In this document: positions 1-64,000 of the stretch, one piece after another
How the letters are laid out: every line of letters starts with the position of its first letter
Numbering within the stretch: the first letter of the stretch is position 1
Assembly: GCA_017883205.1 (NCBI GenBank)
Contig: JADGNZ010000033.1
Location: 3,595 to 67,594, forward strand
Direction of reading: 5' to 3'
DNA: 64,000 nucleotides
From: Thermoanaerobaculia bacterium
Lineage (GTDB): Bacteria; Acidobacteriota; Thermoanaerobaculia; Gp7-AA8
The notes under the pieces: model-generated
What the model was told of the DNA's origin: nothing
The model's database searches: none
Seen by the model: only the letters and a program-made list of their open reading frames with translations
Position numbers and translations under genes: made by a program

Positions 1-1991
1 TTCGCCACCTTCACCGCCTTCCCTTCATCCATCACCTTGAATGCGTTCTCGGCCAGGTCGTTGATCGGGCGGCCATTGCGCATCACGGTCGTCGGCAGCT
101 CGACGAGGTGGACGTTCACCTCTTCCATGAACTGCGGCGTGTTGATCATCACGAGATCTTCGACAGGAGGCTGCGGATCGTCTTTCAGTTGTGCGACGGC
201 GCGGATGTAGCCGACACCCTCCTGCGCCGGAATCTCGATCGTCTGCACGTATGGCGGGCCGTAGAGCGAGGCCATCTTCGTCTCGTTCAGGAAGAGGTCG
301 ACGTGATCGAGCTTCTTCCCCTCGGGCACGTTGACTCCCATCTCCACGCGCGTCCGGCCGTGCAGTTTGAAGGCGACACGCGGCGAGATGATGCGCACGC
401 GGAACGGGTCGTTGCCGGTGTTGAGCATCAGCTCGTCGCCGGTGATCGGCTCGCCCTTGTCGTTGATGGCCACGGCACGCACGCGGCGCACCTGAGGCAC
501 GGTGCCGAAGTCGAGATCGAGCGTGTACGGCGGCTGGCGCTTCGTCATCACCTTCTTGCCGTCGAGGTAAAACTCCACGCCCTTGATGTCGTCGCCGAAT
601 GCGATTGTGTCGATGTGCTGGATGCCGCTGAGAAGATCGTCCGTGAGCGGCACGATGCGCAACCGGGTACTGGTCGTCTCGATGTCGTCCTTGAGCTGCG
701 AGAGCGCCGCGGTCGCGCTCTCTTTCGCTTTCTGCTGTTCGGGCGTGTCGAAGATTTCCGGCACGGTGATGCGCTTCTCGACGATGGCCTCCGCGCCGGA
801 GTTGATGTCCTGCACGCGGACGCGGGCCACGTAATCGGCAGGCCGGAGGAAGCGGTCGATGACGATGGCCACCTTGTCGTTTTTCAGGTCGCCCGGGTAA
901 TCGAAACGATAGCGATAGTTCTCGAAGAGCTGATCGTCCTTAAGCACCTCGCCGGTGACGTCGAGGCTGTAGAGCTTCGAGTTGTTGACATCCTTTCGCG
1001 TGAGTTGCGCGAGCGGGACCATGATCGTGATCTCGGTATCGGTGCGGCTGCCCTGCTTGGCTGGGAACTGGACCGCGACCTCGTGCGTGAGCTTCGGCGC
1101 GTTCGGATTCGCCAGCACTACAGACCGCAGGATCTTGTGTACATCCTCTTCGTTGACCTGCGGAGGCTCGAAGACTCGCTGGATATCCCATTTGTTCAAC
1201 TGTGCCTGCGTGACCGCCCGCAGATACTCGTCGCCGTCCCTGCATTGAAGCTCAACGTTGCTCACGCCGGCGCCCAGACCGGCCGGACCAAAGACGCGGC
1301 TCGTGGCGGCGTCGCCGGTCATGTCCATCCCGATCTCGTCCTGGGATATGAGCTGTTTGATCATGTCGGGATCGATGGGGGAGAAGAGCTTGAAGTCGAT
1401 GCCGTTGCGTGCCTGGAAGAAGAGAAAACGTACGTCGTGACCCATCTCCGGTAGGAACGCGTACTTCCAGATCTCGGCAGGCTGCAGCAGGCGGCAGTCG
1501 ATCTTGATGCGGTCGGTCGGCGCGCCGTGGATCAGATAGATGCGGCTGCGATCGGACGAGACATTCTTGAACTCTTCCTTCGCGGTCTCGAGCCGTTCGT
1601 AATAGTCGTCGCGGAAGCTGTGATTGGTCGTGCCGTTGACGGTGTCGCGCCTGCGCCAGAACTCGGTGACGTAGATCTCGCGCTGCGGGTCGGTCTCGAG
1701 GATGAGAAAGGTATCGAGCTCCGTCGGATTCATGATCGGCTCGACATCGGTGAGAAACTGGCGGAACTTCTCCGAGAGGTTCTTGATGCGGTCCTTGCGC
1801 TCGCGGCGGGAGAGTTTGCGGACGCCGAGGTCAGGCGCTTGTTTCGCGGGCGCGGCTGCGGAGGCTTGAGGCGGCGGGGTCTGCGCGGCGGGCGCCGGAG
1901 CGGGCGGATCGTTCGTCTGTTGTGCGGCGTTGAGTACGGCAGTCAGGTTGACCAGTACGAGCAAAACTGCACACCAGGGCATCTTCCTCAT
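1..1991 (-). CDS. GWxTD-domain / Ig-like / VWA-domain secreted protein (3' end outside window)
   Basis: Not in the ORF track (no stop in window). Hand translation of parts of the frame from ATG 1991: MRKMPWCAVLLVLVNLTAVLNAA signal peptide, Pro/Ala linker, then ELDTFLILETDPQREIYVTEFWRRRD...SDRSRIYLIHGAPTD (GWxTD-like). The same frame at the window edge reads VNVHLVELPTTVMRNGRPINDLAENAFKVMDEG, typical of the start of acidobacterial VWA domains. Confidence 0.8.
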   Translation of the reverse strand, partial: MRKMPWCAVLLVLVNLTAVLNAAQQTNDPPAPAPAAQTPPPQASAAAPAKQAPDLGVRKLSRRERKDRIKNLSEKFRQFLTDVEPIMNPTELDTFLILETDPQREIYVTEFWRRRDTVNGTTNHSFRDDYYERLETAKEEFKNVSSDRSRIYLIHGAPTDRIKIDCRLLQPAEIWKYAFLPEMGHDVRFLFFQARNGIDFKLFSPIDPDMIKQLISQDEIGMDMTGDAATSRVFGPAGLGAGVSNVELQCRDGDEYLRAVTQAQLNKWDIQRVFEPPQVNEEDVHKILRSVVLANPNAPKLTHEVAVQFPAKQGSRTDTEITIMVPLAQLTRKDVNNSKLYSLDVTGEVLKDDQLFENYRYRFDYPGDLKNDKVAIVIDRFLRPADYVARVRVQDINSGAEAIVEKRITVPEIFDTPEQQKAKESATAALSQLKDDIETTSTRLRIVPLTDDLLSGIQHIDTIAFGDDIKGVEFYLDGKKVMTKRQPPYTLDLDFGTVPQVRRVRAVAINDKGEPITGDELMLNTGNDPFRVRIISPRVAFKLHGRTRVEMGVNVPEGKKLDHVDLFLNETKMASLYGPPYVQTIEIPAQEGVGYIRAVAQLKDDPQPPVEDLVMINTPQFMEEVNVHLVELPTTVMRNGRPINDLAENAFKVMDEGKAVKVA

Positions 1992-2031
1992 CACGGGACC
2001 TCGGGATACCAACGACAATAGGACGACTCTC

Positions 2032-3165
2032 ATGCGCATCTACCTCGACAACAACGCAACCACACCGCTCGATCCGGCCGTGCTGGAAGCGGTTGAAACC
2101 TCACTGCGTGATGTCTTTGGCAATGCATCGAGCATTCACAAAGAAGGCCAGACAGCGCGCCGCGGCATTGAGGATGCTCGCGAGTCGGTGGCGCGCCTGA
2201 TCGCTGCCGAAGCGCGAGACGTCATCTTTACGAGCGGCGGCACCGAGTCTAACAACGCCGCGATCTTTGGGGCGGCAGGGCATGACGGTCGTCATCACAT
2301 TGTCACAACAGCGATCGAGCACCCATCTGTGCTCGAGCCTGTTTCGGAATTGGAACGGCGCGGTCACAGCGTGACGATCGTGCCGCCGTCGCGCAACGGT
2401 GTCGTCGACGCGAATGCCGTCATCGATGCACTGCGGCCGGAGACGCGTCTCGTGGCGATGATGCTCGCGAACAACGAGACCGGCGTCATCCAGCCGGTCG
2501 CCGATGTCGCGCGCGTCTGCCGCGAGCGATCGATTCATTTTCACTGCGATGCTGTGCAGGGCGCAGGCAAGATCGCGGTCGACGTGAGCGAGCTCGGAGT
2601 GGACACGCTCGCGCTCTCCGCGCACAAGCTGCATGCGCCGAAAGGCATCGGTGCGCTCTACGTTCGCCGCGGTCTCTCGCTCGACCGGCACATCCTCGGC
2701 GGCGCGCAGGAACGCCGGCGGCGAGCAGGAACGGAGAATGTGCCGCTGGCCGTCGCCTTCGGTGTCGCCGCGGACCTCGCCCGCAAGCCATCAGACGTTG
2801 GCGCGTTACGCGACGCATTGGAGAGCGACCTACGCGCTTCCGGTTGCTCGATCGCCATCAACGGCGCCGACGCTCCACGCATCCCGAATACCAGCAGCGT
2901 GACGTTCCGCGGTGCCGACGGCGAAGGAATCGTCATCGGCCTCGACCTCAACGGCGTCGCGGTATCGACCGGCTCCGCCTGCTCCTCCGGCCGCGTCGAG
3001 CCAAGCCACGTCCTCCTGGCCATGGGCCTCACCCCCGACGAAGCGCGAAGCACCGTCCGCTTCTCGCTGAGCCGCTTCACGACACGCGATGAGATCGCGC
3101 AGACCGTGGCGATTCTGCGGGAGGTAGTGCCGAGGTGCATGAAGGGGGTCGGGAGTCGGGAGTAG
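2032..3165 (+). CDS. iscS: Cysteine desulfurase (IscS/NifS family, PLP-dependent)
   Basis: IYLDNNATT, FTSGGTESNN, HCDAVQ, SAHKLHAPKGIG (PLP Lys), STGSACSSG (catalytic Cys). Start moved to ATG 2032. Confidence 0.92.
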   Translation: MRIYLDNNATTPLDPAVLEAVETSLRDVFGNASSIHKEGQTARRGIEDARESVARLIAAEARDVIFTSGGTESNNAAIFGAAGHDGRHHIVTTAIEHPSVLEPVSELERRGHSVTIVPPSRNGVVDANAVIDALRPETRLVAMMLANNETGVIQPVADVARVCRERSIHFHCDAVQGAGKIAVDVSELGVDTLALSAHKLHAPKGIGALYVRRGLSLDRHILGGAQERRRRAGTENVPLAVAFGVAADLARKPSDVGALRDALESDLRASGCSIAINGADAPRIPNTSSVTFRGADGEGIVIGLDLNGVAVSTGSACSSGRVEPSHVLLAMGLTPDEARSTVRFSLSRFTTRDEIAQTVAILREVVPRCMKGVGSRE

Positions 3166-3240
3166 GGGGTCGGAGAGGTTATTCGCCCAGATCCGGCAAT
3201 CCAGGCCAGCTCCGACCCCCGACCCCCGAAACGCGACTCC
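3146..3240. repeat. Heptamer-based inverted repeat pair (GGGAGTC/GGGGGTC ... CGACCCC)
   Basis: ggggtcgggagtcgggagtagggggtcggag followed by ctccgacccccgacccccg; the same family recurs near 10.25, 42.75, 43.75, 44.4 and 51.4 kb. Confidence 0.7.
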
Positions 3241-3299
3241 TCGACAACGAATATCCCTTGCCCGAGCCCGGTTTGTCTGAGACAGTTAACTCGGTCCTG

Positions 3300-4445
3300 A
3301 TGCAGGAAAACCAAATTCTTACGGGCGATCTCTCGCGCATTCAGTTGCCGGACGTGCTCAGCTTCCTCTCCATGATCCGCGGATCAGGCAAGCTGTTGCT
3401 GCGCAAGCCTCCGATGGAGCGTTCGATCCACTGGAAAGACGGCGAGATCGTCTTCGCCTCCTCCAACTCTCCCGAGCACTCCCTCGGTATGTTCCTGCTG
3501 CGCAACGGCAAAATCACCCAGGCGCAGTACGACGAGTCGAAGCGGCGCGTGACCGCGCAAATGCGTCACGGCAAACTGCTCGTGCAGATGGGAGCAATCT
3601 CGCCGAAGGATCTCTGGTGGGGCGTCAAGAATCAGGCCCTGGAGATCATCTACTCGCTCTTCAGTTGGAAGGAGGGCGTCTTCGTTTTCGGCGACACGCA
3701 GGATGAGCTGTTGAACGAGCGGATCGTGCTCTCGATCAATACCGCCACCGTCATCATGGAAGGCATCCGCCGCCTCGACGAGACCGCGATGATCCGCGAG
3801 AAGATCACCAGCCTGGACATGGTCTTCGTCAAGGAGCAGGGCGCAGTTCCGGACTTCGCGTCGCTGGAGCTGAGCGATCACGAAGTCGCGCTTTACAACG
3901 CCATCGACGGCAAGCAGAACATCCGCGCGCTGATCAGCCGTTCCGAGATGACCGAGTTCGAAGTCACGCGCATCCTCTTCCAGCTCCTTTCGGCGCGCCT
4001 CATCGAGGTGTCGTCCGAGGAGAAGTCGTTCCGCCCGGTCTTCCTCGATGTCGAAGACTCGCCGGAACTGCTGAAGGTGATCTCCACCTACAACGACATG
4101 TTCGGCCGTCTCTACGAAGCGCTCCTCGGCGCGGTAGGCGAGGAGACAGCGCGCGACATCGTCATGACGGCGATGCAGAACGCCGAGAGCGATGAGCTCT
4201 GGAGCGGCGTCTTCTTCGATCAGTACGGCCGTTTCGACGAGAACATGTTGATCGCCAACATCTCCGAGCTTCCCTTCGAGCGCCGCAAGGCCGTGCTCGA
4301 CGAAGGCCTGAACACGCTCCTCTCCGTCCAGCTCTTCGAAGTCTCGCAACACCTCGACTCCGCCGGCAAAGTCGACGTCTTCCGCTTCATCAGCGATCAG
4401 AAGGCGTCGCTGGAATCGGCGTTCGCGGCGCGGAGCCTCTCCTGA
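3300..4445 (+). CDS. DUF4388 (PatA-N-like) domain protein
   Basis: LTGDLSRIQLPDVLSFLSMIRGSGKL...GEIVFASSN...LGMFLLRNGKIT...LFSWKEGVFVF pattern. Start placed at ATG 3300 because the upstream part of the ORF is repeat sequence. Confidence 0.75.
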   Translation: MQENQILTGDLSRIQLPDVLSFLSMIRGSGKLLLRKPPMERSIHWKDGEIVFASSNSPEHSLGMFLLRNGKITQAQYDESKRRVTAQMRHGKLLVQMGAISPKDLWWGVKNQALEIIYSLFSWKEGVFVFGDTQDELLNERIVLSINTATVIMEGIRRLDETAMIREKITSLDMVFVKEQGAVPDFASLELSDHEVALYNAIDGKQNIRALISRSEMTEFEVTRILFQLLSARLIEVSSEEKSFRPVFLDVEDSPELLKVISTYNDMFGRLYEALLGAVGEETARDIVMTAMQNAESDELWSGVFFDQYGRFDENMLIANISELPFERRKAVLDEGLNTLLSVQLFEVSQHLDSAGKVDVFRFISDQKASLESAFAARSLS

Positions 4446-4527
4446 CGTCGAGCGTAGCGAGCCTCAGATACTTGTTGCTCCGACACCCGACCCCCGACTC
4501 GCGACACCCGCGATAGACTCCACTCAC

Positions 4528-5328
4528 ATGTATCCGACTCTCATCAAAATCGGCTCATTCGAGATCACGACCTTCGGCCTGATGATGTTCGCCGCCTTCA
4601 TCGTCGGCGGCTGGGTGCTGACGCGCCAGTTCCGCCGCTACGGTCTGACCGACGATGCCGCGTCCTCCATGGTCATGGCCGCCGCCCTCGGCGGAATTGC
4701 CGGCGCCAAGATCTACTACGCGATCCTCTTCCACGACTGGCACCTCCTGTTCGACCGCGCCGGCCTGGTCTGGTACGGCGGCATGATCGGCGGCTTCCTC
4801 GGCTGCGCCGGCTATCTCTTCGCGAAAAAGATCGACTTCCTGACCGCCGCCGACGCCGCCGCCCCCGGCATGGCCATCGGCTACGCCCTCGGCCGCATCG
4901 GCTGCTTCCTGGTCGGCGACGACTACGGCCGCCCGACCAATTCCTGGATCGGCATCGCCTTCCCCAAAGGCTCTCCGCCCACCACCGCCGAGGCGTTGCG
5001 CCAGTTCGGCGTCCGCGTCGACCCTGCGATCCCACCCGATCAGATCCTGCGCGTCCACCCCACGCAGCTCTACGAGTCCGCCGCCGCCTTCGTGATGTTC
5101 GCGATCCTGATGGCCGTCTCCCGGCGTTCGTACTCGAGAGGCCGCATCTTCGGCCTGTTCCTGATTCTCATGGGCATCGAGCGTTTTCTCGTGGAAATCG
5201 TTCGAGCGAAGGATGACCGGTTCCTCGGCCCGTTTACGATCGCGCAGTTGATCAGTGTGATCATTCTGTTGATTGGAAGCGTCCTCATCCTGAACCGTAG
5301 CGCAGCGAAGGTTCAGGATCTCCGGTGA
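4528..5328 (+). CDS. lgt: Prolipoprotein diacylglyceryl transferase
   Basis: MYPTLIKIG, GLVWYGG, GRIGCFLVGDDYGRPT, HPTQLYES, ERFLVE motifs; multiple TM segments. Confidence 0.93.
   Translation: MYPTLIKIGSFEITTFGLMMFAAFIVGGWVLTRQFRRYGLTDDAASSMVMAAALGGIAGAKIYYAILFHDWHLLFDRAGLVWYGGMIGGFLGCAGYLFAKKIDFLTAADAAAPGMAIGYALGRIGCFLVGDDYGRPTNSWIGIAFPKGSPPTTAEALRQFGVRVDPAIPPDQILRVHPTQLYESAAAFVMFAILMAVSRRSYSRGRIFGLFLILMGIERFLVEIVRAKDDRFLGPFTIAQLISVIILLIGSVLILNRSAAKVQDLR
5287..5322. repeat. REP-like palindrome left of GIY-YIG gene
   Basis: atcctgaacc-loop-ggttcaggatctc hairpin, inverted relative to the copy at 5659-5687; overlaps the lgt 3' end. Confidence 0.55.
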
Positions 5329-5338
5329 CACCGCGCGG

Positions 5339-5641
5339 ATGGATGCCTATGTCTACATCCTGAGCAACAAGAGCCATCGCCTGTACATTGGCGCGACGAC
5401 GGACTTAGCTCGACGTGTTGCCGAGCACCGAAACAAGAAGTACGCCACGGCGTTTACCGCGCGCTATCACTTTGATCGTCTTGTCTACTACGAAGTTTTA
5501 CCGGACTTTGCCGCAGCCCTGGAACGGGAGCGGGCCATGAAGCAGTGGCATCGCGCCCGAAAAGTGGCGTTGATCCAGGCGGAGAATCCGAACTGGCTCG
5601 ACCTCACGCCGCGGTTGACTGACCTGTCGTTCTTGCGATGA
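5339..5641 (+). CDS. Small GIY-YIG nuclease family protein (UPF0213-like)
   Basis: YVYILSNKSHRLYIGATTDLARRVAEH...FTARY...LVYYE...ALERE...K...RARKVALI...NPNW. Confidence 0.88.
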   Translation: MDAYVYILSNKSHRLYIGATTDLARRVAEHRNKKYATAFTARYHFDRLVYYEVLPDFAAALERERAMKQWHRARKVALIQAENPNWLDLTPRLTDLSFLR

Positions 5642-5658
5642 TCGGCGCGGTATGACCA

Positions 5659-5687
5659 GAGATCCTGACGCGCTTCGCCGTCAGGAT
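5659..5687. repeat. REP-like palindrome right of GIY-YIG gene (possible bidirectional terminator)
   Basis: gagatcctgacg-cgcttcgc-cgtcaggat hairpin between convergent genes. Confidence 0.55.
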
Positions 5688-6859
5688 TAATACTCTCCTA
5701 CGCGTGCCACATACCCTTCAAAATTCCCCCTCATCTCCCCTAACGAATCCCCCCCAAACTTCTCGCGCATCGCATCGGCGAGCGCGATCGCCAGCATCGC
5801 TTCGCAGACGACGCCGCAGGCGGGGACGGCGGTGACGTCGCTTCGTTCCCATTGGGAGCGGTGGGGCTCGTGCGTTTCGATGTCGACTGAGGGGAGACCG
5901 CGGCGGAGGGTGGAGATCGGCTTCATGTAGGCGCGCACGACGACGTCCTGTCCGTTGGTGACGCCTCCTTCGAGGCCGCCGGCTCGGTTTGAGGTGCGGT
6001 GGTAGCGATGTTCTTCGTCGAAGTAAATCGGATCGTGAACCTCGGAACCAACGCGTTGCGCGGCAGCGACTCCGTCACCGATGGCGACCGCTTTGACCGC
6101 GTGGATGGAGAGGATGGCCTGGGCGATGCGGCCGTCGAGTTTCTCGTTCCACTGCACGTAGGAGCCGAGGCCGATGGGGACGTTGTGGGCGGCGGCGACG
6201 ATCGTGCCGCCGAGGGTCTCGCCAGCCTCGCGTGCTTTATCGACCTCGGCCACCATCGCGGCTTCGGCATCGCGATCGACTGCGCGCATCGGCGAGTCGT
6301 CGTCGACGGCGCCGAGGTCGTCCCAGGTTGTTGCGCGGTCGGGGTCGCCGGCGGGACCGATGGAGACGACTCCTGAGCGAAGCTCGATGCCGAACGCTCG
6401 CAGCAATTCTTTGGCGATCGCGCCGGCCGCGACGCGCGAGGCGGTCTCGCGGGCGGAGGCGCGCTCGAGGACGTCGCGCAGATCACGGCGGTCGTACTTC
6501 ATGCCGCCGATCAAATCGACGTGGCCGGGGCGCGGCGCATGGACGCGGCGTTTGTGAGCTTCGTTAGCGTCGACTTCCCATACACCCATCGCCGCTTCCC
6601 AGTTCTTGAAGTCGGCATTACGAATGCTGATTGCGATCGGCGAGCCGAGCGTTTCGCCGCCGCGGACGCCGCCGACGATCTCGATCTCATCGTGCTCGAT
6701 CTTCATCCGTCCGCCGCGGCCGTATCCATGCTGGCGGCGGGCAAGATCGCGGTTGATGCGCTCGCGGTCGAGGCGCACTCCGGCCGGGACGCCGGTGACG
6801 ATGACGGTAAGTTGCGGTCCATGCGACTCGCCGGCGGAGAGGAAGGTGAAGTGCGACAT
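5687..6859 (-). CDS. aroC: Chorismate synthase
   Basis: FLSAGESHG, RRQHGYGRGGRM, PRPGHVDL, ERASARETA, NRAGGLEGGVTNG, MKPISTL, ERSDV. True start is MSHFTF at 6859. Confidence 0.95.
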   Translation of the reverse strand: MSHFTFLSAGESHGPQLTVIVTGVPAGVRLDRERINRDLARRQHGYGRGGRMKIEHDEIEIVGGVRGGETLGSPIAISIRNADFKNWEAAMGVWEVDANEAHKRRVHAPRPGHVDLIGGMKYDRRDLRDVLERASARETASRVAAGAIAKELLRAFGIELRSGVVSIGPAGDPDRATTWDDLGAVDDDSPMRAVDRDAEAAMVAEVDKAREAGETLGGTIVAAAHNVPIGLGSYVQWNEKLDGRIAQAILSIHAVKAVAIGDGVAAAQRVGSEVHDPIYFDEEHRYHRTSNRAGGLEGGVTNGQDVVVRAYMKPISTLRRGLPSVDIETHEPHRSQWERSDVTAVPACGVVCEAMLAIALADAMREKFGGDSLGEMRGNFEGYVARVGEY

Positions 6860-6870
6860 CGTGCGGAAGT

Positions 6871-7428
6871 CTAGTAGATGCCGGGAATCAGCTGCTTCGA
6901 GCGCCGCATGTAATCGCGATAACGGTCGCCGAAGTGCTCGATCAGCGCCGACTCCTCGACGAAGATGCGGTAGGAGAAGCCGGCGATCGTCGCGGCCGCG
7001 ATGATGGCCACGCTGAGCCAGTTGCGGAAGGCGAAGCCGAGCCCGATGAACGAGAGGAGCGAGCCGGTGTACGCGGGATGGCGAATGACGCCGTAGAGCC
7101 CGCGATCGACGAGCTCGTGACCCTCGCGGATGGAGACGTCGACCGTGAAGTAGCGCCACAGCGTGACGATGGCGATCGCGCGAATGATGATGCCGGTCAC
7201 GATGAGTGCCATGCCAACCCAGAACAAAGCGCCTCCCATGCGTGTCGGCGGATACCGTTGCACCATCGACCCGGCAAACACGGCGATGGTGATGCCTCCC
7301 CACAGCAGCGCCAACGATCCGCGATCGCGACGCGAAGCATTGCCGCGAGCATGTTTGAGGACCATGACCACCAACTCCGAGGCGACCCAGAGGGCGGAGA
7401 CGATGGCGAGGAGAGAGCTGTGACGCAT
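6871..7428 (-). CDS. Isoprenylcysteine carboxyl methyltransferase family (ICMT/Ste14-like) membrane protein
   Basis: Hydrophobic protein with HELVDRGLYGVIRHPAYTG and RIFVEESAL...FGDRYRDY...LIPGIY. Confidence 0.85.
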   Translation of the reverse strand: MRHSSLLAIVSALWVASELVVMVLKHARGNASRRDRGSLALLWGGITIAVFAGSMVQRYPPTRMGGALFWVGMALIVTGIIIRAIAIVTLWRYFTVDVSIREGHELVDRGLYGVIRHPAYTGSLLSFIGLGFAFRNWLSVAIIAAATIAGFSYRIFVEESALIEHFGDRYRDYMRRSKQLIPGIY

Positions 7429-7464
7429 GAGTGAATGGTACGGCGCTTGGGTGTTGGATGTTGC

Positions 7465-7542
7465 ATCCGCAGATGACGCAGACGTACGCAGATTGGGGTC
7501 GCTTCCATGTCTTATCGGTGTACATCTGCGTCATCTGCGGAT
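7465..7542. repeat. ATCCGCAGATGACGCAGA-type inverted repeat
   Basis: atccgcagatgacgcagacgtacgcagat ... atctgcgtcatctgcggat; second copy at 27814-27875. Confidence 0.75.
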
Positions 7543-7572
7543 AAATGGTCCCCTCTGCTAACCTCATCCGCG

Positions 7573-8703
7573 ATGGACAAGTCCACACTCCGCGGCCTCT
7601 TCCCCGTCACAAAGAACGTCGTCTACTTCAACCATGCCGCGGTCGGCCCGCTTTCGGTTCGCGCGTACGAGGCGATGGAACGGCACGCGCGCGATCAGCG
7701 TGACTTCGGCGCGCTGCACTGGCGCGACTGGTATGCCGAATATGTTCTTTTTCGCAACGCCGCCGCGCAGTTGATCGGCGCGGAGCCGGGCGAGATCGCC
7801 ATCCTCAAGAACACCTCGGAGGGCCTGTCATTCGTTGCCGAGGGTTTCCGATGGGAGCGGGGAGACAACGTCGTCACCACCGACCTCGAGTTCCCATCCA
7901 ACTCCACACCGTGGAGAAAACTTGACAGGCGAGGGGTGGAAACGCGCGTCGTGCGGAGTCACGATGGCGCGTTCACGGTCGATGATGTCGAGCAACACAT
8001 CGATGAACGAACGCGCATCGTCAGCGTTTCGTCGGTGGCGTTTCACAACGGCTTCGCCGCGGACCTCGACGCCATCGGCGCGTTGTGCGCGCGGCGCGGC
8101 GTGCTCTTTTGCGTGGACGCCATCCAATCGATCGGCGTCCTTCCGATGGACGTGCGCCGCTCGAACATCGCCTTTCTCGCCGCGGACGGCCACAAGTGGA
8201 TGTGCGGCGCCGAGGGGGCGGCGATCTTCTTCGTGGCGGCGGAACATCGAGACAAACTCGAAGTGCTCGAGAACGGCTGGACGAACATCGAGCGAAAGGG
8301 GAAGTTCATCGACTGTCCGATCGATCTCCTGCCGGACGCGCGTCGCTTCGAGGCCGGATCACTCAACACGAACGGTATCTACGGCTTGCGCGCGGCGATC
8401 GACCTGCTGCTCGAGATCGGAATCAACGACATCGCCGAAGAGAGCACGCGCATCGCCGCGCTGCTCGCCGAACGACTCGACGCCATCGGCTGGCAGGTTG
8501 CGTCACCGCGTCCGATCCGCTCCGCAATCGTCGGCGCCTTGCCGCCATCGTCCGAACCGTCGCTGCTCAAATGGCACCGCTTGCTGGAAGAGCACGGCGT
8601 CGTCTCCGCCCCACGCGAAGGGATGCTGCGCTTCGCCCCTCATTTCTACAACGATGAGCAAGAGGTGGAGCGCGTGATCGCGGTTTTGAAAACGATTGTT
8701 TGA
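7573..8703 (+). CDS. Class V PLP-dependent aminotransferase / C-S lyase-like enzyme
   Basis: YFNHAAVGP, KNTSEG, EFPSN, VDAIQS, DGHKWMCGAEG, RFEAGS, LRFAPHFYN; no IscS/SufS catalytic Cys loop seen. Confidence 0.85.
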   Translation: MDKSTLRGLFPVTKNVVYFNHAAVGPLSVRAYEAMERHARDQRDFGALHWRDWYAEYVLFRNAAAQLIGAEPGEIAILKNTSEGLSFVAEGFRWERGDNVVTTDLEFPSNSTPWRKLDRRGVETRVVRSHDGAFTVDDVEQHIDERTRIVSVSSVAFHNGFAADLDAIGALCARRGVLFCVDAIQSIGVLPMDVRRSNIAFLAADGHKWMCGAEGAAIFFVAAEHRDKLEVLENGWTNIERKGKFIDCPIDLLPDARRFEAGSLNTNGIYGLRAAIDLLLEIGINDIAEESTRIAALLAERLDAIGWQVASPRPIRSAIVGALPPSSEPSLLKWHRLLEEHGVVSAPREGMLRFAPHFYNDEQEVERVIAVLKTIV

Positions 8704-8768
8704 ACCACAGAGACACAAAGGACACAGAGTTGGAGTCGCATTCTCTGTGCTCTCTGCGTCTCTGTGGT
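8704..8768. repeat. CACAGAG-type inverted repeat
   Basis: accacagagacacaaaggacacagag ... ctctgtgctctctgcgtctctgtggt; related copies near 26051-26107, 38289-38351 and 56844-56882. Confidence 0.7.
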
Positions 8769-8870
8769 GATGCCTTTACGACTCTACAAATCGGAGAGTC
8801 GCCGCACCCTCTTCCATAGGCACAGCCCAACCCGCTTGACCCTCCCGCACCAACCGCGCATCATCCCTTC

Positions 8871-10232
8871 ATGTCCCTCATGACGATTCTCCTCAGCGTG
8901 GCCGCCCTCATCATTGGCGCGGTCGCAGGGTGGGTGGTGGCGAGCGCGAGGAAGAGCGGCGACGTCCAGCGCGCCGAGGCCGAGCGCGATCTCGCGCGGG
9001 CGGAGCGTGAGCGTAGCGAAACCGCCGTCATCGAAGCGCGCCGCTTTGCCGCCTCCGAATCCCACGCCCGCGCCGTTGCCGAGACCCAGGCCAGCTTCCT
9101 CGGCGACGCCCGCAAACAGATGGAAGAGGCCTTCGCCGCCACGGCGCAAAAAGCCCTCGCATCGATCAGCACCTCCTTCCTCGATCTGAACAAAGCGCAC
9201 ATGGACGGTTCGAAAGGCGAGATGGTCGCGTCGCTCGACACGAAGAAAGCCGAGATCGACACGATGCTGCAGCCGCTGCGCGACATGCTCGGCCGCTACG
9301 CCGGCGATCTGCAGAAGAGCGAGCACACGCGCAACGAGGCCTACGGCGGATTGCAGGAACAGATCCGCGCTCTTCTCAGCGCGCAGGAGGGTGCCCAGCG
9401 CGAGGCTTCGCGTCTTGCCAATGCGCTGGCATCGCCGACGGTTCGCGGTTCGTGGGGAGAGAACTCCCTGCGCCGCTGCATCGAGCTGGCAGGAATGAGC
9501 GAGCTGTGCGACTTCGACGTTCAGGAGACCTTCCTGACGGACGAGGGACGCCGCCTTCGTCCCGACGTCGTCGTCCATCTGCCCAACAAGAGGATCATCG
9601 CCATCGACGCGAAAGTGCCGCTCAGCGACTACAGCGTCGCCGCCAACGCCACCGAGGAAGCGCGCAAGCTCGAAGCGCTGACAGCTCACGCGCGTACGTT
9701 GCGCCGGCACATTGATGCTCTGAGCCGCAAGGACTACCAACTCAACATCGGCGACAGCCTCGACTTCACAGTGATGTTCCTGCCGGGCGAGCATTTCCTC
9801 TCCGCCGCGCTGGTCACCGATCCGATGCTCTTCGAGTACGCGGTCGAGAAGAAGATTTACCTTGCGTCACCAACAGTACTTCTGCCGCTGCTGCGCGCCG
9901 TGGCCGCCGGTTGGAAAGCGGAACGCACCGAGGAGAACGCCAAGAAGATGCACGACGCGGGCGTCGAGCTCTTCAACCGCTTCGTCAAAGTGATGGACCT
10001 GATCACCGATATCGGCTCGGCGCTGGCGAAAACGGTCGAGCAGTACAACAAAGCGATCCGCTCGATTGACACGCGCCTCTGGCCGAAAGGTCAGGAGCTG
10101 CAGCGCATGGCCGGCAGCGGCCAGGAGCTGGAAGCGCTGTCGCAAGTGGACACGCTGCCGTTGGAGTCCTCGAAACTGCGGCTGACGATGCAAGGGGAGG
10201 AACCTGCTGAGGTGGTGCCTTTCAGGGAGTAG
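8871..10232 (+). CDS. rmuC: DNA recombination protein RmuC
   Basis: N-terminal TM and coiled coil, then RGSWGE, LRPDVVVHLP, IAIDAKVPL, LDFTVMFLPGE, ASPTVLLPLLR. Confidence 0.92.
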   Translation: MSLMTILLSVAALIIGAVAGWVVASARKSGDVQRAEAERDLARAERERSETAVIEARRFAASESHARAVAETQASFLGDARKQMEEAFAATAQKALASISTSFLDLNKAHMDGSKGEMVASLDTKKAEIDTMLQPLRDMLGRYAGDLQKSEHTRNEAYGGLQEQIRALLSAQEGAQREASRLANALASPTVRGSWGENSLRRCIELAGMSELCDFDVQETFLTDEGRRLRPDVVVHLPNKRIIAIDAKVPLSDYSVAANATEEARKLEALTAHARTLRRHIDALSRKDYQLNIGDSLDFTVMFLPGEHFLSAALVTDPMLFEYAVEKKIYLASPTVLLPLLRAVAAGWKAERTEENAKKMHDAGVELFNRFVKVMDLITDIGSALAKTVEQYNKAIRSIDTRLWPKGQELQRMAGSGQELEALSQVDTLPLESSKLRLTMQGEEPAEVVPFRE

Positions 10233-10334
10233 GTTGTCGGGAGTCGGGGGTCGTAGAAGAACCGAGGCATTCTCGACTTCCGACTCCCGACAACCGCTTC
10301 CACCCCCCACTCCCCAAAACCCACACTCCACCTA

Positions 10335-10343
10335 TGCTATCCT
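10335..10343 (+). promoter_or_regulatory. Putative extended -10 promoter of the trp operon leader
   Basis: TGc-TATCCT, 9 nt before the leader ATG at 10353. Confidence 0.45.
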
Positions 10344-10352
10344 CCGCCCGCC

Positions 10353-10421
10353 ATGAACTTCCCCGCGCATGAGGTCAACGAGTCGACGAGCTGTCCGGTC
10401 GACTCGTGTCTTTGGCTCTGA
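10353..10421 (+). CDS. Putative trp operon leader peptide (22 aa, MNFPAHEVNESTSCPVDSCLWL)
   Basis: Hand translation; single Trp at the penultimate codon; overlaps a perfect 10-bp stem acgagtcgac/gtcgactcgt; 83 nt upstream of trpG. Confidence 0.45.
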   Translation: MNFPAHEVNESTSCPVDSCLWL

Positions 10422-10504
10422 CCCCCTCCCAACCCTGACCTCGCGGTGCCCTTGGCGTAGCTCCTGATTCCCGTCTGTCCACCCGCCGACGTTCAGGAGC
10501 TGCC

Positions 10505-11077
10505 ATGATCACTGTTGTCGATAACTACGATTCATTCACCTACAACCTGGTGCAGCAGATCGAGAAGATCTCTGCGTTCGAGTTGCAGGTCATCCGCAAC
10601 GACGCCTTCGATGTCGACGCTCTGCTCGACCAGGAGCCGGAGGCAATCGTGATCTCGCCCGGTCCCGGCACGCCGTCGCGTGCGGGCCGCATCCTCGATC
10701 TGATCCGCTCCAACGAGTCCATCCCGCTGCTCGGCATCTGCCTCGGGCATCAGGCGATCGGCGAAGCATTCGGAGGACGCATCGTGCGAGGGCGCGTGCC
10801 GGTTCACGGAAAGCTCAGCGACGTTCGCCACGAGGGACGCGGACTTTTCACCGGCTGTCCGACGCCGATGCAGACCGCGCGCTATCACTCGCTCGTCGTC
10901 GATCGCGAGTCGATGCCGGATGAATTACGCATCGACGCCGAGACCGACGATGGCGTGATCATGGCAATCGCCCACCGCGACCGGCCGATCTACGGCATCC
11001 AGTTTCATCCTGAATCGTATGGCACCGAGGGAGGGGATCGGCTGATTGCGAACTTCCTGTTGGAGGTGCGGCAATGA
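10505..11077 (+). CDS. trpG: Anthranilate synthase component II (glutamine amidotransferase)
   Basis: VDNYDSFTYNL, SPGPGTP, LGICLGHQ, RYHSL, GIQFHPES; first gene of the trp cluster. Confidence 0.9.
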   Translation: MITVVDNYDSFTYNLVQQIEKISAFELQVIRNDAFDVDALLDQEPEAIVISPGPGTPSRAGRILDLIRSNESIPLLGICLGHQAIGEAFGGRIVRGRVPVHGKLSDVRHEGRGLFTGCPTPMQTARYHSLVVDRESMPDELRIDAETDDGVIMAIAHRDRPIYGIQFHPESYGTEGGDRLIANFLLEVRQ

Positions 11078-12090
11078 TCGACACCGCCATCCGCAAAGTC
11101 GTCGACGGCAAGGACCTCGGGCGCGACGAAATGCACGAGGTCTTCGGCGAAGTCATGGACGGCCGCGCCACCGATGTGCAGAAAAGTGCGCTGCTGATCG
11201 CGCTCCGAATGAAGGGCGAGACCTCCGAGGAGATCACCGGCGCCGCTCTGGCCATGCGCGAGCGCGTGAGCCCGCTGACCGTTGACCGCGAACGGATCAT
11301 CGATACCTGCGGCACCGGCGGCGACGGACGAGGCACGTTCAATGTCTCGACGATCGCAGCGCTCGTTGCGGCCGGCGCCGGCGCCTCGGTGGCGAAGCAC
11401 GGCAACCGCGCGGTGTCGTCGTCGTGTGGCAGCGCCGACGTCCTGGCCGAGCTTGGCGTGGCTATCGACCTCGACGCCGCTCGGATGAGCGAAGTGCTAA
11501 GCCGCACGGGTATCTCGTTTCTCTTCGCGCCGAAGCTGCACCCGGCGATGGGCGCGGTGGCAGGCATCCGGCGCGAGCTCGGCGTCCGCACGATCTTCAA
11601 CGTCCTCGGGCCATTGACGAACCCCGCGTTCGCGCGGCGGCAGGTGCTCGGCGTCTATTCGCTCCATCTCGTCGAGATTCTCGGCCGCGTGTTGCTGGCC
11701 CTCGGCGCGGAGCACGCGTTGGTCGTTCACAGCGCAGACGGGCTCGATGAGATTTCGATCTCCGCGGCGACGTACGTCTGCGAAGTGCGCGATGGCGATG
11801 TGCGCGGATTCGAGCTGACACCGGAAGAGATCGGAGCGGGACGTCATGTGATGGCGGAAATCTCCGGAGGCGACGCGCGAGAGAACGCACGGATCGCCCG
11901 TGAGGTCCTCGGCGGCGCGGACGGAGCACGCCACGAGATCGTTGCCGCGAATGCCGGAGCGGCCTTGTATGTGTCGGGCGCGGCCCCGACGATTCGCGAG
12001 GGCGTAGCGATGGCACGCGAATCGATCAGCAGCGGTCAGGCGATGACGAAGTTGCAGGAGTTGGTGGCGGTGACGAATGAGCTGGCGTAG
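11074..12090 (+). CDS. trpD: Anthranilate phosphoribosyltransferase
   Basis: DTCGTGGDG, FNVST, KHGNRAVSSSCGSADVL, RTIFNVLGPLTNP, GLDEIS; ATGA overlap with trpG. Confidence 0.95.
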   Translation: MIDTAIRKVVDGKDLGRDEMHEVFGEVMDGRATDVQKSALLIALRMKGETSEEITGAALAMRERVSPLTVDRERIIDTCGTGGDGRGTFNVSTIAALVAAGAGASVAKHGNRAVSSSCGSADVLAELGVAIDLDAARMSEVLSRTGISFLFAPKLHPAMGAVAGIRRELGVRTIFNVLGPLTNPAFARRQVLGVYSLHLVEILGRVLLALGAEHALVVHSADGLDEISISAATYVCEVRDGDVRGFELTPEEIGAGRHVMAEISGGDARENARIAREVLGGADGARHEIVAANAGAALYVSGAAPTIREGVAMARESISSGQAMTKLQELVAVTNELA

Positions 12091-12147
12091 ATCGGACACT
12101 CAGACTCTTTCCGCACGTCTTTCCAATCGAGCCTATCGCACGACTCT

Positions 12148-12367
12148 CCAATCGAGCGCCTTCTCCCCCACGCTTTTTGTGGGGGAGAAGGTGGCGAAGC
12201 CGGATGAGGGGGTGTTGCAAGAGAACCGCGTCAGCGCGTGTGGCAGGTTTTTGACATGGCTCGAACGACGCGTGATTGATCGCGCTGCGCATTTGCTCCC
12301 CCCTCATCCGTCCTTCGGCCACCTTCTCCCCCCGCAAAAAGCGCGGGGGGAGAAGGCGCTCGATTGG
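12148..12367. mobile_element. About 220-bp REP-doublet / MITE-like element, copy 1
   Basis: About 65-bp terminal inverted arms (ccaatcgagcgccttctcccccac...gggggagaaggtggcgaagccggatgagggg and its reverse complement), each with an internal hairpin; sits between trpD and trpC. Confidence 0.8.
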
Positions 12368-12447
12368 AAAGAGCTTCAAGAAAGAGGAAGAGCTGAAGCA
12401 AGCGGTGCACGGAGAGTGTGCGAACTGCCGGGACGGCGGCGTTTCGT

Positions 12448-13221
12448 ATGACCATCCTCGACGAGATCGTCTCGCGCACGCGCGCGCGCCTCGGCGGCGA
12501 AGCGCCGCCTGACCGCGCGGCGGCGGAGCGTGCCGCGCGGAACAGGCGCTCGTTCGCGTTGACGGAGGCCTTGAAGCGCGAAAGCGTCAACGTCATTGCC
12601 GAGATCAAGTCAGCGTCGCCTTCGGCCGGACCGATTGTCGAGAATCCGGATGTCGAAGGTATCGCGGCGGCGTACAAAGAAGGCGGTGCCGCTGCCATCT
12701 CCATCGTTACAGAGCCTGACTTCTTTCGCGGTTCCCGAGGATGGATCGAGCGGGCGGCGCGATCAAGCGGCCTTCCCGTGCTGATGAAAGACTTCATCGT
12801 CGATGAGTCGCAGCTCATTCGTGGCGTTGCCGCCGGCGCGAGCGCGATTCTGCTGCTGGCGTCGCTGCTCGATGCAACCCAGATTCGCGACTTCATCGCC
12901 TGCCTCGACGAGTTTTCCTGCGATGCCCTCGTCGAGGTGCACGACGAGGCTGAGCTGGCGCGGGCGGTGGGTGGGGGGGCCCGCATCATCGGCGTCAACA
13001 ACCGCAATCTGCGCGACTTTAGCGTCGACCTCGGCGCGTCGGAACGGCTGGCGCGGCAGATGCCGGAAGGCGCGCTACGCGTCGCCGAGAGCGGGATCAA
13101 AACGCGCGCCGACGTCGACCGGCTCCGCGCCGCCGGCTTCGATGCCTTTCTCGTCGGCGAATCGCTGTTGCGGCAGAATGACCGCGCCGCAGCGGTGCGG
13201 CAACTGGTGATGGCGCCATGA
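12448..13221 (+). CDS. trpC: Indole-3-glycerol phosphate synthase
   Basis: VIAEIKSASPSAG, ISIVTEPDFFRGS, PVLMKDFI, LVEVHDE, IGVNNRNL, VAESGI, FLVGESL. Confidence 0.95.
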   Translation: MTILDEIVSRTRARLGGEAPPDRAAAERAARNRRSFALTEALKRESVNVIAEIKSASPSAGPIVENPDVEGIAAAYKEGGAAAISIVTEPDFFRGSRGWIERAARSSGLPVLMKDFIVDESQLIRGVAAGASAILLLASLLDATQIRDFIACLDEFSCDALVEVHDEAELARAVGGGARIIGVNNRNLRDFSVDLGASERLARQMPEGALRVAESGIKTRADVDRLRAAGFDAFLVGESLLRQNDRAAAVRQLVMAP

Positions 13222-13835
13222 CCAAAATCAAAATCTGCGGCATTACCAACGAAGATGACGCGCTCTTCTGCGCCGAATGCGGCGCCGACTTTCTCGGCTT
13301 CATTTTCGTTCCCGGTTCGCCGCGCTTCATCGAGCCGGAAAAGGCAGGCGCGATCGCGGCGCGGCTTCGCGAAAGCAGCAACTCATCGAAGATCGTCGGC
13401 GTGTTTCGCGATGCTTCCAACGACTACATCCGCGAGATCAAAGGAGTCGCTGGTCTCGATCTCGTTCAATTACACGGCAGCGAGATTGACGACGACATTC
13501 GCGAGCTCGGCATCCCCGCGATCAAGACGCTGCATGTCGCTGGCGCCCTTCCTGACACGCACGCCACGCCCACCGCGGCGTGGCTTCTCTTCGACACATA
13601 CGATGAACAGCGCGCTGGCGGCACCGGCCGCCGTTTTGACTGGTCGCTCATGGCGACGTATGAGCGATCCAAGCCTTTCTTTCTTTCCGGCGGACTCAAT
13701 CCCGACAACGTCGTCGCGGCGATCAGCATGGTGCGTCCCGACGCCATCGACATCGCCAGCGGCGTCGAAGCCAGGCCGGGCATCAAAGATCACGCCGCAG
13801 TGGCGCGTCTGTTCGAGCGCGTGAGGAGACCATGA
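13218..13835 (+). CDS. trpF: Phosphoribosylanthranilate isomerase
   Basis: [52 protein letters not shown]. Confidence 0.95.
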
Positions 13836-15049
13836 CTCGATCCGAGACGCGCCCGCGCGCGGGTTCACTACCCGACCGCCGCGGCTACTTTGGCGAGTTC
13901 GGCGGCCGCTACGTGCCCGAGACACTGATGGCGGCGCTCGACGAATTCGAAGCTGCGTATCGCAACCTTCGCCGCGACCGCGCGTTCCAAAGTGAGCTCG
14001 ATGATGTGCTGCGCGACTTCGTCGGGCGGCCTACGGCGCTCACCGAAGCGAAGCGGTTTGCCGAAGCGTGCGGCGGGATGCGGCTGTTTCTGAAACGCGA
14101 GGATCTTAATCACACCGGCGCGCACAAGATCAACAACGCCATCGGCCAGGCGCTCATCGCCAAACGGATGGGCAAGCAACGCATCATCGCCGAGACCGGC
14201 GCCGGACAGCACGGTGTTGCCACCGCCACGGCCTGCGCGCTCCTCGGCCTCGACTGCGTCGTCTACATGGGCGAGGTTGACATGGCCCGCCAGGAGCTCA
14301 ACGTCTTCCGCATGCGCCTCCTCGGCGCCGAAGTCGTTCCCGTTTCCAGCGGCAGCCGCACGCTGAAGGACGCGATCAATGAAGCGATCCGCGACTGGGT
14401 GACGAATGTCCGCACGACGCACTACATCATCGGCTCGGTCCTCGGGCCGCATCCCTACCCGCTGGTCGTGCGCGATTTTCAATCCGTGATCGGGCGCGAG
14501 GCGCTTGGCCAACTGAAGAAACGAACCGGTGCGGTTCCGGACGTCGCCGTCGCTTGCGTCGGCGGCGGATCGAACGCCATCGGTCTCTTCTACGAGATGC
14601 TGCAACACGATTCGATTCGCTTCATCGGCGTTGAAGCGGGAGGGCGCGGTCCAGCCCTCGGCCAGCACGCCGCACGATTCAGCGGCGGTGCCCTCGGCGT
14701 CCTTCACGGCACGCGGTCGATGGTGTTGCAGGACGAGTTCGGACAGATCGCAGAGACGCATTCGATCTCCGCTGGCCTCGATTACCCCTCCATCGGTCCC
14801 GAGCACGCCTATCTGCAGCAGATCGGCCGCATCGAATACTACGATTGCAGCGATGACCTCGCCCTCGAGGCGTTTCACAAACTGAGCGAGCTCGAAGGCA
14901 TCATCCCCGCCCTCGAATCCTCCCACGCCCTCGGCTGGCTCCTGCGCAACGGCGCTTCGATCGGCCGCGAGAAAATCGTGGTCGTGAACCTCAGCGGACG
15001 CGGCGACAAAGATGTGCCGCAGATCGCCGCGCTGGAGATGACGCGATGA
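13832..15049 (+). CDS. trpB: Tryptophan synthase beta chain
   Basis: [61 protein letters not shown]. Confidence 0.97.
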
Positions 15050-15144
15050 GCGGGAACGTGATGAGACGGAGCGCAATGAGAAGGAACCCTGCAAGCGCAA
15101 GCACGGCGCTGACGCTCACGGCTGTGCTGCTGGCGCAACCCCAA

Positions 15145-15369
15145 CAATCGAGCGCCCTTCTCCCCCGCGCTTTTCAGCGGGGGAGAAGGTGCCGAAGGCG
15201 GATGAGGGGGCTCTTCAGTAGACCCGGATGTGACACTACAAGCCCCTTTCGCTTGCCGGGAGCGAGCGCATCATCTAATGACAAGCGCCCCGCATTTGGA
15301 ACTACCCCCTCATCCGCCTTCGGCACCTTCTCCCCCACAAAAAGCGTGGGGGAGAAGGACGCTCGATTG
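15145..15369. mobile_element. About 220-bp REP-doublet / MITE-like element, copy 2
   Basis: Same inverted arms as copy 1 with a more divergent core; sits between trpB and trpA. Confidence 0.8.
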
Positions 15370-15431
15370 GGGAGTCTGTGGCAATTCAGCATTTCTCGCG
15401 CGAATGCGAAGCACCTTCTTGGGGTGGCCGC

Positions 15432-16241
15432 ATGAACCGAGTACGAAAACTCTTTACCCGTCTTCGTGCCGGACATCGCTGTGGATTGATCGCTTACGTC
15501 ACCTGCGGCGACGGTCCGACCGTCGAGATCGTTCACGCGCTGGAAGATGCGGGCGCGGATGCGATCGAGCTTGGTGTTCCCTTCTCTGATCCGATCGCCG
15601 ACGGCCCGGTCATCCAGATGGCCGCCCAGCGCGCGTTGAAGAACGGGACGAACATCGGCGACGTCTTCGCCATCGCGGACGAGGTCCGGACGCGCAGCGA
15701 TATTCCGTTGATTGCCTTCTCCTATCTGAATCCCGTTCTGCGATACGGCGTCGACAGATTCGCGGACGATGCCGCAACGGCCGGCATCGATTCGGTGCTT
15801 TTGACGGATCTGCCAACCGAAGCAGCGGCGGAGGTTAGACCGTCATTCAGAAAGCGCGGGTTGGGATCGATTTTCCTTCTCGCCCCGACTTCGAGCGACG
15901 CACGGATCGCGGCCGTGAATCGAGTCAGTGACGACTTCATCTACTACGTCTCGACGACGGGCGTCACCGGAACCCGCAACGAGCTCGATCCGACGCTTCT
16001 GACGCGTCTCGACGAGGTTCGTGCTCGCGTCACGAAGCCGCTTGCAGTCGGCTTTGGCATCTCGCAGCACGTTCATTACGAGTTGCTGCGCGATCACTGC
16101 GACGCCATCGTCGTCGGCAGCGCCATCGTACGCGCGGTTGCGAGCGGCGACGCTGCGGGAGCGCCGGGCCGCGCAGCCGCGGTCGTCAAAACGATTCTTG
16201 ACAGAGACGCGCCTGCGCCCTTACTCTCACCCGCCACATGA
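15432..16241 (+). CDS. trpA: Tryptophan synthase alpha chain
   Basis: IAYVTCGD, IELGVPFSDPIADGPVIQ, YLNP, FLLAPTS, YYVSTTGVTG, AVGFGIS, IVVGSAIV. Confidence 0.95.
   Translation: MNRVRKLFTRLRAGHRCGLIAYVTCGDGPTVEIVHALEDAGADAIELGVPFSDPIADGPVIQMAAQRALKNGTNIGDVFAIADEVRTRSDIPLIAFSYLNPVLRYGVDRFADDAATAGIDSVLLTDLPTEAAAEVRPSFRKRGLGSIFLLAPTSSDARIAAVNRVSDDFIYYVSTTGVTGTRNELDPTLLTRLDEVRARVTKPLAVGFGISQHVHYELLRDHCDAIVVGSAIVRAVASGDAAGAPGRAAAVVKTILDRDAPAPLLSPAT
16198..16227 (+). promoter_or_regulatory. Internal sigma70-type promoter inside the trpA 3' end
   Basis: TTGACA (16198-16203), 18-nt spacer, TACTCT (16222-16227), 10 nt before the leader ATG. Confidence 0.6.
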
Positions 16242-16288
16242 CCCGCACCGCCCAGCGTTTTGCGTATTACTACGGCTACTTTACGTAA
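16238..16288 (+). CDS. Tyr/Phe-rich attenuator leader peptide (MTRTAQRFAYYYGYFT)
   Basis: Hand translation: 4 Tyr + 2 Phe in the last 9 codons, directly upstream of chorismate mutase/aroF and a terminator. Confidence 0.85.
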   Translation: MTRTAQRFAYYYGYFT

Positions 16289-16343
16289 GCGTGGGGCATA
16301 TCGCGCCCCGCTACGGAGGGGTGCTGACCGCTGAGTCGATCCG

Positions 16344-16376
16344 AACCTCTTCCCGCGCGGCAAGAGGTTTTTTCTT
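16344..16376 (+). terminator. Attenuator terminator hairpin with U-tract
   Basis: aacctctt-cccgcgcggc-aagaggtt followed by ttttctt; the 3' arm contains the likely RBS (aagagg) of the next gene. Confidence 0.8.
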
Positions 16377-16670
16377 ATGGATCGAACGGACGCAGAACAA
16401 GAGCTCACCCGCCTTCGCGACGCCATCGACCGCGTCGACGAGGTCATCGTGCGCCTCCTCAATCAACGCGCGAAATACGCGATCGAGATCGGTGAGATCA
16501 AGGCCGTTCTCGATATGCCCATCTACGCCCCCGAGCGCGAGAAGCAGGTCCTCCTGCACGTCGAGCGCACCTCGGACGGCCCACTCGATCCAGCGACTGT
16601 GAGGCGTCTTTTTGAACGAATCATCGATGAATCGCGGCGCGTAGAGCGGCAGGCTACGAATCGCAGCTAG
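16377..16670 (+). CDS. Chorismate mutase (AroQ / type II)
   Basis: LTRLRDAIDRVDEVIVRLLNQRA...IGEIK...IYAPEREKQVL...LFERIIDESR. Confidence 0.9.
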   Translation: MDRTDAEQELTRLRDAIDRVDEVIVRLLNQRAKYAIEIGEIKAVLDMPIYAPEREKQVLLHVERTSDGPLDPATVRRLFERIIDESRRVERQATNRS

Positions 16671-16701
16671 ACATCAGGTAGACAGGGGCAGGGAGGATTT
16701 C

Positions 16702-17715
16702 ATGGTCATTGTGATGGAAAAACACGCGTCGGACACCGACATCGAGCACGTCGTTGCAGTGCTCAGCGAGCGCGGCTTCGACGTACATCGCTCCACCGGT
16801 GCGGACCAGACCGTCCTGGGCGTCGTCGGCGATGTTGCCAGCGTCGACCCGCGCGAGTTCGGGGTGCTGCACGGCGTTCAGGAAGCGGTCCGCGTCAGCG
16901 AGCCGTACAAGCTCTCCAGCCGCTCGTTCCGGCGCGAGAAAACGATCGTCAAGGCGCGCGGCGTCTCCATCGGCGGCAGCGACGTTGTGGTCATGGCTGG
17001 CCCATGTACGATCGAGAACGAACGGCAAATGTTCGAGACGGCGCGCCGCGTGGCCCGCGCCGGAGCGCGCGTACTGCGCGGCGGTGCGTACAAGCCGCGC
17101 ACTTCGCCGTACGCGTTTCAGGGAATGGGCATCGAAGGACTGAAACTTCTGCGCGCTGCCGGCGACGAGAACAACATGGCCACGATCTCCGAGGTCATGG
17201 AGATCAGCCAGATCGAAGCGATGCTCGATTATGTGGACATCCTGCAGGTCGGCGCGCGCAACATGCAGAACTACAACCTGTTGTCGGCCCTTGGCCAGAT
17301 CCGCAAGCCGGTGCTCCTCAAGCGCGGCATGTCCGCCACGATTCAGGAATGGCTGCTGGCGTCGGAGTACATCCTCTCCGGCGGCAACTACGACGTCATC
17401 CTCTGCGAGCGCGGCATCCGCACCTTCGAGACCTACACGCGCAACACCCTCGACATCTCAGCCATCCCGGTCATCAACAAACTCTCGCACCTGCCGATCA
17501 TCGCCGACCCCTCGCACGCCGTCGGCCGCCGCGACAAAGTGATGCCCCTGGCCCGCGCCATCGTCGCCGCCGGTGCGGACGGCGTCCTGATCGAGGTCCA
17601 TCACGAGCCAGAAAAAGCCGTCTGCGACGGCCCCCAATCGCTCTACCCCGACCAGTTCGCAAGACTGATGGACGAACTGCGGATCATCGTCCCGGCAGTG
17701 GGGCGGACATTGTGA
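16702..17715 (+). CDS. aroF: DAHP synthase (class I-beta, N-terminal regulatory domain)
   Basis: MAGPCTIE, LRGGAYKPRTSPYAFQG, QVGARNMQN, LLKRG, LCERGIRTFE, DPSHA, IEVH. Confidence 0.95.
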   Translation: MVIVMEKHASDTDIEHVVAVLSERGFDVHRSTGADQTVLGVVGDVASVDPREFGVLHGVQEAVRVSEPYKLSSRSFRREKTIVKARGVSIGGSDVVVMAGPCTIENERQMFETARRVARAGARVLRGGAYKPRTSPYAFQGMGIEGLKLLRAAGDENNMATISEVMEISQIEAMLDYVDILQVGARNMQNYNLLSALGQIRKPVLLKRGMSATIQEWLLASEYILSGGNYDVILCERGIRTFETYTRNTLDISAIPVINKLSHLPIIADPSHAVGRRDKVMPLARAIVAAGADGVLIEVHHEPEKAVCDGPQSLYPDQFARLMDELRIIVPAVGRTL

Positions 17716-17848
17716 TGGGGGAGTCAGCGTAGCGCGAGCGAACGTAGCGCCGGCGGCTCGCCGGCTGGTCCGCCGCCGGCCCGGCGGCATTGCCATTCAG
17801 CGGAGGTCGAAGGATCACAGCGCCGGCTGCGCCCGCAACCCAAAATGA

Positions 17849-17876
17849 CCCGGGCGCGCCTGCGAGCGCGCCCGGG
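17849..17876 (-). terminator. GC-rich hairpin downstream of cassette A gene
   Basis: 11-bp stem cccgggcgcgc/gcgcgcccggg, followed on - by tcatttt; stem nearly identical to 29089-29118. Confidence 0.65.
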
Positions 17877-17893
17877 CCACAGACTCCTCTACT

Positions 17894-18433
17894 CTACGCT
17901 TTCGGTGCCGTGGACGTGTCGTGGGTTGGTGGCGGCGTCGCTGGAGGGGCCTGCGTCGTCTTCTTGCGGCGCGCGGCGCCTTTCAGCCGTTTGACCTCCT
18001 CGACGTGCGGCACGAGCACCGCCCTTGCCGGGTCCTTGGCGAGCTGCGACCCGATCGTGTACGCCTGCATGGCGATGAGCCCGAGCCGTTGACGGCGAAT
18101 GAGGTTTGCGCCCTCGAGGCCATTCAGGAACGCGCGCGCCTCATCGACCGCGGCGTCCCAGCGGAGCGAGTCGTCCTGCAACTGACGGACTTCGTCGAGC
18201 GGCTGCCCGATCGCCTCCGATACGTTGTCGAGCACGCCGATGACGTTGATCGATGCCTCGACGATGGTCTTCGGCTGTCTCCGGAGACGCTTTTTGAGCA
18301 GCTTGCGCTGCTCCTTCGACAACGGCGCGAGGTCGTCGATCTGCGACCCGATGGCGCGCAACTGCGCGATGACCGCTTCGGGGGCCATCCTGGCCGGATC
18401 AGGGTTTGATGGAACAGGGGTGGTATTACTCAT
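17894..18433 (-). CDS. Hypothetical alpha-helical protein, cassette A (paralog of 28533-29057)
   Basis: RBS agggag upstream; shares PEA-x4-LRA-x3-QI, IN-x-IG, RW, ANL-x-RR-x-RLG, AY and L-x-PH with the paralog; basic then Pro-rich tail. Confidence 0.8.
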   Translation of the reverse strand: MSNTTPVPSNPDPARMAPEAVIAQLRAIGSQIDDLAPLSKEQRKLLKKRLRRQPKTIVEASINVIGVLDNVSEAIGQPLDEVRQLQDDSLRWDAAVDEARAFLNGLEGANLIRRQRLGLIAMQAYTIGSQLAKDPARAVLVPHVEEVKRLKGAARRKKTTQAPPATPPPTHDTSTAPKA

Positions 18434-18695
18434 GACGTAGTCTCCCTATGCGAGCTAGGCCGGAGGTGACGTCACGACTCGTCGACAAGTGCGAGCGGCC
18501 ACCGGCTGGAAATCCCGGCCACGCGCCGATTCTTCCGGTTGATGTTTGCCCGAGGCGTGTACACACCTCGGGTGCCCGCGGCAGGAGGAGATCAACTCAA
18601 CTCCCGCGCCGGTACAGGTCTGATGTGCTTATCCAGCACGCCCGTACCGCCGACAGCCGCCAAAGCCGGAGGTCTTACGATCTTCGACTTTGTAG
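18434..18695 (-). ncRNA. Putative structured 5' leader / ncRNA of cassette A
   Basis: About 260 nt between promoter and ATG with several hairpins (ggtac..gtacc, gtgct..agcac, cccgaggtgt..acgcctcggg) and motif blocks shared with 28190-28532. Confidence 0.5.
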
Positions 18696-18700
18696 CAAAA

Positions 18701-18729
18701 GATATAAGCCGGTTGAGACGTGATGTCAA
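18701..18729 (-). promoter_or_regulatory. sigma70-type promoter of cassette A
   Basis: On - strand: TTGACA, 17 nt, TATATC, followed by ttttgctacaaa. Confidence 0.65.
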
Positions 18730-18774
18730 GGGCACTGTGGAGACAAGTGCGGGTTGTAACGCTGCCGCAGTTTG

Positions 18775-19330
18775 TGCGCGCACCTGCGCACCGAGGTGAC
18801 CGCGTTGCTGTCCTTCATGGCCACATGTGCGGCGCAAGGTGACCGCATTGCGGCCCTTCATGTCCGCACGTACGGCGCAAGGTGACCGCATTGCGGCCCT
18901 TCATGGCCGCACGTGCGGCGCAAGATGACCGCATTGCGGCCCTTCATGTCCGCACGTGAGGCGCGAGTTGACCGCATTGCGGCCCTTCGTGTCCGCACGT
19001 GCGGCGCAAGTTGACCGCATTGCTGCCCTTCATGACCGCATTGCTGCTCTTCATGTCCGCACGTGCGGCGCAAGATGACCGCATTGCGGCTCTTCATGTC
19101 CGCATGTGAGGCGCGAGTTGACCGCATTGCTCCACGCCGTGTCCGCACTGCGGCCCGAGGTGACAGCGTTGCCGTACGCCGTATCCGCACTGCGGCCCGA
19201 TGGCGCAACGCTACGCGCGCCGTTTCCGAACGTGTGCACCGGAGGCGCAACGTTGCTGCGCGCCGGGTTCCACACGTGCGCGCCGAGGGTGTAGCGCTGG
19301 CGACACTGGAATGCACAGACGTGTGTTGCC
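18775..19330. repeat. Tandem array of 43-bp units (21+22-bp palindromic half-units)
   Basis: gaccgc(a/g)ttgc recurs at 18798, 18841, 18884, 18927, 18970, 19013, 19034 (half unit), 19077, 19120; degenerates beyond about 19160. Half-units carry ccgcattgcgg and ccgcacgtgcgg dyads. Confidence 0.92.
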
Positions 19331-19414
19331 ACGTCTCGGGGTCGACGGTCTCGACGCCGTCGCCACGATGAAGTCGTGATCATGGTTCATGGATGGGATG
19401 GAGTAGGAAATCCG

Positions 19415-19894
19415 CTAGCGTCTTGTCGCCACGAGTGAAACCGTGTCGATCCCCGACCCGCAACATGGGCCGGAAGTTGGACCGGTTAGCGTTGCCCTGA
19501 TCACACCGTTCGATACGCTGCCCGTGCCGTCGAGGGTGTACATACATGCGGTGAAGCCATTCCTCAGCGAAAGGTCGATCGCCGATCCCTTCACAGTCCC
19601 TCGCACAGTCGGGAGGTCAGGATTGATATTCGCAGAGAACGCGCACCCGTTCTGCCGAAGCTCCCAGCTCGCCAGGTAAACGCCGGTGGGACAATGCCCC
19701 TCGTACACCACATCGTAGATGCCCGAAACATCGGCACAGCCGGCAGGCGGGACTACTGCACGACCCCGTCCCACGCGAGTCGCCTCGGTGGTTACCGGGT
19801 GTGCGCTTTGCGCCGATTGCATCGGAGAGGTCGGCAACTCCTGTGAGCAGCCGGCAAAGAGCAGAGCCACGACGACAACCGCGAGCGCTTTCAT
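19415..19894 (-). CDS. Hypothetical Cys-containing lipoprotein
   Basis: Lipobox LFAGC after a hydrophobic signal; beta-strand-rich mature region with 6 further Cys. Confidence 0.7.
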   Translation of the reverse strand: MKALAVVVVALLFAGCSQELPTSPMQSAQSAHPVTTEATRVGRGRAVVPPAGCADVSGIYDVVYEGHCPTGVYLASWELRQNGCAFSANINPDLPTVRGTVKGSAIDLSLRNGFTACMYTLDGTGSVSNGVIRATLTGPTSGPCCGSGIDTVSLVATRR

Positions 19895-19921
19895 ATCGAA
19901 GAGAATGATACTCGTCGTAAT

Positions 19922-20024
19922 CCGAGAGGGGTCAGGTCGAAACCGAAACTGACGACAGCTTGCATCGAGCGGAATGGTCGTAGCGAAGTGTCGTCAGTTT
20001 CGGTTTCGACCTGACCCCTCTCGG
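19922..20024. repeat. Perfect 36-bp inverted repeat with 31-nt loop
   Basis: ccgagaggggtcaggtcgaaaccgaaactgacgaca (19922-19957) / tgtcgtcagtttcggtttcgacctgacccctctcgg (19989-20024). Confidence 0.9.
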
Positions 20025-20059
20025 TTCGTGCCAATCACGCGACGTTGGGGAGGTCTTTG

Positions 20060-20992
20060 ATGCCGGATCCGCGGCTCACCGTCATGGGGAGTTTCGTTGC
20101 CGATCTCGCGTTCCGAGCGCCGCGTCTGCCCGCCTGGGGTGAGACGGTCATGGGTTCCCAGTTCCGCCTCGGACCCGGCGGGAAGGGATCGAATCAGGCC
20201 GTTGCGGCCGCGCGCCTCGGCGGAACAGTCACCTTCATCAGCAAGCTCGGGCGCGATCCGTTCGGCGAACTGGCGCGCCGTACGTACAAGGAAGAGCGCA
20301 TCGACACTCGCTTCGTTTTCGAAACGCTCGATCATCCGACAGGCGGTGCAGCCGTCATCGTCGATGATGCAACGGGGGAGAACGCGATCGTCGTCGTGCC
20401 CGGCGCCGGTTTTCACGTGACCTCCGGCGACATCGATCAGGCCCGTGACGCCATCGTCCGGTCCGCCGTCTTCATGACGCAGCTCGAGCTCTCGCTCGAC
20501 GCCGTCGAGTACGGACTGCAGGTGGCGAAGTCTCTGGGCGTTCCGACGATCCTGAATCCTGCGCCCGCGTTGTCGCTTCCCGATCGCATCTATCCGTTTT
20601 GCGACTACATCACGCCGAACGAAACGGAAGCGGCGATCCTCGCGCAACAGCCGGTGACGGATCGACGAAGCGCGGAGCGCGTGGCGGAGATTCTGCTGTC
20701 GCGCGGCGCCGGCAACGTCGTGGTCACGCTCGGCGCGCAGGGTGCTCTCGTCAAGACGGCGAAGGTGACGCAGCATGTGCCAGCCATCGATGCCGGCCCG
20801 GTCGTCGAGACCACGGGCGCAGGCGACGCCTTCAACGGCGGTTTCGCTGTCGCTCTGGCGGAAGGTCTCGACATCGTCGCTGCGACACGCTTCGGTTGTG
20901 CCGTGGCCGGAATCTCGGTCACGAGGCACGGCACGGCTACCTCGATGCCGAAGCGCTCGGAAGTCGACGCGCTGTTGAAGAGCCTCTCGTGA
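20060..20992 (+). CDS. rbsK: Ribokinase (PfkB family)
   Basis: VMGSFVADL, GPGGKGSNQAVAAARLG, LNPAPA, ITPNETEA, VVTLGAQG, ETTGAGDAFNG. Confidence 0.88.
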   Translation: MPDPRLTVMGSFVADLAFRAPRLPAWGETVMGSQFRLGPGGKGSNQAVAAARLGGTVTFISKLGRDPFGELARRTYKEERIDTRFVFETLDHPTGGAAVIVDDATGENAIVVVPGAGFHVTSGDIDQARDAIVRSAVFMTQLELSLDAVEYGLQVAKSLGVPTILNPAPALSLPDRIYPFCDYITPNETEAAILAQQPVTDRRSAERVAEILLSRGAGNVVVTLGAQGALVKTAKVTQHVPAIDAGPVVETTGAGDAFNGGFAVALAEGLDIVAATRFGCAVAGISVTRHGTATSMPKRSEVDALLKSLS

Positions 20993-21179
20993 TGCGATAT
21001 TGCTGGCCGCAACGAAGGGCGATTCCAGTCACTATGCTGGCTGGTCATTACGAGGTGGAGACGCCGAAACCGGCTGAGACGGGTCATGCCGAAAGCGAAA
21101 GTGACGGCGCCTCGCGAACCGTTTCGCTGCTCGACCTTGCACATCAATCGCGCCGTTGACCTTGGCTTTCTGTCCCAAG

Positions 21180-21605
21180 TCAGTCGCTGACAACCTCAAC
21201 GCCGAGTGCACGTGCGGTGCGCAGTGCGCATCCAATGGGGTCCTTATTCACTTCGTGTTCCCAAAAACGGATCACTGTCCACCCATCCGCCTCGAGCCTG
21301 CGGTTGTTCCGGATATCGCGCTCGTGGTTCGTTCGTCGCTTCTCGGACCAGTACTCCAAGTTGGACTTGGGTGCGCGACCGTCAGGGCAGTCTGGACATG
21401 AATGCCAGAAACACCCATCCACGAACACCGCGACTCGCTTTTTCCCGAATGTGATGTCTGGCCTGCCAGGTATCTTCGAATGGAGACGGTAACCACGCAA
21501 GCCGCTCAGCCAGAGGAGCTTCCGAAGGATGATTTCAGGCTTTGTGTTCGTCGCCCGAATCCTTGACATGTTGAACGATCGGGTAGCTCTGTCGTGGACG
21601 TCCAT
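21180..21605 (-). CDS. vsr: Very short patch repair endonuclease
   Basis: MDVHDRATRSFNMSRIRATNTKPE, PGRPDI, VFVDGCFWH, GWTVIRFWEHE. Confidence 0.93.
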   Translation of the reverse strand: MDVHDRATRSFNMSRIRATNTKPEIILRKLLWLSGLRGYRLHSKIPGRPDITFGKKRVAVFVDGCFWHSCPDCPDGRAPKSNLEYWSEKRRTNHERDIRNNRRLEADGWTVIRFWEHEVNKDPIGCALRTARALGVEVVSD

Positions 21606-21670
21606 CGGCGTGTTTTCTACGAGAAGTAGAAGGTCTTGCGCTCACGAAAGCTTCCGGTACACTGAGCTTG

Positions 21671-22675
21671 ATGCCGACGGTATTCGAAATTTGCGCGGGA
21701 GCAGGCGGACAGGCCATTGGGCTTGAAGCCGCAGGTTTCGACTGCGTCGCGGCCGTCGAGCTTGACCATCACGCTTGCGAGACGCTCCGCCTCAATAGGC
21801 CGGAGTGGAACGTGGTCGAGGAAGATGTTCGTAAGGTTGATGGCACCCGGTATCGGGGTCAGGTCGACCTGCTGGCCGGCGGCGTACCTTGTCCCCCGTT
21901 TTCTATCGCCGGGAAGCAGCTCGGCAGCGATGACGAGCGCGATCTCTTCCCCGAAGCCCTCCGGCTTGCCGCTGAGATGCAACCGCGTGCGATCATGCTC
22001 GAGAATGTTCCCGGGTTTGCGTCAGAGAAGTTCCGCGAGTATCGCCGCGGCCTCTTTGCCCGGCTCAAGCGACTTGGTTACATCGCTGACTTTAGGATTC
22101 TCAACGCATCGAGCTTCGGTGTTCCCCAACTTCGACCACGCTGCGTCGTGGTTGCGCTGAAAGCCGACGACCTCGACTACTTCCGATGGCCGGAAGCGAA
22201 TGGGCTCGTCGCTTCAAGCGTCGGCGAGGTTCTCTCTGACCTGATCGCGGCCGGCGGCTGGCGCGGCGTCACCAAGTGGATGCGCCGTGCGAATGGAATT
22301 GCTCCGACGGTCGTCGGCGGGTCGAAGAAGCACGGTGGACCCGATCTTGGGCCGACGCGAGCCCGGGCTCAGTGGGCGCAGTTAGGCGTCGACGGCCTCG
22401 GAATCTCGGACGCGGCGCCAGATCGGGATTTCCCCGTCGATGCGATGCCGAAACTCACCGTTCGCATGGTTGCGAGGATTCAGGGTTTCCCCGACTCCTG
22501 GCAGATCGCCGGTCGGAAGACGGCCGCATACCGGCAAGTGGGAAACGCCTTTCCGCCGCCGGTCGCAGAGAAGGTTGCCGAGGCGATCCGTCGCGCTTTC
22601 GAGCGCGTGTATGAAGTCCCACTCGACGGAGAGCAGATTCGTATCTTCGGTCGCAAGCGGGCAGCCACCTCCTGA
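21671..22675 (+). CDS. DNA (cytosine-5) methyltransferase, M.NaeI/M.NgoMIV-like
   Basis: ICAGAGG, GGVPCPPFS, ENVPG, PQLRPR, QVGNAFPP; TRD APTVVGGSKKHGGPDLGPTRA resembles GCCGGC-specific enzymes. Confidence 0.9.
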   Translation: MPTVFEICAGAGGQAIGLEAAGFDCVAAVELDHHACETLRLNRPEWNVVEEDVRKVDGTRYRGQVDLLAGGVPCPPFSIAGKQLGSDDERDLFPEALRLAAEMQPRAIMLENVPGFASEKFREYRRGLFARLKRLGYIADFRILNASSFGVPQLRPRCVVVALKADDLDYFRWPEANGLVASSVGEVLSDLIAAGGWRGVTKWMRRANGIAPTVVGGSKKHGGPDLGPTRARAQWAQLGVDGLGISDAAPDRDFPVDAMPKLTVRMVARIQGFPDSWQIAGRKTAAYRQVGNAFPPPVAEKVAEAIRRAFERVYEVPLDGEQIRIFGRKRAATS

Positions 22676-22776
22676 GCGCGTGGAATCTGTCCTACAAGTT
22701 CTACAGATCGTAGAGTAGGCTTCCTCAGCGATCGATGACGCCGGTTCAGTAAGCTTGGTGTCGTCGCGCGCCGGAC

Positions 22777-23637
22777 ATGCCCGGACAACACCAGAACGAC
22801 GAGATACTTCTCCTGATCTCCAACGCGCTCCTGAAGTCCGCGGGCGGGTTAACAAAACTCTCTCTGGAGGTGGGGGAGCTTCTCCGTGAATGCTTCGACG
22901 GGGTCATCAAGACTCCGAAGACGGGGCGGCGACTCTACGAGGAGCTTGAGAAGACAGAGAAGACGCACATCGGCACCTGCGTCGAGATCGAGCTCCGTCA
23001 CCGCCTGAAGCTCGCACGCGGCAAAATGCTGGACTGCGAGATCGCCGGACTTGAAGTAGACATCAAGTTCAGCGTTGGTACGTCTTGGATGATCCCTCCA
23101 GAAGCGTTTGCCAGACCATGCATCATCATCTCTGCCGACGAGAAGAATGCGCGCTGCTGCTTCGGCTTCTTCATCGCGCAGGGTGAATACCTGAGTGCGG
23201 GCAACCGCGATAAGAAGTGCAGCATCAACAAATTGGGGCGAGAGAGCATACGGTGGCTCCTGAAAGACGAACCGTACCCACCGAACTTTTGGCAGTCGGT
23301 ACCCCGAGACGTCGCAGACCAGATCGCATCCGGCCGGAGTGGGAACGATCGGATGATCACGCTCTTTCGCGAGGTAATGGACCAGCCGATCAGCCGTAAG
23401 GTGATTGAGGATGTCGCAGCGCAAAAAGATCCCACAAGGCGCGTCCGGGGCGACAAGACACGCGGAACGCGGAACCGCCTCGCGAAAGACTCGATCATTC
23501 TGCTGTGTGGCGATTGGTCCGAAGCCCAGGAGTTCATCAGCAGCGCCGGCCTGCCATCGCTAGGCAAGAGTGAGTTCATGTCCCACCGCGTGGTTGGAGA
23601 TGAAGTCGCGCTCGCCAAGAAACTCGGTTTGCTATAG
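22777..23637 (+). CDS. NaeI-family type II restriction endonuclease
   Basis: TGRRLYEELEKTEKTHIGTCVEI, VDIKFS, WMIPPEA, GNRDKK, QKDPTRRVR pattern; adjacent to C5 methylase and vsr. Confidence 0.82.
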   Translation: MPGQHQNDEILLLISNALLKSAGGLTKLSLEVGELLRECFDGVIKTPKTGRRLYEELEKTEKTHIGTCVEIELRHRLKLARGKMLDCEIAGLEVDIKFSVGTSWMIPPEAFARPCIIISADEKNARCCFGFFIAQGEYLSAGNRDKKCSINKLGRESIRWLLKDEPYPPNFWQSVPRDVADQIASGRSGNDRMITLFREVMDQPISRKVIEDVAAQKDPTRRVRGDKTRGTRNRLAKDSIILLCGDWSEAQEFISSAGLPSLGKSEFMSHRVVGDEVALAKKLGLL

Positions 23638-23824
23638 CCGCCTGGGATTGAGTTGGTGTCCTATCTGGAACCCCAACTAACGGGCGCGCGCGAGAGAGTT
23701 TTCGGTAAGTTGGTTTCCCCGATGCGACCGCAACCTTAACGTCTCGATTGGCGTCGTTCCCATCGCCAATTTCGTGACCCAGCGCACGTCCGCCCATCCT
23801 TCGCCCGCGCAGAATGAAATCCGC

Positions 23825-25969
23825 ATGAAAGCCCTCCTCCTCGCCGTCACGCTTGCCAATCCCATTCTCTTCGTGACGCAGGTGCCGGTTCCTGGCGACT
23901 TCACCACCGTTGCGTCGACGTTTGGCAACCATCTGGCCGCGGTGGCGGAGGCGCCGCGTGGGGGGGATCTTTGGATCCGGTATCCCGATGGGACGACGAA
24001 GAACCTCACGCGGGCGGCGGGGTTCGGGAACGGCGGGATGCAGTCCGCGGCGTCGATCGCCGTGCGCGAGCCGTCGGTGCACTGGAGCGGGACGAAGGCT
24101 CTCTTCAGCATGGTCATCGGGGCGCCTTCGCAGCAGTATGTCTGGGAGACCTACTACTGGCAGATTTACGAGATCACAGGACTCGGCGAGAACGAGACGC
24201 CGGTCATCCGCAAGATCCCCAATCAGCCGGCGAGCTACAACAACGTCAGTCCGTTCTATGGCACCGACGACCGCATCCTCTTTACGTCCGACCGCCCCCG
24301 CAGCGGCGAACGGCATCTCTACCCGCAGCTCGATGAGTACGAAGAGGCGCCGACCGTCACCGGACTCTGGAGCCTCGATCCCGTGGCCGGCGATCTGCGG
24401 ATGCTCGACCACACGCCGTCGGGGCTCTTCACTCCGTCGATCGACAGCTTCGGCCGTGTGATCTTCACGCGATGGGATCACCTGCAGCGCGACCAGCAGG
24501 CCGACACCGATGCGACGGAAGGTGGCTCGTATGGGACGTTCGACTACGCGGACGAATCAGCGAGCGCGGCGCGTCTCGATCAGCGCGTGGAGATCTTTCC
24601 CGAGCCGCGCAGCAGCCGGACCGATCTTCTCGCCGGCACCAACCTCGAGGGGAACAGCATCAACCACTTCTTTCCGTGGGAGATCAATGAGGATGGGACA
24701 TCCGAGGAGACGGTGAACCATGTGGGGCGCCACGAGCTCTTCGGGTACTTCAACCGGAGCATGAACGACAGCGGGCTTTCGGAGTTCAATGGCGACGTTA
24801 ATCGGGCAAACCAGAACATCGTCGACAGCCTTTTCCAGTTGCACGAGGATCCGACTCGGCCGGGCGTCTACTATGGCGTCGATGCGCCTGAGTTCCAGAC
24901 CCACGCCTCGGGACAGATCGTCCGCTTCGCCGCGGAGCCGTCGCGAACGGCGGACAACATCGCCATCACGTACATCACCCCTCGCTCGACGCGCGACGTC
25001 GCGCAGGGCACGCCGGCGGCCGACGCGTCGGGGCACTATCGCGATCCGCTGCCTCTCGCGGACGGGACGTTCCTCGCGGTGCATACGAGCGAGTTGCGCG
25101 GGGACAACAACGACGGCTCGCGCGCGGCGCCGACGTCGCGATACGCATTCCGCATCCGGACGATGACGCCTCAGGGCGGCGTCTACGTGCCCGGACAGGC
25201 TCTGACTCAGGGCATCCAGGGAAGCGTGTCGTACTTCGATCCCGACGTATTAGTGACTTGGTCGGGCGAGATGTGGGAGCTGAGTCCGGTGGAGGTGCGG
25301 GCGAGGCAGCGGCCGGCTCGGCGGACGACGCTGATCGAGGAGCCGGAAGCGAAGATCTTCCGCGAGGAGAACGTCGACCTCGCCGCGTTTCGCGCGAACC
25401 TGCAGGCGCGCAATCTCGCGCTGATCGTCAGCCGCAACGTGACCGCGCGCGATGGGGCGGACAAACAGCAACCCTACAACCTTCACGTCACCGGCAGCTC
25501 GACGCAGAAGGTGGAGGGGAGCAGCAAGCTATTCGACATCGCTCACCTCCAACTCTTCCAGGCCGACCAGCTCCGCGGCCTCGGCGGCACCGCATCGCCG
25601 CGCGACGGGCGCCGCGTACTCGCGCGCGTGATGCACGACCCCGCAGTGAAGAACGCGCCGACCTCGGGCCCGGCTGGCAGCGTGCAGATCGCCGCCGACG
25701 GATCGATCGCCGCGTTCGTCCCCGCGCATCGCGCCATGAGCTGGCAACTGACGGACGCCGCGGGAACGCCGGTCGTGCGCGAGCGCTACTGGCTGACGTT
25801 CCAGCCCGGCGAGGTCCGCGTCTGCAGCGCCTGCCACGCTGTCAACTCCCACGATCAGCTCGGCGCCTCCGCCCCGACGAATTCCCCCGAGGCGCTGCGA
25901 ACGCTGCTGCGAACGTGGAAGGCATCGCAGACGACAACGCCATCACGACGCCGATCGGCAGGGAAGTGA
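23825..25969 (+). CDS. Secreted HzsA-related beta-propeller protein with C-terminal CxxCH
   Basis: Short signal peptide; VREPSVHWSGTKALFSM, YNNVSPFY, ILFTSDRP, GRVIFTRWD; DGSIAAFVPA...WLTFQPGEVRVCSACH; tail SRRRSAGK. Confidence 0.7.
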   Translation: MKALLLAVTLANPILFVTQVPVPGDFTTVASTFGNHLAAVAEAPRGGDLWIRYPDGTTKNLTRAAGFGNGGMQSAASIAVREPSVHWSGTKALFSMVIGAPSQQYVWETYYWQIYEITGLGENETPVIRKIPNQPASYNNVSPFYGTDDRILFTSDRPRSGERHLYPQLDEYEEAPTVTGLWSLDPVAGDLRMLDHTPSGLFTPSIDSFGRVIFTRWDHLQRDQQADTDATEGGSYGTFDYADESASAARLDQRVEIFPEPRSSRTDLLAGTNLEGNSINHFFPWEINEDGTSEETVNHVGRHELFGYFNRSMNDSGLSEFNGDVNRANQNIVDSLFQLHEDPTRPGVYYGVDAPEFQTHASGQIVRFAAEPSRTADNIAITYITPRSTRDVAQGTPAADASGHYRDPLPLADGTFLAVHTSELRGDNNDGSRAAPTSRYAFRIRTMTPQGGVYVPGQALTQGIQGSVSYFDPDVLVTWSGEMWELSPVEVRARQRPARRTTLIEEPEAKIFREENVDLAAFRANLQARNLALIVSRNVTARDGADKQQPYNLHVTGSSTQKVEGSSKLFDIAHLQLFQADQLRGLGGTASPRDGRRVLARVMHDPAVKNAPTSGPAGSVQIAADGSIAAFVPAHRAMSWQLTDAAGTPVVRERYWLTFQPGEVRVCSACHAVNSHDQLGASAPTNSPEALRTLLRTWKASQTTTPSRRRSAGK

Positions 25970-26183
25970 TGTTGGGGAACTGATCGGGATCGAACCGATT
26001 ACGCTCTGAGCGCGATCTGCGCGGCTGTGGGTCAATTTGGAAAACCGATCACCACAGAGGCACAAAGGTCACAGAGACACCTCCGCGTTCTCTGCGTCTC
26101 TGTGGTTGTCCTTGCTTTGGCGACACGATTAAGCCGTTACGTATTTCGTGCCCTCGGCAGATTACAATCGGCCAGGAGCACCG

Positions 26184-27800
26184 ATGATCTCGCTCACGCG
26201 CGCAACCTTCCCCGCGATCCTGCTGTTGGTACTCGTGACCTCACCGCTCACGGCGGCGACGCGCACCTGGAGTGGCGCCGTGAGCGACCGTTGGAGCGAC
26301 CTTCAGAATTGGGATGGGAGCGGGCCCCTTGCCGGCGACGATCTGGTCTTTCCCCATCTGAGCGGGGGTGGGGGGGGCACTACGAACGACCTCCCTCCCG
26401 GAACGATGTTCCATTCGATCACGCTCAATGGCTTCGGCTACCGGTTCGGCGGAAACGGAATCGTCCTCGGCGCAGGTGGACTCATCCTCCACAACCCTTT
26501 CCTCGCCTCGCTGATCCACACCGATTTGAAGTTCGCCAGCATTACGCTCGGGGAGTCGCAGACCTGGAGCGGGCCTGCCGGTGAATACACCCACCTCGGA
26601 CCGCTGAACCTCAACGGCAAGACATTGACGATCACGAATTTCGTCCGCCCGGAATTCGACTCGATCAGCGGGACGGGCGCCATCATCGAGAATAATCCGA
26701 ATGGTCTCGTGAGCAGCGCCAGCTCGACCTATCTCGGCACGGTAACGGTCGATTCCGGCTTGTTCCAGATCAGTGGGACGGCAGGCGACGTCCAGGTCAC
26801 CGGTCACGGTTTCGGCGGCGACGACCAGGCGAATCAGGCGAACGCGACGCTCGGACTGGCCGGTGCCAACGTCGCCAATGTGACGGTGAACGGCAGCGGC
26901 GCGCTCACTCTTGATTCCTATCCGGGAACATCGTATGCCGGCAGTCTTGTCTTCGCGCCCGCGGCCGGAGATCCCGCGTGGTTCGTCCTCGCGGACGGTC
27001 CGCTTCCGGTAGCCTGCAACGTCGCCGGCAACGTGGCACTCGGCAACGCGCTGCTCGTTGTCGGTCCCCACTCCGCGTTCACGCTCATCCACAGTCAGGG
27101 TGCCGGTCCGGTCGGCGGTACGTTTCTTGGTTTGCCGGAGGGAGCGATTTTCGGTAACGGGATGTGGGCTCGCATCTCCTATACCGGTGGTGCCGGGAAT
27201 GACGTGACTCTCACGCCGGTGAGCACGGCCGTCACCGGCACCACGACGACGATTACGTCATCCGCAAATCCATCTGCGCCAGGACAGGTCGTCACGTTCA
27301 CGGCAGCCGTGACTTCGGCCTCGGGCACGCCGGCGGGCGAGGTTCGCTTCTACGACGGAGGCCTCCTTCTCGGCACGTCCGTGCTGAGCGCATCGGGTCG
27401 TGCCGCCTTGGCCACGTCGTTCGCGGCAGGATCGCACCTCGTCACGGCGGCATATCTCGGCGCGGACACCGTGGCAACCAGTCAGGCAGGCGTCCGGCAG
27501 GCCGCCTGCGACCCGCCGATCCTGACCCAACAGCCGGCATCGCAGACGATCGCTTCAGGGCAGCGGATGACGCTCATGGTTCAAACGAGCGCCACGCCAC
27601 CGTTCTCGCTCCAGTGGTACCAGGGATTGTCGGGCGACACGTCGACGCCAATCTTCGGCGCGATCTCGCAGACGTTCACGCCGCCTGCGCTGACGCGGAG
27701 CACGTCGTTCTGGGTGCAGCTCACCAGTGTCTGCGGCAACGTGCAAAGCGCCACAGCGACGATCACCGTCCAGTCGAGGCGGCGAACCGCCGGCCACTGA
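26184..27800 (+). CDS. Secreted protein: autotransporter-passenger-like repeats plus Ig-like domains
   Basis: Signal peptide, TRTWSG...WSDLQNW, ISYTGGAGNDVTL, Big_3-like (SSANPSAPGQVVTFTA), Ig (QQPASQTI...QWYQG); tail SRRRTAGH; RBS aggag. Confidence 0.75.
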   Translation: MISLTRATFPAILLLVLVTSPLTAATRTWSGAVSDRWSDLQNWDGSGPLAGDDLVFPHLSGGGGGTTNDLPPGTMFHSITLNGFGYRFGGNGIVLGAGGLILHNPFLASLIHTDLKFASITLGESQTWSGPAGEYTHLGPLNLNGKTLTITNFVRPEFDSISGTGAIIENNPNGLVSSASSTYLGTVTVDSGLFQISGTAGDVQVTGHGFGGDDQANQANATLGLAGANVANVTVNGSGALTLDSYPGTSYAGSLVFAPAAGDPAWFVLADGPLPVACNVAGNVALGNALLVVGPHSAFTLIHSQGAGPVGGTFLGLPEGAIFGNGMWARISYTGGAGNDVTLTPVSTAVTGTTTTITSSANPSAPGQVVTFTAAVTSASGTPAGEVRFYDGGLLLGTSVLSASGRAALATSFAAGSHLVTAAYLGADTVATSQAGVRQAACDPPILTQQPASQTIASGQRMTLMVQTSATPPFSLQWYQGLSGDTSTPIFGAISQTFTPPALTRSTSFWVQLTSVCGNVQSATATITVQSRRRTAGH

Positions 27801-27813
27801 TCTGCAAAGGCTT

Positions 27814-27875
27814 ATCCGCAGATTACGCAGATGAGACGCAGATAAAGAACTCTTCGATCTGCGTCATCTGCGGAT
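27814..27875. repeat. ATCCGCAGAT-type inverted repeat, copy 2
   Basis: atccgcagattacgcagat ... atctgcgtcatctgcggat. Confidence 0.75.
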
Positions 27876-27914
27876 CATGAACCTTCCTCTCGATATTCGA
27901 GTCTTCAGTCTCGA

Positions 27915-28150
27915 TATCGACAGGGCATCGTGATCGAAGGGAGCGCCTTCGATGCCAAACGGTGCGTCGCCGTTTCCAAACGGTGCGTCGCCCTTTTCAA
28001 ACGGTGTGCCGCCGTTTCCAAACGGTGCGTCGCCCTTTTCAAACGGTGCGCTGCCCTTTTCAAACGGTGCGCCGCCGTTTCCAAACGGAGTATCTCTGTT
28101 TCCAAAAAGGAGTGTCTCCAATTCGAAACGAGCGTCTCCAATATCGAAGG
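27915..28150. repeat. Tandem array of 21-bp palindromic units
   Basis: aaacgg at 27957, 27978, 27999, 28020, 28041, 28062, 28083 (exact 21-bp period) with degenerate flanking units; unit aaacggtgcgtcgcc(gtttcc|cttttc). Confidence 0.92.
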
Positions 28151-28155
28151 ACATT

Positions 28156-28185
28156 TTTACAGAAGATGATTGCTGTATCTATCTT
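28156..28185 (+). promoter_or_regulatory. Putative sigma70-type promoter of cassette B
   Basis: TTTACA, 18 nt, TATCTT, followed by gttacaaa (compare tatcttttgctacaaa in cassette A); locally AT-rich. Confidence 0.5.
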
Positions 28186-28189
28186 GTTA

Positions 28190-28532
28190 CAAATTGACCG
28201 CCTTTTTAGCCGGGGGTGCTTCGTCTAAGTATGTCGAGGACGGCAAGGTCACCCGCAAAGAGCGGATGCCCGTTGCCCTACTCGAACGAGGTACTGAGCC
28301 CGTCAAGCTTGAGCCATGGCGCGACGGACCCGGCTGCAAAGTGGGGTTGAGCGGTAGCTCCTCCAGCCTCGGAAGTATCCCCCGCAGCCGCGGACTGTGG
28401 GGGCAGGCGAGCGAACGGATTGCGACGTTTCGCTCATGACGTTCCAACCCGGGACTACGTCCGAGCTGCGCACTCAGTCCGAATGACGTCCCATAACCAA
28501 GTTGCCCTTCGGGGCAGGAAAGGAGTTTCACC
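28190..28532 (+). ncRNA. Putative structured 5' leader / ncRNA of cassette B
   Basis: About 340 nt with hairpins (cccccgcag..ctgtggggg, gagcgaac..gtttcgctc, tgcccttcggggca) and motif blocks shared with the cassette A leader. Confidence 0.5.
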
Positions 28533-29057
28533 ATGTCGAATGAGAATGCAGTCAGTCAAACAAACGCCGCTGCGGCGGCAGACGGTCAGTCCGCCACGCC
28601 GGAAGCGATCGTGGAGACGCTTCGCGCACTGCGCGAGCAGATCCCCGAGTACGTGCAGTTGGCGCCCGCGGACGCGAGGTCGAGTCAGCCTATCGCCAAT
28701 CTCCATCCGGATTTTGCCCAGGCGGCCATCAACGCCATCGGCGCATCGCCGTTGGTCCAGGCCGTCGTCGGCCAAACGCCGGAGGCATTGCAGCAGGAAG
28801 CTGAGTCGGCCGCGCGCTGGTCGAAAGTGGAGGACGAGCTGTTGGCGATGCTGAAAGGCGTCTCCTACGCGAACCTGATGCGGCGTAACCGCCTCGGCGA
28901 AGCAGCCCTGACGGCCTACGCGGTCAGCAAGAAGCTGGTGCGCTCACCGGCGCATGCTGCCCTTCTGCCGCACCTCGCGCTGATGCGGAAGGCCAATCGT
29001 CTCGGACGCAAGTCCCAGCCGACGCCCCCGGCACCGGTTTCAGCGCCCGGTGTCTGA
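28533..29057 (+). CDS. Hypothetical alpha-helical protein, cassette B (paralog of 17894-18433)
   Basis: Strong RBS aaggag; motif-level similarity to the cassette A protein along the full length. Confidence 0.82.
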   Translation: MSNENAVSQTNAAAAADGQSATPEAIVETLRALREQIPEYVQLAPADARSSQPIANLHPDFAQAAINAIGASPLVQAVVGQTPEALQQEAESAARWSKVEDELLAMLKGVSYANLMRRNRLGEAALTAYAVSKKLVRSPAHAALLPHLALMRKANRLGRKSQPTPPAPVSAPGV

Positions 29058-29088
29058 TGCAGTCATGTAGTTGCGCAGTCATGTAGCA

Positions 29089-29118
29089 GCCGGGCGCGCC
29101 GATCGCGGCGCGCCCGGC
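29089..29118 (+). terminator. GC-rich hairpin downstream of cassette B gene
   Basis: 13-bp stem gccgggcgcgccg/cggcgcgcccggc. Confidence 0.65.
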
Positions 29119-29242
29119 CCTTGCCAAGGAGTGCAGGCGTCTCGCCTGCGGCCGGCGGGCGTCCTCGCCCGGCGGTGGTTTCCGTGAAGCCCGGTTCTGT
29201 ACCTGCCCGTTCACCGCTGGCGCACACCGGAACCGAGGACTT

Positions 29243-29339
29243 GCACAGACAAGAGTGTCTGTGCCACACCAGCACCCGCACGAACAAGAGTGTCTGTGGC
29301 ACATCAGCACCCGCGCAGACGAGAGTGTCTTTGCCACAT
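29243..29339. repeat. Three tandem REP-like palindromes (35-bp period)
   Basis: gcacagacaagagtgtctgtgc consensus; gagtgtct at 29253, 29288, 29323. Confidence 0.8.
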
Positions 29340-29358
29340 TGCCCTACAATCCGCGCGC

Positions 29359-30738
29359 ATGAAACGGCTTGTGGTCGTATTTCTGCTCGTGGCGGCATCG
29401 TCCGTCGCTGCACCGCCGCCTCTTGACGCGAAGACGAAGCAACTCGTCTTCGACATCTACAAAGAGCTGATCGAGATCAATACCACCGACTCGGCCGGGA
29501 ACAACACGACCGCGGCAAACGCGATGGCCGCTCGGTTGAGAGCGGCGGGGTTTTCCGCGGGCGATGTGCAGGTGCTGGGGCCGGATCCACGCAAAGGCAA
29601 TCTTGTGGCCCGGCTGCATGGGCGCGGAACGGAGAAGCCGTTGCTGCTGCTCGCGCACCTCGACGTCGTCGAAGCGAAGGCCGAGGATTGGTCGATGAAT
29701 CCGTTCGTGCTCACGGAGAAGGACGGCTACTACTACGGCCGCGGGACGAGCGACGACAAGGCCATGGCGGCGATCTGGATCGCCACGCTCATCCGCTTCA
29801 AACAGGAAGGATGGGTGCCCGACCGCGATGTGATCGTGGCGCTTACGTCCGACGAGGAGACCGGCGGCGCGAACAACGGCGTGGCCTGGCTGCTTGCGAA
29901 TCACCGCGATCTGATCGATGCCTCGTTCGCGCTCAACGAAGGGGGCTCCGGGCGGCTGGAGAACGGCCGCAGGCTTTACAACGGCGTCGGCGCCAGCGAG
30001 AAGGTCTACGTCTCGTTTCGTCTGGAGACGCACAACAAAGGTGGACACAGCTCCGCGCCGCGCAAGGACAACGCCATCTATCAACTGGCGAATGGCCTGG
30101 TGCGGCTGGAGAACTACGAGTTTCCCGTCGCCTTGAACGAGGTGACCCGCGCGTACTTCGAACGGATGTCGTCGATCGAAGAGGGGCCGACGGCGGCGGA
30201 CATGAAGGCCGTCACCGCCGGCGACGCCGCCGCGGCGAAGCGCCTCTCCGCAACGCCGGCCTACAACGCGCAGATGCGCACGACGTGCGTTGCCACGCGC
30301 CTCGAGGGGGGGCACGCGGACAACGCGCTGCCGCAGATGGCACGCGCCACCGTGAACTGCCGGATCCTGCCCGGCGAATCGGCCGATGCCGTTCGCGACA
30401 CGATCGTCAGAGTCCTCGATGATCCGGGAATCGAGATCACCTGGATCGACAAGCCGAAACCAAGCCCGCCGTCGCCGCTCACGCCGGCTGTGATGAAACC
30501 GATCGCCGACGTCACGAACGAGCTCTGGCCCGGCACGCCGGTGCTGCCGCTCATGTCCGCGGGCGCGAGCGATGGCCTCTACCTCCGCAACGCCGGCATC
30601 CCGACGTACGGCGTCTCCGGCCTTTTCGGCGAGCTGACGGACGCCCGGGCGCATGGCCGCGACGAACGGGTGCGCATCGATTCGTTCTATGACAGCGCGC
30701 AGTTCCTTTATGTGCTCGTGAGACGGCTGGCATCGTGA
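29359..30738 (+). CDS. M20/M25/M40 family metallo-hydrolase (secreted)
   Basis: LLLAHLDVV, YGRGTSDDK, TSDEE, LNEGG, GGHSS, GASDG, AHGRDER; signal peptide. Confidence 0.9.
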   Translation: MKRLVVVFLLVAASSVAAPPPLDAKTKQLVFDIYKELIEINTTDSAGNNTTAANAMAARLRAAGFSAGDVQVLGPDPRKGNLVARLHGRGTEKPLLLLAHLDVVEAKAEDWSMNPFVLTEKDGYYYGRGTSDDKAMAAIWIATLIRFKQEGWVPDRDVIVALTSDEETGGANNGVAWLLANHRDLIDASFALNEGGSGRLENGRRLYNGVGASEKVYVSFRLETHNKGGHSSAPRKDNAIYQLANGLVRLENYEFPVALNEVTRAYFERMSSIEEGPTAADMKAVTAGDAAAAKRLSATPAYNAQMRTTCVATRLEGGHADNALPQMARATVNCRILPGESADAVRDTIVRVLDDPGIEITWIDKPKPSPPSPLTPAVMKPIADVTNELWPGTPVLPLMSAGASDGLYLRNAGIPTYGVSGLFGELTDARAHGRDERVRIDSFYDSAQFLYVLVRRLAS

Positions 30739-31352
30739 GGCGTCGATCGATCGCAGCTGTGTGCCTGCTGGTGCTCGCTTCCTGTGGTGGCAATACGCCC
30801 GCGCCGGCACCTGCGCCGGAGCCCGCGCCTTCCGCGCCCGCGCCGGCGGCGACGACCCCCGAAGCAGCTGCGGCCGGGACGGTGCGCGTCAACGTCAGCA
30901 CGCTCAACGTGCGGGACGATGCGTCCGTGTCGGCAGCAATCGTCGGGCATGTGCGGCGTGGCGAGCGTCTGACGCTGATCGCCGAATCGGGCGATTGGCT
31001 GCACGTCCGGCTTCATGACGGCACGACCGGCTGGGTGTCGTCGCAGCTCGTCGTCCGCGATGGGGAAGCAGCGCGCTCCAAACGCGCGGGCTGCCCGTCC
31101 GACAGCGCCTACTCCTTCGTCAACCCGCCGAAGCCTTCGTTTGCCGAACTGGGTCCGCACGGGATGGTCGTGGTCGAAGCGACGGTCGACGCGCGCGGCG
31201 TCGTGACGGCGACGCGGGTCATCTCCAACGACACGCACGACAGTTCGCTCGCCGCGCTGGCCGAGCGCGAGATCCGCGGCGCCCGCTTTGCACCGCCGAT
31301 CCGCAACTGCGTGCCGCGGCCGTTTTTCTTTACGTACAAACGGGCGTTCTGA
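30735..31352 (+). CDS. Lipoprotein with bacterial SH3 domain and TonB-C-like domain
   Basis: Lipobox LASC, Pro/Ala linker, LNVRDDAS...WLHVR...GWVSSQL (SH3b), GMVVVEATVDARGVV...RFAP (TonB-C-like). Confidence 0.75.
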   Translation: MRRRSIAAVCLLVLASCGGNTPAPAPAPEPAPSAPAPAATTPEAAAAGTVRVNVSTLNVRDDASVSAAIVGHVRRGERLTLIAESGDWLHVRLHDGTTGWVSSQLVVRDGEAARSKRAGCPSDSAYSFVNPPKPSFAELGPHGMVVVEATVDARGVVTATRVISNDTHDSSLAALAEREIRGARFAPPIRNCVPRPFFFTYKRAF

Positions 31353-31362
31353 TCCTTGACGA

Positions 31363-31399
31363 AAGCAGCGCGGCCGGATTGTCTCCGGCCGCGCTGCTT
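31363..31399. terminator. Hairpin between convergent genes (probable bidirectional terminator)
   Basis: 16-bp stem aagcagcgcggccgga/tccggccgcgctgctt. Confidence 0.75.
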
Positions 31400-31406
31400 C
31401 GGAAGG

Positions 31407-34004
31407 CTAGTGTCCCGCGGCGTGCCCGCGCGATTGGCCTACAGTAACGGTTACCGTGCCAAAAGCGCTGTTGCCGCTGAAGTCGGTCGTCTGGATCGTG
31501 AGCGTGTAGACCCGGTCGGTTCCGCCGGCGCGCTCGGCGCGAATATCAGCGGTCAGCGGTCCGGTGATATTCCAATCGGGCGACGTGTTGCCGTCGCCAC
31601 TTCCGTTGACCGGTTCACTCGACGAGATCGACACGATATGCGAGACCGGATTCGGGTCGACGAGATCGGATGCGATCACGGTGACTGTGACTGCAACCAT
31701 CTTGTGATTCGGCGGCCAGAGACTGTTCGGCGACGCCGTGATCGAGGCGATCGTCGGCGGTGTGGTATCACGCACGATGACCGAGAACGAGCCGTGTGCC
31801 GTGTTGTTGTGCGTGTCGGTCGCGGTGCACTGTACGGTCGTGGTGCCGAGCGGGAAGGTCGAGCCCGATGGGGGCGTGCAGGTCACCGGTCTCGACCCGT
31901 CGACGATGTCGGTCGATGTTGCGGTGTACGTTACAGCCGCGCCGCTCGTGCTCGTTGCCTCCTTCGTGATCGTTGCCGGGAGCGTGAGGACTGGCGGTGT
32001 GGTGTCGCGGACCGTGACCGTGAACGATCCGGTGGCGGTGTTGCTGTGAAGATCGGTTGCGCTGCATTGAACGGTCGTTGTGCCCAACGGGAACGTTGAG
32101 CCGGATGCCGGTGTGCACGTCACCGGTCGTGCTCCGTCGACGAGGTCGGTGGATGTCGCCGTGTAGGTGGCTGTTGCGCCGGACGCGCTCGTCGCTTCCG
32201 TCGTGATGTTTGCCGGCAGAGCGAGAGCAGGTGGTGTGGTATCGCGAACGGTGACCGTAAACGAGCCGTTCGCCGTGTTGCTGTGCGCGTCGCTAGCGCT
32301 GCACTGAACGGTTGTCGTTCCGATCGGGAATGTCGATCCGGACGCAGGGCTGCACGTCACCGCGACCGGTCCGTCGACGCCGTCGTTTGCCGACGCCGTG
32401 TACGTAACGACGGCGCCGGAAGCGCTGGTTGCTTCGGCCGTGATGTTTGCCGGCAGAGCGAGAGTCGGCGGGGTGGTATCACGAACGGTGACCGTAAACG
32501 AGCCGTTCGCCGTATTGCCGTGCGCGTCGGTTGCACTGCACTGGACGGTCGTCGTTCCGATCGGGAATGTCGATCCGGACGCAGGGCTGCACGTCACCGC
32601 GACCGGTCCGTCGACGTTGTCGTTCGCCGATGCCGTGTACGTAACGACGGCGCCGGAAGCGCTGGTTGCTTCGGCGGTGATATTCGACGGCAGCGTGAGG
32701 ACTGGCGGCGTGACGTCGGCTGACACGATGACCATGAAGGTTCCGCTGGAAGTGTTGAATCTGCTATCCGCCGAAACGCACGTCACGACCGTCGTTCCGA
32801 TCGGGAACGTGGAGCCGGAAGGCGGATTACAGAATACGGGCGTGCTTCCATCGACGAGATCGGCGGCTGTCGCAGCGAACGTGACGACCGCGCCGGCGCC
32901 GCTCGTGGCGCCCGCGTTGATCGTGCCGGGGAGCGTCAACACCGGCGCGGTCGTATCGACGACCGTGACGTGAAAGCTATCGCTTGACGTCCCACCCGCT
33001 GACGTCGCCGAGCAGGAAACGGTCGTCGTCCCAAGGGGGAAGGTCGCGCCCGAGGCGGGGCTGCAACTGATCGTGGCGCTACCGGTCGCGGTGACGCTGA
33101 ACGAGACGGCTGCGCCCGCCGCACTGGTTGCCTCGGCCGTGATGTCGTTCGGGACGGTGATCACGGGTGCGGAGGCGCCGCCCGTAACGGTGATTTTGAA
33201 CGAACCGGCAGAGCGGTTGGCGTGCGAGTCGGTGGCTGTGCACTGGACCGTCGTCGTTCCGACGGGGAACGTCGAGCCCGATGCCGGACTGCAGAAGATG
33301 ATGGGACTCGGATCGGTATTGTCGGTCGCGGTGACGGCATAGGTCACGACCGGGTTGCTGGTGATGATCGTTGCCGGAAGCTGCAGGACCGGAGGCACGG
33401 TGTCCGTGACATTGATCTCGAAGGTTCCTGACGTCGTCCCAAAGGCGTCAGTCGCCGAACAGCTGACCGTCGTGATGCCGACGGGATAAAGAGCGCCGGA
33501 ATTGTGATCGCAGTTGACCGGTACTGGCTGCGAGTCAGCGAAGCTGATGGCACTCACGGTGAAGGTGACGACGGAGCCGGAGGCGCTGGTCGCCTCGGCG
33601 GTGATGGACTCCGGAAGGGACAGCAGCGGCGGCTGCGATGAGCCGTTCGGGATCACATCGAAAGAGCCGGGACCGATCGAGCGCGTGCCGCCGCTGTCGA
33701 TCGCCTCGACGGTCACCGATACCGTGCCGGGAACCGAGAGAACGAAATCAGGGATGCTCACGAAGAGGATTGTTCCGTCGGGGGCGCCGGGACTGGCCCC
33801 AACGGTGGTCGTGCCGAAAGGTCCCGACAGGACGACCTGAGTATCGACGTCTCCCACCAGTCCGGTGCCATCGATCTGGATGAATTGTTCGATGTCGCCT
33901 TGATTGAATGCCGACGGCGTGATCGAAGTGATCGAATCAGCGAAAGCCGCAGGTACGAAAACGAGAATACACAGCAGCAGCAGGCAAAAGGCCGCAGTTT
34001 TCAT
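31407..34004 (-). CDS. Secreted HYR-domain repeat protein
   Basis: Signal peptide; about 8 repeats of DTTPPVLTLP-x-ITAEATS...CSPASGSTFPIGTTTVQCSATD (79-aa period); C-terminal SLWPPNHKM...AERAG domain; tail SRGHAAGH. Confidence 0.9.
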   Translation of the reverse strand: MKTAAFCLLLLCILVFVPAAFADSITSITPSAFNQGDIEQFIQIDGTGLVGDVDTQVVLSGPFGTTTVGASPGAPDGTILFVSIPDFVLSVPGTVSVTVEAIDSGGTRSIGPGSFDVIPNGSSQPPLLSLPESITAEATSASGSVVTFTVSAISFADSQPVPVNCDHNSGALYPVGITTVSCSATDAFGTTSGTFEINVTDTVPPVLQLPATIITSNPVVTYAVTATDNTDPSPIIFCSPASGSTFPVGTTTVQCTATDSHANRSAGSFKITVTGGASAPVITVPNDITAEATSAAGAAVSFSVTATGSATISCSPASGATFPLGTTTVSCSATSAGGTSSDSFHVTVVDTTAPVLTLPGTINAGATSGAGAVVTFAATAADLVDGSTPVFCNPPSGSTFPIGTTVVTCVSADSRFNTSSGTFMVIVSADVTPPVLTLPSNITAEATSASGAVVTYTASANDNVDGPVAVTCSPASGSTFPIGTTTVQCSATDAHGNTANGSFTVTVRDTTPPTLALPANITAEATSASGAVVTYTASANDGVDGPVAVTCSPASGSTFPIGTTTVQCSASDAHSNTANGSFTVTVRDTTPPALALPANITTEATSASGATATYTATSTDLVDGARPVTCTPASGSTFPLGTTTVQCSATDLHSNTATGSFTVTVRDTTPPVLTLPATITKEATSTSGAAVTYTATSTDIVDGSRPVTCTPPSGSTFPLGTTTVQCTATDTHNNTAHGSFSVIVRDTTPPTIASITASPNSLWPPNHKMVAVTVTVIASDLVDPNPVSHIVSISSSEPVNGSGDGNTSPDWNITGPLTADIRAERAGGTDRVYTLTIQTTDFSGNSAFGTVTVTVGQSRGHAAGH

Positions 34005-34071
34005 GCTTAATCCTCCGGTTCGGAGTGACCATTATGCGCGCCTTTTGCCCGTATGTAAATGGAATGAATAA

Positions 34072-35301
34072 TTATTCGTAACGCAGGGCTTCGATCGGGT
34101 GCAGCGAGGCGGCTTTCCAGGCGGGATAGGAGCCGAAGCCGATGCCGATCATCGAGCAGACCAGAAGGCCGGTGCCTGCCCAGAGCCACGGGAAAACCAT
34201 GCTCATGTCGAAGGCAAGGGCGACTCCGTTGCCGCCGAGGACACCGGCCGCGATTCCGGCCAATCCGCCCAGCTCTGAGAGAAGAACGGCCTCGATGAGG
34301 AACTGTTTGATGATGTCGAACTTTCGCGCGCCGATCGCTTTGCGCACGCCGATCTCGCGCGTCCGCTCCGTGACGCTGACGAGCATGATGTTCATGATGC
34401 CGATGCCGGCGGCCAGCAGGGCGATGACGCTGACGACAAACGCGCCGACGCGCACCGTGTCGGCCACCTGTGCGAAAGCCGTGAGCAATGTGTCGTTCGA
34501 GTAGATTTCGAAGTCGTTGTCCTGCCCGAGCTTCAGACCGCGCGCAGTTCGCATCGCCCCGATCGCTTTATCGAGAGTGTCGTTGTAAGTGGCCTGCGAC
34601 GTCGACTGGATGGCGATGTTGACCGTGCGGTTCTCGTGGCCGAAGTCGGAAAAGAATTTCGTGAGCGGCACGAGCACGAGGTCATCCTGACTGTTCCCGA
34701 ACGAGGAGCCCTTCTCATCCAGCACGCCGATGATCGTGTACGGCTTGGAGTTGACCTTGACCGTCTTGCCAAGAGCTGACTGGCTCGGAAAGAGCTTCTT
34801 CTGGATGCTCGCGCCGACGACGGTCACGTTGCGGCCGAGCTCCACATCGTCGGGCGAGATGTTGCGGCCGTAGGCGATGGCGTAGCTGTTGGCGGTGAGG
34901 AAGTACTCGTTGGTGCCGACGACGGTGCGTCCCTGCAAGGTCACCGGGCCGTTGCTGATCGGCCGGCCGCCGTCGAACACCTTCAGGGCGATGGCGTTCG
35001 CCTCGCCACCCATGAGGCGGATGAACTCGTTCGCGTTGTCGAGCGAGATGTCCTTCCGGTTCCTGTACTTCTCCTCGGCGTTTCCTCCGTTGTTGATGAC
35101 CGGATACTTGGCAAACTGGAAGATGTTACTGCCGAGGAAGCTGAGGCCCGTTTCGATGGAGCCCTGGATGGCGCTGAGCGCCGTCATGACGCCGATGACG
35201 GAAAAGACGCCGATGGCCACGCCGAGCATCGTCAGTGCGGAGCGAAGCTTGTTCGTCCGCAACGAACCAAGGGCCATTCGAAAGATTTCGGTGAAGAACA
35301 T
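34072..35301 (-). CDS. ABC transporter permease (MacB/FtsX family)
   Basis: LRSALTMLGVAIGV, GIGIMNIMLVSVTERTREIGVRKAIGA, PIEALRYE. Confidence 0.93.
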   Translation of the reverse strand: MFFTEIFRMALGSLRTNKLRSALTMLGVAIGVFSVIGVMTALSAIQGSIETGLSFLGSNIFQFAKYPVINNGGNAEEKYRNRKDISLDNANEFIRLMGGEANAIALKVFDGGRPISNGPVTLQGRTVVGTNEYFLTANSYAIAYGRNISPDDVELGRNVTVVGASIQKKLFPSQSALGKTVKVNSKPYTIIGVLDEKGSSFGNSQDDLVLVPLTKFFSDFGHENRTVNIAIQSTSQATYNDTLDKAIGAMRTARGLKLGQDNDFEIYSNDTLLTAFAQVADTVRVGAFVVSVIALLAAGIGIMNIMLVSVTERTREIGVRKAIGARKFDIIKQFLIEAVLLSELGGLAGIAAGVLGGNGVALAFDMSMVFPWLWAGTGLLVCSMIGIGFGSYPAWKAASLHPIEALRYE

Positions 35302-35378
35302 GGTGTCAAAGCAGAGGGCAGAGTGCAGAAGGCAGAAGTGAAAAGGAACTTCTGCTTTCTGACTTCAGACCTCTGACC

Positions 35379-36659
35379 TCACTCGTACCTCAACGCTTCA
35401 ATGGGATCCAACCGCGACGCCGACAACGCCGGCGCGAAGCCGGAGAGGATGCCGGTGAGCGTCGAGACGATCATCCCGATGATCACGAGTCCGGCGGAGA
35501 ACTGCATCGGGAATGATGGGAAGGCTGCCGCCACGCCGGAGGTCATCAGGAACGAGAGCGCCAATCCCGCGCCTCCGCCGATCAGGCAGATGCAGACGGC
35601 CTCGACGAGGAACTGCAACAGAATCGTTCGCCGCCGCGCGCCAACGGCCTTGCGCGTACCGATCTCGCGCGTCCGTTCCTTCACGCTCACATAGGTAATG
35701 TTCATGATGCCGATGGCGCCGACGAACAGCGCCAGGCTGGTGACGAACAGGCCGGCGATGGCGATGCCCGCTTTGACCGGCTCGATCGTGCTGCGCAGAC
35801 CTTCCTGCGCGTTGATCTCGAAGTCGTCCTTCTGCTCCGGCCGCAGACCGCGGACGCGGCGCATGTCGCCGGTCAGCTCATCGCGCGCCTGGGCAAGATG
35901 TTCTTTGTCTTTGACCTTGACGCGGATCGATGTATCGAGGCGCGAGCTGAAGGTCTTCATGAATGCGGACATGGGGACGACGACCTGGGTGTCGAAGCTG
36001 AAGAGGCCGAGGAAGGTTCCCTGTTTGCCGTAGACGCCGATGACGCGGAAAGGACTGCCGCCGATCATCACCGTCTTATCGAGGGCGGACTGCTTCGGGA
36101 AGAGGGCGTCGGCCACGTCGTAGCCGAGCACGCAGACGTTGCGCGCTCCGCGGGACTCGATGGCGGTGATGAAGCGCCCCTCTTTGAACGTGGCCGTCGA
36201 CGTCACGAGAAACTCTTCGGTCGTTCCCTGTGTGAAGACGTTCTGCACTTCGTTGTCGCCGTACTTGACGCTGCGATTCGTGTTCAGCGTCGGTACGGCG
36301 GTGATGAGGTTCGAGTTCGGCGTCGCGGCGATGAGACGCTTCAGGGTATCGGCGTACTGCGGCTCGATCCTGCGGCGGTTGCGATAGTTCCACCAGTCAT
36401 CGACGTTGTGCCACGGCCACTTCTCGACGTAAAGGATGTCGTCGCCGATGACGGCAAGGCTGCGCTCGAATCCGATCTCGATGCCGCCGATGGCCGATCC
36501 CATCAGCGTGACGGCGATGATGCCGATGATCACGCCGAGCGCCGTGAGAATCGAGCGCATCTTGTGCGCCCGGATCTGAGTAAACGCAATCCGGAAGCTC
36601 TCCAGCAACTCGATGCGGAAATCGCGGAAAAGGAGTCGGTCGATCAGGCGGTTGCTCAT
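35379..36659 (-). CDS. ABC transporter permease (MacB/FtsX family)
   Basis: MRSILTALGVIIG, IGIMNITYVSVKERTREIGTRKAVGA, DPIEALRYE. Confidence 0.93.
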   Translation of the reverse strand: MSNRLIDRLLFRDFRIELLESFRIAFTQIRAHKMRSILTALGVIIGIIAVTLMGSAIGGIEIGFERSLAVIGDDILYVEKWPWHNVDDWWNYRNRRRIEPQYADTLKRLIAATPNSNLITAVPTLNTNRSVKYGDNEVQNVFTQGTTEEFLVTSTATFKEGRFITAIESRGARNVCVLGYDVADALFPKQSALDKTVMIGGSPFRVIGVYGKQGTFLGLFSFDTQVVVPMSAFMKTFSSRLDTSIRVKVKDKEHLAQARDELTGDMRRVRGLRPEQKDDFEINAQEGLRSTIEPVKAGIAIAGLFVTSLALFVGAIGIMNITYVSVKERTREIGTRKAVGARRRTILLQFLVEAVCICLIGGGAGLALSFLMTSGVAAAFPSFPMQFSAGLVIIGMIVSTLTGILSGFAPALSASRLDPIEALRYE

Positions 36660-36699
36660 GTGTGTCTCGCAGTCTCGCTGTTACTGGTGTTTGTGGAAG

Positions 36700-36800
36700 C
36701 AGAGATCAGAGACAGAAGAGATCAGAGACAAGAGATTCCGCACCTTGGCTGGTCTCTGGTCTCTGATCTCTAGTCTCTGATCTCCTGATCTCTGATCTCT
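36700..36800. repeat. AGAGATC/GATCTCT heptamer inverted repeat pair
   Basis: agagatcagagacagaagagatcagaga ... tctctggtctctgatctctagtctctgatctc; related tracts at 35310-35378, 51415-51512 and 53495-53618. Confidence 0.75.
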
Positions 36801-36804
36801 CGAA

Positions 36805-38151
36805 TTAACCCTTCCCCTGCTTCTCGATCTCCACCTTCGCTCCATCCTTAAGCTTGCGGCTGATGGCGGTGTAGCTGCCGGAGACGACTTCGTCGCCGAT
36901 CTTGATGCCGTTCTTGATCTCGATGAAAGTCGTGTCGGCGATTCCGGTCTCAACCTTCTGCTGGCGCACCGTGTCGCCGTTCTTGATGAAGACGACGCGC
37001 ACGAGCTTCTCGCGCTGCTCGCGCTCTTTCTGTTTCTCGAGCGTCTGGTTGCTCACTTCGGCTTTGTTGTCGTCGTCTTTGGAGACGCTTTGCGAAGTCT
37101 GTTTCTCGCGCTCCTCGGGCGACAGTTTGCTGTCCGTGCTGCGGACGGTGACGCTCTGGATCGGCACGACGACCGCGTTTTGCACCGTGTCGGTCTCGAT
37201 GTCAGCGGTCGTGCTCATGCCGGGACGCAGATGCACCGATGGATCGTTGACGCGGATCTTCACTTCGAAATTCGTCACCTGCTCCTGCGTGCCGGCGTTG
37301 TTCGTGGTTGCGGTGCTGGCGATCTCGCGGACGACGCCGGCGATCTTGCGGTCGGGATAGGCGTCGACGCTGATGCGCGCCGTGTCGCCGACTTTCACGT
37401 TGACGATGTCATTCTCGTTGACGTTGACGCGCGCCTCCATGCTGGTGAGGTCGGCGATGCGCATGACTTCCGTGCCTGCGAACTGACTGGTGCCGACGAC
37501 GCGCTCGCCGAGGCGGCTGGAGAGAGAGCTGATGGAGCCGTCGCTCGGCGCGACGATGGTCGTTTTCGATAACGCATCATTGATCTGTTTGAGTGCGCCC
37601 TCGGAGCGCTGGATGTCGAACTGCGACGCATTGAGCGCCGACTGTGCGATCTCATAGCTCGTCTGAGCAGCCTTCCGGTCGGACTCGGGGATCAGCTGCG
37701 ATTCGAAAAGATGCTGCGATCGCTGATAGTCGGCCTGCGCTTTGGCGAGCTGCGCTTTTTGCGTCGCGCTCGCGGCGCGGGCGCTGCTCAGCGCCGCCTG
37801 CTGCTCTTCAACCTGTGCCCGGTACGCGTCGGGCTTGATGCGCAGCAGAAGGTCGCCCTTATGCACGATCTGCCCTTCTTTGACCGGCAGGTCGATGATC
37901 TCTCCCGAGACTTCGGGTGAGATTTTCACTTCGATCTCCGGCTGGATCTTGCCGGTTGCAGTAACGAGCTGCGTGATCGTTTTCCGGAACGCCTTGTCCG
38001 TCGTGACGGGGATCGGCTTCTCGCGCTTTTTCGACATGACCCCTGCAACGGCGGCGATGGCGACGACGAGAATGATGCCGATGATCCAGTAGAGCTTCTT
38101 GCGCGAGCGTTTCGGCTTCGGCTTGGTGAGTGACGATAGGACAGCGCTCAT
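36805..38151 (-). CDS. Efflux periplasmic adaptor subunit (MacA-like)
   Basis: N-terminal TM, ATGKIQPEIEVKISPEVSG, VKEGQIVHKGDLL, TTIVAPSDG, LRPGMS, VVVPIQSV. Confidence 0.9.
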   Translation of the reverse strand: MSAVLSSLTKPKPKRSRKKLYWIIGIILVVAIAAVAGVMSKKREKPIPVTTDKAFRKTITQLVTATGKIQPEIEVKISPEVSGEIIDLPVKEGQIVHKGDLLLRIKPDAYRAQVEEQQAALSSARAASATQKAQLAKAQADYQRSQHLFESQLIPESDRKAAQTSYEIAQSALNASQFDIQRSEGALKQINDALSKTTIVAPSDGSISSLSSRLGERVVGTSQFAGTEVMRIADLTSMEARVNVNENDIVNVKVGDTARISVDAYPDRKIAGVVREIASTATTNNAGTQEQVTNFEVKIRVNDPSVHLRPGMSTTADIETDTVQNAVVVPIQSVTVRSTDSKLSPEEREKQTSQSVSKDDDNKAEVSNQTLEKQKEREQREKLVRVVFIKNGDTVRQQKVETGIADTTFIEIKNGIKIGDEVVSGSYTAISRKLKDGAKVEIEKQGKG

Positions 38152-38364
38152 GTGACTTTCAACTCCAGACGGGCCTCAGCCCTGGTGATTGGACTGCCTG
38201 ATGTCAACGGATTCGCGACGGGAAAGTTGCAGACTTGGACCGTTTTTCGCCAACAGCCCGCGGATGCGGCCTATTCTGCGGAGGTCCGTCACGGAGGGAT
38301 GCAGAGGCCGCAGAGACGGTTGATCTCTGTGGCCTCAGTGTCTCCGTGGTTCATTCCTATCGGA

Positions 38365-40008
38365 CTAGCGCACTGCCCGTTTCCGCGCGGGCACGCCTCC
38401 CACCGCGAAGAGGTGGCCGCTGGATTGCGCGTAGATGCGTCCCTGCGCGTCGATGGCAACGGGCGTGTAGGCGGCGCCGAGCGGTGCGGAGAGGGAGAAG
38501 CGGTCGAGGGGGATGCCGCCCTGGGCGATCGCGTAAAGGATTCCATCTTCGCCGTTTGCGTAGACGGTGCCCTGCGCATCGATGGCCGTGGCGTTGACGC
38601 ACCACTCGAAACCAAACTTCTGGTCGGCGCAACTGCCGCCCCGGCAGATCGTCCGCGATGGATTGCGGTATTGCCACTCCACCTGCAACTGCGGGCTGAG
38701 CTGCGTCACGAAATGACCCGGAGCCGTCCGCAGCAGAGGATCGCCGTAGAAGTTCTCCTTCGTCACCAGCGAGTAGGTTCCGTCGTGCTGCCAGACCGCC
38801 GGCGTCGTGTCCCAGCCGAATGGATAGTCGCCGAGGTACGCGCCGCTGGCGGAGAAATGCATCAGGTGGCCGTTCCGGTCGTTGTAGTAGGTGTACGAGC
38901 CGTAGACGATGGATCCGTCGGGGAGAACGACCGGCGAGGCGGTCGAGCTGTCATCGACGCGGCCCGACCCCGGCAGATTGTCGTCGGGGTCGACTCCGGC
39001 ATGCGCGCCCGCGCTGCAGTTGGTGGGCGGGAGCAGGACGCCGCAGCCGTCGTGAAAGCGCTCGCGTAACGACTGGCTCCATTTCGGTGTGAGGTCGGGA
39101 TTGATGGCGACGAGATAGCCCCATCGGTCGTTGAAGTGCGTGCGGCTGATCATGTAGATCGTCCCGTCCGAGGCGACCGCCGGGGCGACGTTGATGCCCG
39201 GCCGCTGCGCGCCGCAGGTTCGTTGCGGCGCGACTGCGTTCGGCGATGGCGGATGCTGCGTCGAGCCGAACACAAACTCCCAGGTGCAAAGGGCGTTCGG
39301 TGCCGGAGCGTTAGTCACGAGCGGCGCGAACGGCACGGCGGTGGCGGCGCCTGCCGGCGTCACGCGAACGAGCCAGGAGGCGAGGATGTCGCCGAACCAC
39401 GGTGCGTTCTGTTGTAGCCGGAACACGCCATAGATAATGTTCCCCGAGGAATCCGCGGTCGGTGGACCGGAGACGAACGTCATGACATCGAGCGATCCGA
39501 AGGGATTGATGCGGCGGATGATCTCGCCGGTGGTCCGGTCGAGTTGCAGGAGCGTCCCGCCCATGGCCGGAGCGTAGATGGAATCGTTGGCGAGGACCGG
39601 CTGCATGGCCGGCTCCCAGATCCCGGCCCCGTCCGGAATCGGGTACCAGTCGCTCGGCTGCGCCCATTTCTCGACGAGCTGTCCATTCTCCCAATGCAGG
39701 CGATGCACGCTCCACCTCGGGATCCCTTGGAACGGTCCGATAAAGATCAATTCTTTGTACGACATGAAGACGTCGTCGCCGTCGAGAAGCGGTCCGGCAT
39801 AGTGAACGAAAAGGTCGCCCGATGTTGGATCGATCTCATCGGGAACGAGGGGGTCGTGCACGACGTCCGCGAGGGTGCGCACGAGCGGCTGTCCGACGAC
39901 CGAGGTGTTTCCGGTGTGCCTCTGGTTGGCCCCAAATTGGGACCATTGGGCCAGCGCGGAAGCCGCCGCCGCAAACTGGATCGTCAGCGCAAATAAACGT
40001 CTGAGCAT
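38365..40008 (-). CDS. Secreted beta-propeller (PQQ-like/BamB-like) hypothetical protein
   Basis: Signal peptide then QWSQFGANQRHTG; APAVASDGTIY, SPVVLPDGSI, TAIDAQGTVY, TPVAIDAQGRIY blades; tail ARKRAVR. Confidence 0.7.
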   Translation of the reverse strand: MLRRLFALTIQFAAAASALAQWSQFGANQRHTGNTSVVGQPLVRTLADVVHDPLVPDEIDPTSGDLFVHYAGPLLDGDDVFMSYKELIFIGPFQGIPRWSVHRLHWENGQLVEKWAQPSDWYPIPDGAGIWEPAMQPVLANDSIYAPAMGGTLLQLDRTTGEIIRRINPFGSLDVMTFVSGPPTADSSGNIIYGVFRLQQNAPWFGDILASWLVRVTPAGAATAVPFAPLVTNAPAPNALCTWEFVFGSTQHPPSPNAVAPQRTCGAQRPGINVAPAVASDGTIYMISRTHFNDRWGYLVAINPDLTPKWSQSLRERFHDGCGVLLPPTNCSAGAHAGVDPDDNLPGSGRVDDSSTASPVVLPDGSIVYGSYTYYNDRNGHLMHFSASGAYLGDYPFGWDTTPAVWQHDGTYSLVTKENFYGDPLLRTAPGHFVTQLSPQLQVEWQYRNPSRTICRGGSCADQKFGFEWCVNATAIDAQGTVYANGEDGILYAIAQGGIPLDRFSLSAPLGAAYTPVAIDAQGRIYAQSSGHLFAVGGVPARKRAVR

Positions 40009-40191
40009 GGAGAGAGATTACGCGATTTCCGGTGCCGCACGTTTGCCCATTTTCGCGGACGCTCCGTCCTCGATCGAGGAGGTCGGTTCCCCTTGTTACA
40101 TTTGGCTTCTCTCGTAGGAATGAGCCTGCCGGCTGGCTCAAGCGTCGCATAACTATCGCGTAGTTTGGTAACCTTTCTAAGGGAGAAACCC

Positions 40192-40644
40192 ATGAAGAAA
40201 CACATCATTCACGCAGTTGCCGCTCTCTTTCTCGTGATGGTGGCCGCGCCGCTCTTCGCCGTGCAGCGGAACATCGTCGACGAGGTCATCCGTATGACGA
40301 GGGCCGGTGTCGCTGAGGACGCCATCCTCGAATATGTCGACAAAACGGACATTCGGATCGTCGTTACCGGCGATGACGTCATCGCCATGACGGAAGCGAA
40401 CGTGCCGAAGGCGGTTATCAAGGAAGTGGTCGATAACTCTGCAGGCAGCGGCCGCAACTACCGCGACCGCAGCTTCGTCTCGCCGCGCGTCGTCGTCGCG
40501 CCGTATTACTACGATCCTTACTATTACTACGATCCGTTCTGGTACCGCCCGAGCCTCTACCTCGGCTTTGGCTTCGGCGGGTTCTACGGCGGCGGTTTCC
40601 GCGGAGGCCACTTCGGTGGTCACGGCGGCGGTCGTCATCACTAA
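40192..40644 (+). CDS. Hypothetical secreted protein with Tyr/Pro- and Gly-rich tail
   Basis: RBS agggag, signal peptide, DEVIRMTRAGVAEDAIL, PYYYDPYYYYDPFW, GGFRGGHFGGHGGGRHH. Confidence 0.75.
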   Translation: MKKHIIHAVAALFLVMVAAPLFAVQRNIVDEVIRMTRAGVAEDAILEYVDKTDIRIVVTGDDVIAMTEANVPKAVIKEVVDNSAGSGRNYRDRSFVSPRVVVAPYYYDPYYYYDPFWYRPSLYLGFGFGGFYGGGFRGGHFGGHGGGRHH

Positions 40645-40684
40645 CTCGTAGCCTTCGTAGTAAGCCCTCTCACACGGTCGACGG

Positions 40685-40715
40685 AAGCCCGGGCCTCGCG
40701 CCCGGGCTTTTTTTT
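40685..40715 (+). terminator. Rho-independent terminator
   Basis: aagcccgggc-ctcgc-gcccgggc followed by a run of 8 T. Confidence 0.9.
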
Positions 40716-40787
40716 GTGGCGGTGATGAGGGCTAACTCCGGCTAACTCGCTTTCTCACACTCTTCTCGCGACCTTTCTCGCAACCTT

Positions 40788-41007
40788 CCAATCGAGCGCC
40801 TTCTCCCCCACGGTTTTTGTGGGGGAGAAGGTGGCCGAAGGCCGGATGAGGGGGCGTCCCAACAAGTACGACATCCGTGCATGTACCGCGTTTTCAAGCA
40901 GTTCGGACGAGGCGAGGTTGATCGCCCTGCGTATTTGCTCCCCCCTCATCCGGCTTCGCCACCTTCTCCCCCCGCAAAAAGCGCGGGGGGAGAAGGCGCT
41001 CGATGGG
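40788..41007. mobile_element. About 220-bp REP-doublet / MITE-like element, copy 3
   Basis: Same arms as copy 1; core acgacatccgtgcatgt...cggacgaggc matches the reverse complement of the copy 4 core. Confidence 0.8.
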
Positions 41008-41150
41008 AAAGCACTCCAGAGAAGAAGGAAGAGGCGTAGGCGAGAAGGTGCACCAAGCGTGTGAGAAGTGGCGGCACCCCCCTTTCTTTTTTTGCGGCGT
41101 GCCCCCGCAATTTCACCCTCGCGTCATGTTTGGGCTGATACTTAGCGCCC

Positions 41151-42704
41151 GTGTCGATCCGATGGCTTGCGCTGCTCGTTCTCGCCGCGGCGAGCGCGCA
41201 GGCCGCTGAGCCGGTGCGCATCGGGCGCATCACCATCGACGCAGTGCCCGTCTTCAGTGGTGCCGAGGCTGCGCATGGTCGGTTTTATGGGCTCATGAAC
41301 GTGCTTCATGTGCAGACTCGAGTCGCTCTGCTGCGCCGGTTTCTGCTCTTCCGCGAAGGGGATCCGTACGATCCTGCACTGATCGAGGAGACGGAGCGCG
41401 CACTGCGACTCTTCGACTTTCTCGAGAGTGCTTCGGTCACCGCATCGGCTCCGCATGACGGCGTCGTCGACGTCGCCGTGGTCACTCACGATGCGTTGAC
41501 GACGGCCATCAACGCGGACTTTTCGAATGAGGGAGGGATCGCCGCGTATTCGGCCGACGTCACGCAGAAGGATCTCTTCGGATCCGGCAGTTCGCTCGAT
41601 CTGCATACGGAGCATGGGATCGAACGGAGCGGGACATCGGCCGAACTGACCGATCCGGCGCTCTTCGGACCGTACTGGAATCTCGACACGCTCTACGCGA
41701 AAAACTCGGATGGCAGCGAAGAGAAGGTGGCGATCGACCGGCCGCTTTACTCCTACCGGACTCCCTGGACCGCGAGTGCACTTTTCGATCGACTGCAACG
41801 CAACGAACGGATCTTCGCGCTCGGTGAGGTGGCCGCGCGGTTCCGGCACGAACATCGCGAGCTTGCGCTCTCCCGTTCGAAGGTGCTGCACGCCGACCGG
41901 GATGGCTCTTCGAGCATCGTCGCTGCGATCGATCTGCTCGATGATTCGTTCGCCGTGCTGCCGGAGCGCACGGGCGACGTCATTCCGCGCGCGCGTCACT
42001 TCCGCTTCGTCGAAGCCGGCTACGAGAGCACCGGTTTCCGTTTCGTCAAGCTCGATTACGTCGACCGCGACATCCGCGAGCAGGATTTCAACCTCGGCCA
42101 CTACGCGACGATTCGCGCGGCAATCTCGCCAGCGCAATCGAGCGATCGTTCCTCGACCTTCCGGCTTCGCGCTGCTGCCGGAGCGGGATACGCGTTCAGC
42201 GAGCGCGCGTTCGTCGTCGGCCAGATCACTGCGTCGACGCGCGCGCCGCGCGACCGCAACACGATGATCGCGCTCGACGGCCGCGCCGTATCCCGTTTCC
42301 AGACGCGCTACCCCCAGGCATTCGTCACTCGAACTCACCTGGATCTGGGCTGGCAGCTCGATCGCGACTTGCAGTTTCTTGCCGACGGTCAGAGCGGGCT
42401 TCGCGCCTATCCCGACTTCGCGTTCGAAGGAAGCAGGCGGCTGATCGTGAATGCGGAACATCGCATCTTTCTCGGGCGCGAGTTGCTCCAGCTTGTCGGC
42501 CCGGGCGTGGCGGTGTTCGCCGATTCCGGACAAGCGGTTGATGGTCCATTCCGAGGGATGAAGAGCGATGCCGGAGCAGGATTGCGCCTCGGCATCTCCC
42601 GCCTCGATGCGCTGATCCGGATCGATTGGGCATACGCGTTCAACGACAGCCCGCGAAGCCGCCGCGGTCCTGTCTGGTCGATCTCGACGTCGCAGGCGTT
42701 TTGA
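41151..42704 (+). CDS. BamA/TamA-like outer-membrane beta-barrel protein with POTRA-like domain
   Basis: Signal peptide, LLFREGDPYD...ETERALR, GLRAYP, LIVNAEHR, FADSG, GAGLRLG, IRIDWAY, C-terminal SQAF. Confidence 0.78.
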   Translation: MSIRWLALLVLAAASAQAAEPVRIGRITIDAVPVFSGAEAAHGRFYGLMNVLHVQTRVALLRRFLLFREGDPYDPALIEETERALRLFDFLESASVTASAPHDGVVDVAVVTHDALTTAINADFSNEGGIAAYSADVTQKDLFGSGSSLDLHTEHGIERSGTSAELTDPALFGPYWNLDTLYAKNSDGSEEKVAIDRPLYSYRTPWTASALFDRLQRNERIFALGEVAARFRHEHRELALSRSKVLHADRDGSSSIVAAIDLLDDSFAVLPERTGDVIPRARHFRFVEAGYESTGFRFVKLDYVDRDIREQDFNLGHYATIRAAISPAQSSDRSSTFRLRAAAGAGYAFSERAFVVGQITASTRAPRDRNTMIALDGRAVSRFQTRYPQAFVTRTHLDLGWQLDRDLQFLADGQSGLRAYPDFAFEGSRRLIVNAEHRIFLGRELLQLVGPGVAVFADSGQAVDGPFRGMKSDAGAGLRLGISRLDALIRIDWAYAFNDSPRSRRGPVWSISTSQAF

Positions 42705-42852
42705 ACTGCGGGGGTCGGTTTTCGGGGGTCGGGGGTCGGGGGTCGGAGTTGGCCCCGGCCTTCGCCTTTGTCTCCGCCTTTGTCTCCCGAGAAAACATCC
42801 GGGTCGACGGCAGTTGCGGCTTCTGCTCCGACTCCCGACCCCCGACCCCCGC

Positions 42853-43662
42853 TCACACTCCGAAGGTCACAAATCGCTCTTGCACGGTTGCCCCGCACGC
42901 TTTGCGATAGAACTCGATCGCGTCGGTCCAGGGAATCACGGCGCTCTGGTGGCCGAGTCGGTGCAGATCGGCGAGCGAGGCATGGAGCAGTCGCGCGCCG
43001 AGGCCGCGGCCGCGGCGGGCGCGGGCAACGCCGGTTGGGCCGAAAAATCCGAGTCCGCGATTGTTCGCATCATGCGCGGCGAAGCCGGCAATCTCGTCGT
43101 CCACTTCGACGTAGAAAAGAGTCGGTGGATCGTTCTCGAACGCACGCCCGGCCTCAAAGCGCCAGATGCGGCCGAATTCTTCTTCGATGAAGTGGAGAAT
43201 GCGCTCGCGCGTGGCCGGTGTGGTGCGAACCACTCCCGCATCCACCCCCCCACTTTCAACGCCCGCCACCAGATTCTGCGTCGATGCAATCTCGCGGTAT
43301 CCGCGCTTGACGAAAAAATCGATCGCCGGCTCGTCGCTGGCGGCGATGCCGGGCGTGAAGTAGTTGCCCGCCTCGGCGGCGACGATTTGCGCGCGTCCGC
43401 GCTCCCGCGCTTCGCGCAGCAACGCGCTCCCCACGCCGCGTCCTCTGCGGGCGCGATCGACCGCCAGGATGCGAAGGTAGGTGCCGCAGGTAACGCTGAT
43501 GCCTGCAAAATCATCAGCGACGCGCACCTCGGGCTCACCGGCAACTCCGGCGCCGAAGCACTTCTCCTCGGCGACGCGGGCAAGGTCGTAGGGCGCGTCG
43601 TTAGCCCGCGCCAGCAGCTTCACGATGCGCGGCAGGTCGTCGCGTGTGGCGGTTCGGATCAC
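42853..43662 (-). CDS. Tandem GNAT N-acetyltransferase
   Basis: Two acetyl-CoA motifs (LAVDRARRGRGVGSALL; GVARARRGRGLGARLL) and FYRK. Start set at GTG 43662 because upstream is repeat DNA. Confidence 0.82.
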   Translation of the reverse strand: MIRTATRDDLPRIVKLLARANDAPYDLARVAEEKCFGAGVAGEPEVRVADDFAGISVTCGTYLRILAVDRARRGRGVGSALLREARERGRAQIVAAEAGNYFTPGIAASDEPAIDFFVKRGYREIASTQNLVAGVESGGVDAGVVRTTPATRERILHFIEEEFGRIWRFEAGRAFENDPPTLFYVEVDDEIAGFAAHDANNRGLGFFGPTGVARARRGRGLGARLLHASLADLHRLGHQSAVIPWTDAIEFYRKACGATVQERFVTFGV

Positions 43663-43679
43663 GATGGGGATTACACCAC

Positions 43680-43890
43680 GGGGGTGGGGAGTGGGGGGTG
43701 GGGAGTGGGAGCCGGGAGTCGGGGGTCGGGGGTCGGGGGTCGGAGAATCGCGCAATGTCTCTGGTTGCCAACATAGTTTTCCCGTCCAGCCGCGCGCTTC
43801 CTTGCTTCTTCTCCGACTCCCGACCCCCGACAGGCGACTCCCGCGCAGGCTTCTTCTCCGCCTCCCGACCCCCGACAAGCGACTCCCGCG
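43680..43890. repeat. G-rich/C-rich heptamer repeat pair plus 46-bp direct repeat
   Basis: ggggtggggagtggggggtggggagtggg...gggggtc x3; gcttcttctccg..cccgacccccgaca.gcgactcccgcgcagg occurs twice. Confidence 0.7.
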
Positions 43891-43925
43891 CAGGACCGGC
43901 CCACCTTTCGCAGTACCGCACTCCC

Positions 43926-44357
43926 ATGGACGAGATCGTTCGTTGTGCGAGCTGTGGTCAGGCCAATCGGGTTCCTCCAGTCGGGAGTGGACGGAAGGCT
44001 GTTTGCGGAAGGTGCAAAGCGCCCCTGACGGCCGGATCGGACGGTCATCCCATCGACGTCACCGACGCGAATCTCGCCGAGACAATTCGTCACGGTGCAT
44101 TCGTCGTCGACTTCTGGGCGGCGTGGTGCGGGCCGTGCCGGATGATTGCTCCGATCATCGAGGAGCTCGCGGCGTCGCGAAGGGACGTGCGCTTCGCCAA
44201 GCTCAATGTCGATCAGAACCCTAAGGCGGCGTCGCAGTACCGCGCGATGAGCATTCCGCTGCTGGTCTTCTTCAAGGATGGCGTGGAAGCGGGCCGCGTC
44301 GTCGGCGCCGTGCCGCGCGGCCGGATCGAGGCGGCGATCAAGCAGTACTTCGGGTGA
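43926..44357 (+). CDS. trxC: Thioredoxin 2 (zinc-finger type)
   Basis: CASC...ANRV...CGRC zinc finger; VDFWAAWCGPC active site. Confidence 0.88.
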   Translation: MDEIVRCASCGQANRVPPVGSGRKAVCGRCKAPLTAGSDGHPIDVTDANLAETIRHGAFVVDFWAAWCGPCRMIAPIIEELAASRRDVRFAKLNVDQNPKAASQYRAMSIPLLVFFKDGVEAGRVVGAVPRGRIEAAIKQYFG

Positions 44358-44399
44358 GGGGTGGGGAGTGGGGGGTGGGGTGTGGGAGAACTGCCGCTT

Positions 44400-44449
44400 G
44401 ATGCCGGCGGCCAGCAGTGCAATGACGCTGACGACGAACGCGCCGACGC
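44400..44449. other. 50-bp copy of ABC permease coding sequence (34402-34451) in intergenic DNA
   Basis: 47/50 identity by direct comparison; encodes VGAFVVSVIALLAAGI on - in both places. Confidence 0.9.
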
Positions 44450-44596
44450 CAGGAAGACCGGTCACGCGAAGACGCGAAGACGCGAAGGGGTAGCCCGTGA
44501 TTCATGAACAGTTCTACGACCCCCGACCCCCGACAACCCACTCCCCACCCCCCACACCCACCCCGTGCTACCCTTTCCCGACTCCCTTAATTCAAC

Positions 44597-46522
44597 ATGG
44601 TCAAGCTCCCGACGGTCGATCGAGTCATCTCGCTCGTGCGCAAACCTGGGCAACCGCTGCCTCCGCCCGGTGCCTCGAAGACGCGGGAGTCGCGTCTGCG
44701 CGGCGCGTTCGACCATGCGCCGATCGGAATCGCACTCGCCTCGATGCACGGCACGTGGCTGGAAACGAACGAGCGATTCTGCGAGCTGATCGGCTACACG
44801 CGCGACGAACTGGCGCGCATGACGTTTGCCGACCTCACGCATCCCGACGACGCGCGGAGCGAGGAGCGTCTGATGCGGCGGCTGCTCACCGGCGATGTGC
44901 CGAGCTACCGCATCGAGAAGCGCATCATGGGAAAGAAGGGGAGATACCGCGAGCTGGAAGTGACCTGCGCGATCTCCGGCAGCGAGGACGCCCCTTTCCT
45001 CATCTACGTTGTCGACGAGCGCTCGCGCGTAGCGGCGGATCAGGCGCAGGTGGAGGCGCAGGCGCATGCGCGCACCGCGGCGCACAACGCGGAACAGTTT
45101 CTGCTCGCCGTCATCGACCAGCTCGCCGATGTGGCCATCATCCGCACCGATGACAAGGGCATGATCGCCGGGTGGAACGCCGGCGCGGAGCGCATTCTCG
45201 GCTACCAGCGCGACGAGATTCTCGGCCGCCCGCGAAGGATGCTCTATCGCGACAACGAAGGGTGGGCCGGCGTCTCCACGCAACAACTCAACGCCGCCGC
45301 CGCGTCGGGCAGCCTCGAGTTGGAAGACTGGCGCATGCGCAAGGACGGGAGCGAGGTGTGGGTCCGCACCAGCATCACCGCGGTGCGTATCGCCGGCAGC
45401 GTCAAAGGCTTCGTCGAGGTGATCCGAGCGCCGGAGCGTCCGCAACCGCAGACGGCTGCATTGAAACAGAGCGTCGAGTCGATGCAGGCGGAGCTTCACA
45501 AGCGCGATCGAACCGAGGATTCCCTTCGCTCAGCCGTCGAAGAGTTGCGCCTCACCGGCGAGCAGACGATGGACGAGCTCAAGATCATGACCGACGCGCT
45601 TCGCAAGGAGCTCGAGCGGCGCAAACGCGCGGAAGAGGAGTTGCGCGCGATCCACGAGCGCGCCTCGCGCGCCGTCGTCCTGCCGCCCGCGCCGGCGGAG
45701 TCGGAGATCGTCTCGACCTCGATGCCGCCGCCGCGAAAGTGGAAATCGCTCGGCGACGGGAATCCCGCCGAGCTGCTCGTCAAGCACATCTCGCACGAGC
45801 GCACGGGACGGCTCGTCGTGGCTAGTGGTCCGCGCGAGAAAGAGCTGTTCGTCGACAAGGGAAAGATCATTTCCTGCTCCTCAAACGATCCTTCGCGTTT
45901 TCTGGCGCAGCGCCTCATCGCAAGCGGGTTGATCTCCGAGGAGCAGAGGCAGAAGGCGCTGGAGATCCAGAGCGAGACGCGCCTCGCCCTCGGCCGTATC
46001 CTGGTGATCCTCGGCGCCCTGACCGAGAACCAGCTTCATGACGCCATGCGCAGCAAAGCGGAGGAGGAGATCGCGGAGCTCTGTGGGTGGCGTGACGCGA
46101 AGTTCGTGTTCGTTGAGGAAGAGATACCGACCCTGCAGCTCGTCCCTCTCCGCATCGACGCCGCCGAGCTTCTCGTTCATCAGGTGGTGCAGCAGATCGA
46201 CCATCGCGCGGCGCCGGTTCCGGCTACATCGCATGGTCTGGAAGCGATCGATGTCGCGCGCATCGTCGACGACGCCGTCACCGACCTGGTCATCGACGAC
46301 ATCGCCTCGGCCGCCGACGAGATCGCATTCAACATCGAAGCGATCTCCTCGAAAGCCGAGATCCTGATCGCCAGCGCCACGGGCAAGACCAAACGCTTTC
46401 ATCGCGCAAGCTGCGGCAGCGCCAAGCGCCTCGCTGACGAAACCCGCGTCGTCTTCATGAGCGCGCAGGAAGCGATGATGGCGGGTTACGATGCCTGCCG
46501 GATGTGCTTTCGGGATTGGTGA
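44597..46522 (+). CDS. PAS-PAS / coiled coil / DUF4388 / Ada-like metal-binding domain protein
   Basis: FDHAPIGIA...NERFCELIGY...LTHPDD; WNAGAERILGY...RKDGSEVWV; ERTGRLVV...LCGWRDAKFVF; FHRASC...AQEAMMAGYDACRMC. Confidence 0.75.
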   Translation: MVKLPTVDRVISLVRKPGQPLPPPGASKTRESRLRGAFDHAPIGIALASMHGTWLETNERFCELIGYTRDELARMTFADLTHPDDARSEERLMRRLLTGDVPSYRIEKRIMGKKGRYRELEVTCAISGSEDAPFLIYVVDERSRVAADQAQVEAQAHARTAAHNAEQFLLAVIDQLADVAIIRTDDKGMIAGWNAGAERILGYQRDEILGRPRRMLYRDNEGWAGVSTQQLNAAAASGSLELEDWRMRKDGSEVWVRTSITAVRIAGSVKGFVEVIRAPERPQPQTAALKQSVESMQAELHKRDRTEDSLRSAVEELRLTGEQTMDELKIMTDALRKELERRKRAEEELRAIHERASRAVVLPPAPAESEIVSTSMPPPRKWKSLGDGNPAELLVKHISHERTGRLVVASGPREKELFVDKGKIISCSSNDPSRFLAQRLIASGLISEEQRQKALEIQSETRLALGRILVILGALTENQLHDAMRSKAEEEIAELCGWRDAKFVFVEEEIPTLQLVPLRIDAAELLVHQVVQQIDHRAAPVPATSHGLEAIDVARIVDDAVTDLVIDDIASAADEIAFNIEAISSKAEILIASATGKTKRFHRASCGSAKRLADETRVVFMSAQEAMMAGYDACRMCFRDW

Positions 46523-46570
46523 GTAAACAGGGTTGATTGATCGGTTCGGAGTGATCAAGCAGTTAGCGGG

Positions 46571-46987
46571 ATGAAGGCGGAACTTCTCGTGGGTAAGGCG
46601 TCACGCAGGAAACACCATCGATTAGGATCAGGCAAGATCGATCTTGAGCCCGACGCCAGGAAGGCTTCAACGCGGCTGGCACAGTTGATCGAACCGCATA
46701 TGGCGGCTGACGAAACAAAACATAGCTACGAAGCATTAGTGGCATTGGGTGCGATCGCTTGGAATCTGTCGCTCGTCCCAGCGCAGGAACGTGGCGACTT
46801 GATCCGAGAGGCTGTCCGCGGCGCGGTCAGCCGCGGGATTCCACTTACCGACCGCTGGCTGAACGATCTGATTGAGCGGAGGATGAAGCTCTTCCCTTCG
46901 GAGGAGCGCTGGATCGAGAGTTACGAAGTCACCGTTAAACCTGACGGCAGGCTTGTCATTCTAGTTGCGACCTTAAGCGCTGGCTAA
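46571..46987 (+). CDS. Hypothetical protein
   Basis: 138-aa ORF with AIAWNLSL...LIERRMKLFP; more A/T-ending codons than neighbours; no family recognised. Confidence 0.55.
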   Translation: MKAELLVGKASRRKHHRLGSGKIDLEPDARKASTRLAQLIEPHMAADETKHSYEALVALGAIAWNLSLVPAQERGDLIREAVRGAVSRGIPLTDRWLNDLIERRMKLFPSEERWIESYEVTVKPDGRLVILVATLSAG

Positions 46988-47188
46988 CGGACGCAAGCTA
47001 ATCGGCGTGTCGCGATCATTTTGAATCATCACGATTCGATCAGTCCGCACGCGCGGCGGCGAGACGCCGCCAGGGCCAGCCGCCGGGACGGCGGCGTTCC
47101 GATCGTCTTCATCTCGCTTGCTGCTCAGAAGATCCGCCCCCTGCTACAATCCACACGTCCGGCTTCCCGCGACGACACTGGAGAAGAC

Positions 47189-48532
47189 ATGCGACGAATC
47201 GGCGCGGCGGCTATTTTTCTCTTCACCACCCTTCCTCTTTTCGCACAAACCCCAGGCGACGGACAGGCCGCGAACGACTGGACGTTCAAGACGCGGATCG
47301 AGTTGCGCGCCAACTACCGCGACAGCAAAGAGCAGCGGTTCGCCCTCAAGTTCCCGTTCGCGCCGAGCCAACTGCCGGTTGGCCAGACGGCCGGCTTCGA
47401 GGAGACGGTGGATGCCGGTGCGCATGCGGAGCTCAGCGTCGCCCAGCTCAAGCTCGACCTCGGATACGGCGACTGGTTCCTCGCGCACACGCAACTGCAT
47501 GCGCTGGACAAGTACCGCCGCAATCCGACCAGCGCCGACCGGAAGATCGACGCCGACGAGCTCTGGATCCAGCTGGGTCCCCGGCCGGAGTTTCTGGCCC
47601 GTCCCGAGCGGACGTCGTTCTTCGTCCAGATGGGCAAGTTTGTGAAGATGGAGCGCCAGCCGATCCGCGTGTTGGAAAGCTACGGACTGGCAGCGACAGC
47701 ATTCAACCGGTTCGAGGATGTCGGCGTCATGACCGGCGGTTCGATCGGCCGCAATCTGTACTGGCGCCTCACCGGCACGACCGGCAATCCGCTCTACATC
47801 CGCGATCCGAACGCGCTGGCCGGCGACAACGGGATCAATGAACTGCTGCAGCCGAATCCTGATCCGCGGCTGAAGTCCGGATTCCCGATCCTGTACGACA
47901 CGCGCGTCGAGGACCTGGCGCTCGACACGAAGAACAAATCACTCGGGCAGGGACTGGGGTACCGCTGGCAAAACGACGCGCAGACATTCGGTTTCGATGC
48001 GGTCGCGTTTCACTACCGCCGCAAGTTGCGTGACGGTGAGAACGCGCCGCTGACCGGAACGTTCTACGGCGTCGATCTCGACTTGCTCGAGGGCCCGCTG
48101 GACCGCGGCCTGCCGATTCGCGGCGACAAGAAGGAAGAGACCGGCGCGCGCATCTACACGGAGTTGAAGGGCTTGACGTCCACGATCCAGTTCACCAGCC
48201 AGTCGGTGGCGGGCATGCACCGCAGCGGCGCCGAGGCGGAGTTTGGCTACAAGTTCGGATGGTTGGGTGGCCCGTCAGTCGGCGGCGAGTCGCTGCTGCA
48301 GAACGTCCAGCCCGCCGTGCGCTGGAGCGAGTTGCACTACGGCTTCAAGGGAAACGGCGCTCAGTATCCGGCGCCGAGCATCTGGTGGAACTGGACGAAG
48401 ATCGACGCCGGCATCCGCATCGGCTTCGCAAAGAACGTTGACCTGACCATCGAACGCGCGCGGAACAACATCGGCGCGCCGAAGAAGATCCATCCCGACG
48501 AGACGCTGGCGACGGTACGCATCCGAATTTGA
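47189..48532 (+). CDS. Hypothetical outer-membrane beta-barrel protein
   Basis: RBS ggag, signal peptide, alternating beta-strand pattern, aromatic-rich, ends LATVRIRI; TGc-TACAAT at 47142-47150. Confidence 0.65.
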   Translation: MRRIGAAAIFLFTTLPLFAQTPGDGQAANDWTFKTRIELRANYRDSKEQRFALKFPFAPSQLPVGQTAGFEETVDAGAHAELSVAQLKLDLGYGDWFLAHTQLHALDKYRRNPTSADRKIDADELWIQLGPRPEFLARPERTSFFVQMGKFVKMERQPIRVLESYGLAATAFNRFEDVGVMTGGSIGRNLYWRLTGTTGNPLYIRDPNALAGDNGINELLQPNPDPRLKSGFPILYDTRVEDLALDTKNKSLGQGLGYRWQNDAQTFGFDAVAFHYRRKLRDGENAPLTGTFYGVDLDLLEGPLDRGLPIRGDKKEETGARIYTELKGLTSTIQFTSQSVAGMHRSGAEAEFGYKFGWLGGPSVGGESLLQNVQPAVRWSELHYGFKGNGAQYPAPSIWWNWTKIDAGIRIGFAKNVDLTIERARNNIGAPKKIHPDETLATVRIRI

Positions 48533-48594
48533 TCGCTACACCTTTCTTGCTACACCTTCTTGCTACACCTCTTCCTTCTTTCTTGGAGTGCTCT

Positions 48595-48816
48595 CCAATC
48601 GAGCGCCTTCTCCCCCCGCGCTTTTTGCGGGGGGAGAAGGTGCCGAAGGCGGATGAGGGGGGGAGTCAAAGCGCAGGACGATCAAGCATGCCTCGTCCGA
48701 AACTGCCTGGAAATGTGGCACATGCACGGATGTCGTGCTCGTTGGAACGCCCCCTCATCCGGCCTTCGGCCACCTTCTCCCCCACAAAAAGCGTGGGGGA
48801 GAAGGCGCTCGATTGG
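48595..48816. mobile_element. About 220-bp REP-doublet / MITE-like element, copy 4
   Basis: Same arms; core is the inverted homolog of copy 3. Confidence 0.8.
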
Positions 48817-48975
48817 AAGGACGTGCGATAGGAGCGTGAGAAGACTGGGCTAACGGCAACGCGCTCTGAAACTTAAAGTCTGTCGACCTCGACGTTGAAG
48901 TCCGTGACTTCAAAGAAGGAGTAACGTGAGAGCGGCCCGGCGCTTGCTCTCCTCCATCCACCGAAGGGAAAACAA

Positions 48976-49203
48976 ATGAGAAACGAGATGATCGGCGCCG
49001 TCGTCAGGCGGGCCATCGAACACCCGGAGTTTCGCCGGCGGCTGGTCGAGGATCCGCGCGAGGCGCTGACCGCGCATGGGTTCGTGCTCGAAGAGTCGGA
49101 TATGGCCGAGCTCGAAAAGATCCGCGCGAAGCTCGGGAACGGTGATGCCGGGCAACAACTTGTTACGATCGCCGGACATTACGGCCTGAATCCGGGCATG
49201 TAG
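48976..49203 (+). CDS. NHLP/Os1348-like RiPP precursor-type small protein
   Basis: VVRRAIEHPEFRRRLVEDPREALTAHGFVLEESDMAEL resembles nitrile-hydratase-like leader peptides; RBS aaggg. Confidence 0.6.
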   Translation: MRNEMIGAVVRRAIEHPEFRRRLVEDPREALTAHGFVLEESDMAELEKIRAKLGNGDAGQQLVTIAGHYGLNPGM

Positions 49204-49379
49204 AGGCCGGTCAACTCAGCTTCCAGCATCGGTCGCGTATCCTTTTGCCGCCTGATCCGTCACACAATCGATCAGTGGGAACCACCAATCGATCGAGAAA
49301 TTTGTCTCCGGTGATGCCGGTTCGGAACGGGAGCAAATTTCGCGGTCTCAAGTCACTTTCAGGGGCAAAAACCGATCCG

Positions 49380-51335
49380 ATGAGCGTGCACTCTCTGAAG
49401 CGCAGTCTTCTCTTCTCTTTTCTGGCAGTCCTCGCCGCGAACGGAGCGTTCGCGGTTTCACCGTCCGCGCGTTACGAAACGCGCATGGTTTGGGACCCGG
49501 CCATCCACCGTGCCGTGTTGTTCGGCGGGCTGACCGCGATCGATTCCGGCACCAAGCTCGCCTATGAGCTGGGCGATACCTGGCAATGGACGGGTAACCG
49601 CTGGATCGCGACGTACCCCGCTCACAGCCCGACGGCGCGCGCCGGTCATTTGATGATCTTCGACTCCGCTCGCAACCGCGTCGTCATCTTCGGCGGCCGG
49701 CATGGGAAGACGAACCTCAACGATACGTGGTCCTATGACGGCAACGATTGGACGCAGCTCTTCCCTCCGACCTCACCGTCGGTTCGCGAGCTCTCGGCCC
49801 AGGCCTACGACTCCGCACGCGACCGCATCGTCATGTTCGGCGGGTATTTGCAGACGTACAGCGCAGATGGAATCACGCTGACGGAGACGCCGCTGCACGA
49901 CACCTGGGAGTTCGACGGCACGACGTGGAAGCAGATCCTCAGCGACGGTCCGAATGTCATCAGGCCAGCCCTCGAATACGACCCCATCCGCAAACAGACC
50001 ATCATGATCGCGGCCGAGCCCACCAAGAGCACCACGCAGATGTACGCGTGGGACCCCGTGGCCGCGAAATGGAATCAGTTGGCCCCGGCCCTTCTGCCGG
50101 CATGCGCCCTCGGCGGCGAGATGACCTGGCAGAGCTCTGACAACACCATTCTCTACACCGGCGCCGTTTGCACCGATTCTGCAGCCACCGAAGATACGTA
50201 CGAATGGGACGGCACGAACTGGACGAAGATCGCTCTAACCCTTTTCGCGGGCCGCTACTTCGGCTCCGCTCTCACCTTCGATCCCGATCATCAGCTGGCC
50301 GTCTTATTTGGCGGCGCGAACGCCTCCGGCATTCTTAACGGGAGCACCTTCACGTACGCCAACGCGATCTGGTTTCCTGTCTCTGATTCAACGTATCCCG
50401 CGGCCCGGTCGTTATTCGCCTTCACCGCCGATCCAGCCAGAAGCGTCATCGATCTCTACGGTGGTCTGAACGAGTCCACCTCCTTCTTCGATTACTGGAC
50501 CTATCAGAACGGTGTGTTCCGGCTGCAGTCCGGCACCACGGGTCAGCCGACGGACTGCAGCTCACCACTGACGGTATTCGATACCGATCATCAGAAGCTG
50601 GTGATGCTCTGCGATAGCAGTGCGACGTTGGACTTCGACGGTACGACGTGGACAACCTACGATGTTTCGAAGAGCGCGCCGCCGCAACACCGCTTCGGCG
50701 CCCTGGCGTATGACCAGACGCTGAAGAGGACCGTTTTCTTCGGCGGCTATGACGACACCAATTCCGTCTATCTCAACCAGACCTGGACGTTCGATGGAGC
50801 CAGCTGGACTCAGGTGAAAAAGAATCCGGCGCCGTTCCGAACCCTCACCTCGATGTGGTGGGATCCGACACTGAAGAAGACCGTTCTCTATGGTGGCCTC
50901 GGCCGTCTCACCGCCAACGACAGGCTGACCCGCTTCAGCGACATGTGGTCGTTCGACGGAACCGGGTGGCTCGAGATCAAACCGGCCTTGACACCCGGCA
51001 TGCGCTACGGCGCGTCAGTGGTCGTCGATCCGAAGACCGGCCATGCAATCCTCTTCGGCGGAATCCGCGTCGACACCGACGCCAACCTCATTCAGACGCA
51101 GGTCTACGCGGACGACATGTGGGAATGGGATGGCACCACGTGGACGAAAGTGACGTCCAGCATCCTGACGCCGCCCGGACGCGAGAACGCCGGCTTCGCC
51201 GTCGACCCGTATCTCAACCAGTTCATCCTCTTCGGCGGCTACAACGGCACCTATCTTTCCGACGTCTGGATCTTCGGCAACGGCCAGTGGAGGCAGAGCA
51301 CGGAAGTTCTGAACCGGCGCCGGGCGTCGCATTGA
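49380..51335 (+). CDS. Secreted Kelch-repeat protein
   Basis: Signal peptide; repeated LFGG...DTW-x-(W/F)DG-x-x-W blades (about 12); tail NRRRASH. Confidence 0.85.
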   Translation: MSVHSLKRSLLFSFLAVLAANGAFAVSPSARYETRMVWDPAIHRAVLFGGLTAIDSGTKLAYELGDTWQWTGNRWIATYPAHSPTARAGHLMIFDSARNRVVIFGGRHGKTNLNDTWSYDGNDWTQLFPPTSPSVRELSAQAYDSARDRIVMFGGYLQTYSADGITLTETPLHDTWEFDGTTWKQILSDGPNVIRPALEYDPIRKQTIMIAAEPTKSTTQMYAWDPVAAKWNQLAPALLPACALGGEMTWQSSDNTILYTGAVCTDSAATEDTYEWDGTNWTKIALTLFAGRYFGSALTFDPDHQLAVLFGGANASGILNGSTFTYANAIWFPVSDSTYPAARSLFAFTADPARSVIDLYGGLNESTSFFDYWTYQNGVFRLQSGTTGQPTDCSSPLTVFDTDHQKLVMLCDSSATLDFDGTTWTTYDVSKSAPPQHRFGALAYDQTLKRTVFFGGYDDTNSVYLNQTWTFDGASWTQVKKNPAPFRTLTSMWWDPTLKKTVLYGGLGRLTANDRLTRFSDMWSFDGTGWLEIKPALTPGMRYGASVVVDPKTGHAILFGGIRVDTDANLIQTQVYADDMWEWDGTTWTKVTSSILTPPGRENAGFAVDPYLNQFILFGGYNGTYLSDVWIFGNGQWRQSTEVLNRRRASH

Positions 51336-51575
51336 GGGTGTGGGGAGTGGGGGGTGGGGGTGGGGAATCAGAGATAGGAGATCAGACGGGGAGTAGGGGG
51401 TAGGGTGTGGGAGAATCAGAGATCGGCGTCTGACCTCTGACGAGTCTCATATCTCTGATCTCTGACGAGTCTCTGATCTCTTGTCTCTGATCCCTTGTCT
51501 CTGATCTCTGATTCTCCCACATCCCACTCCCCACTCCCCACTCCCCACTCCCCACCCCCCGCCCCCCACACCCCG
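51336..51575. repeat. Nested heptamer inverted repeats (GGGGAGT/ACTCCCC enclosing AGAGATC/TCTCTGA)
   Basis: gggtgtggggagtggggggtgggg...gaatcagagat ... atctctgattctcccacatcccactccccactccccactcccc. Confidence 0.75.
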
Positions 51576-51607
51576 CATGCTATTCTCGCGCGCCGATCGT
51601 GAGCTCT

Positions 51608-52864
<1,257 letters not shown>

Positions 52865-52867
52865 AAG

Positions 52868-53491
52868 TTGGCCGAGCTTCGCTGCTACGTGTTCATTGAC
52901 AGCCTGCAGCCGCAGTTCGCGTCGTTCCTCGGAACCGTCGCGCAGGGATTTCTTCCGGTGCCGGGACAGGCGGCGCTTTTCGTCGAGATCGCGCCGGGCA
53001 TGGACATCATGCGCGTCACCGACGTCGCGCTGAAGGCGACCGATGTCAAGCCTGGGATGATGATCATCGAGCGCGTCTACGGCATGCTCGAGCTCCACGC
53101 GGACTCACAGGCCGACGTTCGTCAGGCCGGACAGGCCATTCTCGACATGCTGAGTTTGAAGGAAGAGGATCGCATCAAGCCTGAGATCACTTCCAGCCAG
53201 GTGATCCGCAACATCTCCGACTATCACACGCAGCTCATCAACAGGACGCGCCACGGCGACATGATCATTCCGGGGCAGTCGCTGTATGTGATGGAAGTGG
53301 CGCCCGCCGGCTACGCGGCGATCGCGGCGAACGAGGCGGAAAAAGCAGCCAACATCAATGTCCTCGAGGTACGTGCCTTCGGAAGTTTCGGGCGCGTCTA
53401 CCTCGGCGGCGAAGAACGCGACATCGATGTCGGATACCGGGCGGCGGAGCAGGCGATCGAATCGATCGCCGGACGCGCCGGCCGGCCGTAA
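52868..53491 (+). CDS. BMC shell trimer (BMC-T, CcmP-like permuted type)
   Basis: ELRCYVFIDSLQPQFA, EIAPG, IERVYGMLELH, AANEAEKAA, FGSFGRVYLGG. Confidence 0.85.
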   Translation: MAELRCYVFIDSLQPQFASFLGTVAQGFLPVPGQAALFVEIAPGMDIMRVTDVALKATDVKPGMMIIERVYGMLELHADSQADVRQAGQAILDMLSLKEEDRIKPEITSSQVIRNISDYHTQLINRTRHGDMIIPGQSLYVMEVAPAGYAAIAANEAEKAANINVLEVRAFGSFGRVYLGGEERDIDVGYRAAEQAIESIAGRAGRP

Positions 53492-53636
53492 GAACCAGAG
53501 ATAAGAGACCAGGAAGCAAGGAACAGAACCAGAGAACAGAACCAGAAACCATAAAAAGAAAAACGCACAAGGGACCCCCTGGTCTCTAGTCTCTAGTCTC
53601 TAGTCTCTGATCTCTGATTTTAAGGAGGAGTAACGC

Positions 53637-53948
53637 ATGACAGACGCACTGGGCATGATCGAAACGAGGTCTTTTCCGGCGGTGGTCGAAGCCGCTGACG
53701 CAGCGGTGAAGGCAGCGCGCGTGGAGCTCGTCTCCTATGAGAAGACAGGTGGTGGCTACACGACGATCGTCATTCGCGGCGATGTCGCCGCGGTGAAAGC
53801 GGCGTGTGATGCCGCGCAGACGGCGGCAGGACGTGTCGGCGATGTCGTCACGGTTCACGTGATCGCGCGGCCGCACGATCAGGTCGACGTCATCATGCCG
53901 CTCGGCCGCACCGCGGCTCCGGCAGCACCCGCTCGCGCGAAGAAGTAG
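53637..53948 (+). CDS. BMC shell hexamer (BMC-H, EutM/PduA-like)
   Basis: ALGMIETR, VEAADAAVKAA, RGDVAAVKAA, HVIARPH; RBS aaggagg. Confidence 0.93.
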   Translation: MTDALGMIETRSFPAVVEAADAAVKAARVELVSYEKTGGGYTTIVIRGDVAAVKAACDAAQTAAGRVGDVVTVHVIARPHDQVDVIMPLGRTAAPAAPARAKK

Positions 53949-53963
53949 CAGGACCTCAGTCCA

Positions 53964-54251
53964 ATGCAACTCGCGAGAGTCGTCGGTACCGTCGTCGCCA
54001 CGCGGAAAGAGGACAGCATGCAGGGGCTCAAGCTCCTGGTCGTGCGCCCTCTGGACGAAGAAGGCCGCGAGAGCGGTAACGCCATCGTGTCTGCCGACGC
54101 CGTGGGAGCCGGTCCGGACGAGATCGTCCTGATTGCCGCGGGCAGTTCCGCCCGGCAAACCGCGGTCACGGACAAGCGCCCCGTCGATTCGGTGATCCTG
54201 GCCATCGTCGACAGTTGGTACGTCGGCGATGCCGTGAAGTACAAGAAGTGA
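53964..54251 (+). CDS. BMC vertex pentamer (BMC-P, EutN/CcmL family)
   Basis: MQLARVVGTVVATRK, DAVGAG, GSSAR, PVDSVILAIVD. Confidence 0.93.
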   Translation: MQLARVVGTVVATRKEDSMQGLKLLVVRPLDEEGRESGNAIVSADAVGAGPDEIVLIAAGSSARQTAVTDKRPVDSVILAIVDSWYVGDAVKYKK

Positions 54252-54258
54252 GTCACCG

Positions 54259-55692
54259 ATGAGCCGCCTGACCGATCAGGAAATCGAACAGATCGCGCGG
54301 CGCATCGCCGCTGACATGGGACGTGTTGCCGCGGAACAGCCGCCGGCCGTTCAAGCGCAGGCGACCGGGTTGGGCGTCTTCGCTACGGTCTCGGATGCCG
54401 TAAGCGCCGCGGCTGTCGCGCAGAAAGAATTCGTCGCACTCAAGCTCGAGCATCGCGGCCGCATCCTCGAGGCGATGCGGCAATCGATGCGCGAGAACGG
54501 CACGATGCTGGCGAAGGCCGCGTTCGACGAGACCGGCTTCGGGCGGTACGAAGACAAGATCGTCAAGAACCGCCTCGTCACCGAAAAGACGCCGGGACTG
54601 GAAGATCTCGCTCCGATCGCGACCACCGGCGACTACGGCCTCGCGCTCATCGAGCCCGCTCCGTTCGGCGTGATCGGCGCGATTACGCCGGTTACCAATC
54701 CAACCTCTACGATCATCTGCAACTCGATCGGGATGCTCGCTGCCGGCAACAGCGTCGTCTTCAACGTCCATCCCTACGCAAAGAGCTGCTGCATGCAGAC
54801 GATCGCCCTACTCAACAAGGCGATCACCGGTGCGGGCGGTCCTTCCAACGTGATCACCGGCATTGCCAACCCGACGATCGAATCGGCCCAGGATCTGATG
54901 AAGCATCCTGGTGTCCGCCTCGTCGTCGTGACCGGTGGGGGAGAGGTCGTCAAAGTCGCCATGGCCAGCGGCAAGCGCGCAATTTGCGCCGGCCCGGGGA
55001 ATCCGCCTGTCGTGGTGGACGAGACGGCGGACATCGACCAGGCCGCGCGCGACATCGTTCTCGGCGCCTCCACTGACAACAACATCATCTGCACCGACGA
55101 GAAGGAGACGATCGCCGTCTCGTCGATTGCCGACGCACTCATCGCCTCGATGGGACGGCAGGGTGCCATCGTCATTCCTCGCGAGCGGCTCCCCGAGTTG
55201 GAGAAAGTCGTCTTCACCGAGATGAAGGGCCCGCGGCAGAAAGCATGGATCGACAAGAACCTCGTCGGCAAGAACGCCAACGTCATCCTCGCCAAGATGG
55301 GGATGAACGTCCCCGACTCCGTTCGCCTCGTCGTCGTCGAGGTCGATGAGAATCATCCGCTCCTCTGGACCGAGCAGATGATGCCGGTCATGCCGGTCGT
55401 TCGCGTTCCGGATTCGAACCGCGCCATCGATCTTGCCGTGCAGGTCGAAGGCGGAAACCGTCACACCGCGGTGATGCACTCGAAGAATCTCGACAATCTG
55501 AGCCGGATGGCGAAAGCGTGCGACTGCTCAATCTTCGTTAAGAACGGCCGCTCGCAAGCCGGCCTCGGGCTCGACGGCGAAGGCTACTGCTCCTTCACCA
55601 TCGCCAGCCCCACCGGCGACGGTCTGACCAGTCCGCGGTCGTTCTCACGCTGGCGCCGCTGCACACTCGTCGGCGCCTTCAGGATCACATGA
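54259..55692 (+). CDS. Acylating aldehyde dehydrogenase (EutE/PduP family) with N-terminal encapsulation peptide
   Basis: PFGVIGAITPVTNP, VTGG, GPGNPPVVVDETADI, DNNIICTDEK, EQMMP, FTIASPTGDG; N-terminal LTDQEIEQIARRIAADM helix. Confidence 0.92.
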   Translation: MSRLTDQEIEQIARRIAADMGRVAAEQPPAVQAQATGLGVFATVSDAVSAAAVAQKEFVALKLEHRGRILEAMRQSMRENGTMLAKAAFDETGFGRYEDKIVKNRLVTEKTPGLEDLAPIATTGDYGLALIEPAPFGVIGAITPVTNPTSTIICNSIGMLAAGNSVVFNVHPYAKSCCMQTIALLNKAITGAGGPSNVITGIANPTIESAQDLMKHPGVRLVVVTGGGEVVKVAMASGKRAICAGPGNPPVVVDETADIDQAARDIVLGASTDNNIICTDEKETIAVSSIADALIASMGRQGAIVIPRERLPELEKVVFTEMKGPRQKAWIDKNLVGKNANVILAKMGMNVPDSVRLVVVEVDENHPLLWTEQMMPVMPVVRVPDSNRAIDLAVQVEGGNRHTAVMHSKNLDNLSRMAKACDCSIFVKNGRSQAGLGLDGEGYCSFTIASPTGDGLTSPRSFSRWRRCTLVGAFRIT

Positions 55693-56309
55693 TGGGGAGG
55701 ACCTCTGCTCTTGCCGTCCTCGATTTCGCGGACATTCCGGCAGGCGTCTGCGCGGTCGACGCCATCCTGAAAAAGGCGCCCATTGCGTTCGTGCGCGCCG
55801 GAACGGTGACGCATGGCCGCTACCTGGTCGTGTTTGGCGGTTCGACGGCGTCGACAGCCGAATCGCTGGCCGAGGCGTTGGGAACGAGCGGCGACGCAAT
55901 CATCGATTACACGTTTTTGCCGGACGCGCATCCGGCGCTCTTCGACGCGGCCTTCGGTGCGCGCCGGAAATCCAACGGCTCGCTCCTCATCATCGAGACC
56001 GAGACCGCGGCTTCGATCGTTCGCGCGGTGGAAGCGGCGCTCAAAGGAACGCCGGTCGAGCTGATCGAGATGCGCCTCGCTGACGAGGGGTTGGCAGGCA
56101 AAGGGATCGCGCTGATGGCGGGTACGCTGCACGACGTCGAATACGCAGCGATCCTGGCGGCAAACGGAGTGGGCGTCGATGCTCCGCCGCCCCGCGGCTT
56201 CTCGCATCGTCTGATCGCCGCGCCGCACGAGATTCTGGAGCGCGACATCGCCGCAGTCACACGATTCGACCGCGCCCCTCTTCTCGAGCTTGACGGGGAG
56301 GCCGGCTGA
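55689..56309 (+). CDS. BMC shell protein (tandem BMC domains, PduT-like)
   Basis: AVDAILKKA...GRYLVVFGG; IVRAVEAALK...EGLAGKG...IAAPH. Confidence 0.82.
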   Translation: MMGRTSALAVLDFADIPAGVCAVDAILKKAPIAFVRAGTVTHGRYLVVFGGSTASTAESLAEALGTSGDAIIDYTFLPDAHPALFDAAFGARRKSNGSLLIIETETAASIVRAVEAALKGTPVELIEMRLADEGLAGKGIALMAGTLHDVEYAAILAANGVGVDAPPPRGFSHRLIAAPHEILERDIAAVTRFDRAPLLELDGEAG

Positions 56310-56578
56310 TGCTCCTCGGGCGCGTCATCGGCCAGGTCGTGTTGTGCGTCGTGACGCCGGGACTGGAAGGCGTGCCGATGCTCCTCGTGCAGCCGCTGGA
56401 CAAGACGTTGAAGCCGAAAGGGAAGGCGATCGTCGCCGCCGATGCCACGCGCATGGCCGGTCCGGGCGAGCTGGTCTCGTACGAGGGCGGACGTGAGGCG
56501 GCAATGGCTCTCGATCCCGCATTCGTCCCGGTCGATCACGCCATTCTGGCCATCGTCGACGGAGTCAGCATCACATGA
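56309..56578 (+). CDS. BMC vertex pentamer (BMC-P)
   Basis: MLLGRVIGQVV, AGPGELV, REAA, PVDHAILAIVD. Confidence 0.88.
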   Translation: MLLGRVIGQVVLCVVTPGLEGVPMLLVQPLDKTLKPKGKAIVAADATRMAGPGELVSYEGGREAAMALDPAFVPVDHAILAIVDGVSIT

Positions 56579-56841
56579 TCCTCGGGCGCGTCATCGGCGA
56601 GATCCACGGCTCGATCAAGCACCCGTTCTACGAGGGGAAGAAGCTTCTGGTGATCGAGAAGACATCGCCCACCGGCGTGGCTACAGGCGACTATCTCATC
56701 GCCGCCGATTCGGTCGGCGCCGGCGCCGATGAGCGCGTCCTCGTCCTCGATGAAGGCAACGGCGCGCGCCAGGTGTTCGACTCGAAAGACGGCCCGGTCC
56801 GCGCCGTCGTCGTCGGAATCATCGACGACATCGTCACTTGA
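56575..56841 (+). CDS. BMC vertex pentamer (BMC-P)
   Basis: MILGRVIGEI, DSVGAG, EGNGAR, PVRAVVVGIID. Confidence 0.88.
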   Translation: MILGRVIGEIHGSIKHPFYEGKKLLVIEKTSPTGVATGDYLIAADSVGAGADERVLVLDEGNGARQVFDSKDGPVRAVVVGIIDDIVT

Positions 56842-57039
56842 GATCACAGAGGTTTTCTCTGTGTCCTCTGCGCCTCTGTGGTGCATGCCTTTTCGCGCGA
56901 CTTTCCAAAAACATGCAGACGAGCGAGCCGGTTGAGACGTAAGTTGAGTTCTGTCGCTGATCCGAAATTCTGCAGCGACCCAGTGGGCGCACTCTAGCGC
57001 GTCAGCCCGTTGCGACGGCCGAGCAACGGGCATTTTCTT

Positions 57040-57411
57040 TTATCCGGTTCTTTGCATCTGATGCGCGACGAGCATCAGATCGACCGTCGAGATGAGATCG
57101 TCCTGGATCTGGAAAGTCTTGATCGTGCGCACGTGGGGCAATGCGCGGCTGAGTGCATCGACAGACTGCGTGACGACGAGCACGGCCACGTTCTGATCGT
57201 GCCGCGCTTCGATCCTGCGGGCGAAGTTGATTGCGGCCAGCACCGGCAGTTCGACGATCAGGCCGTCGACGTGGCTGCTGCCGGCGATCTCCACCGCGAT
57301 GGTGTCGTCGTCGATCCTGCTCACCATGTAGCCGGCGGAGCGGAGCAGCGACGCGGTTTCCGATGAGCCGGGATCAGCTCGGAGGAGCAGATGCGGTACG
57401 AGTTGGGTCAC
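57040..57411 (-). CDS. Degenerate receiver-like protein
   Basis: LLRSAGYMV...VDGLIVELP (Glu at the phospho-Asp position); co-oriented with two receiver genes. Confidence 0.5.
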   Translation of the reverse strand: MTQLVPHLLLRADPGSSETASLLRSAGYMVSRIDDDTIAVEIAGSSHVDGLIVELPVLAAINFARRIEARHDQNVAVLVVTQSVDALSRALPHVRTIKTFQIQDDLISTVDLMLVAHQMQRTG

Positions 57412-57838
57412 TGAATACCATCCTTTCCCGCGCCATGCGCAGGTAGCGGTGCTGTTTGATCAACGTTTTGACGCGAGCCACGATCTGCATCATGTCGTCC
57501 GACTTCGGGATCACGCCATCGGCGCCGAGCTCTTCGGCCTTTGCCGCCAACTGCCCAAGCGGGAGGCCCGAAAAGAGAATGACCATCGCGTCAGTCTTCT
57601 TGAGCATGCGTTCCCGCCCCATTCGGAAAAATGATTCGCCGGACAGCGTGCCAAAACTGAGATCGAGCAGAATCAGGTCGGGATTGGCCTGCCGGAGGAT
57701 CAGCGGCAGCGTGATCATCGAGTCGTGTGTGGTCACATCCATCCCTTCGGCTTCGAGGAGCGCTTGCATCCCAGCACGAATTTCGGGCTGGTCGTCGACG
57801 ATGAGAACGCGGCCGCGCGGCGGATTGTGCGCGCTCAT
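57374..57838 (-). CDS. Single-domain response regulator
   Basis: VLIVDDQ, PDLILLDL, VILFSG, GADGVIPKS. Confidence 0.85.
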   Translation of the reverse strand: MSAHNPPRGRVLIVDDQPEIRAGMQALLEAEGMDVTTHDSMITLPLILRQANPDLILLDLSFGTLSGESFFRMGRERMLKKTDAMVILFSGLPLGQLAAKAEELGADGVIPKSDDMMQIVARVKTLIKQHRYLRMARERMVFSDPTRTASAPPS

Positions 57839-58269
57839 CGCGTGGCCGCCTGTACGCGGCGAACCAGCCCTGCCAGCATTTGTGGATGCACTGGCTTGAT
57901 GAGGTAGTCGTCGATCCCGTACTTCAGCTTCGCTTCGTTCTGATAGCGCGTGTGTTTGTAAATGGCCGTCATCAGGGCGATGCGCGGATGGTAGTCAGCG
58001 TCGATCCTGCGGATGAAGCGGGAGATCTCGAAGCCGTGCATCTCCGGCAGCAAGCCATCGACGAGGATGAGCTCCGGCCGGCAGTCGCCTGCGATCCGGA
58101 TCGCCTCGTACCCGCCGCTGGCCGTCAGCGCATCGATGTTCATGGCCCGGAATGCGTCAACCAGCGAAGTCCGCTGCTTCCGCTCGTCCTCGACAATGAG
58201 CACGGACGGCAGCCAATCATTCGCCGGGATGTAAGGAAGGTGATCAACTGCGATTTCCGCGACACTCAT
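57835..58269 (-). CDS. Single-domain response regulator
   Basis: VLIVEDE, PELILVDGLLPEMHG, LMTA, DDYLIKP. Confidence 0.87.
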   Translation of the reverse strand: MSVAEIAVDHLPYIPANDWLPSVLIVEDERKQRTSLVDAFRAMNIDALTASGGYEAIRIAGDCRPELILVDGLLPEMHGFEISRFIRRIDADYHPRIALMTAIYKHTRYQNEAKLKYGIDDYLIKPVHPQMLAGLVRRVQAATR

Positions 58270-58805
58270 GGTTTGGACCCCTCTCTCGCTCGAAGACTGG
58301 ACACCATCAGTCCAAGAGGGTTGCCACGGAGCTCGCTTCGGCTAAGTCATTGTGAACTTAGGAAGAAGCCCGATCGGCGGGCACAATCGTGCCGTGCGGA
58401 TTTCGGAGAAGTGTTCGGAAATGGGACGGAGGCCGTTGGGCTGGCGTCAGGGCGGCCGCGCGGCTGGAGCCTTCTCCAAAACGATGGGGAGTCGGTAGTC
58501 GGGGGTCGGAGCGCGGCATCATCCTATCGCCTGCTCCGACATGTTCGGCGGTCATTGAGCGATGAGTCACGGAGTCAGAGCTCTTTCGGATTGGAACCGG
58601 CTTCGGCAAGGTCGTTAAGTAACATTTGTGTTGATTGCAGCATGTTCACTGGAGATTGATAGAAGTTTCATAGACGAAAACTGAAGAAAGGCCGTACCGT
58701 GTACGAATCCATAACACGGTTGGTCGCAGAGGCTAAGTTGGCGCCGGTCCAGGTGCCAGAAGAGCAAGTCGTACAAATGGGCCACAGGCCCGTATCGGAG
58801 GAGTT

Positions 58806-61800
58806 ATGCGTTCATCCTTGCTGCCGACTCTCTCGTCTTTACCAGGGGTTTACCCATCGTTTGGCTCAGCGCCTTTCAAGAGCGAGAGACTCCAGCGTCG
58901 GCCCGCACGAGGTTCCGGACCTCTTGAAAACAGGACACGAGTAGCGCCATCGCTCTCGAACGGCCTCCGATCGTTCCTCATCGCTGTACTGAGTATTCCA
59001 CTGCTATTTCTTGCCTCTCCTGCCGTATGTGCGACCCGCAATGTCAGCAGCGCAGCTGGCTGCAGCGACACGACAGGAAACCCCTATTGCACGATCAACG
59101 CGGCCATCTTGGCTGCCTCGGCTGGCGACACTATTCAGATTGCCGCTGGCACCTACGCTGGAACGATTGCGAGCTTCTCAAAGCCCCTCACGTTCGTGGG
59201 CGCAGGTTCCGGTACGACCGGAACGGTCATCACGAAATCGGTAACGTACACCGGCATCGGGCCTCTCCAAGTCAACAACCTGCGCATCTCGGGCGGTGGT
59301 ACCAACTTCAAGGTCAGCGGTAGCGGAGCCTTCTCCGGGCTTACTCTTTCCGGCGCCGCATTCGTCGGAAACGGGGGCGGAGCGCATGGCGTCTACGTCA
59401 AGCAAAGCGGGACGGTTAGCAACGTCACGGTCACGAACTGCTCGTTCACCGGCCACGGCCAATCCGGAATGCTCATCGAGCCAGGGGCCGGTACGACCAC
59501 CGCTGTCGATCACGTCACGGTGACTGGGTCGACGTTTGATTCCAATGGCGAATACGGTCTGCGTATCGATCCTCCGACGACGAGCCTCCAAGTCTCCGGT
59601 TCGAACATCACCAACAACGCCATCGACGGCCTCCTGCTGCTGAACACGAACGGCGCGACACTTCAAAACCTCACCATCACCGGCAACCGAAACGGCATCC
59701 TGCTCATCCCGCTTACGAGCAGCCAGTCCATCTCCAACCTCACCCTCACAAACGTCAACGCCAGCAACAACACCCGCTTCATCAGCGGCCACTACGGTTC
59801 GGGCATGACACTGACCGGTGACACGGGAGCCATCTCTCATATCACCATCACGGGATCGACCTTTTCCGGCAACGGCATTCACGGCATCGACACGACCGGC
59901 GCCGTCTCACAAGTCTCGATCGATTGCTCAGTCATCGGACCGAATGTGCAGCAAGGCATTCGCGAGGCGTCCTCGCCCTCCGCTCCGCTTACCGCGAAGC
60001 ATGTCTACTGGGGCTGTACCACTGGACCCAACACGACCGGCTGTTCGACGGTCACCGGAAACGTGGCCTTCTTGCCGTTTCGCACTTCCGCCTCCGCGAC
60101 CTGCACGCCGAGTGTCGACCTCGGCGTGACAAAGACAGCCACCCCGAATCCGGTCCCCACCAGCGGAACCCTCACCTACACGATCACCGCGGTAAACAAT
60201 GGTCCTGATCCGGCCACCGGAGTCGTCACCACCGACACGCTGCCGGCCGGAGTCACGTTCGTCTCGGCATCCTCCGGCTGCTCTGCGAGCGGTTCGACCG
60301 TCACCTGCAGCATCGGCAATCTCCCGGTAGCCGGTCAGGTAGTTCTCACGACCACCGTCACCGCGCCAGCATCGCCCGGAGCCATTACAAACACGGTCAC
60401 GGTCGCCGGAAACGAAACGCCGGATCCGAACGCAGCGAACAATTCGAGCAGCGTCACGACGGCGGTGCAGAGCCCGGTCACGTTGTCGAGTGTTGCCGTA
60501 ACGCCCGCAAGCGCATCGCTAATTGCCGGCCAGACCGTGCAGCTAACGGCAACCGCAACCTACAGCGACAACTCCACTCAGAACGTCACTGCGCAAGCAG
60601 CATGGACGACCTCGTCGAGCGCGATCGCGACGGTGAACGGAACCGGTCTCGTCACCGGAAATGCCGAGGGTGTTGCCACCATCACAGCCACCTTCAGCAC
60701 GAAGAGCGGAAATGCGACCGCCACTGTTGCGTCAGCCGAGGCACTCCCGCCCGATCCCTCAACGGTCGCGCCACCAATCGACCAGACGAAGATCTCGAAC
60801 ATCCACGACACCACGAGCTTCCTCTACACCGGCGCAAATCCGATTCAGCGCGGCGTCTCCGCGGAGACCGTCGAGCGGCTTCGGGCTGCAGTTCTTCGCG
60901 GTGTGGTCCAAACGCGCGACGGTCAGCCCCTGCCAGGAGTCCGGGTGACGATCGCCGATCACCATGAATACGGCCACACCCTCACACGCGCGGACGGTTA
61001 CTTCGACCTGGCGGTCAACGGCGGCGGTCCGCTCACGGTGCATTACGAAAAGGCTGGCTACATCGCCGTCGAGCGGACTGTCGAGGTTCCCTGGAACCAG
61101 TTCCGGAACGTCGATGGTGTCGTGATGGTCGGCTACGATCTCGCGGCCAATTCGGTTGCCTTCGGCGCCATAGCAGCGCAGGTCGCTCGCGGCAGCCTCG
61201 TGACCGACGAGGAAGGCACCCGGCGTGCGACGCTCATCATTCCGCCCGGCACGACCGCGACCATGAACCTGGCCGGCGGCGGAACCCAGTCGCTCGCGAT
61301 CGGCACCATTCGCGCCACGGAATTCACGATCGGCTCGACTGGTCCGTCGGCCATGCCGGCAAGCCTTCCACCGCAGAGTGCCTATACATACTGCGTTGAA
61401 CTGAGCGCCGACGAAGCGGTCGCCGCCGGAGCCACGCGCGTCGATTTCAGCACCCCGCTCGCGTTCTACGTCGAGGATTTCCTCAACTTTCCGGCGGGCG
61501 AACAGGTCCCTGCCGGCTACTACGATCGCAATTGCCACAAATGGATCGCCTCACCCAATGGACGGATCGTCACGATCGTCGCCATCACCGCGGGGCGGGC
61601 TTACCTCGACGTGGACGGCGACGGACTGGCGGATGATTCCGATACGATCATCGGTACCACCGTTGCCGAGCGCGAGAAGCTTGCAACTCTTTATGGTGTG
61701 GGCCAGACGCTGTGGCGCATTGTGATTCCACACTTCAGTCCCTTTGATGGCAACTGGGGTTGGCGCCTGCCGGACGATGCGACGGAGCCCCCCAACGCGA

Positions 61801-64000
61801 CTCCGACGGTGGAGAAGCCAGCGTTCTGCAACCTGGACGAGAACGGTAGCATCATCGAGTGCGAAGCGCAGTCACTTGGCGAGTCTGTTTCAATCCAGGG
61901 CACTCCGTTCACGCTGAACTACAACAGCGTTCGCGTGCCGGGTCGCCGCACCGCTCGCAAAACCCACGTCATGCTTTCAGATTTCTCGATATCACCGTCC
62001 GCGAAGAGTATCCACCTGACCGTCGAGGTGGGCGGCACGGTCATCACCAGGACGCTTGCCGCCGACCCGAACCAGAGCCTCGACATCCAGTGGGACGGGA
62101 AGGATCCCTACGGCCGCGATTGGCAAGGAACAGCTCCGGTGAACGTTAAGGTTGGGTATGTCTACAATGGTGTGTACGTCGCTCCTCCAGTCTCTCAGAT
62201 CTTTGACGCCTTCGGCAACATCATCTGGAGGGACGGAACAGCGATCGGCCCTGGCAGCGTCCCGCGCAAGATCACCTTCTCACGTTCGTGGGAGGACGTT
62301 GGCAATCTCGGCACATGGAGTGCCTCTGGGAGTGGCTTTGGAGCCTGGACGCTGGATGTGCAACAAACCTACGACCATTCGGACAAGACCGAGTACGCGG
62401 GCGATGGCTCGCGTCGTGCGACGCCGCCCGGAACGCTCTTGATTCAAACACTTTCAACCGGAGGAGCGAGCTCCGCTAAGGCGCCCGTTCCATCGGCACG
62501 CGGGCTCGTCCACGCGACAACATCGTCGTTCATGAATGTGAGCGGATCGACCGTCGACCCTGCCGGGAACTTCTACTTCGGCGCGGATGGCGTGGTCTGG
62601 TTGAGGAGTCGAACTGGCGCGGTCACCGCCTTCGCGGGGAACGGGTCCGGCGTCTACAACGGCGATGCGATCGCTGCGCTGAGCGCCGGCATCACGCCAA
62701 CGGGCCTGGCCTTCGGCCCGGACGGCGCGCTCTATGTCGCCGATGAGCCAAACCGCCGCGTACGCCGCGTCAAAGACGGTCTGATTACGACCGTCGCCGG
62801 GAACGGCATGCCTGGACTCGGCGCAGACCAAGTCGATGCAGCAGCCAATTCGCCGGTCACGCCCCATTCCCTGGCCTTTGCGAATGACGGCACGCTGTAC
62901 GTCGCCGACCGTGAGAACAGCATCGTTCGCGAGGTGGATCTCTGCACGGGCAAAATGTGGTCGTTGGTGCCGCAGAGTCTGATTGCGGCCCAATCTCTCG
63001 GCAAGAGACTCAAAGCAACCGCAACGTCGTTTGGCGGAGGGCTGCAGCAACCCGCCTCTCTCGCCGTGGCCTCAAACGGCGAAATCTTCGTGGCCGGCAC
63101 CGGCAATGCGATCTCGCGTCTGACGCCGGACGGCCGCATCATCGAGGTCACTTCTCCAGGCAGCGTCTGCGTCGGGTACAGTTGCTTCCCGGAGGAAACA
63201 GGGTCGCTTCTGGCCGTCGGCCAGATACTCTATTTCACGAGCCCGTCCCGGCACATCGTGAGCGCGATCGTTGCCGGCGGTCCGAGCACGATCATCGCTG
63301 GCAAGAGTGGACAGCCCGGCAATGATGGGGACGGTGGCTTTGCTGCTACAGCCAACCTCAATGCTCCCCGCGGTCTGTCCGTTGGACCCGCTGGAGAGAT
63401 CTATATCAATGATTCGGGCAATCACGCGGTTCGCGTCATCTCGAACCCATTCCCAGGGATGGCCGACGGCGAGACGGCCGTGGCCGATGCAAGCGGAGAG
63501 CAATTCTCCGTATTCGATGCTGACGGCCGTCACCTGCGAACGATCGACTCGCTTTTGGGTACTGCGCGCCAGACGCTCGGTTACGACAGCAACGGCTACG
63601 TTTCGACGATCACTGATGTGGATGGAAACGTCACGCGCATCGAGAGGAGCGGGACGCTGGCGAGCGCGATCGTGGCGCCCGGAGGCCAGCGAACGGCCTT
63701 GACCTACACCCCGGGTGGATACCTCGCCTCGATCGCAGACGCCGCCGGCCAAACCCACTCGTTCCAATACGGTCCCACCGGCCTTCTGACCCAGATGACG
63801 GATCCGCGATCGAACGTACACACCTTCCAGTATGACGATGGCGGCAGGCTGCTGGCGGACTTCGATCCTGCCGGAGGCTCAAAGACCCTGACCCGCTCCG
63901 GAAGCGACACCCAGTATGAAGTTGACGTCACGACCGCCGAGGGACGGACATCGGCACACAGTGTTGATCAGTTCCCTGATGGTTCCGAGCTCAGGAGTTT
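58806..64000 (+). CDS. Giant secreted teneurin-like / RHS (YD-repeat) protein, 3' end outside window
   Basis: Absent from the ORF track (no stop in window). ATG 58806 behind RBS ggaggag; sampled translation gives a long N-region plus signal peptide, beta-helix (YCTINAAI...GDTIQIAAGTY), DUF11 (VDLGVTKT...NNGPDPA), Big_2, LPPDPSTVAP...FLYTGANPIQ...TRADGYFDLAVNGGG, NHL repeats, then YD repeats. Confidence 0.85.
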   Translation, partial: MRSSLLPTLSSLPGVYPSFGSAPFKSERLQRRPARGSGPLENRTRVAPSLSNGLRSFLIAVLSIPLLFLASPAVCATRNVSSAAGCSDTTGNPYCTINAAILAASAGDTIQIAAGTYAGTIASFSKPLTFVGAGSGTTGTVITKSVTYTGIGPLQVNNLRISGGGTNFKVSGSGAFSGLTLSGAAFVGNGGGAHGVYVKQSGTVSNVTVTNCSFTGHGQSGMLIEPGAGTTTAVDHVTVTGSTFDSNGEYGLRIDPPTTSLQVSGSNITNNAIDGLLLLNTNGATLQNLTITGNRNGILLIPLTSSQSISNLTLTNVNASNNTRFISGHYGSGMTLTGDTGAISHITITGSTFSGNGIHGIDTTGAVSQVSIDCSVIGPNVQQGIREASSPSAPLTAKHVYWGCTTGPNTTGCSTVTGNVAFLPFRTSASATCTPSVDLGVTKTATPNPVPTSGTLTYTITAVNNGPDPATGVVTTDTLPAGVTFVSASSGCSASGSTVTCSIGNLPVAGQVVLTTTVTAPASPGAITNTVTVAGNETPDPNAANNSSSVTTAVQSPVTLSSVAVTPASASLIAGQTVQLTATATYSDNSTQNVTAQAAWTTSSSAIATVNGTGLVTGNAEGVATITATFSTKSGNATATVASAEALPPDPSTVAPPIDQTKISNIHDTTSFLYTGANPIQRGVSAETVERLRAAVLRGVVQTRDGQPLPGVRVTIADHHEYGHTLTRADGYFDLAVNGGGPLTVHYEKAGYIAVERTVEVPWNQFRNVDGVVMVGYDLAANSVAFGAIAAQVARGSLVTDEEGTRRATLIIPPGTTATMNLAGGGTQSLAIGTIRATEFTIGSTGPSAMPASLPPQSAYTYCVELSADEAVAAGATRVDFSTPLAFYVEDFLNFPAGEQVPAGYYDRNCHKWIASPNGRIVTIVAITAGRAYLDVDGDGLADDSDTIIGTTVAEREKLATLYGVGQTLWRIVIPHFSPFDGNWGWRLPDDATEPPNATPTVEKPAFCNLDENGSIIECEAQSLGESVSIQGTPFTLNYNSVRVPGRRTARKTHVMLSDFSISPSAKSIHLTVEVGGTVITRTLAADPNQSLDIQWDGKDPYGRDWQGTAPVNVKVGYVYNGVYVAPPVSQIFDAFGNIIWRDGTAIGPGSVPRKITFSRSWEDVGNLGTWSASGSGFGAWTLDVQQTYDHSDKTEYAGDGSRRATPPGTLLIQTLSTGGASSAKAPVPSARGLVHATTSSFMNVSGSTVDPAGNFYFGADGVVWLRSRTGAVTAFAGNGSGVYNGDAIAALSAGITPTGLAFGPDGALYVADEPNRRVRRVKDGLITTVAGNGMPGLGADQVDAAANSPVTPHSLAFANDGTLYVADRENSIVREVDLCTGKMWSLVPQSLIAAQSLGKRLKATATSFGGGLQQPASLAVASNGEIFVAGTGNAISRLTPDGRIIEVTSPGSVCVGYSCFPEETGSLLAVGQILYFTSPSRHIVSAIVAGGPSTIIAGKSGQPGNDGDGGFAATANLNAPRGLSVGPAGEIYINDSGNHAVRVISNPFPGMADGETAVADASGEQFSVFDADGRHLRTIDSLLGTARQTLGYDSNGYVSTITDVDGNVTRIERSGTLASAIVAPGGQRTALTYTPGGYLASIADAAGQTHSFQYGPTGLLTQMTDPRSNVHTFQYDDGGRLLADFDPAGGSKTLTRSGSDTQYEVDVTTAEGRTSAHSVDQFPDGSELRS

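Follow-up and report, generated by a model that had tools for sequence, protein, structure and literature searches.

Tripartite C-terminal sorting signals, as set out in the part of 10.1101/2023.06.07.544157 drawn on here, combine a signature motif, a hydrophobic segment and a basic cluster, occur on many unrelated carriers, most of them with signal peptides, and have a cognate endopeptidase; they comprise LPXTG/sortase, PEP-CTERM/exosortase, IPTL-CTERM/XrtH, GlyGly-CTERM/rhombosortase and MYXO-CTERM/myxosortase. The arginine tail described here looks like an undescribed address label for the secreted enzymes and adhesins of an uncultured soil-type bacterium. Acidobacteriota count among the commonest bacteria in soil, and next to nothing is known, as far as we are aware, of the way in which their many exoenzymes (proteases, glycoside hydrolases, lipases) and their adhesins are placed. 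A tail of about ten residues on about 50 exported proteins per genome would also be a cheap predictor of the exoproteome of this uncultured family.

Five tail genes in the window

The window is a stretch of 64,000 nucleotides from a Thermoanaerobaculia bacterium, whose genome we call G000. Five of its genes (cargo 1 to 5, Table 1) had been singled out in a preliminary description for similar last residues, N-terminal signal peptides and unrelated folds. The translations match the five tails exactly, down to the stop codons. A Sec-type signal peptide is present on all five; our crude predictor called four of them and missed that of cargo 4 (MLRRLFALTIQFAAAASALAQ), which is clear by eye. The Pfam domains differ, and the five proteins fall into five different BLASTP clusters, that of cargo 2 also containing three other tail proteins from elsewhere in the genome. 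With a PSSM threshold of 12 bits for a tail call, cargo 4 reaches 17.9 bits and the variant tail of cargo 3 at least 12 bits. The cytoplasmic methylase raised as a caveat does end in GRKRAATS; it scores below the threshold, and we set it aside as a chance look-alike. The GRGRAVVPP of the lipoprotein at 19415, previously listed as a similar tail, turned out to be internal (residues 42-50 of 159) and hence no tail.

Table 1. Features of the window discussed in the text
Feature	Position	Strand	C-terminal sequence	Basis
Cargo 1: exported HZS_alpha-like protein with CxxCH haem motif	23825..25969	+	PSRRRSAGK at 25940-25966; stop ends at 25969	Pfam
Cargo 2: exported protein with Big_3_5 and Ig_7 domains	26184..27800	+	QSRRRTAGH at 27771-27797; stop ends at 27800	Pfam
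Cargo 3: exported HYR-repeat protein	31407..34004	-	QSRGHAAGH (variant) at 31410-31436; stop ends at 31407	Pfam
Cargo 4: exported protein, no Pfam match	38365..40008	-	PARKRAVR at 38368-38391; stop ends at 38365	
Cargo 5: exported Kelch beta-propeller protein	49380..51335	+	LNRRRASH at 51309-51332; stop ends at 51335	Pfam
MacA-like adaptor	36805-38151	-		Pfam and NCBIfam
MacB_PCD/FtsX permease	35379-36659	-		Pfam and NCBIfam
MacB_PCD/FtsX permease	34072-35301	-		Pfam and NCBIfam
Weakly Omp85/BamA-like outer-membrane protein	41151..42704	+		PDB BamA, E 0.005; TIGR03303, E 6e-11, below cut-off
Cytoplasmic C5 DNA methylase	21671..22675	+	GRKRAATS; tail score 9.5 bits	Pfam PF00145

Between cargo 4 and cargo 3 lie, as neighbours only, the MacA-like adaptor and the two permeases (34072..38151, minus strand).

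Census, conservation and form of the tail

A PSSM scan of the proteome encoded by the whole G000 genome (6.37 Mb) yielded 56 proteins with an arginine tail at their C-terminus, whereas five random-truncation controls gave 0, 0, 1, 0 and 0 matches; in a leave-one-out test, 50 of the 56 kept at least 12 bits. The consensus is P-x-P-x-R-R-R-[AS]-[AV]-x-[H/K/R]-COOH, the broader pattern P-x-P-x-R-[RHGK]-[RH]-[AS]-[AV]-x(0-2)-[H>R>K]-COOH, and the whole tag measures about 8-11 residues. Position 0 of the core is R in 56/56 tails and position 1 is R, H, G or K; at the third basic position, 46 tails have R, 9 have H and 1 has K, whereas A or S fills position +3 in 49 and A or V fills position +4 in 43. 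The last residue is basic. Conservation in the 56 tails is confined to the basic core and the positions immediately following it; upstream of the core there is a preference for Pro and nothing like a signature motif, for which at least three nearly invariant residues ahead of a hydrophobic segment would be needed. One to three residues separate the five-residue core from the free C-terminus in 56/56 tails, a distance that is built into the scan, although the truncation controls yield 0-1 matches. Our search of Pfam and NCBIfam models and of the literature found no model or publication describing this tail.

The 56 proteins form 36 BLAST clusters (BLASTP) and include S8 subtilases (at least five), GH44, a GDSL lipase, M23 and M57 peptidases, and proteins with FG-GAP, Ig_7, DUF11, HYR and Kelch domains. 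A signal peptide was called on 46 of them by a predictor that, like the gene caller, was home-made and crude; by eye, about 6-8 of the other ten have a missed Sec/Tat signal or a mis-called start. Three tail proteins carry Tat-like RR N-terminal signals.

Could such tails be a chance product of Arg/Ala-rich ends in a genome with 63% GC? Tail-like ends do arise in wrong frames (in about 50 of roughly 24,000 non-gene ORFs, or about 0.2%), and one cytoplasmic methylase has a near-miss tail. However, PSSM tails occur on 46/1422 signal-peptide genes and 10/3474 others (odds ratio 11.6, p 1.6e-16), that is, at rates of 3.2% and 0.29%. Equal frequency on cytoplasmic proteins, as a product of GC-driven bias, was the outcome that the preliminary description had named as speaking against a sorting signal; it is not what we observe, which is 3.2% against a background of 0.2-0.3%. 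A regular expression for the core within three residues of the end likewise matches 43/1094 signal-peptide proteins and 20/3474 without (Fisher p 8e-14), where the frequency of this core inside proteins would predict about 0.6 matches. The truncation controls (0-1 matches) and the conservation of the tail in orthologues also argue against chance or composition, an explanation to which we attach practically no likelihood.

The tail of cargo 1 is kept in 118/120 homologues at 69-95% identity. In the 117 orthologues that could be parsed, column entropy is 0-1.46 bits in the tail versus 2.4-2.6 in the preceding linker of 5-9 residues, the core-to-end distance is 7 residues in 94/117, and the third basic position is R in 117/117 and never K. 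Orthologues of another carrier, GSDH, keep the tail in eight genera of family f1 (18/23 score at least 10 bits). Across orthologues at 59-95% identity the tail is thus conserved while the linker varies. All six Arg codons are used in the tails (CGC 64, CGG 60, CGA 30, AGG 20, CGT 13, AGA 10), as are all three stop codons, and the DNA 3' of the genes is unrelated; with codons and downstream DNA so variable, selection must act at the protein level.

The tail was also said to lack a preceding TM helix, and this holds genome-wide: our hydropathy scan found no hydrophobic or TM segment before it in 54/56 proteins. For the maximal 17-residue hydropathy within the 45 C-terminal residues the median is 0.76, and only two proteins reach 1.6, both probable false positives. 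The GSDH cargo was modelled by AF2 with a pLDDT of 85.8; its last strand spans residues 364-370 and its tail, residues 375-380, has a pLDDT below 50; the tail is accordingly predicted to be a disordered end following the last strand of the fold, without a membrane helix. We also considered a Tat signal and discarded it: this is an N-terminal S/T-R-R-x-F-L-K with a hydrophobic region, whereas the tail is C-terminal and has no such region.

Lineage, candidate partners and proposed function

We detected three arginine tails in 400 kb of another genome of family f1 (G099) and one in 400 kb of a genome of family f3 (G026). None was found in 400 kb of G077 (f6), 400 kb of G050 (f14) or 259 kb of G031 (f7), samples of 259-400 kb per genome in which about 2-3 tails each would be expected at G000 density. 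We read the tag as specific to f1, one family of the Thermoanaerobaculia, together with at least one neighbour of it, f3.

In relatives, the same C-terminal slot holds other modules. In families f6 and f10 the GSDH orthologues finish with TIG and SLH domains; in G031, cargo 1 and GSDH have orthologues whose last residues are (I/V)F(A/S)DGFESGDTT(A/L)W(N), also written (I/V)FADGFESGDTTAW-COOH; distant cargo 1 homologues carry Por_Secre_tail (6/9 tested score above cut-off); and an IPTL-CTERM-like signal occupies the position in orthologues of sister lineages. Sister lineages would thus swap C-terminal address modules on enzymes that they have in common. These swaps fit surface display and periplasmic retention alike, since SLH modules of diderms may hold proteins on the periplasmic side.

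Which partner might recognise the tail? The preliminary description put forward the MacAB-like genes and the BamA/TamA-like protein (41151). A role for the pump and/or the Omp85-like protein of the window could be suggested by the arrangement of cargo 4, the adaptor, the two permeases and cargo 3, co-directional on the minus strand with short gaps, and by the presence of 5/56 tail genes within a 28-kb stretch of the window. However, FtsX/MacB/HlyD adjacency is no commoner for tail genes (3/56) than for other signal-peptide genes (52/1049). The Omp85-like protein does not track the tail either: it is present in 76/121 genomes of the class, including families without detected tails, and was not found in genus g29 (0/6) or family f3 (0/1), both tail-bearing. 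We consider such a partnership very improbable. Of the tag for secretion, cleavage or anchoring proposed earlier, we thus retain a C-terminal tag on exported proteins, specific to the lineage and defined at the protein level, and drop the partners. No recurrent gene family adjoins the tail genes across their G000 neighbourhoods, and their clustering (10 versus a mean of 6.6) is not significant; neighbour families, clustering and Omp85 distribution revealed no receptor, protease or translocon for the tail. Two XrtH and one class GN sortase are encoded in the genome, but these have substrates of their own, IPTL-CTERM-like or dedicated ones.

We favour, as the probable reading, a short C-terminal localisation tag of exported proteins in f1 and f3, with neither a membrane helix nor a fold of its own. 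Cargo would pass the inner membrane through Sec, a few proteins using Tat instead, as the observed signal peptides indicate, and would fold in the periplasm. According to the model, the tail would stay flexible and stick out from the last beta-strand, where a putative envelope receptor could bind it, reading the free carboxyl end as well, and binding would direct the cargo to, or keep it at, the outer envelope or the surface of the cell. The Tat-like RR signals of three carriers and the CxxCH motif of cargo 1 place the action of the tag after export. A receptor reading both tail and carboxyl end is suggested by the fixed end distance, the strict third Arg, the small residues at +3/+4 and the basic last residue. 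The localisation role would follow from what orthologues carry in the same position, since those of sister lineages have SLH, another short tag, an IPTL-CTERM-like signal or a T9SS CTD there; the cargo set, a typical exoenzyme and adhesin repertoire, also points to the envelope or surface.

Alternatively, the Arg cluster may act as a non-specific electrostatic anchor that attaches cargo to some anionic polymer of the envelope (LPS core phosphates, capsule, phospholipid or eDNA), keeping exoenzymes cell-associated with no dedicated receptor. The tail is short, strongly basic and exposed, no partner gene emerged near tail genes or from the Omp85-like distribution, and orthologues elsewhere use the non-covalent SLH anchor. 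There is also a precedent in human GBP1, whose C-terminal triple-arginine motif is reported, in the portions of two articles used here, to mediate binding to Gram-negative bacteria or their LPS (PMC5727416, PMC7327485). However, a non-specific anchor fits poorly with a third basic position that is never K in the cargo 1 orthologues and only once in G000, with the A/S and A/V preferences at +3 and +4, with the fixed end distance of 1-3 residues and with the favoured upstream Pro, and we regard it as unlikely.

The tail might instead be a pro-peptide or periplasmic degron, controlling maturation and not location, if a dibasic-specific protease cut between R-R-R and A or a carboxypeptidase trimmed the basic end. 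Its core resembles dibasic cleavage sites, several cargo proteins are themselves S8 subtilases, and a secreted M20 peptidase occurs among the tail genes of the window (Pfam, NCBIfam). The M20 link comes, however, from a single locus, the 3/56 tail genes near M20 all being in the window; losing 3-5 disordered residues would have no obvious effect on Kelch, HYR or GSDH folds; and in orthologues the slot is filled by anchoring or sorting modules, not pro-domains. A processing or turnover signal therefore appears quite doubtful. A receptor for the localisation tag, if discovered, could make the tag a tool for surface display or for the engineering of secretion.

Comparison with known C-terminal signals

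The arginine tail resembles the tripartite signals, as far as these are described in the part of 10.1101/2023.06.07.544157 used here, in its position at the extreme C-terminus, its Arg cluster, its dozens of unrelated signal-peptide carriers per genome and its restriction to a lineage; it differs in having no separate signature motif and no TM segment (54/56), and no cognate enzyme came to light among the neighbour families of tail genes. At about 8-11 residues, the whole tag is too short to be presented to an intramembrane or membrane-bound sortase. G000 has separate IPTL-CTERM-like tails. With no TM segment and no folded CTD, the tail does fit none of LPXTG, PEP-CTERM, GlyGly-CTERM and T9SS CTD, as initially claimed; its recognition should differ from described sortase-type systems because it has no membrane helix, and from T9SS because it has no folded domain.

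The T9SS CTD (Por_Secre_tail, PF18962) shares with the tail its slot on distant cargo 1 homologues and a similar exoenzyme and adhesin cargo, but folds as a domain of about 75 residues, against about 10 disordered residues in the tail. PF18962/TIGR04183 gave no match on the five window proteins (E <=0.01) or on 40 further tail proteins (E <=1e-5); a search with PF14349 (SprA_N) gave 0 matches in G000, but also 0 in 14 control genomes.

SLH anchors (PF00395), folded repeat domains that bind secondary cell-wall polymer, take the same slot on the GSDH orthologues of f6 and f10, and their non-covalent, post-export binding is what we propose for the tail. No SLH match was obtained in the whole of G000; f1 genomes have 0-2, versus 53 or more in some f6 genomes. 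The DGFESG tag of G031, from the same class, shares the slot on cargo 1 and GSDH orthologues, the lack of a membrane helix and the many unrelated exported carriers. It is acidic and aromatic, has 14 or more residues and is entirely unlike the arginine tail in sequence; DGFE occurs in the last 30 residues of 0/4896 G000 proteins.

Type IV secretion substrates have an Arg-rich, positively charged, unstructured C-terminal signal, and are cytoplasmic proteins without signal peptides. They share a basic, unstructured C-terminus with the tail proteins, but nearly all of the latter have Sec/Tat signals. KDEL/HDEL, PTS1 -SKL and class I-III PDZ ligands consist of a few unstructured residues, locked to the free carboxyl end and appendable to unrelated folds. 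As a working analogy only, the tail is like them in shortness, position and modularity; kingdom, compartments and sequences are different. No PDZ-bearing GspC was found by Pfam in the T2SS-like cluster of G000. It is conceivable, at somewhat less than even chances, that the tail is a bacterial counterpart of KDEL/PTS1: a linear address of about ten residues, involving neither a fold nor a membrane step, whose free carboxyl would be read by a dedicated periplasmic or outer-membrane receptor. The arginine tail, the DGFESG tag, SLH and IPTL-CTERM would then be interchangeable lineage-specific tags, swapped by Thermoanaerobaculia on a given cargo. If true, it would mean that Acidobacteriota possess a machinery for envelope sorting that has not been described so far.

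The arginine tail in the window and across the genome

Translation of the open reading frames of five exported proteins (cargoes 1 to 5) gave the C-terminal ends reported in the preliminary description (see table). All five have a Sec-type N-terminus (for cargo 4 judged by eye), and the claim that their folds are unrelated is borne out by differing Pfam content and by five separate BLASTP clusters. An NCBIfam scan of the five returned no sorting-signal model at E 0.01 or better. The common feature can be written P-x-P-x-R-R-R-[AS]-[AV]-x-[H/K/R]-COOH and is referred to here as the arginine tail.

Coordinates of the features discussed, in the window unless a contig (C) or locus (L) is named
Feature	Location	Strand	C-terminal end	Content
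Restriction-modification pair	21671-23637			C5 cytosine methylase (PF00145), then NaeI-type endonuclease (PF09126)
Cargo 1	23825-25969	+	PSRRRSAGK	HZS_alpha-like region and CxxCH motif (Pfam)
Cargo 2	26184-27800	+	QSRRRTAGH	Big_3_5/Ig_7 domains (Pfam)
Cargo 3	31407-34004	-	QSRGHAAGH	HYR repeats (Pfam)
Cargo 4	38365-40008	-	PARKRAVR	No Pfam match; obvious signal peptide
Small exported protein	40192-40644		..FRGGHFGGHGGGRHH	150 aa, no family match; Gly/His-rich C-terminal run
Cargo 5	49380-51335	+	LNRRRASH	Kelch repeats (Pfam)
G-run repeat array	51336-51380			Intergenic, GGGG-x-GGGG-x-GGGG type
Fused gene and small genes	51608-56841			Fused RpiB/LacAB and DeoC-type aldolase gene, then several small genes, which by eye may encode bacterial microcompartment shell and vertex proteins
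Exosortase H gene	C16:100590-101099 (L204, L206 for both genes)			Short; TIGR04177
Exosortase H gene	C84:23274-23789			Short; TIGR04177
Class GN sortase	C11:37168-39881 (L216, L217; span with its target gene)			TIGR03784, 213 bits
Thrombospondin repeat protein	C23:18666-19352 (L219:11669-12352)			Exported, 228 residues, acidic thrombospondin type 3 repeat; directly upstream of the T2SS-like secretin

We searched the whole assembly of the genome (G000; 6.37 Mb, 105 contigs, 63% GC), using 4896 genes from a home-made codon-usage caller and a signal-peptide-like set of 1422 genes from a crude, home-made rule-based predictor, both imperfect. The pattern R-[RGKH]-[RHK]-[ASTG]-[AVSTG], with 0-3 residues left between it and the C-terminus, matched 43 of 1094 signal-peptide proteins that have no more than one other hydrophobic segment and 2 of 328 multi-spanning ones. 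An equal frequency on cytoplasmic proteins had been named as a refuting outcome; the contrast is strong instead, with 20 matches in 3474 proteins without a signal peptide (odds ratio 7.1, P = 8e-14). Internal occurrences of the core (0.14-0.25 per 1000 residues) predict about 0.6 C-terminal matches in the 1094-protein group, versus 43 observed.

A position-specific scoring matrix anchored on the basic triplet (threshold of at least 12 bits) converged on 56 proteins, 46 with a predicted signal peptide and 10 without (odds ratio 11.6, P = 1.6e-16 for signal-peptide versus other genes). In leave-one-out scoring, 50 of the 56 reached at least 12 bits and 54 at least 10, and five controls in which every protein was randomly truncated at an internal position gave 0, 0, 1, 0 and 0 matches. 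Among the 10 matches lacking a predicted signal peptide, one is cargo 4, one has a Tat signal, several are mis-called starts or have signal peptides lacking a basic residue, and two are probably false positives, one being an FeS subunit that has a C-terminal helix, the other a membrane protein of 8 helices. As a composition control, six-frame ORFs of at least 100 codons were scored: 106 of 29,188 reached 12 bits, about 50 of them wrong-frame and low in GC3, or ~0.2% of non-gene ORFs. The suspected GC-driven bias is therefore present as a background, but ~fifteen-fold under the rate of signal-peptide genes. Mapping across genomes with back-translated IUPAC DNA patterns gave a poor signal (14 matches versus 30-50 in no-stop controls) and was abandoned.

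Two look-alikes had been listed with the five window proteins. The GRGRAVVPP motif of a lipoprotein is not a tail, because it is internal (residues 42-50 of 159); the methylase raised as a caveat does end in GRKRAATS, but below threshold (9.5 bits versus 12).

The tail is selected at the protein level, not at the DNA level, and is position-locked on about 50 unrelated exported carriers. In the 65 proteins matched by the pattern, arginine is encoded by CGC (64), CGG (60), CGA (30), AGG (20), CGT (13) and AGA (10), the stop codon is TGA in 42 genes, TAG in 15 and TAA in 8, and the 45 bases downstream share no common sequence. Across the 56 matrix-defined tails, the core reads R, then R (less often H, G or K), R (less often H), A (less often S) and A, V or S; it is preceded by P, A or T at -4 and by P at -2 and -1, and followed by one (17 tails), two (33) or three (6) residues. 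H closes 36 of these tails, R 11 and K 4. These proteins have a median length of 495 residues and no lipobox, and the claim that no transmembrane helix precedes the tail is upheld by the maximum hydropathy of their last 45 residues (median 0.76). The tail comes immediately after the final domain's last beta-strand. In an AlphaFold2 model of a tailed GSDH-type protein (PF07995, contig C90), built from a 23-orthologue alignment (mean pLDDT 85.8, pTM 0.87), this strand spans residues 364-370 and pLDDT falls below 50 at residues 375-380; the tail is thus predicted to be disordered.

Intergenic repeats of two kinds also lie just 3' of many genes of G000, some tail genes included: G-run repeats (280 arrays genome-wide) and AGAGA/CAGAGA-type repeats. 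They are not enriched after tail genes (2/56 versus 27/1376 and 33/3464).

Pfam analysis of 40 further tail proteins revealed five S8 subtilases, six FG-GAP proteins, DUF11 and Calx-beta proteins, Ig_7 proteins (one with an M57 peptidase), an M23 peptidase, a GH44 and a GH42-like protein, a GDSL lipase, a GSDH-PKD-PA14 protein, and Laminin_G_3, YHYH, NHL, beta-helix, TIG plus cupredoxin and Lcl_C proteins; 14 of the 40 had no match. This is a typical exoenzyme and adhesin make-up. Three carriers have Tat-like RR signals and cargo 1 requires periplasmic haem attachment, which argues that the tag acts after export and folding.

Conservation, lineage distribution and the ends of relatives

Among the best 120 homologues of cargo 1 (69-95% identity; those named are Thermoanaerobaculia, Acidobacteria or Acidobacteriota MAG proteins), 118 terminate in [RK]-[RK]-R-[AS]-[AV]-[GR]-[KR]; the two exceptions are a protein with a different end and a partial one. 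In the 117 tails parsed by regular expression (that of P0010, clear by eye, is additional), tail columns have an entropy of 0-1.46 bits, versus 2.4-2.6 bits in the seven preceding columns of a linker of 5-9 residues. R occupies the third basic position in 117/117, and the core-to-end length is 7 residues in 94. In family f1, to which G000 belongs, cargo-1 orthologues of four genera (g1, g3, g5 and g6) bear the tail at all 21 loci, G000 and two fragments included.

We also searched for the GSDH-type cargo in 121 class genomes. Of 23 f1 orthologues obtained as loci (genera g1, g5, g22, g25, g27-g31 and g33), 18 score at least 10 bits for the tail, three have visible variants (..MRRHAVR, ..PKLRSVRH and ..PKQRAVRRR) and two are degenerate. 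Family tallies from this search and from that for the 41151 protein discussed below include the unpublished genomes G030 and G121, on which no individual claim rests.

Family f1 contributes 28 genomes to the class sample, and other families about 90. Relatives were surveyed by an ORF-level pipeline on samples of 217-400 kb, so that a tail not found is one not found in those samples, rather than absent. The pipeline finds 46 tails in G000, or about 3 per 400 kb. It found three tails and a weak one in f1 genus g29 (G099, 400 kb), and one clear tail, on the GSDH orthologue, plus a weak one in family f3 of the same order (G026, 400 kb). None was detected in f1 genus g7 (G024, 217 kb, about 1.6-1.9 expected, too few to be informative), f6 (G077, 400 kb), f14 (G050, 400 kb) or f7 (G031, 259 kb); recurrent RRA/ARRA words in the f6 sample were traced to the ends of FtsX permeases and to unrelated sequences. 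In the genomes sampled, the tail is restricted to f1 and at least f3, in line with the lineage specificity first proposed. SLH matches run opposite to the tail: there are none in G000, 1-2 in 10 of the 28 f1 genomes and at least 53 in several f6 genomes (for example G049, G056, G085 and G096).

What do orthologues carry in place of the tail? All seven non-f1 GSDH orthologues obtained as loci are devoid of it and five have SLH-type ends; Pfam assigned GSDH + TIG + SLH or GSDH + SLH to all three that were scanned (f6 and f10). In the f7 genome G031, the cargo-1 and GSDH orthologues terminate in ..IFADGFESGDTTAW and ..VFSDGFESGDTTLWN, and five more exported proteins in the 259-kb sample share this ending, seven in all. 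The G031 tag, (I/V)F(A/S)DGFESG(D/T)T(T/S)(A/L/Q)W(N)-COOH (loci L028, L029, L034, L040 and L041), is a different motif from the arginine tail, although it is also helix-free and C-terminal. One other protein bearing it has as its best G000 match a protein with an IPTL-CTERM-like end, and no G000 protein has DGFE within its last 30 residues. Among 150 cluster representatives of the distant cargo-1 family (identity of 63% or less), many terminate right behind the domain, and the single tail-scoring end is that of a T9SS C-terminal domain; nine T9SS-like picks all match Por_Secre_tail, six above the gathering score. By these ends, SLH and T9SS domains among them, the tail fills the slot held in relatives by known envelope-anchoring or sorting modules.

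Reading of the tail and search for a partner

We think it rather probable that the tail is a localisation tag, which would be read after export by a putative envelope receptor via its free end. A bare electrostatic anchor would also accommodate a basic cluster; however, the strict third Arg, the small residues at +3/+4, a basic final residue and a fixed distance from the C-terminus favour specific recognition and make such an anchor unlikely. That the tail is instead a signal for processing or turnover seems more doubtful still.

A receptor for such a localisation tag was sought among neighbours, pumps, the Omp85-like protein of the window and secretins. Within three genes of 74 pattern-defined tail genes (392 neighbours), no gene family recurs beyond the abundant response regulators; an M20 peptidase adjoins 3 of 56 tail genes, all from this window. 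In the window, cargo 4, a MacA-like adaptor, two MacB_PCD/FtsX permeases and cargo 3 follow one another, and the MacAB-like genes had been suggested as partners. This lost its support genome-wide: the arrangement does not recur elsewhere, and MacB/FtsX/HlyD genes adjoin 3 of 56 tail genes versus 52 of 1049 other signal-peptide genes. Nor do the window's five tails provide evidence of a dedicated island, since clustering of tail genes in G000 is not significant (10, against an average of 6.6 when signal-peptide genes are drawn at random).

The other suggested partner, the BamA/TamA-like protein at 41151, is weakly Omp85-like (BamA in PDB at E 0.005; TIGR03303 at E 6e-11, under cut-off). Its distribution is out of step with that of the tail: it occurs in 76 of 121 class genomes, f5-f12 and f17 included, and was not found in tail-bearing g29 (0/6) or f3 (0/1). 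Of the three secretins in G000, one belongs to PilMNOPQ, one to a T2SS-like cluster and one to a Tad-like cluster. A PDZ-bearing GspC was considered as reader, with the EpsC PDZ domain (PMC12369372) as a literature lead; the T2SS-like cluster (contig C23) has no PDZ domain in Pfam. No candidate receptor emerged from these analyses, which is what most weakens the localisation reading.

Relation to known sorting systems

Classical sorting systems coexist with the arginine tail in G000. By eye, about ten proteins have IPTL-CTERM-like tripartite ends consisting of (I/V)P(A/T)(L/M), a helix and R/K (examples L208-L215), and one of seven submitted to NCBIfam exceeds the TIGR04174 cut-off. The two exosortase H genes score 108 and 116 bits (cut-off 86), and each is followed by a gene for a membrane protein of 174-200 residues with no family match. 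The class GN sortase, here in an Acidobacteriota genome, adjoins a dedicated 'marine proteobacterial sortase target' protein (TIGR03788, 692 bits). A search for T9SS machinery with the SprA_N model (PF14349) had no match in G000, nor in any of 14 control genomes.

We found no description of the arginine tail in the one full-text literature collection searched. As a yardstick we took the criteria published for small C-terminal sorting domains (10.1101/2023.06.07.544157). By these, the tail resembles such domains in that it sits at the C-terminus of unrelated carriers with signal peptides, recurs many times in one genome and has a basic cluster. Unlike them, it has no separate signature motif or transmembrane segment; it therefore falls outside this class, and a membrane-embedded sortase could not handle it. 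The view that it fits none of the LPXTG, PEP-CTERM, GlyGly-CTERM and T9SS signals thus stands: the arginine tail is not a tripartite sorting domain, and it is neither a T9SS C-terminal domain nor an SLH module.
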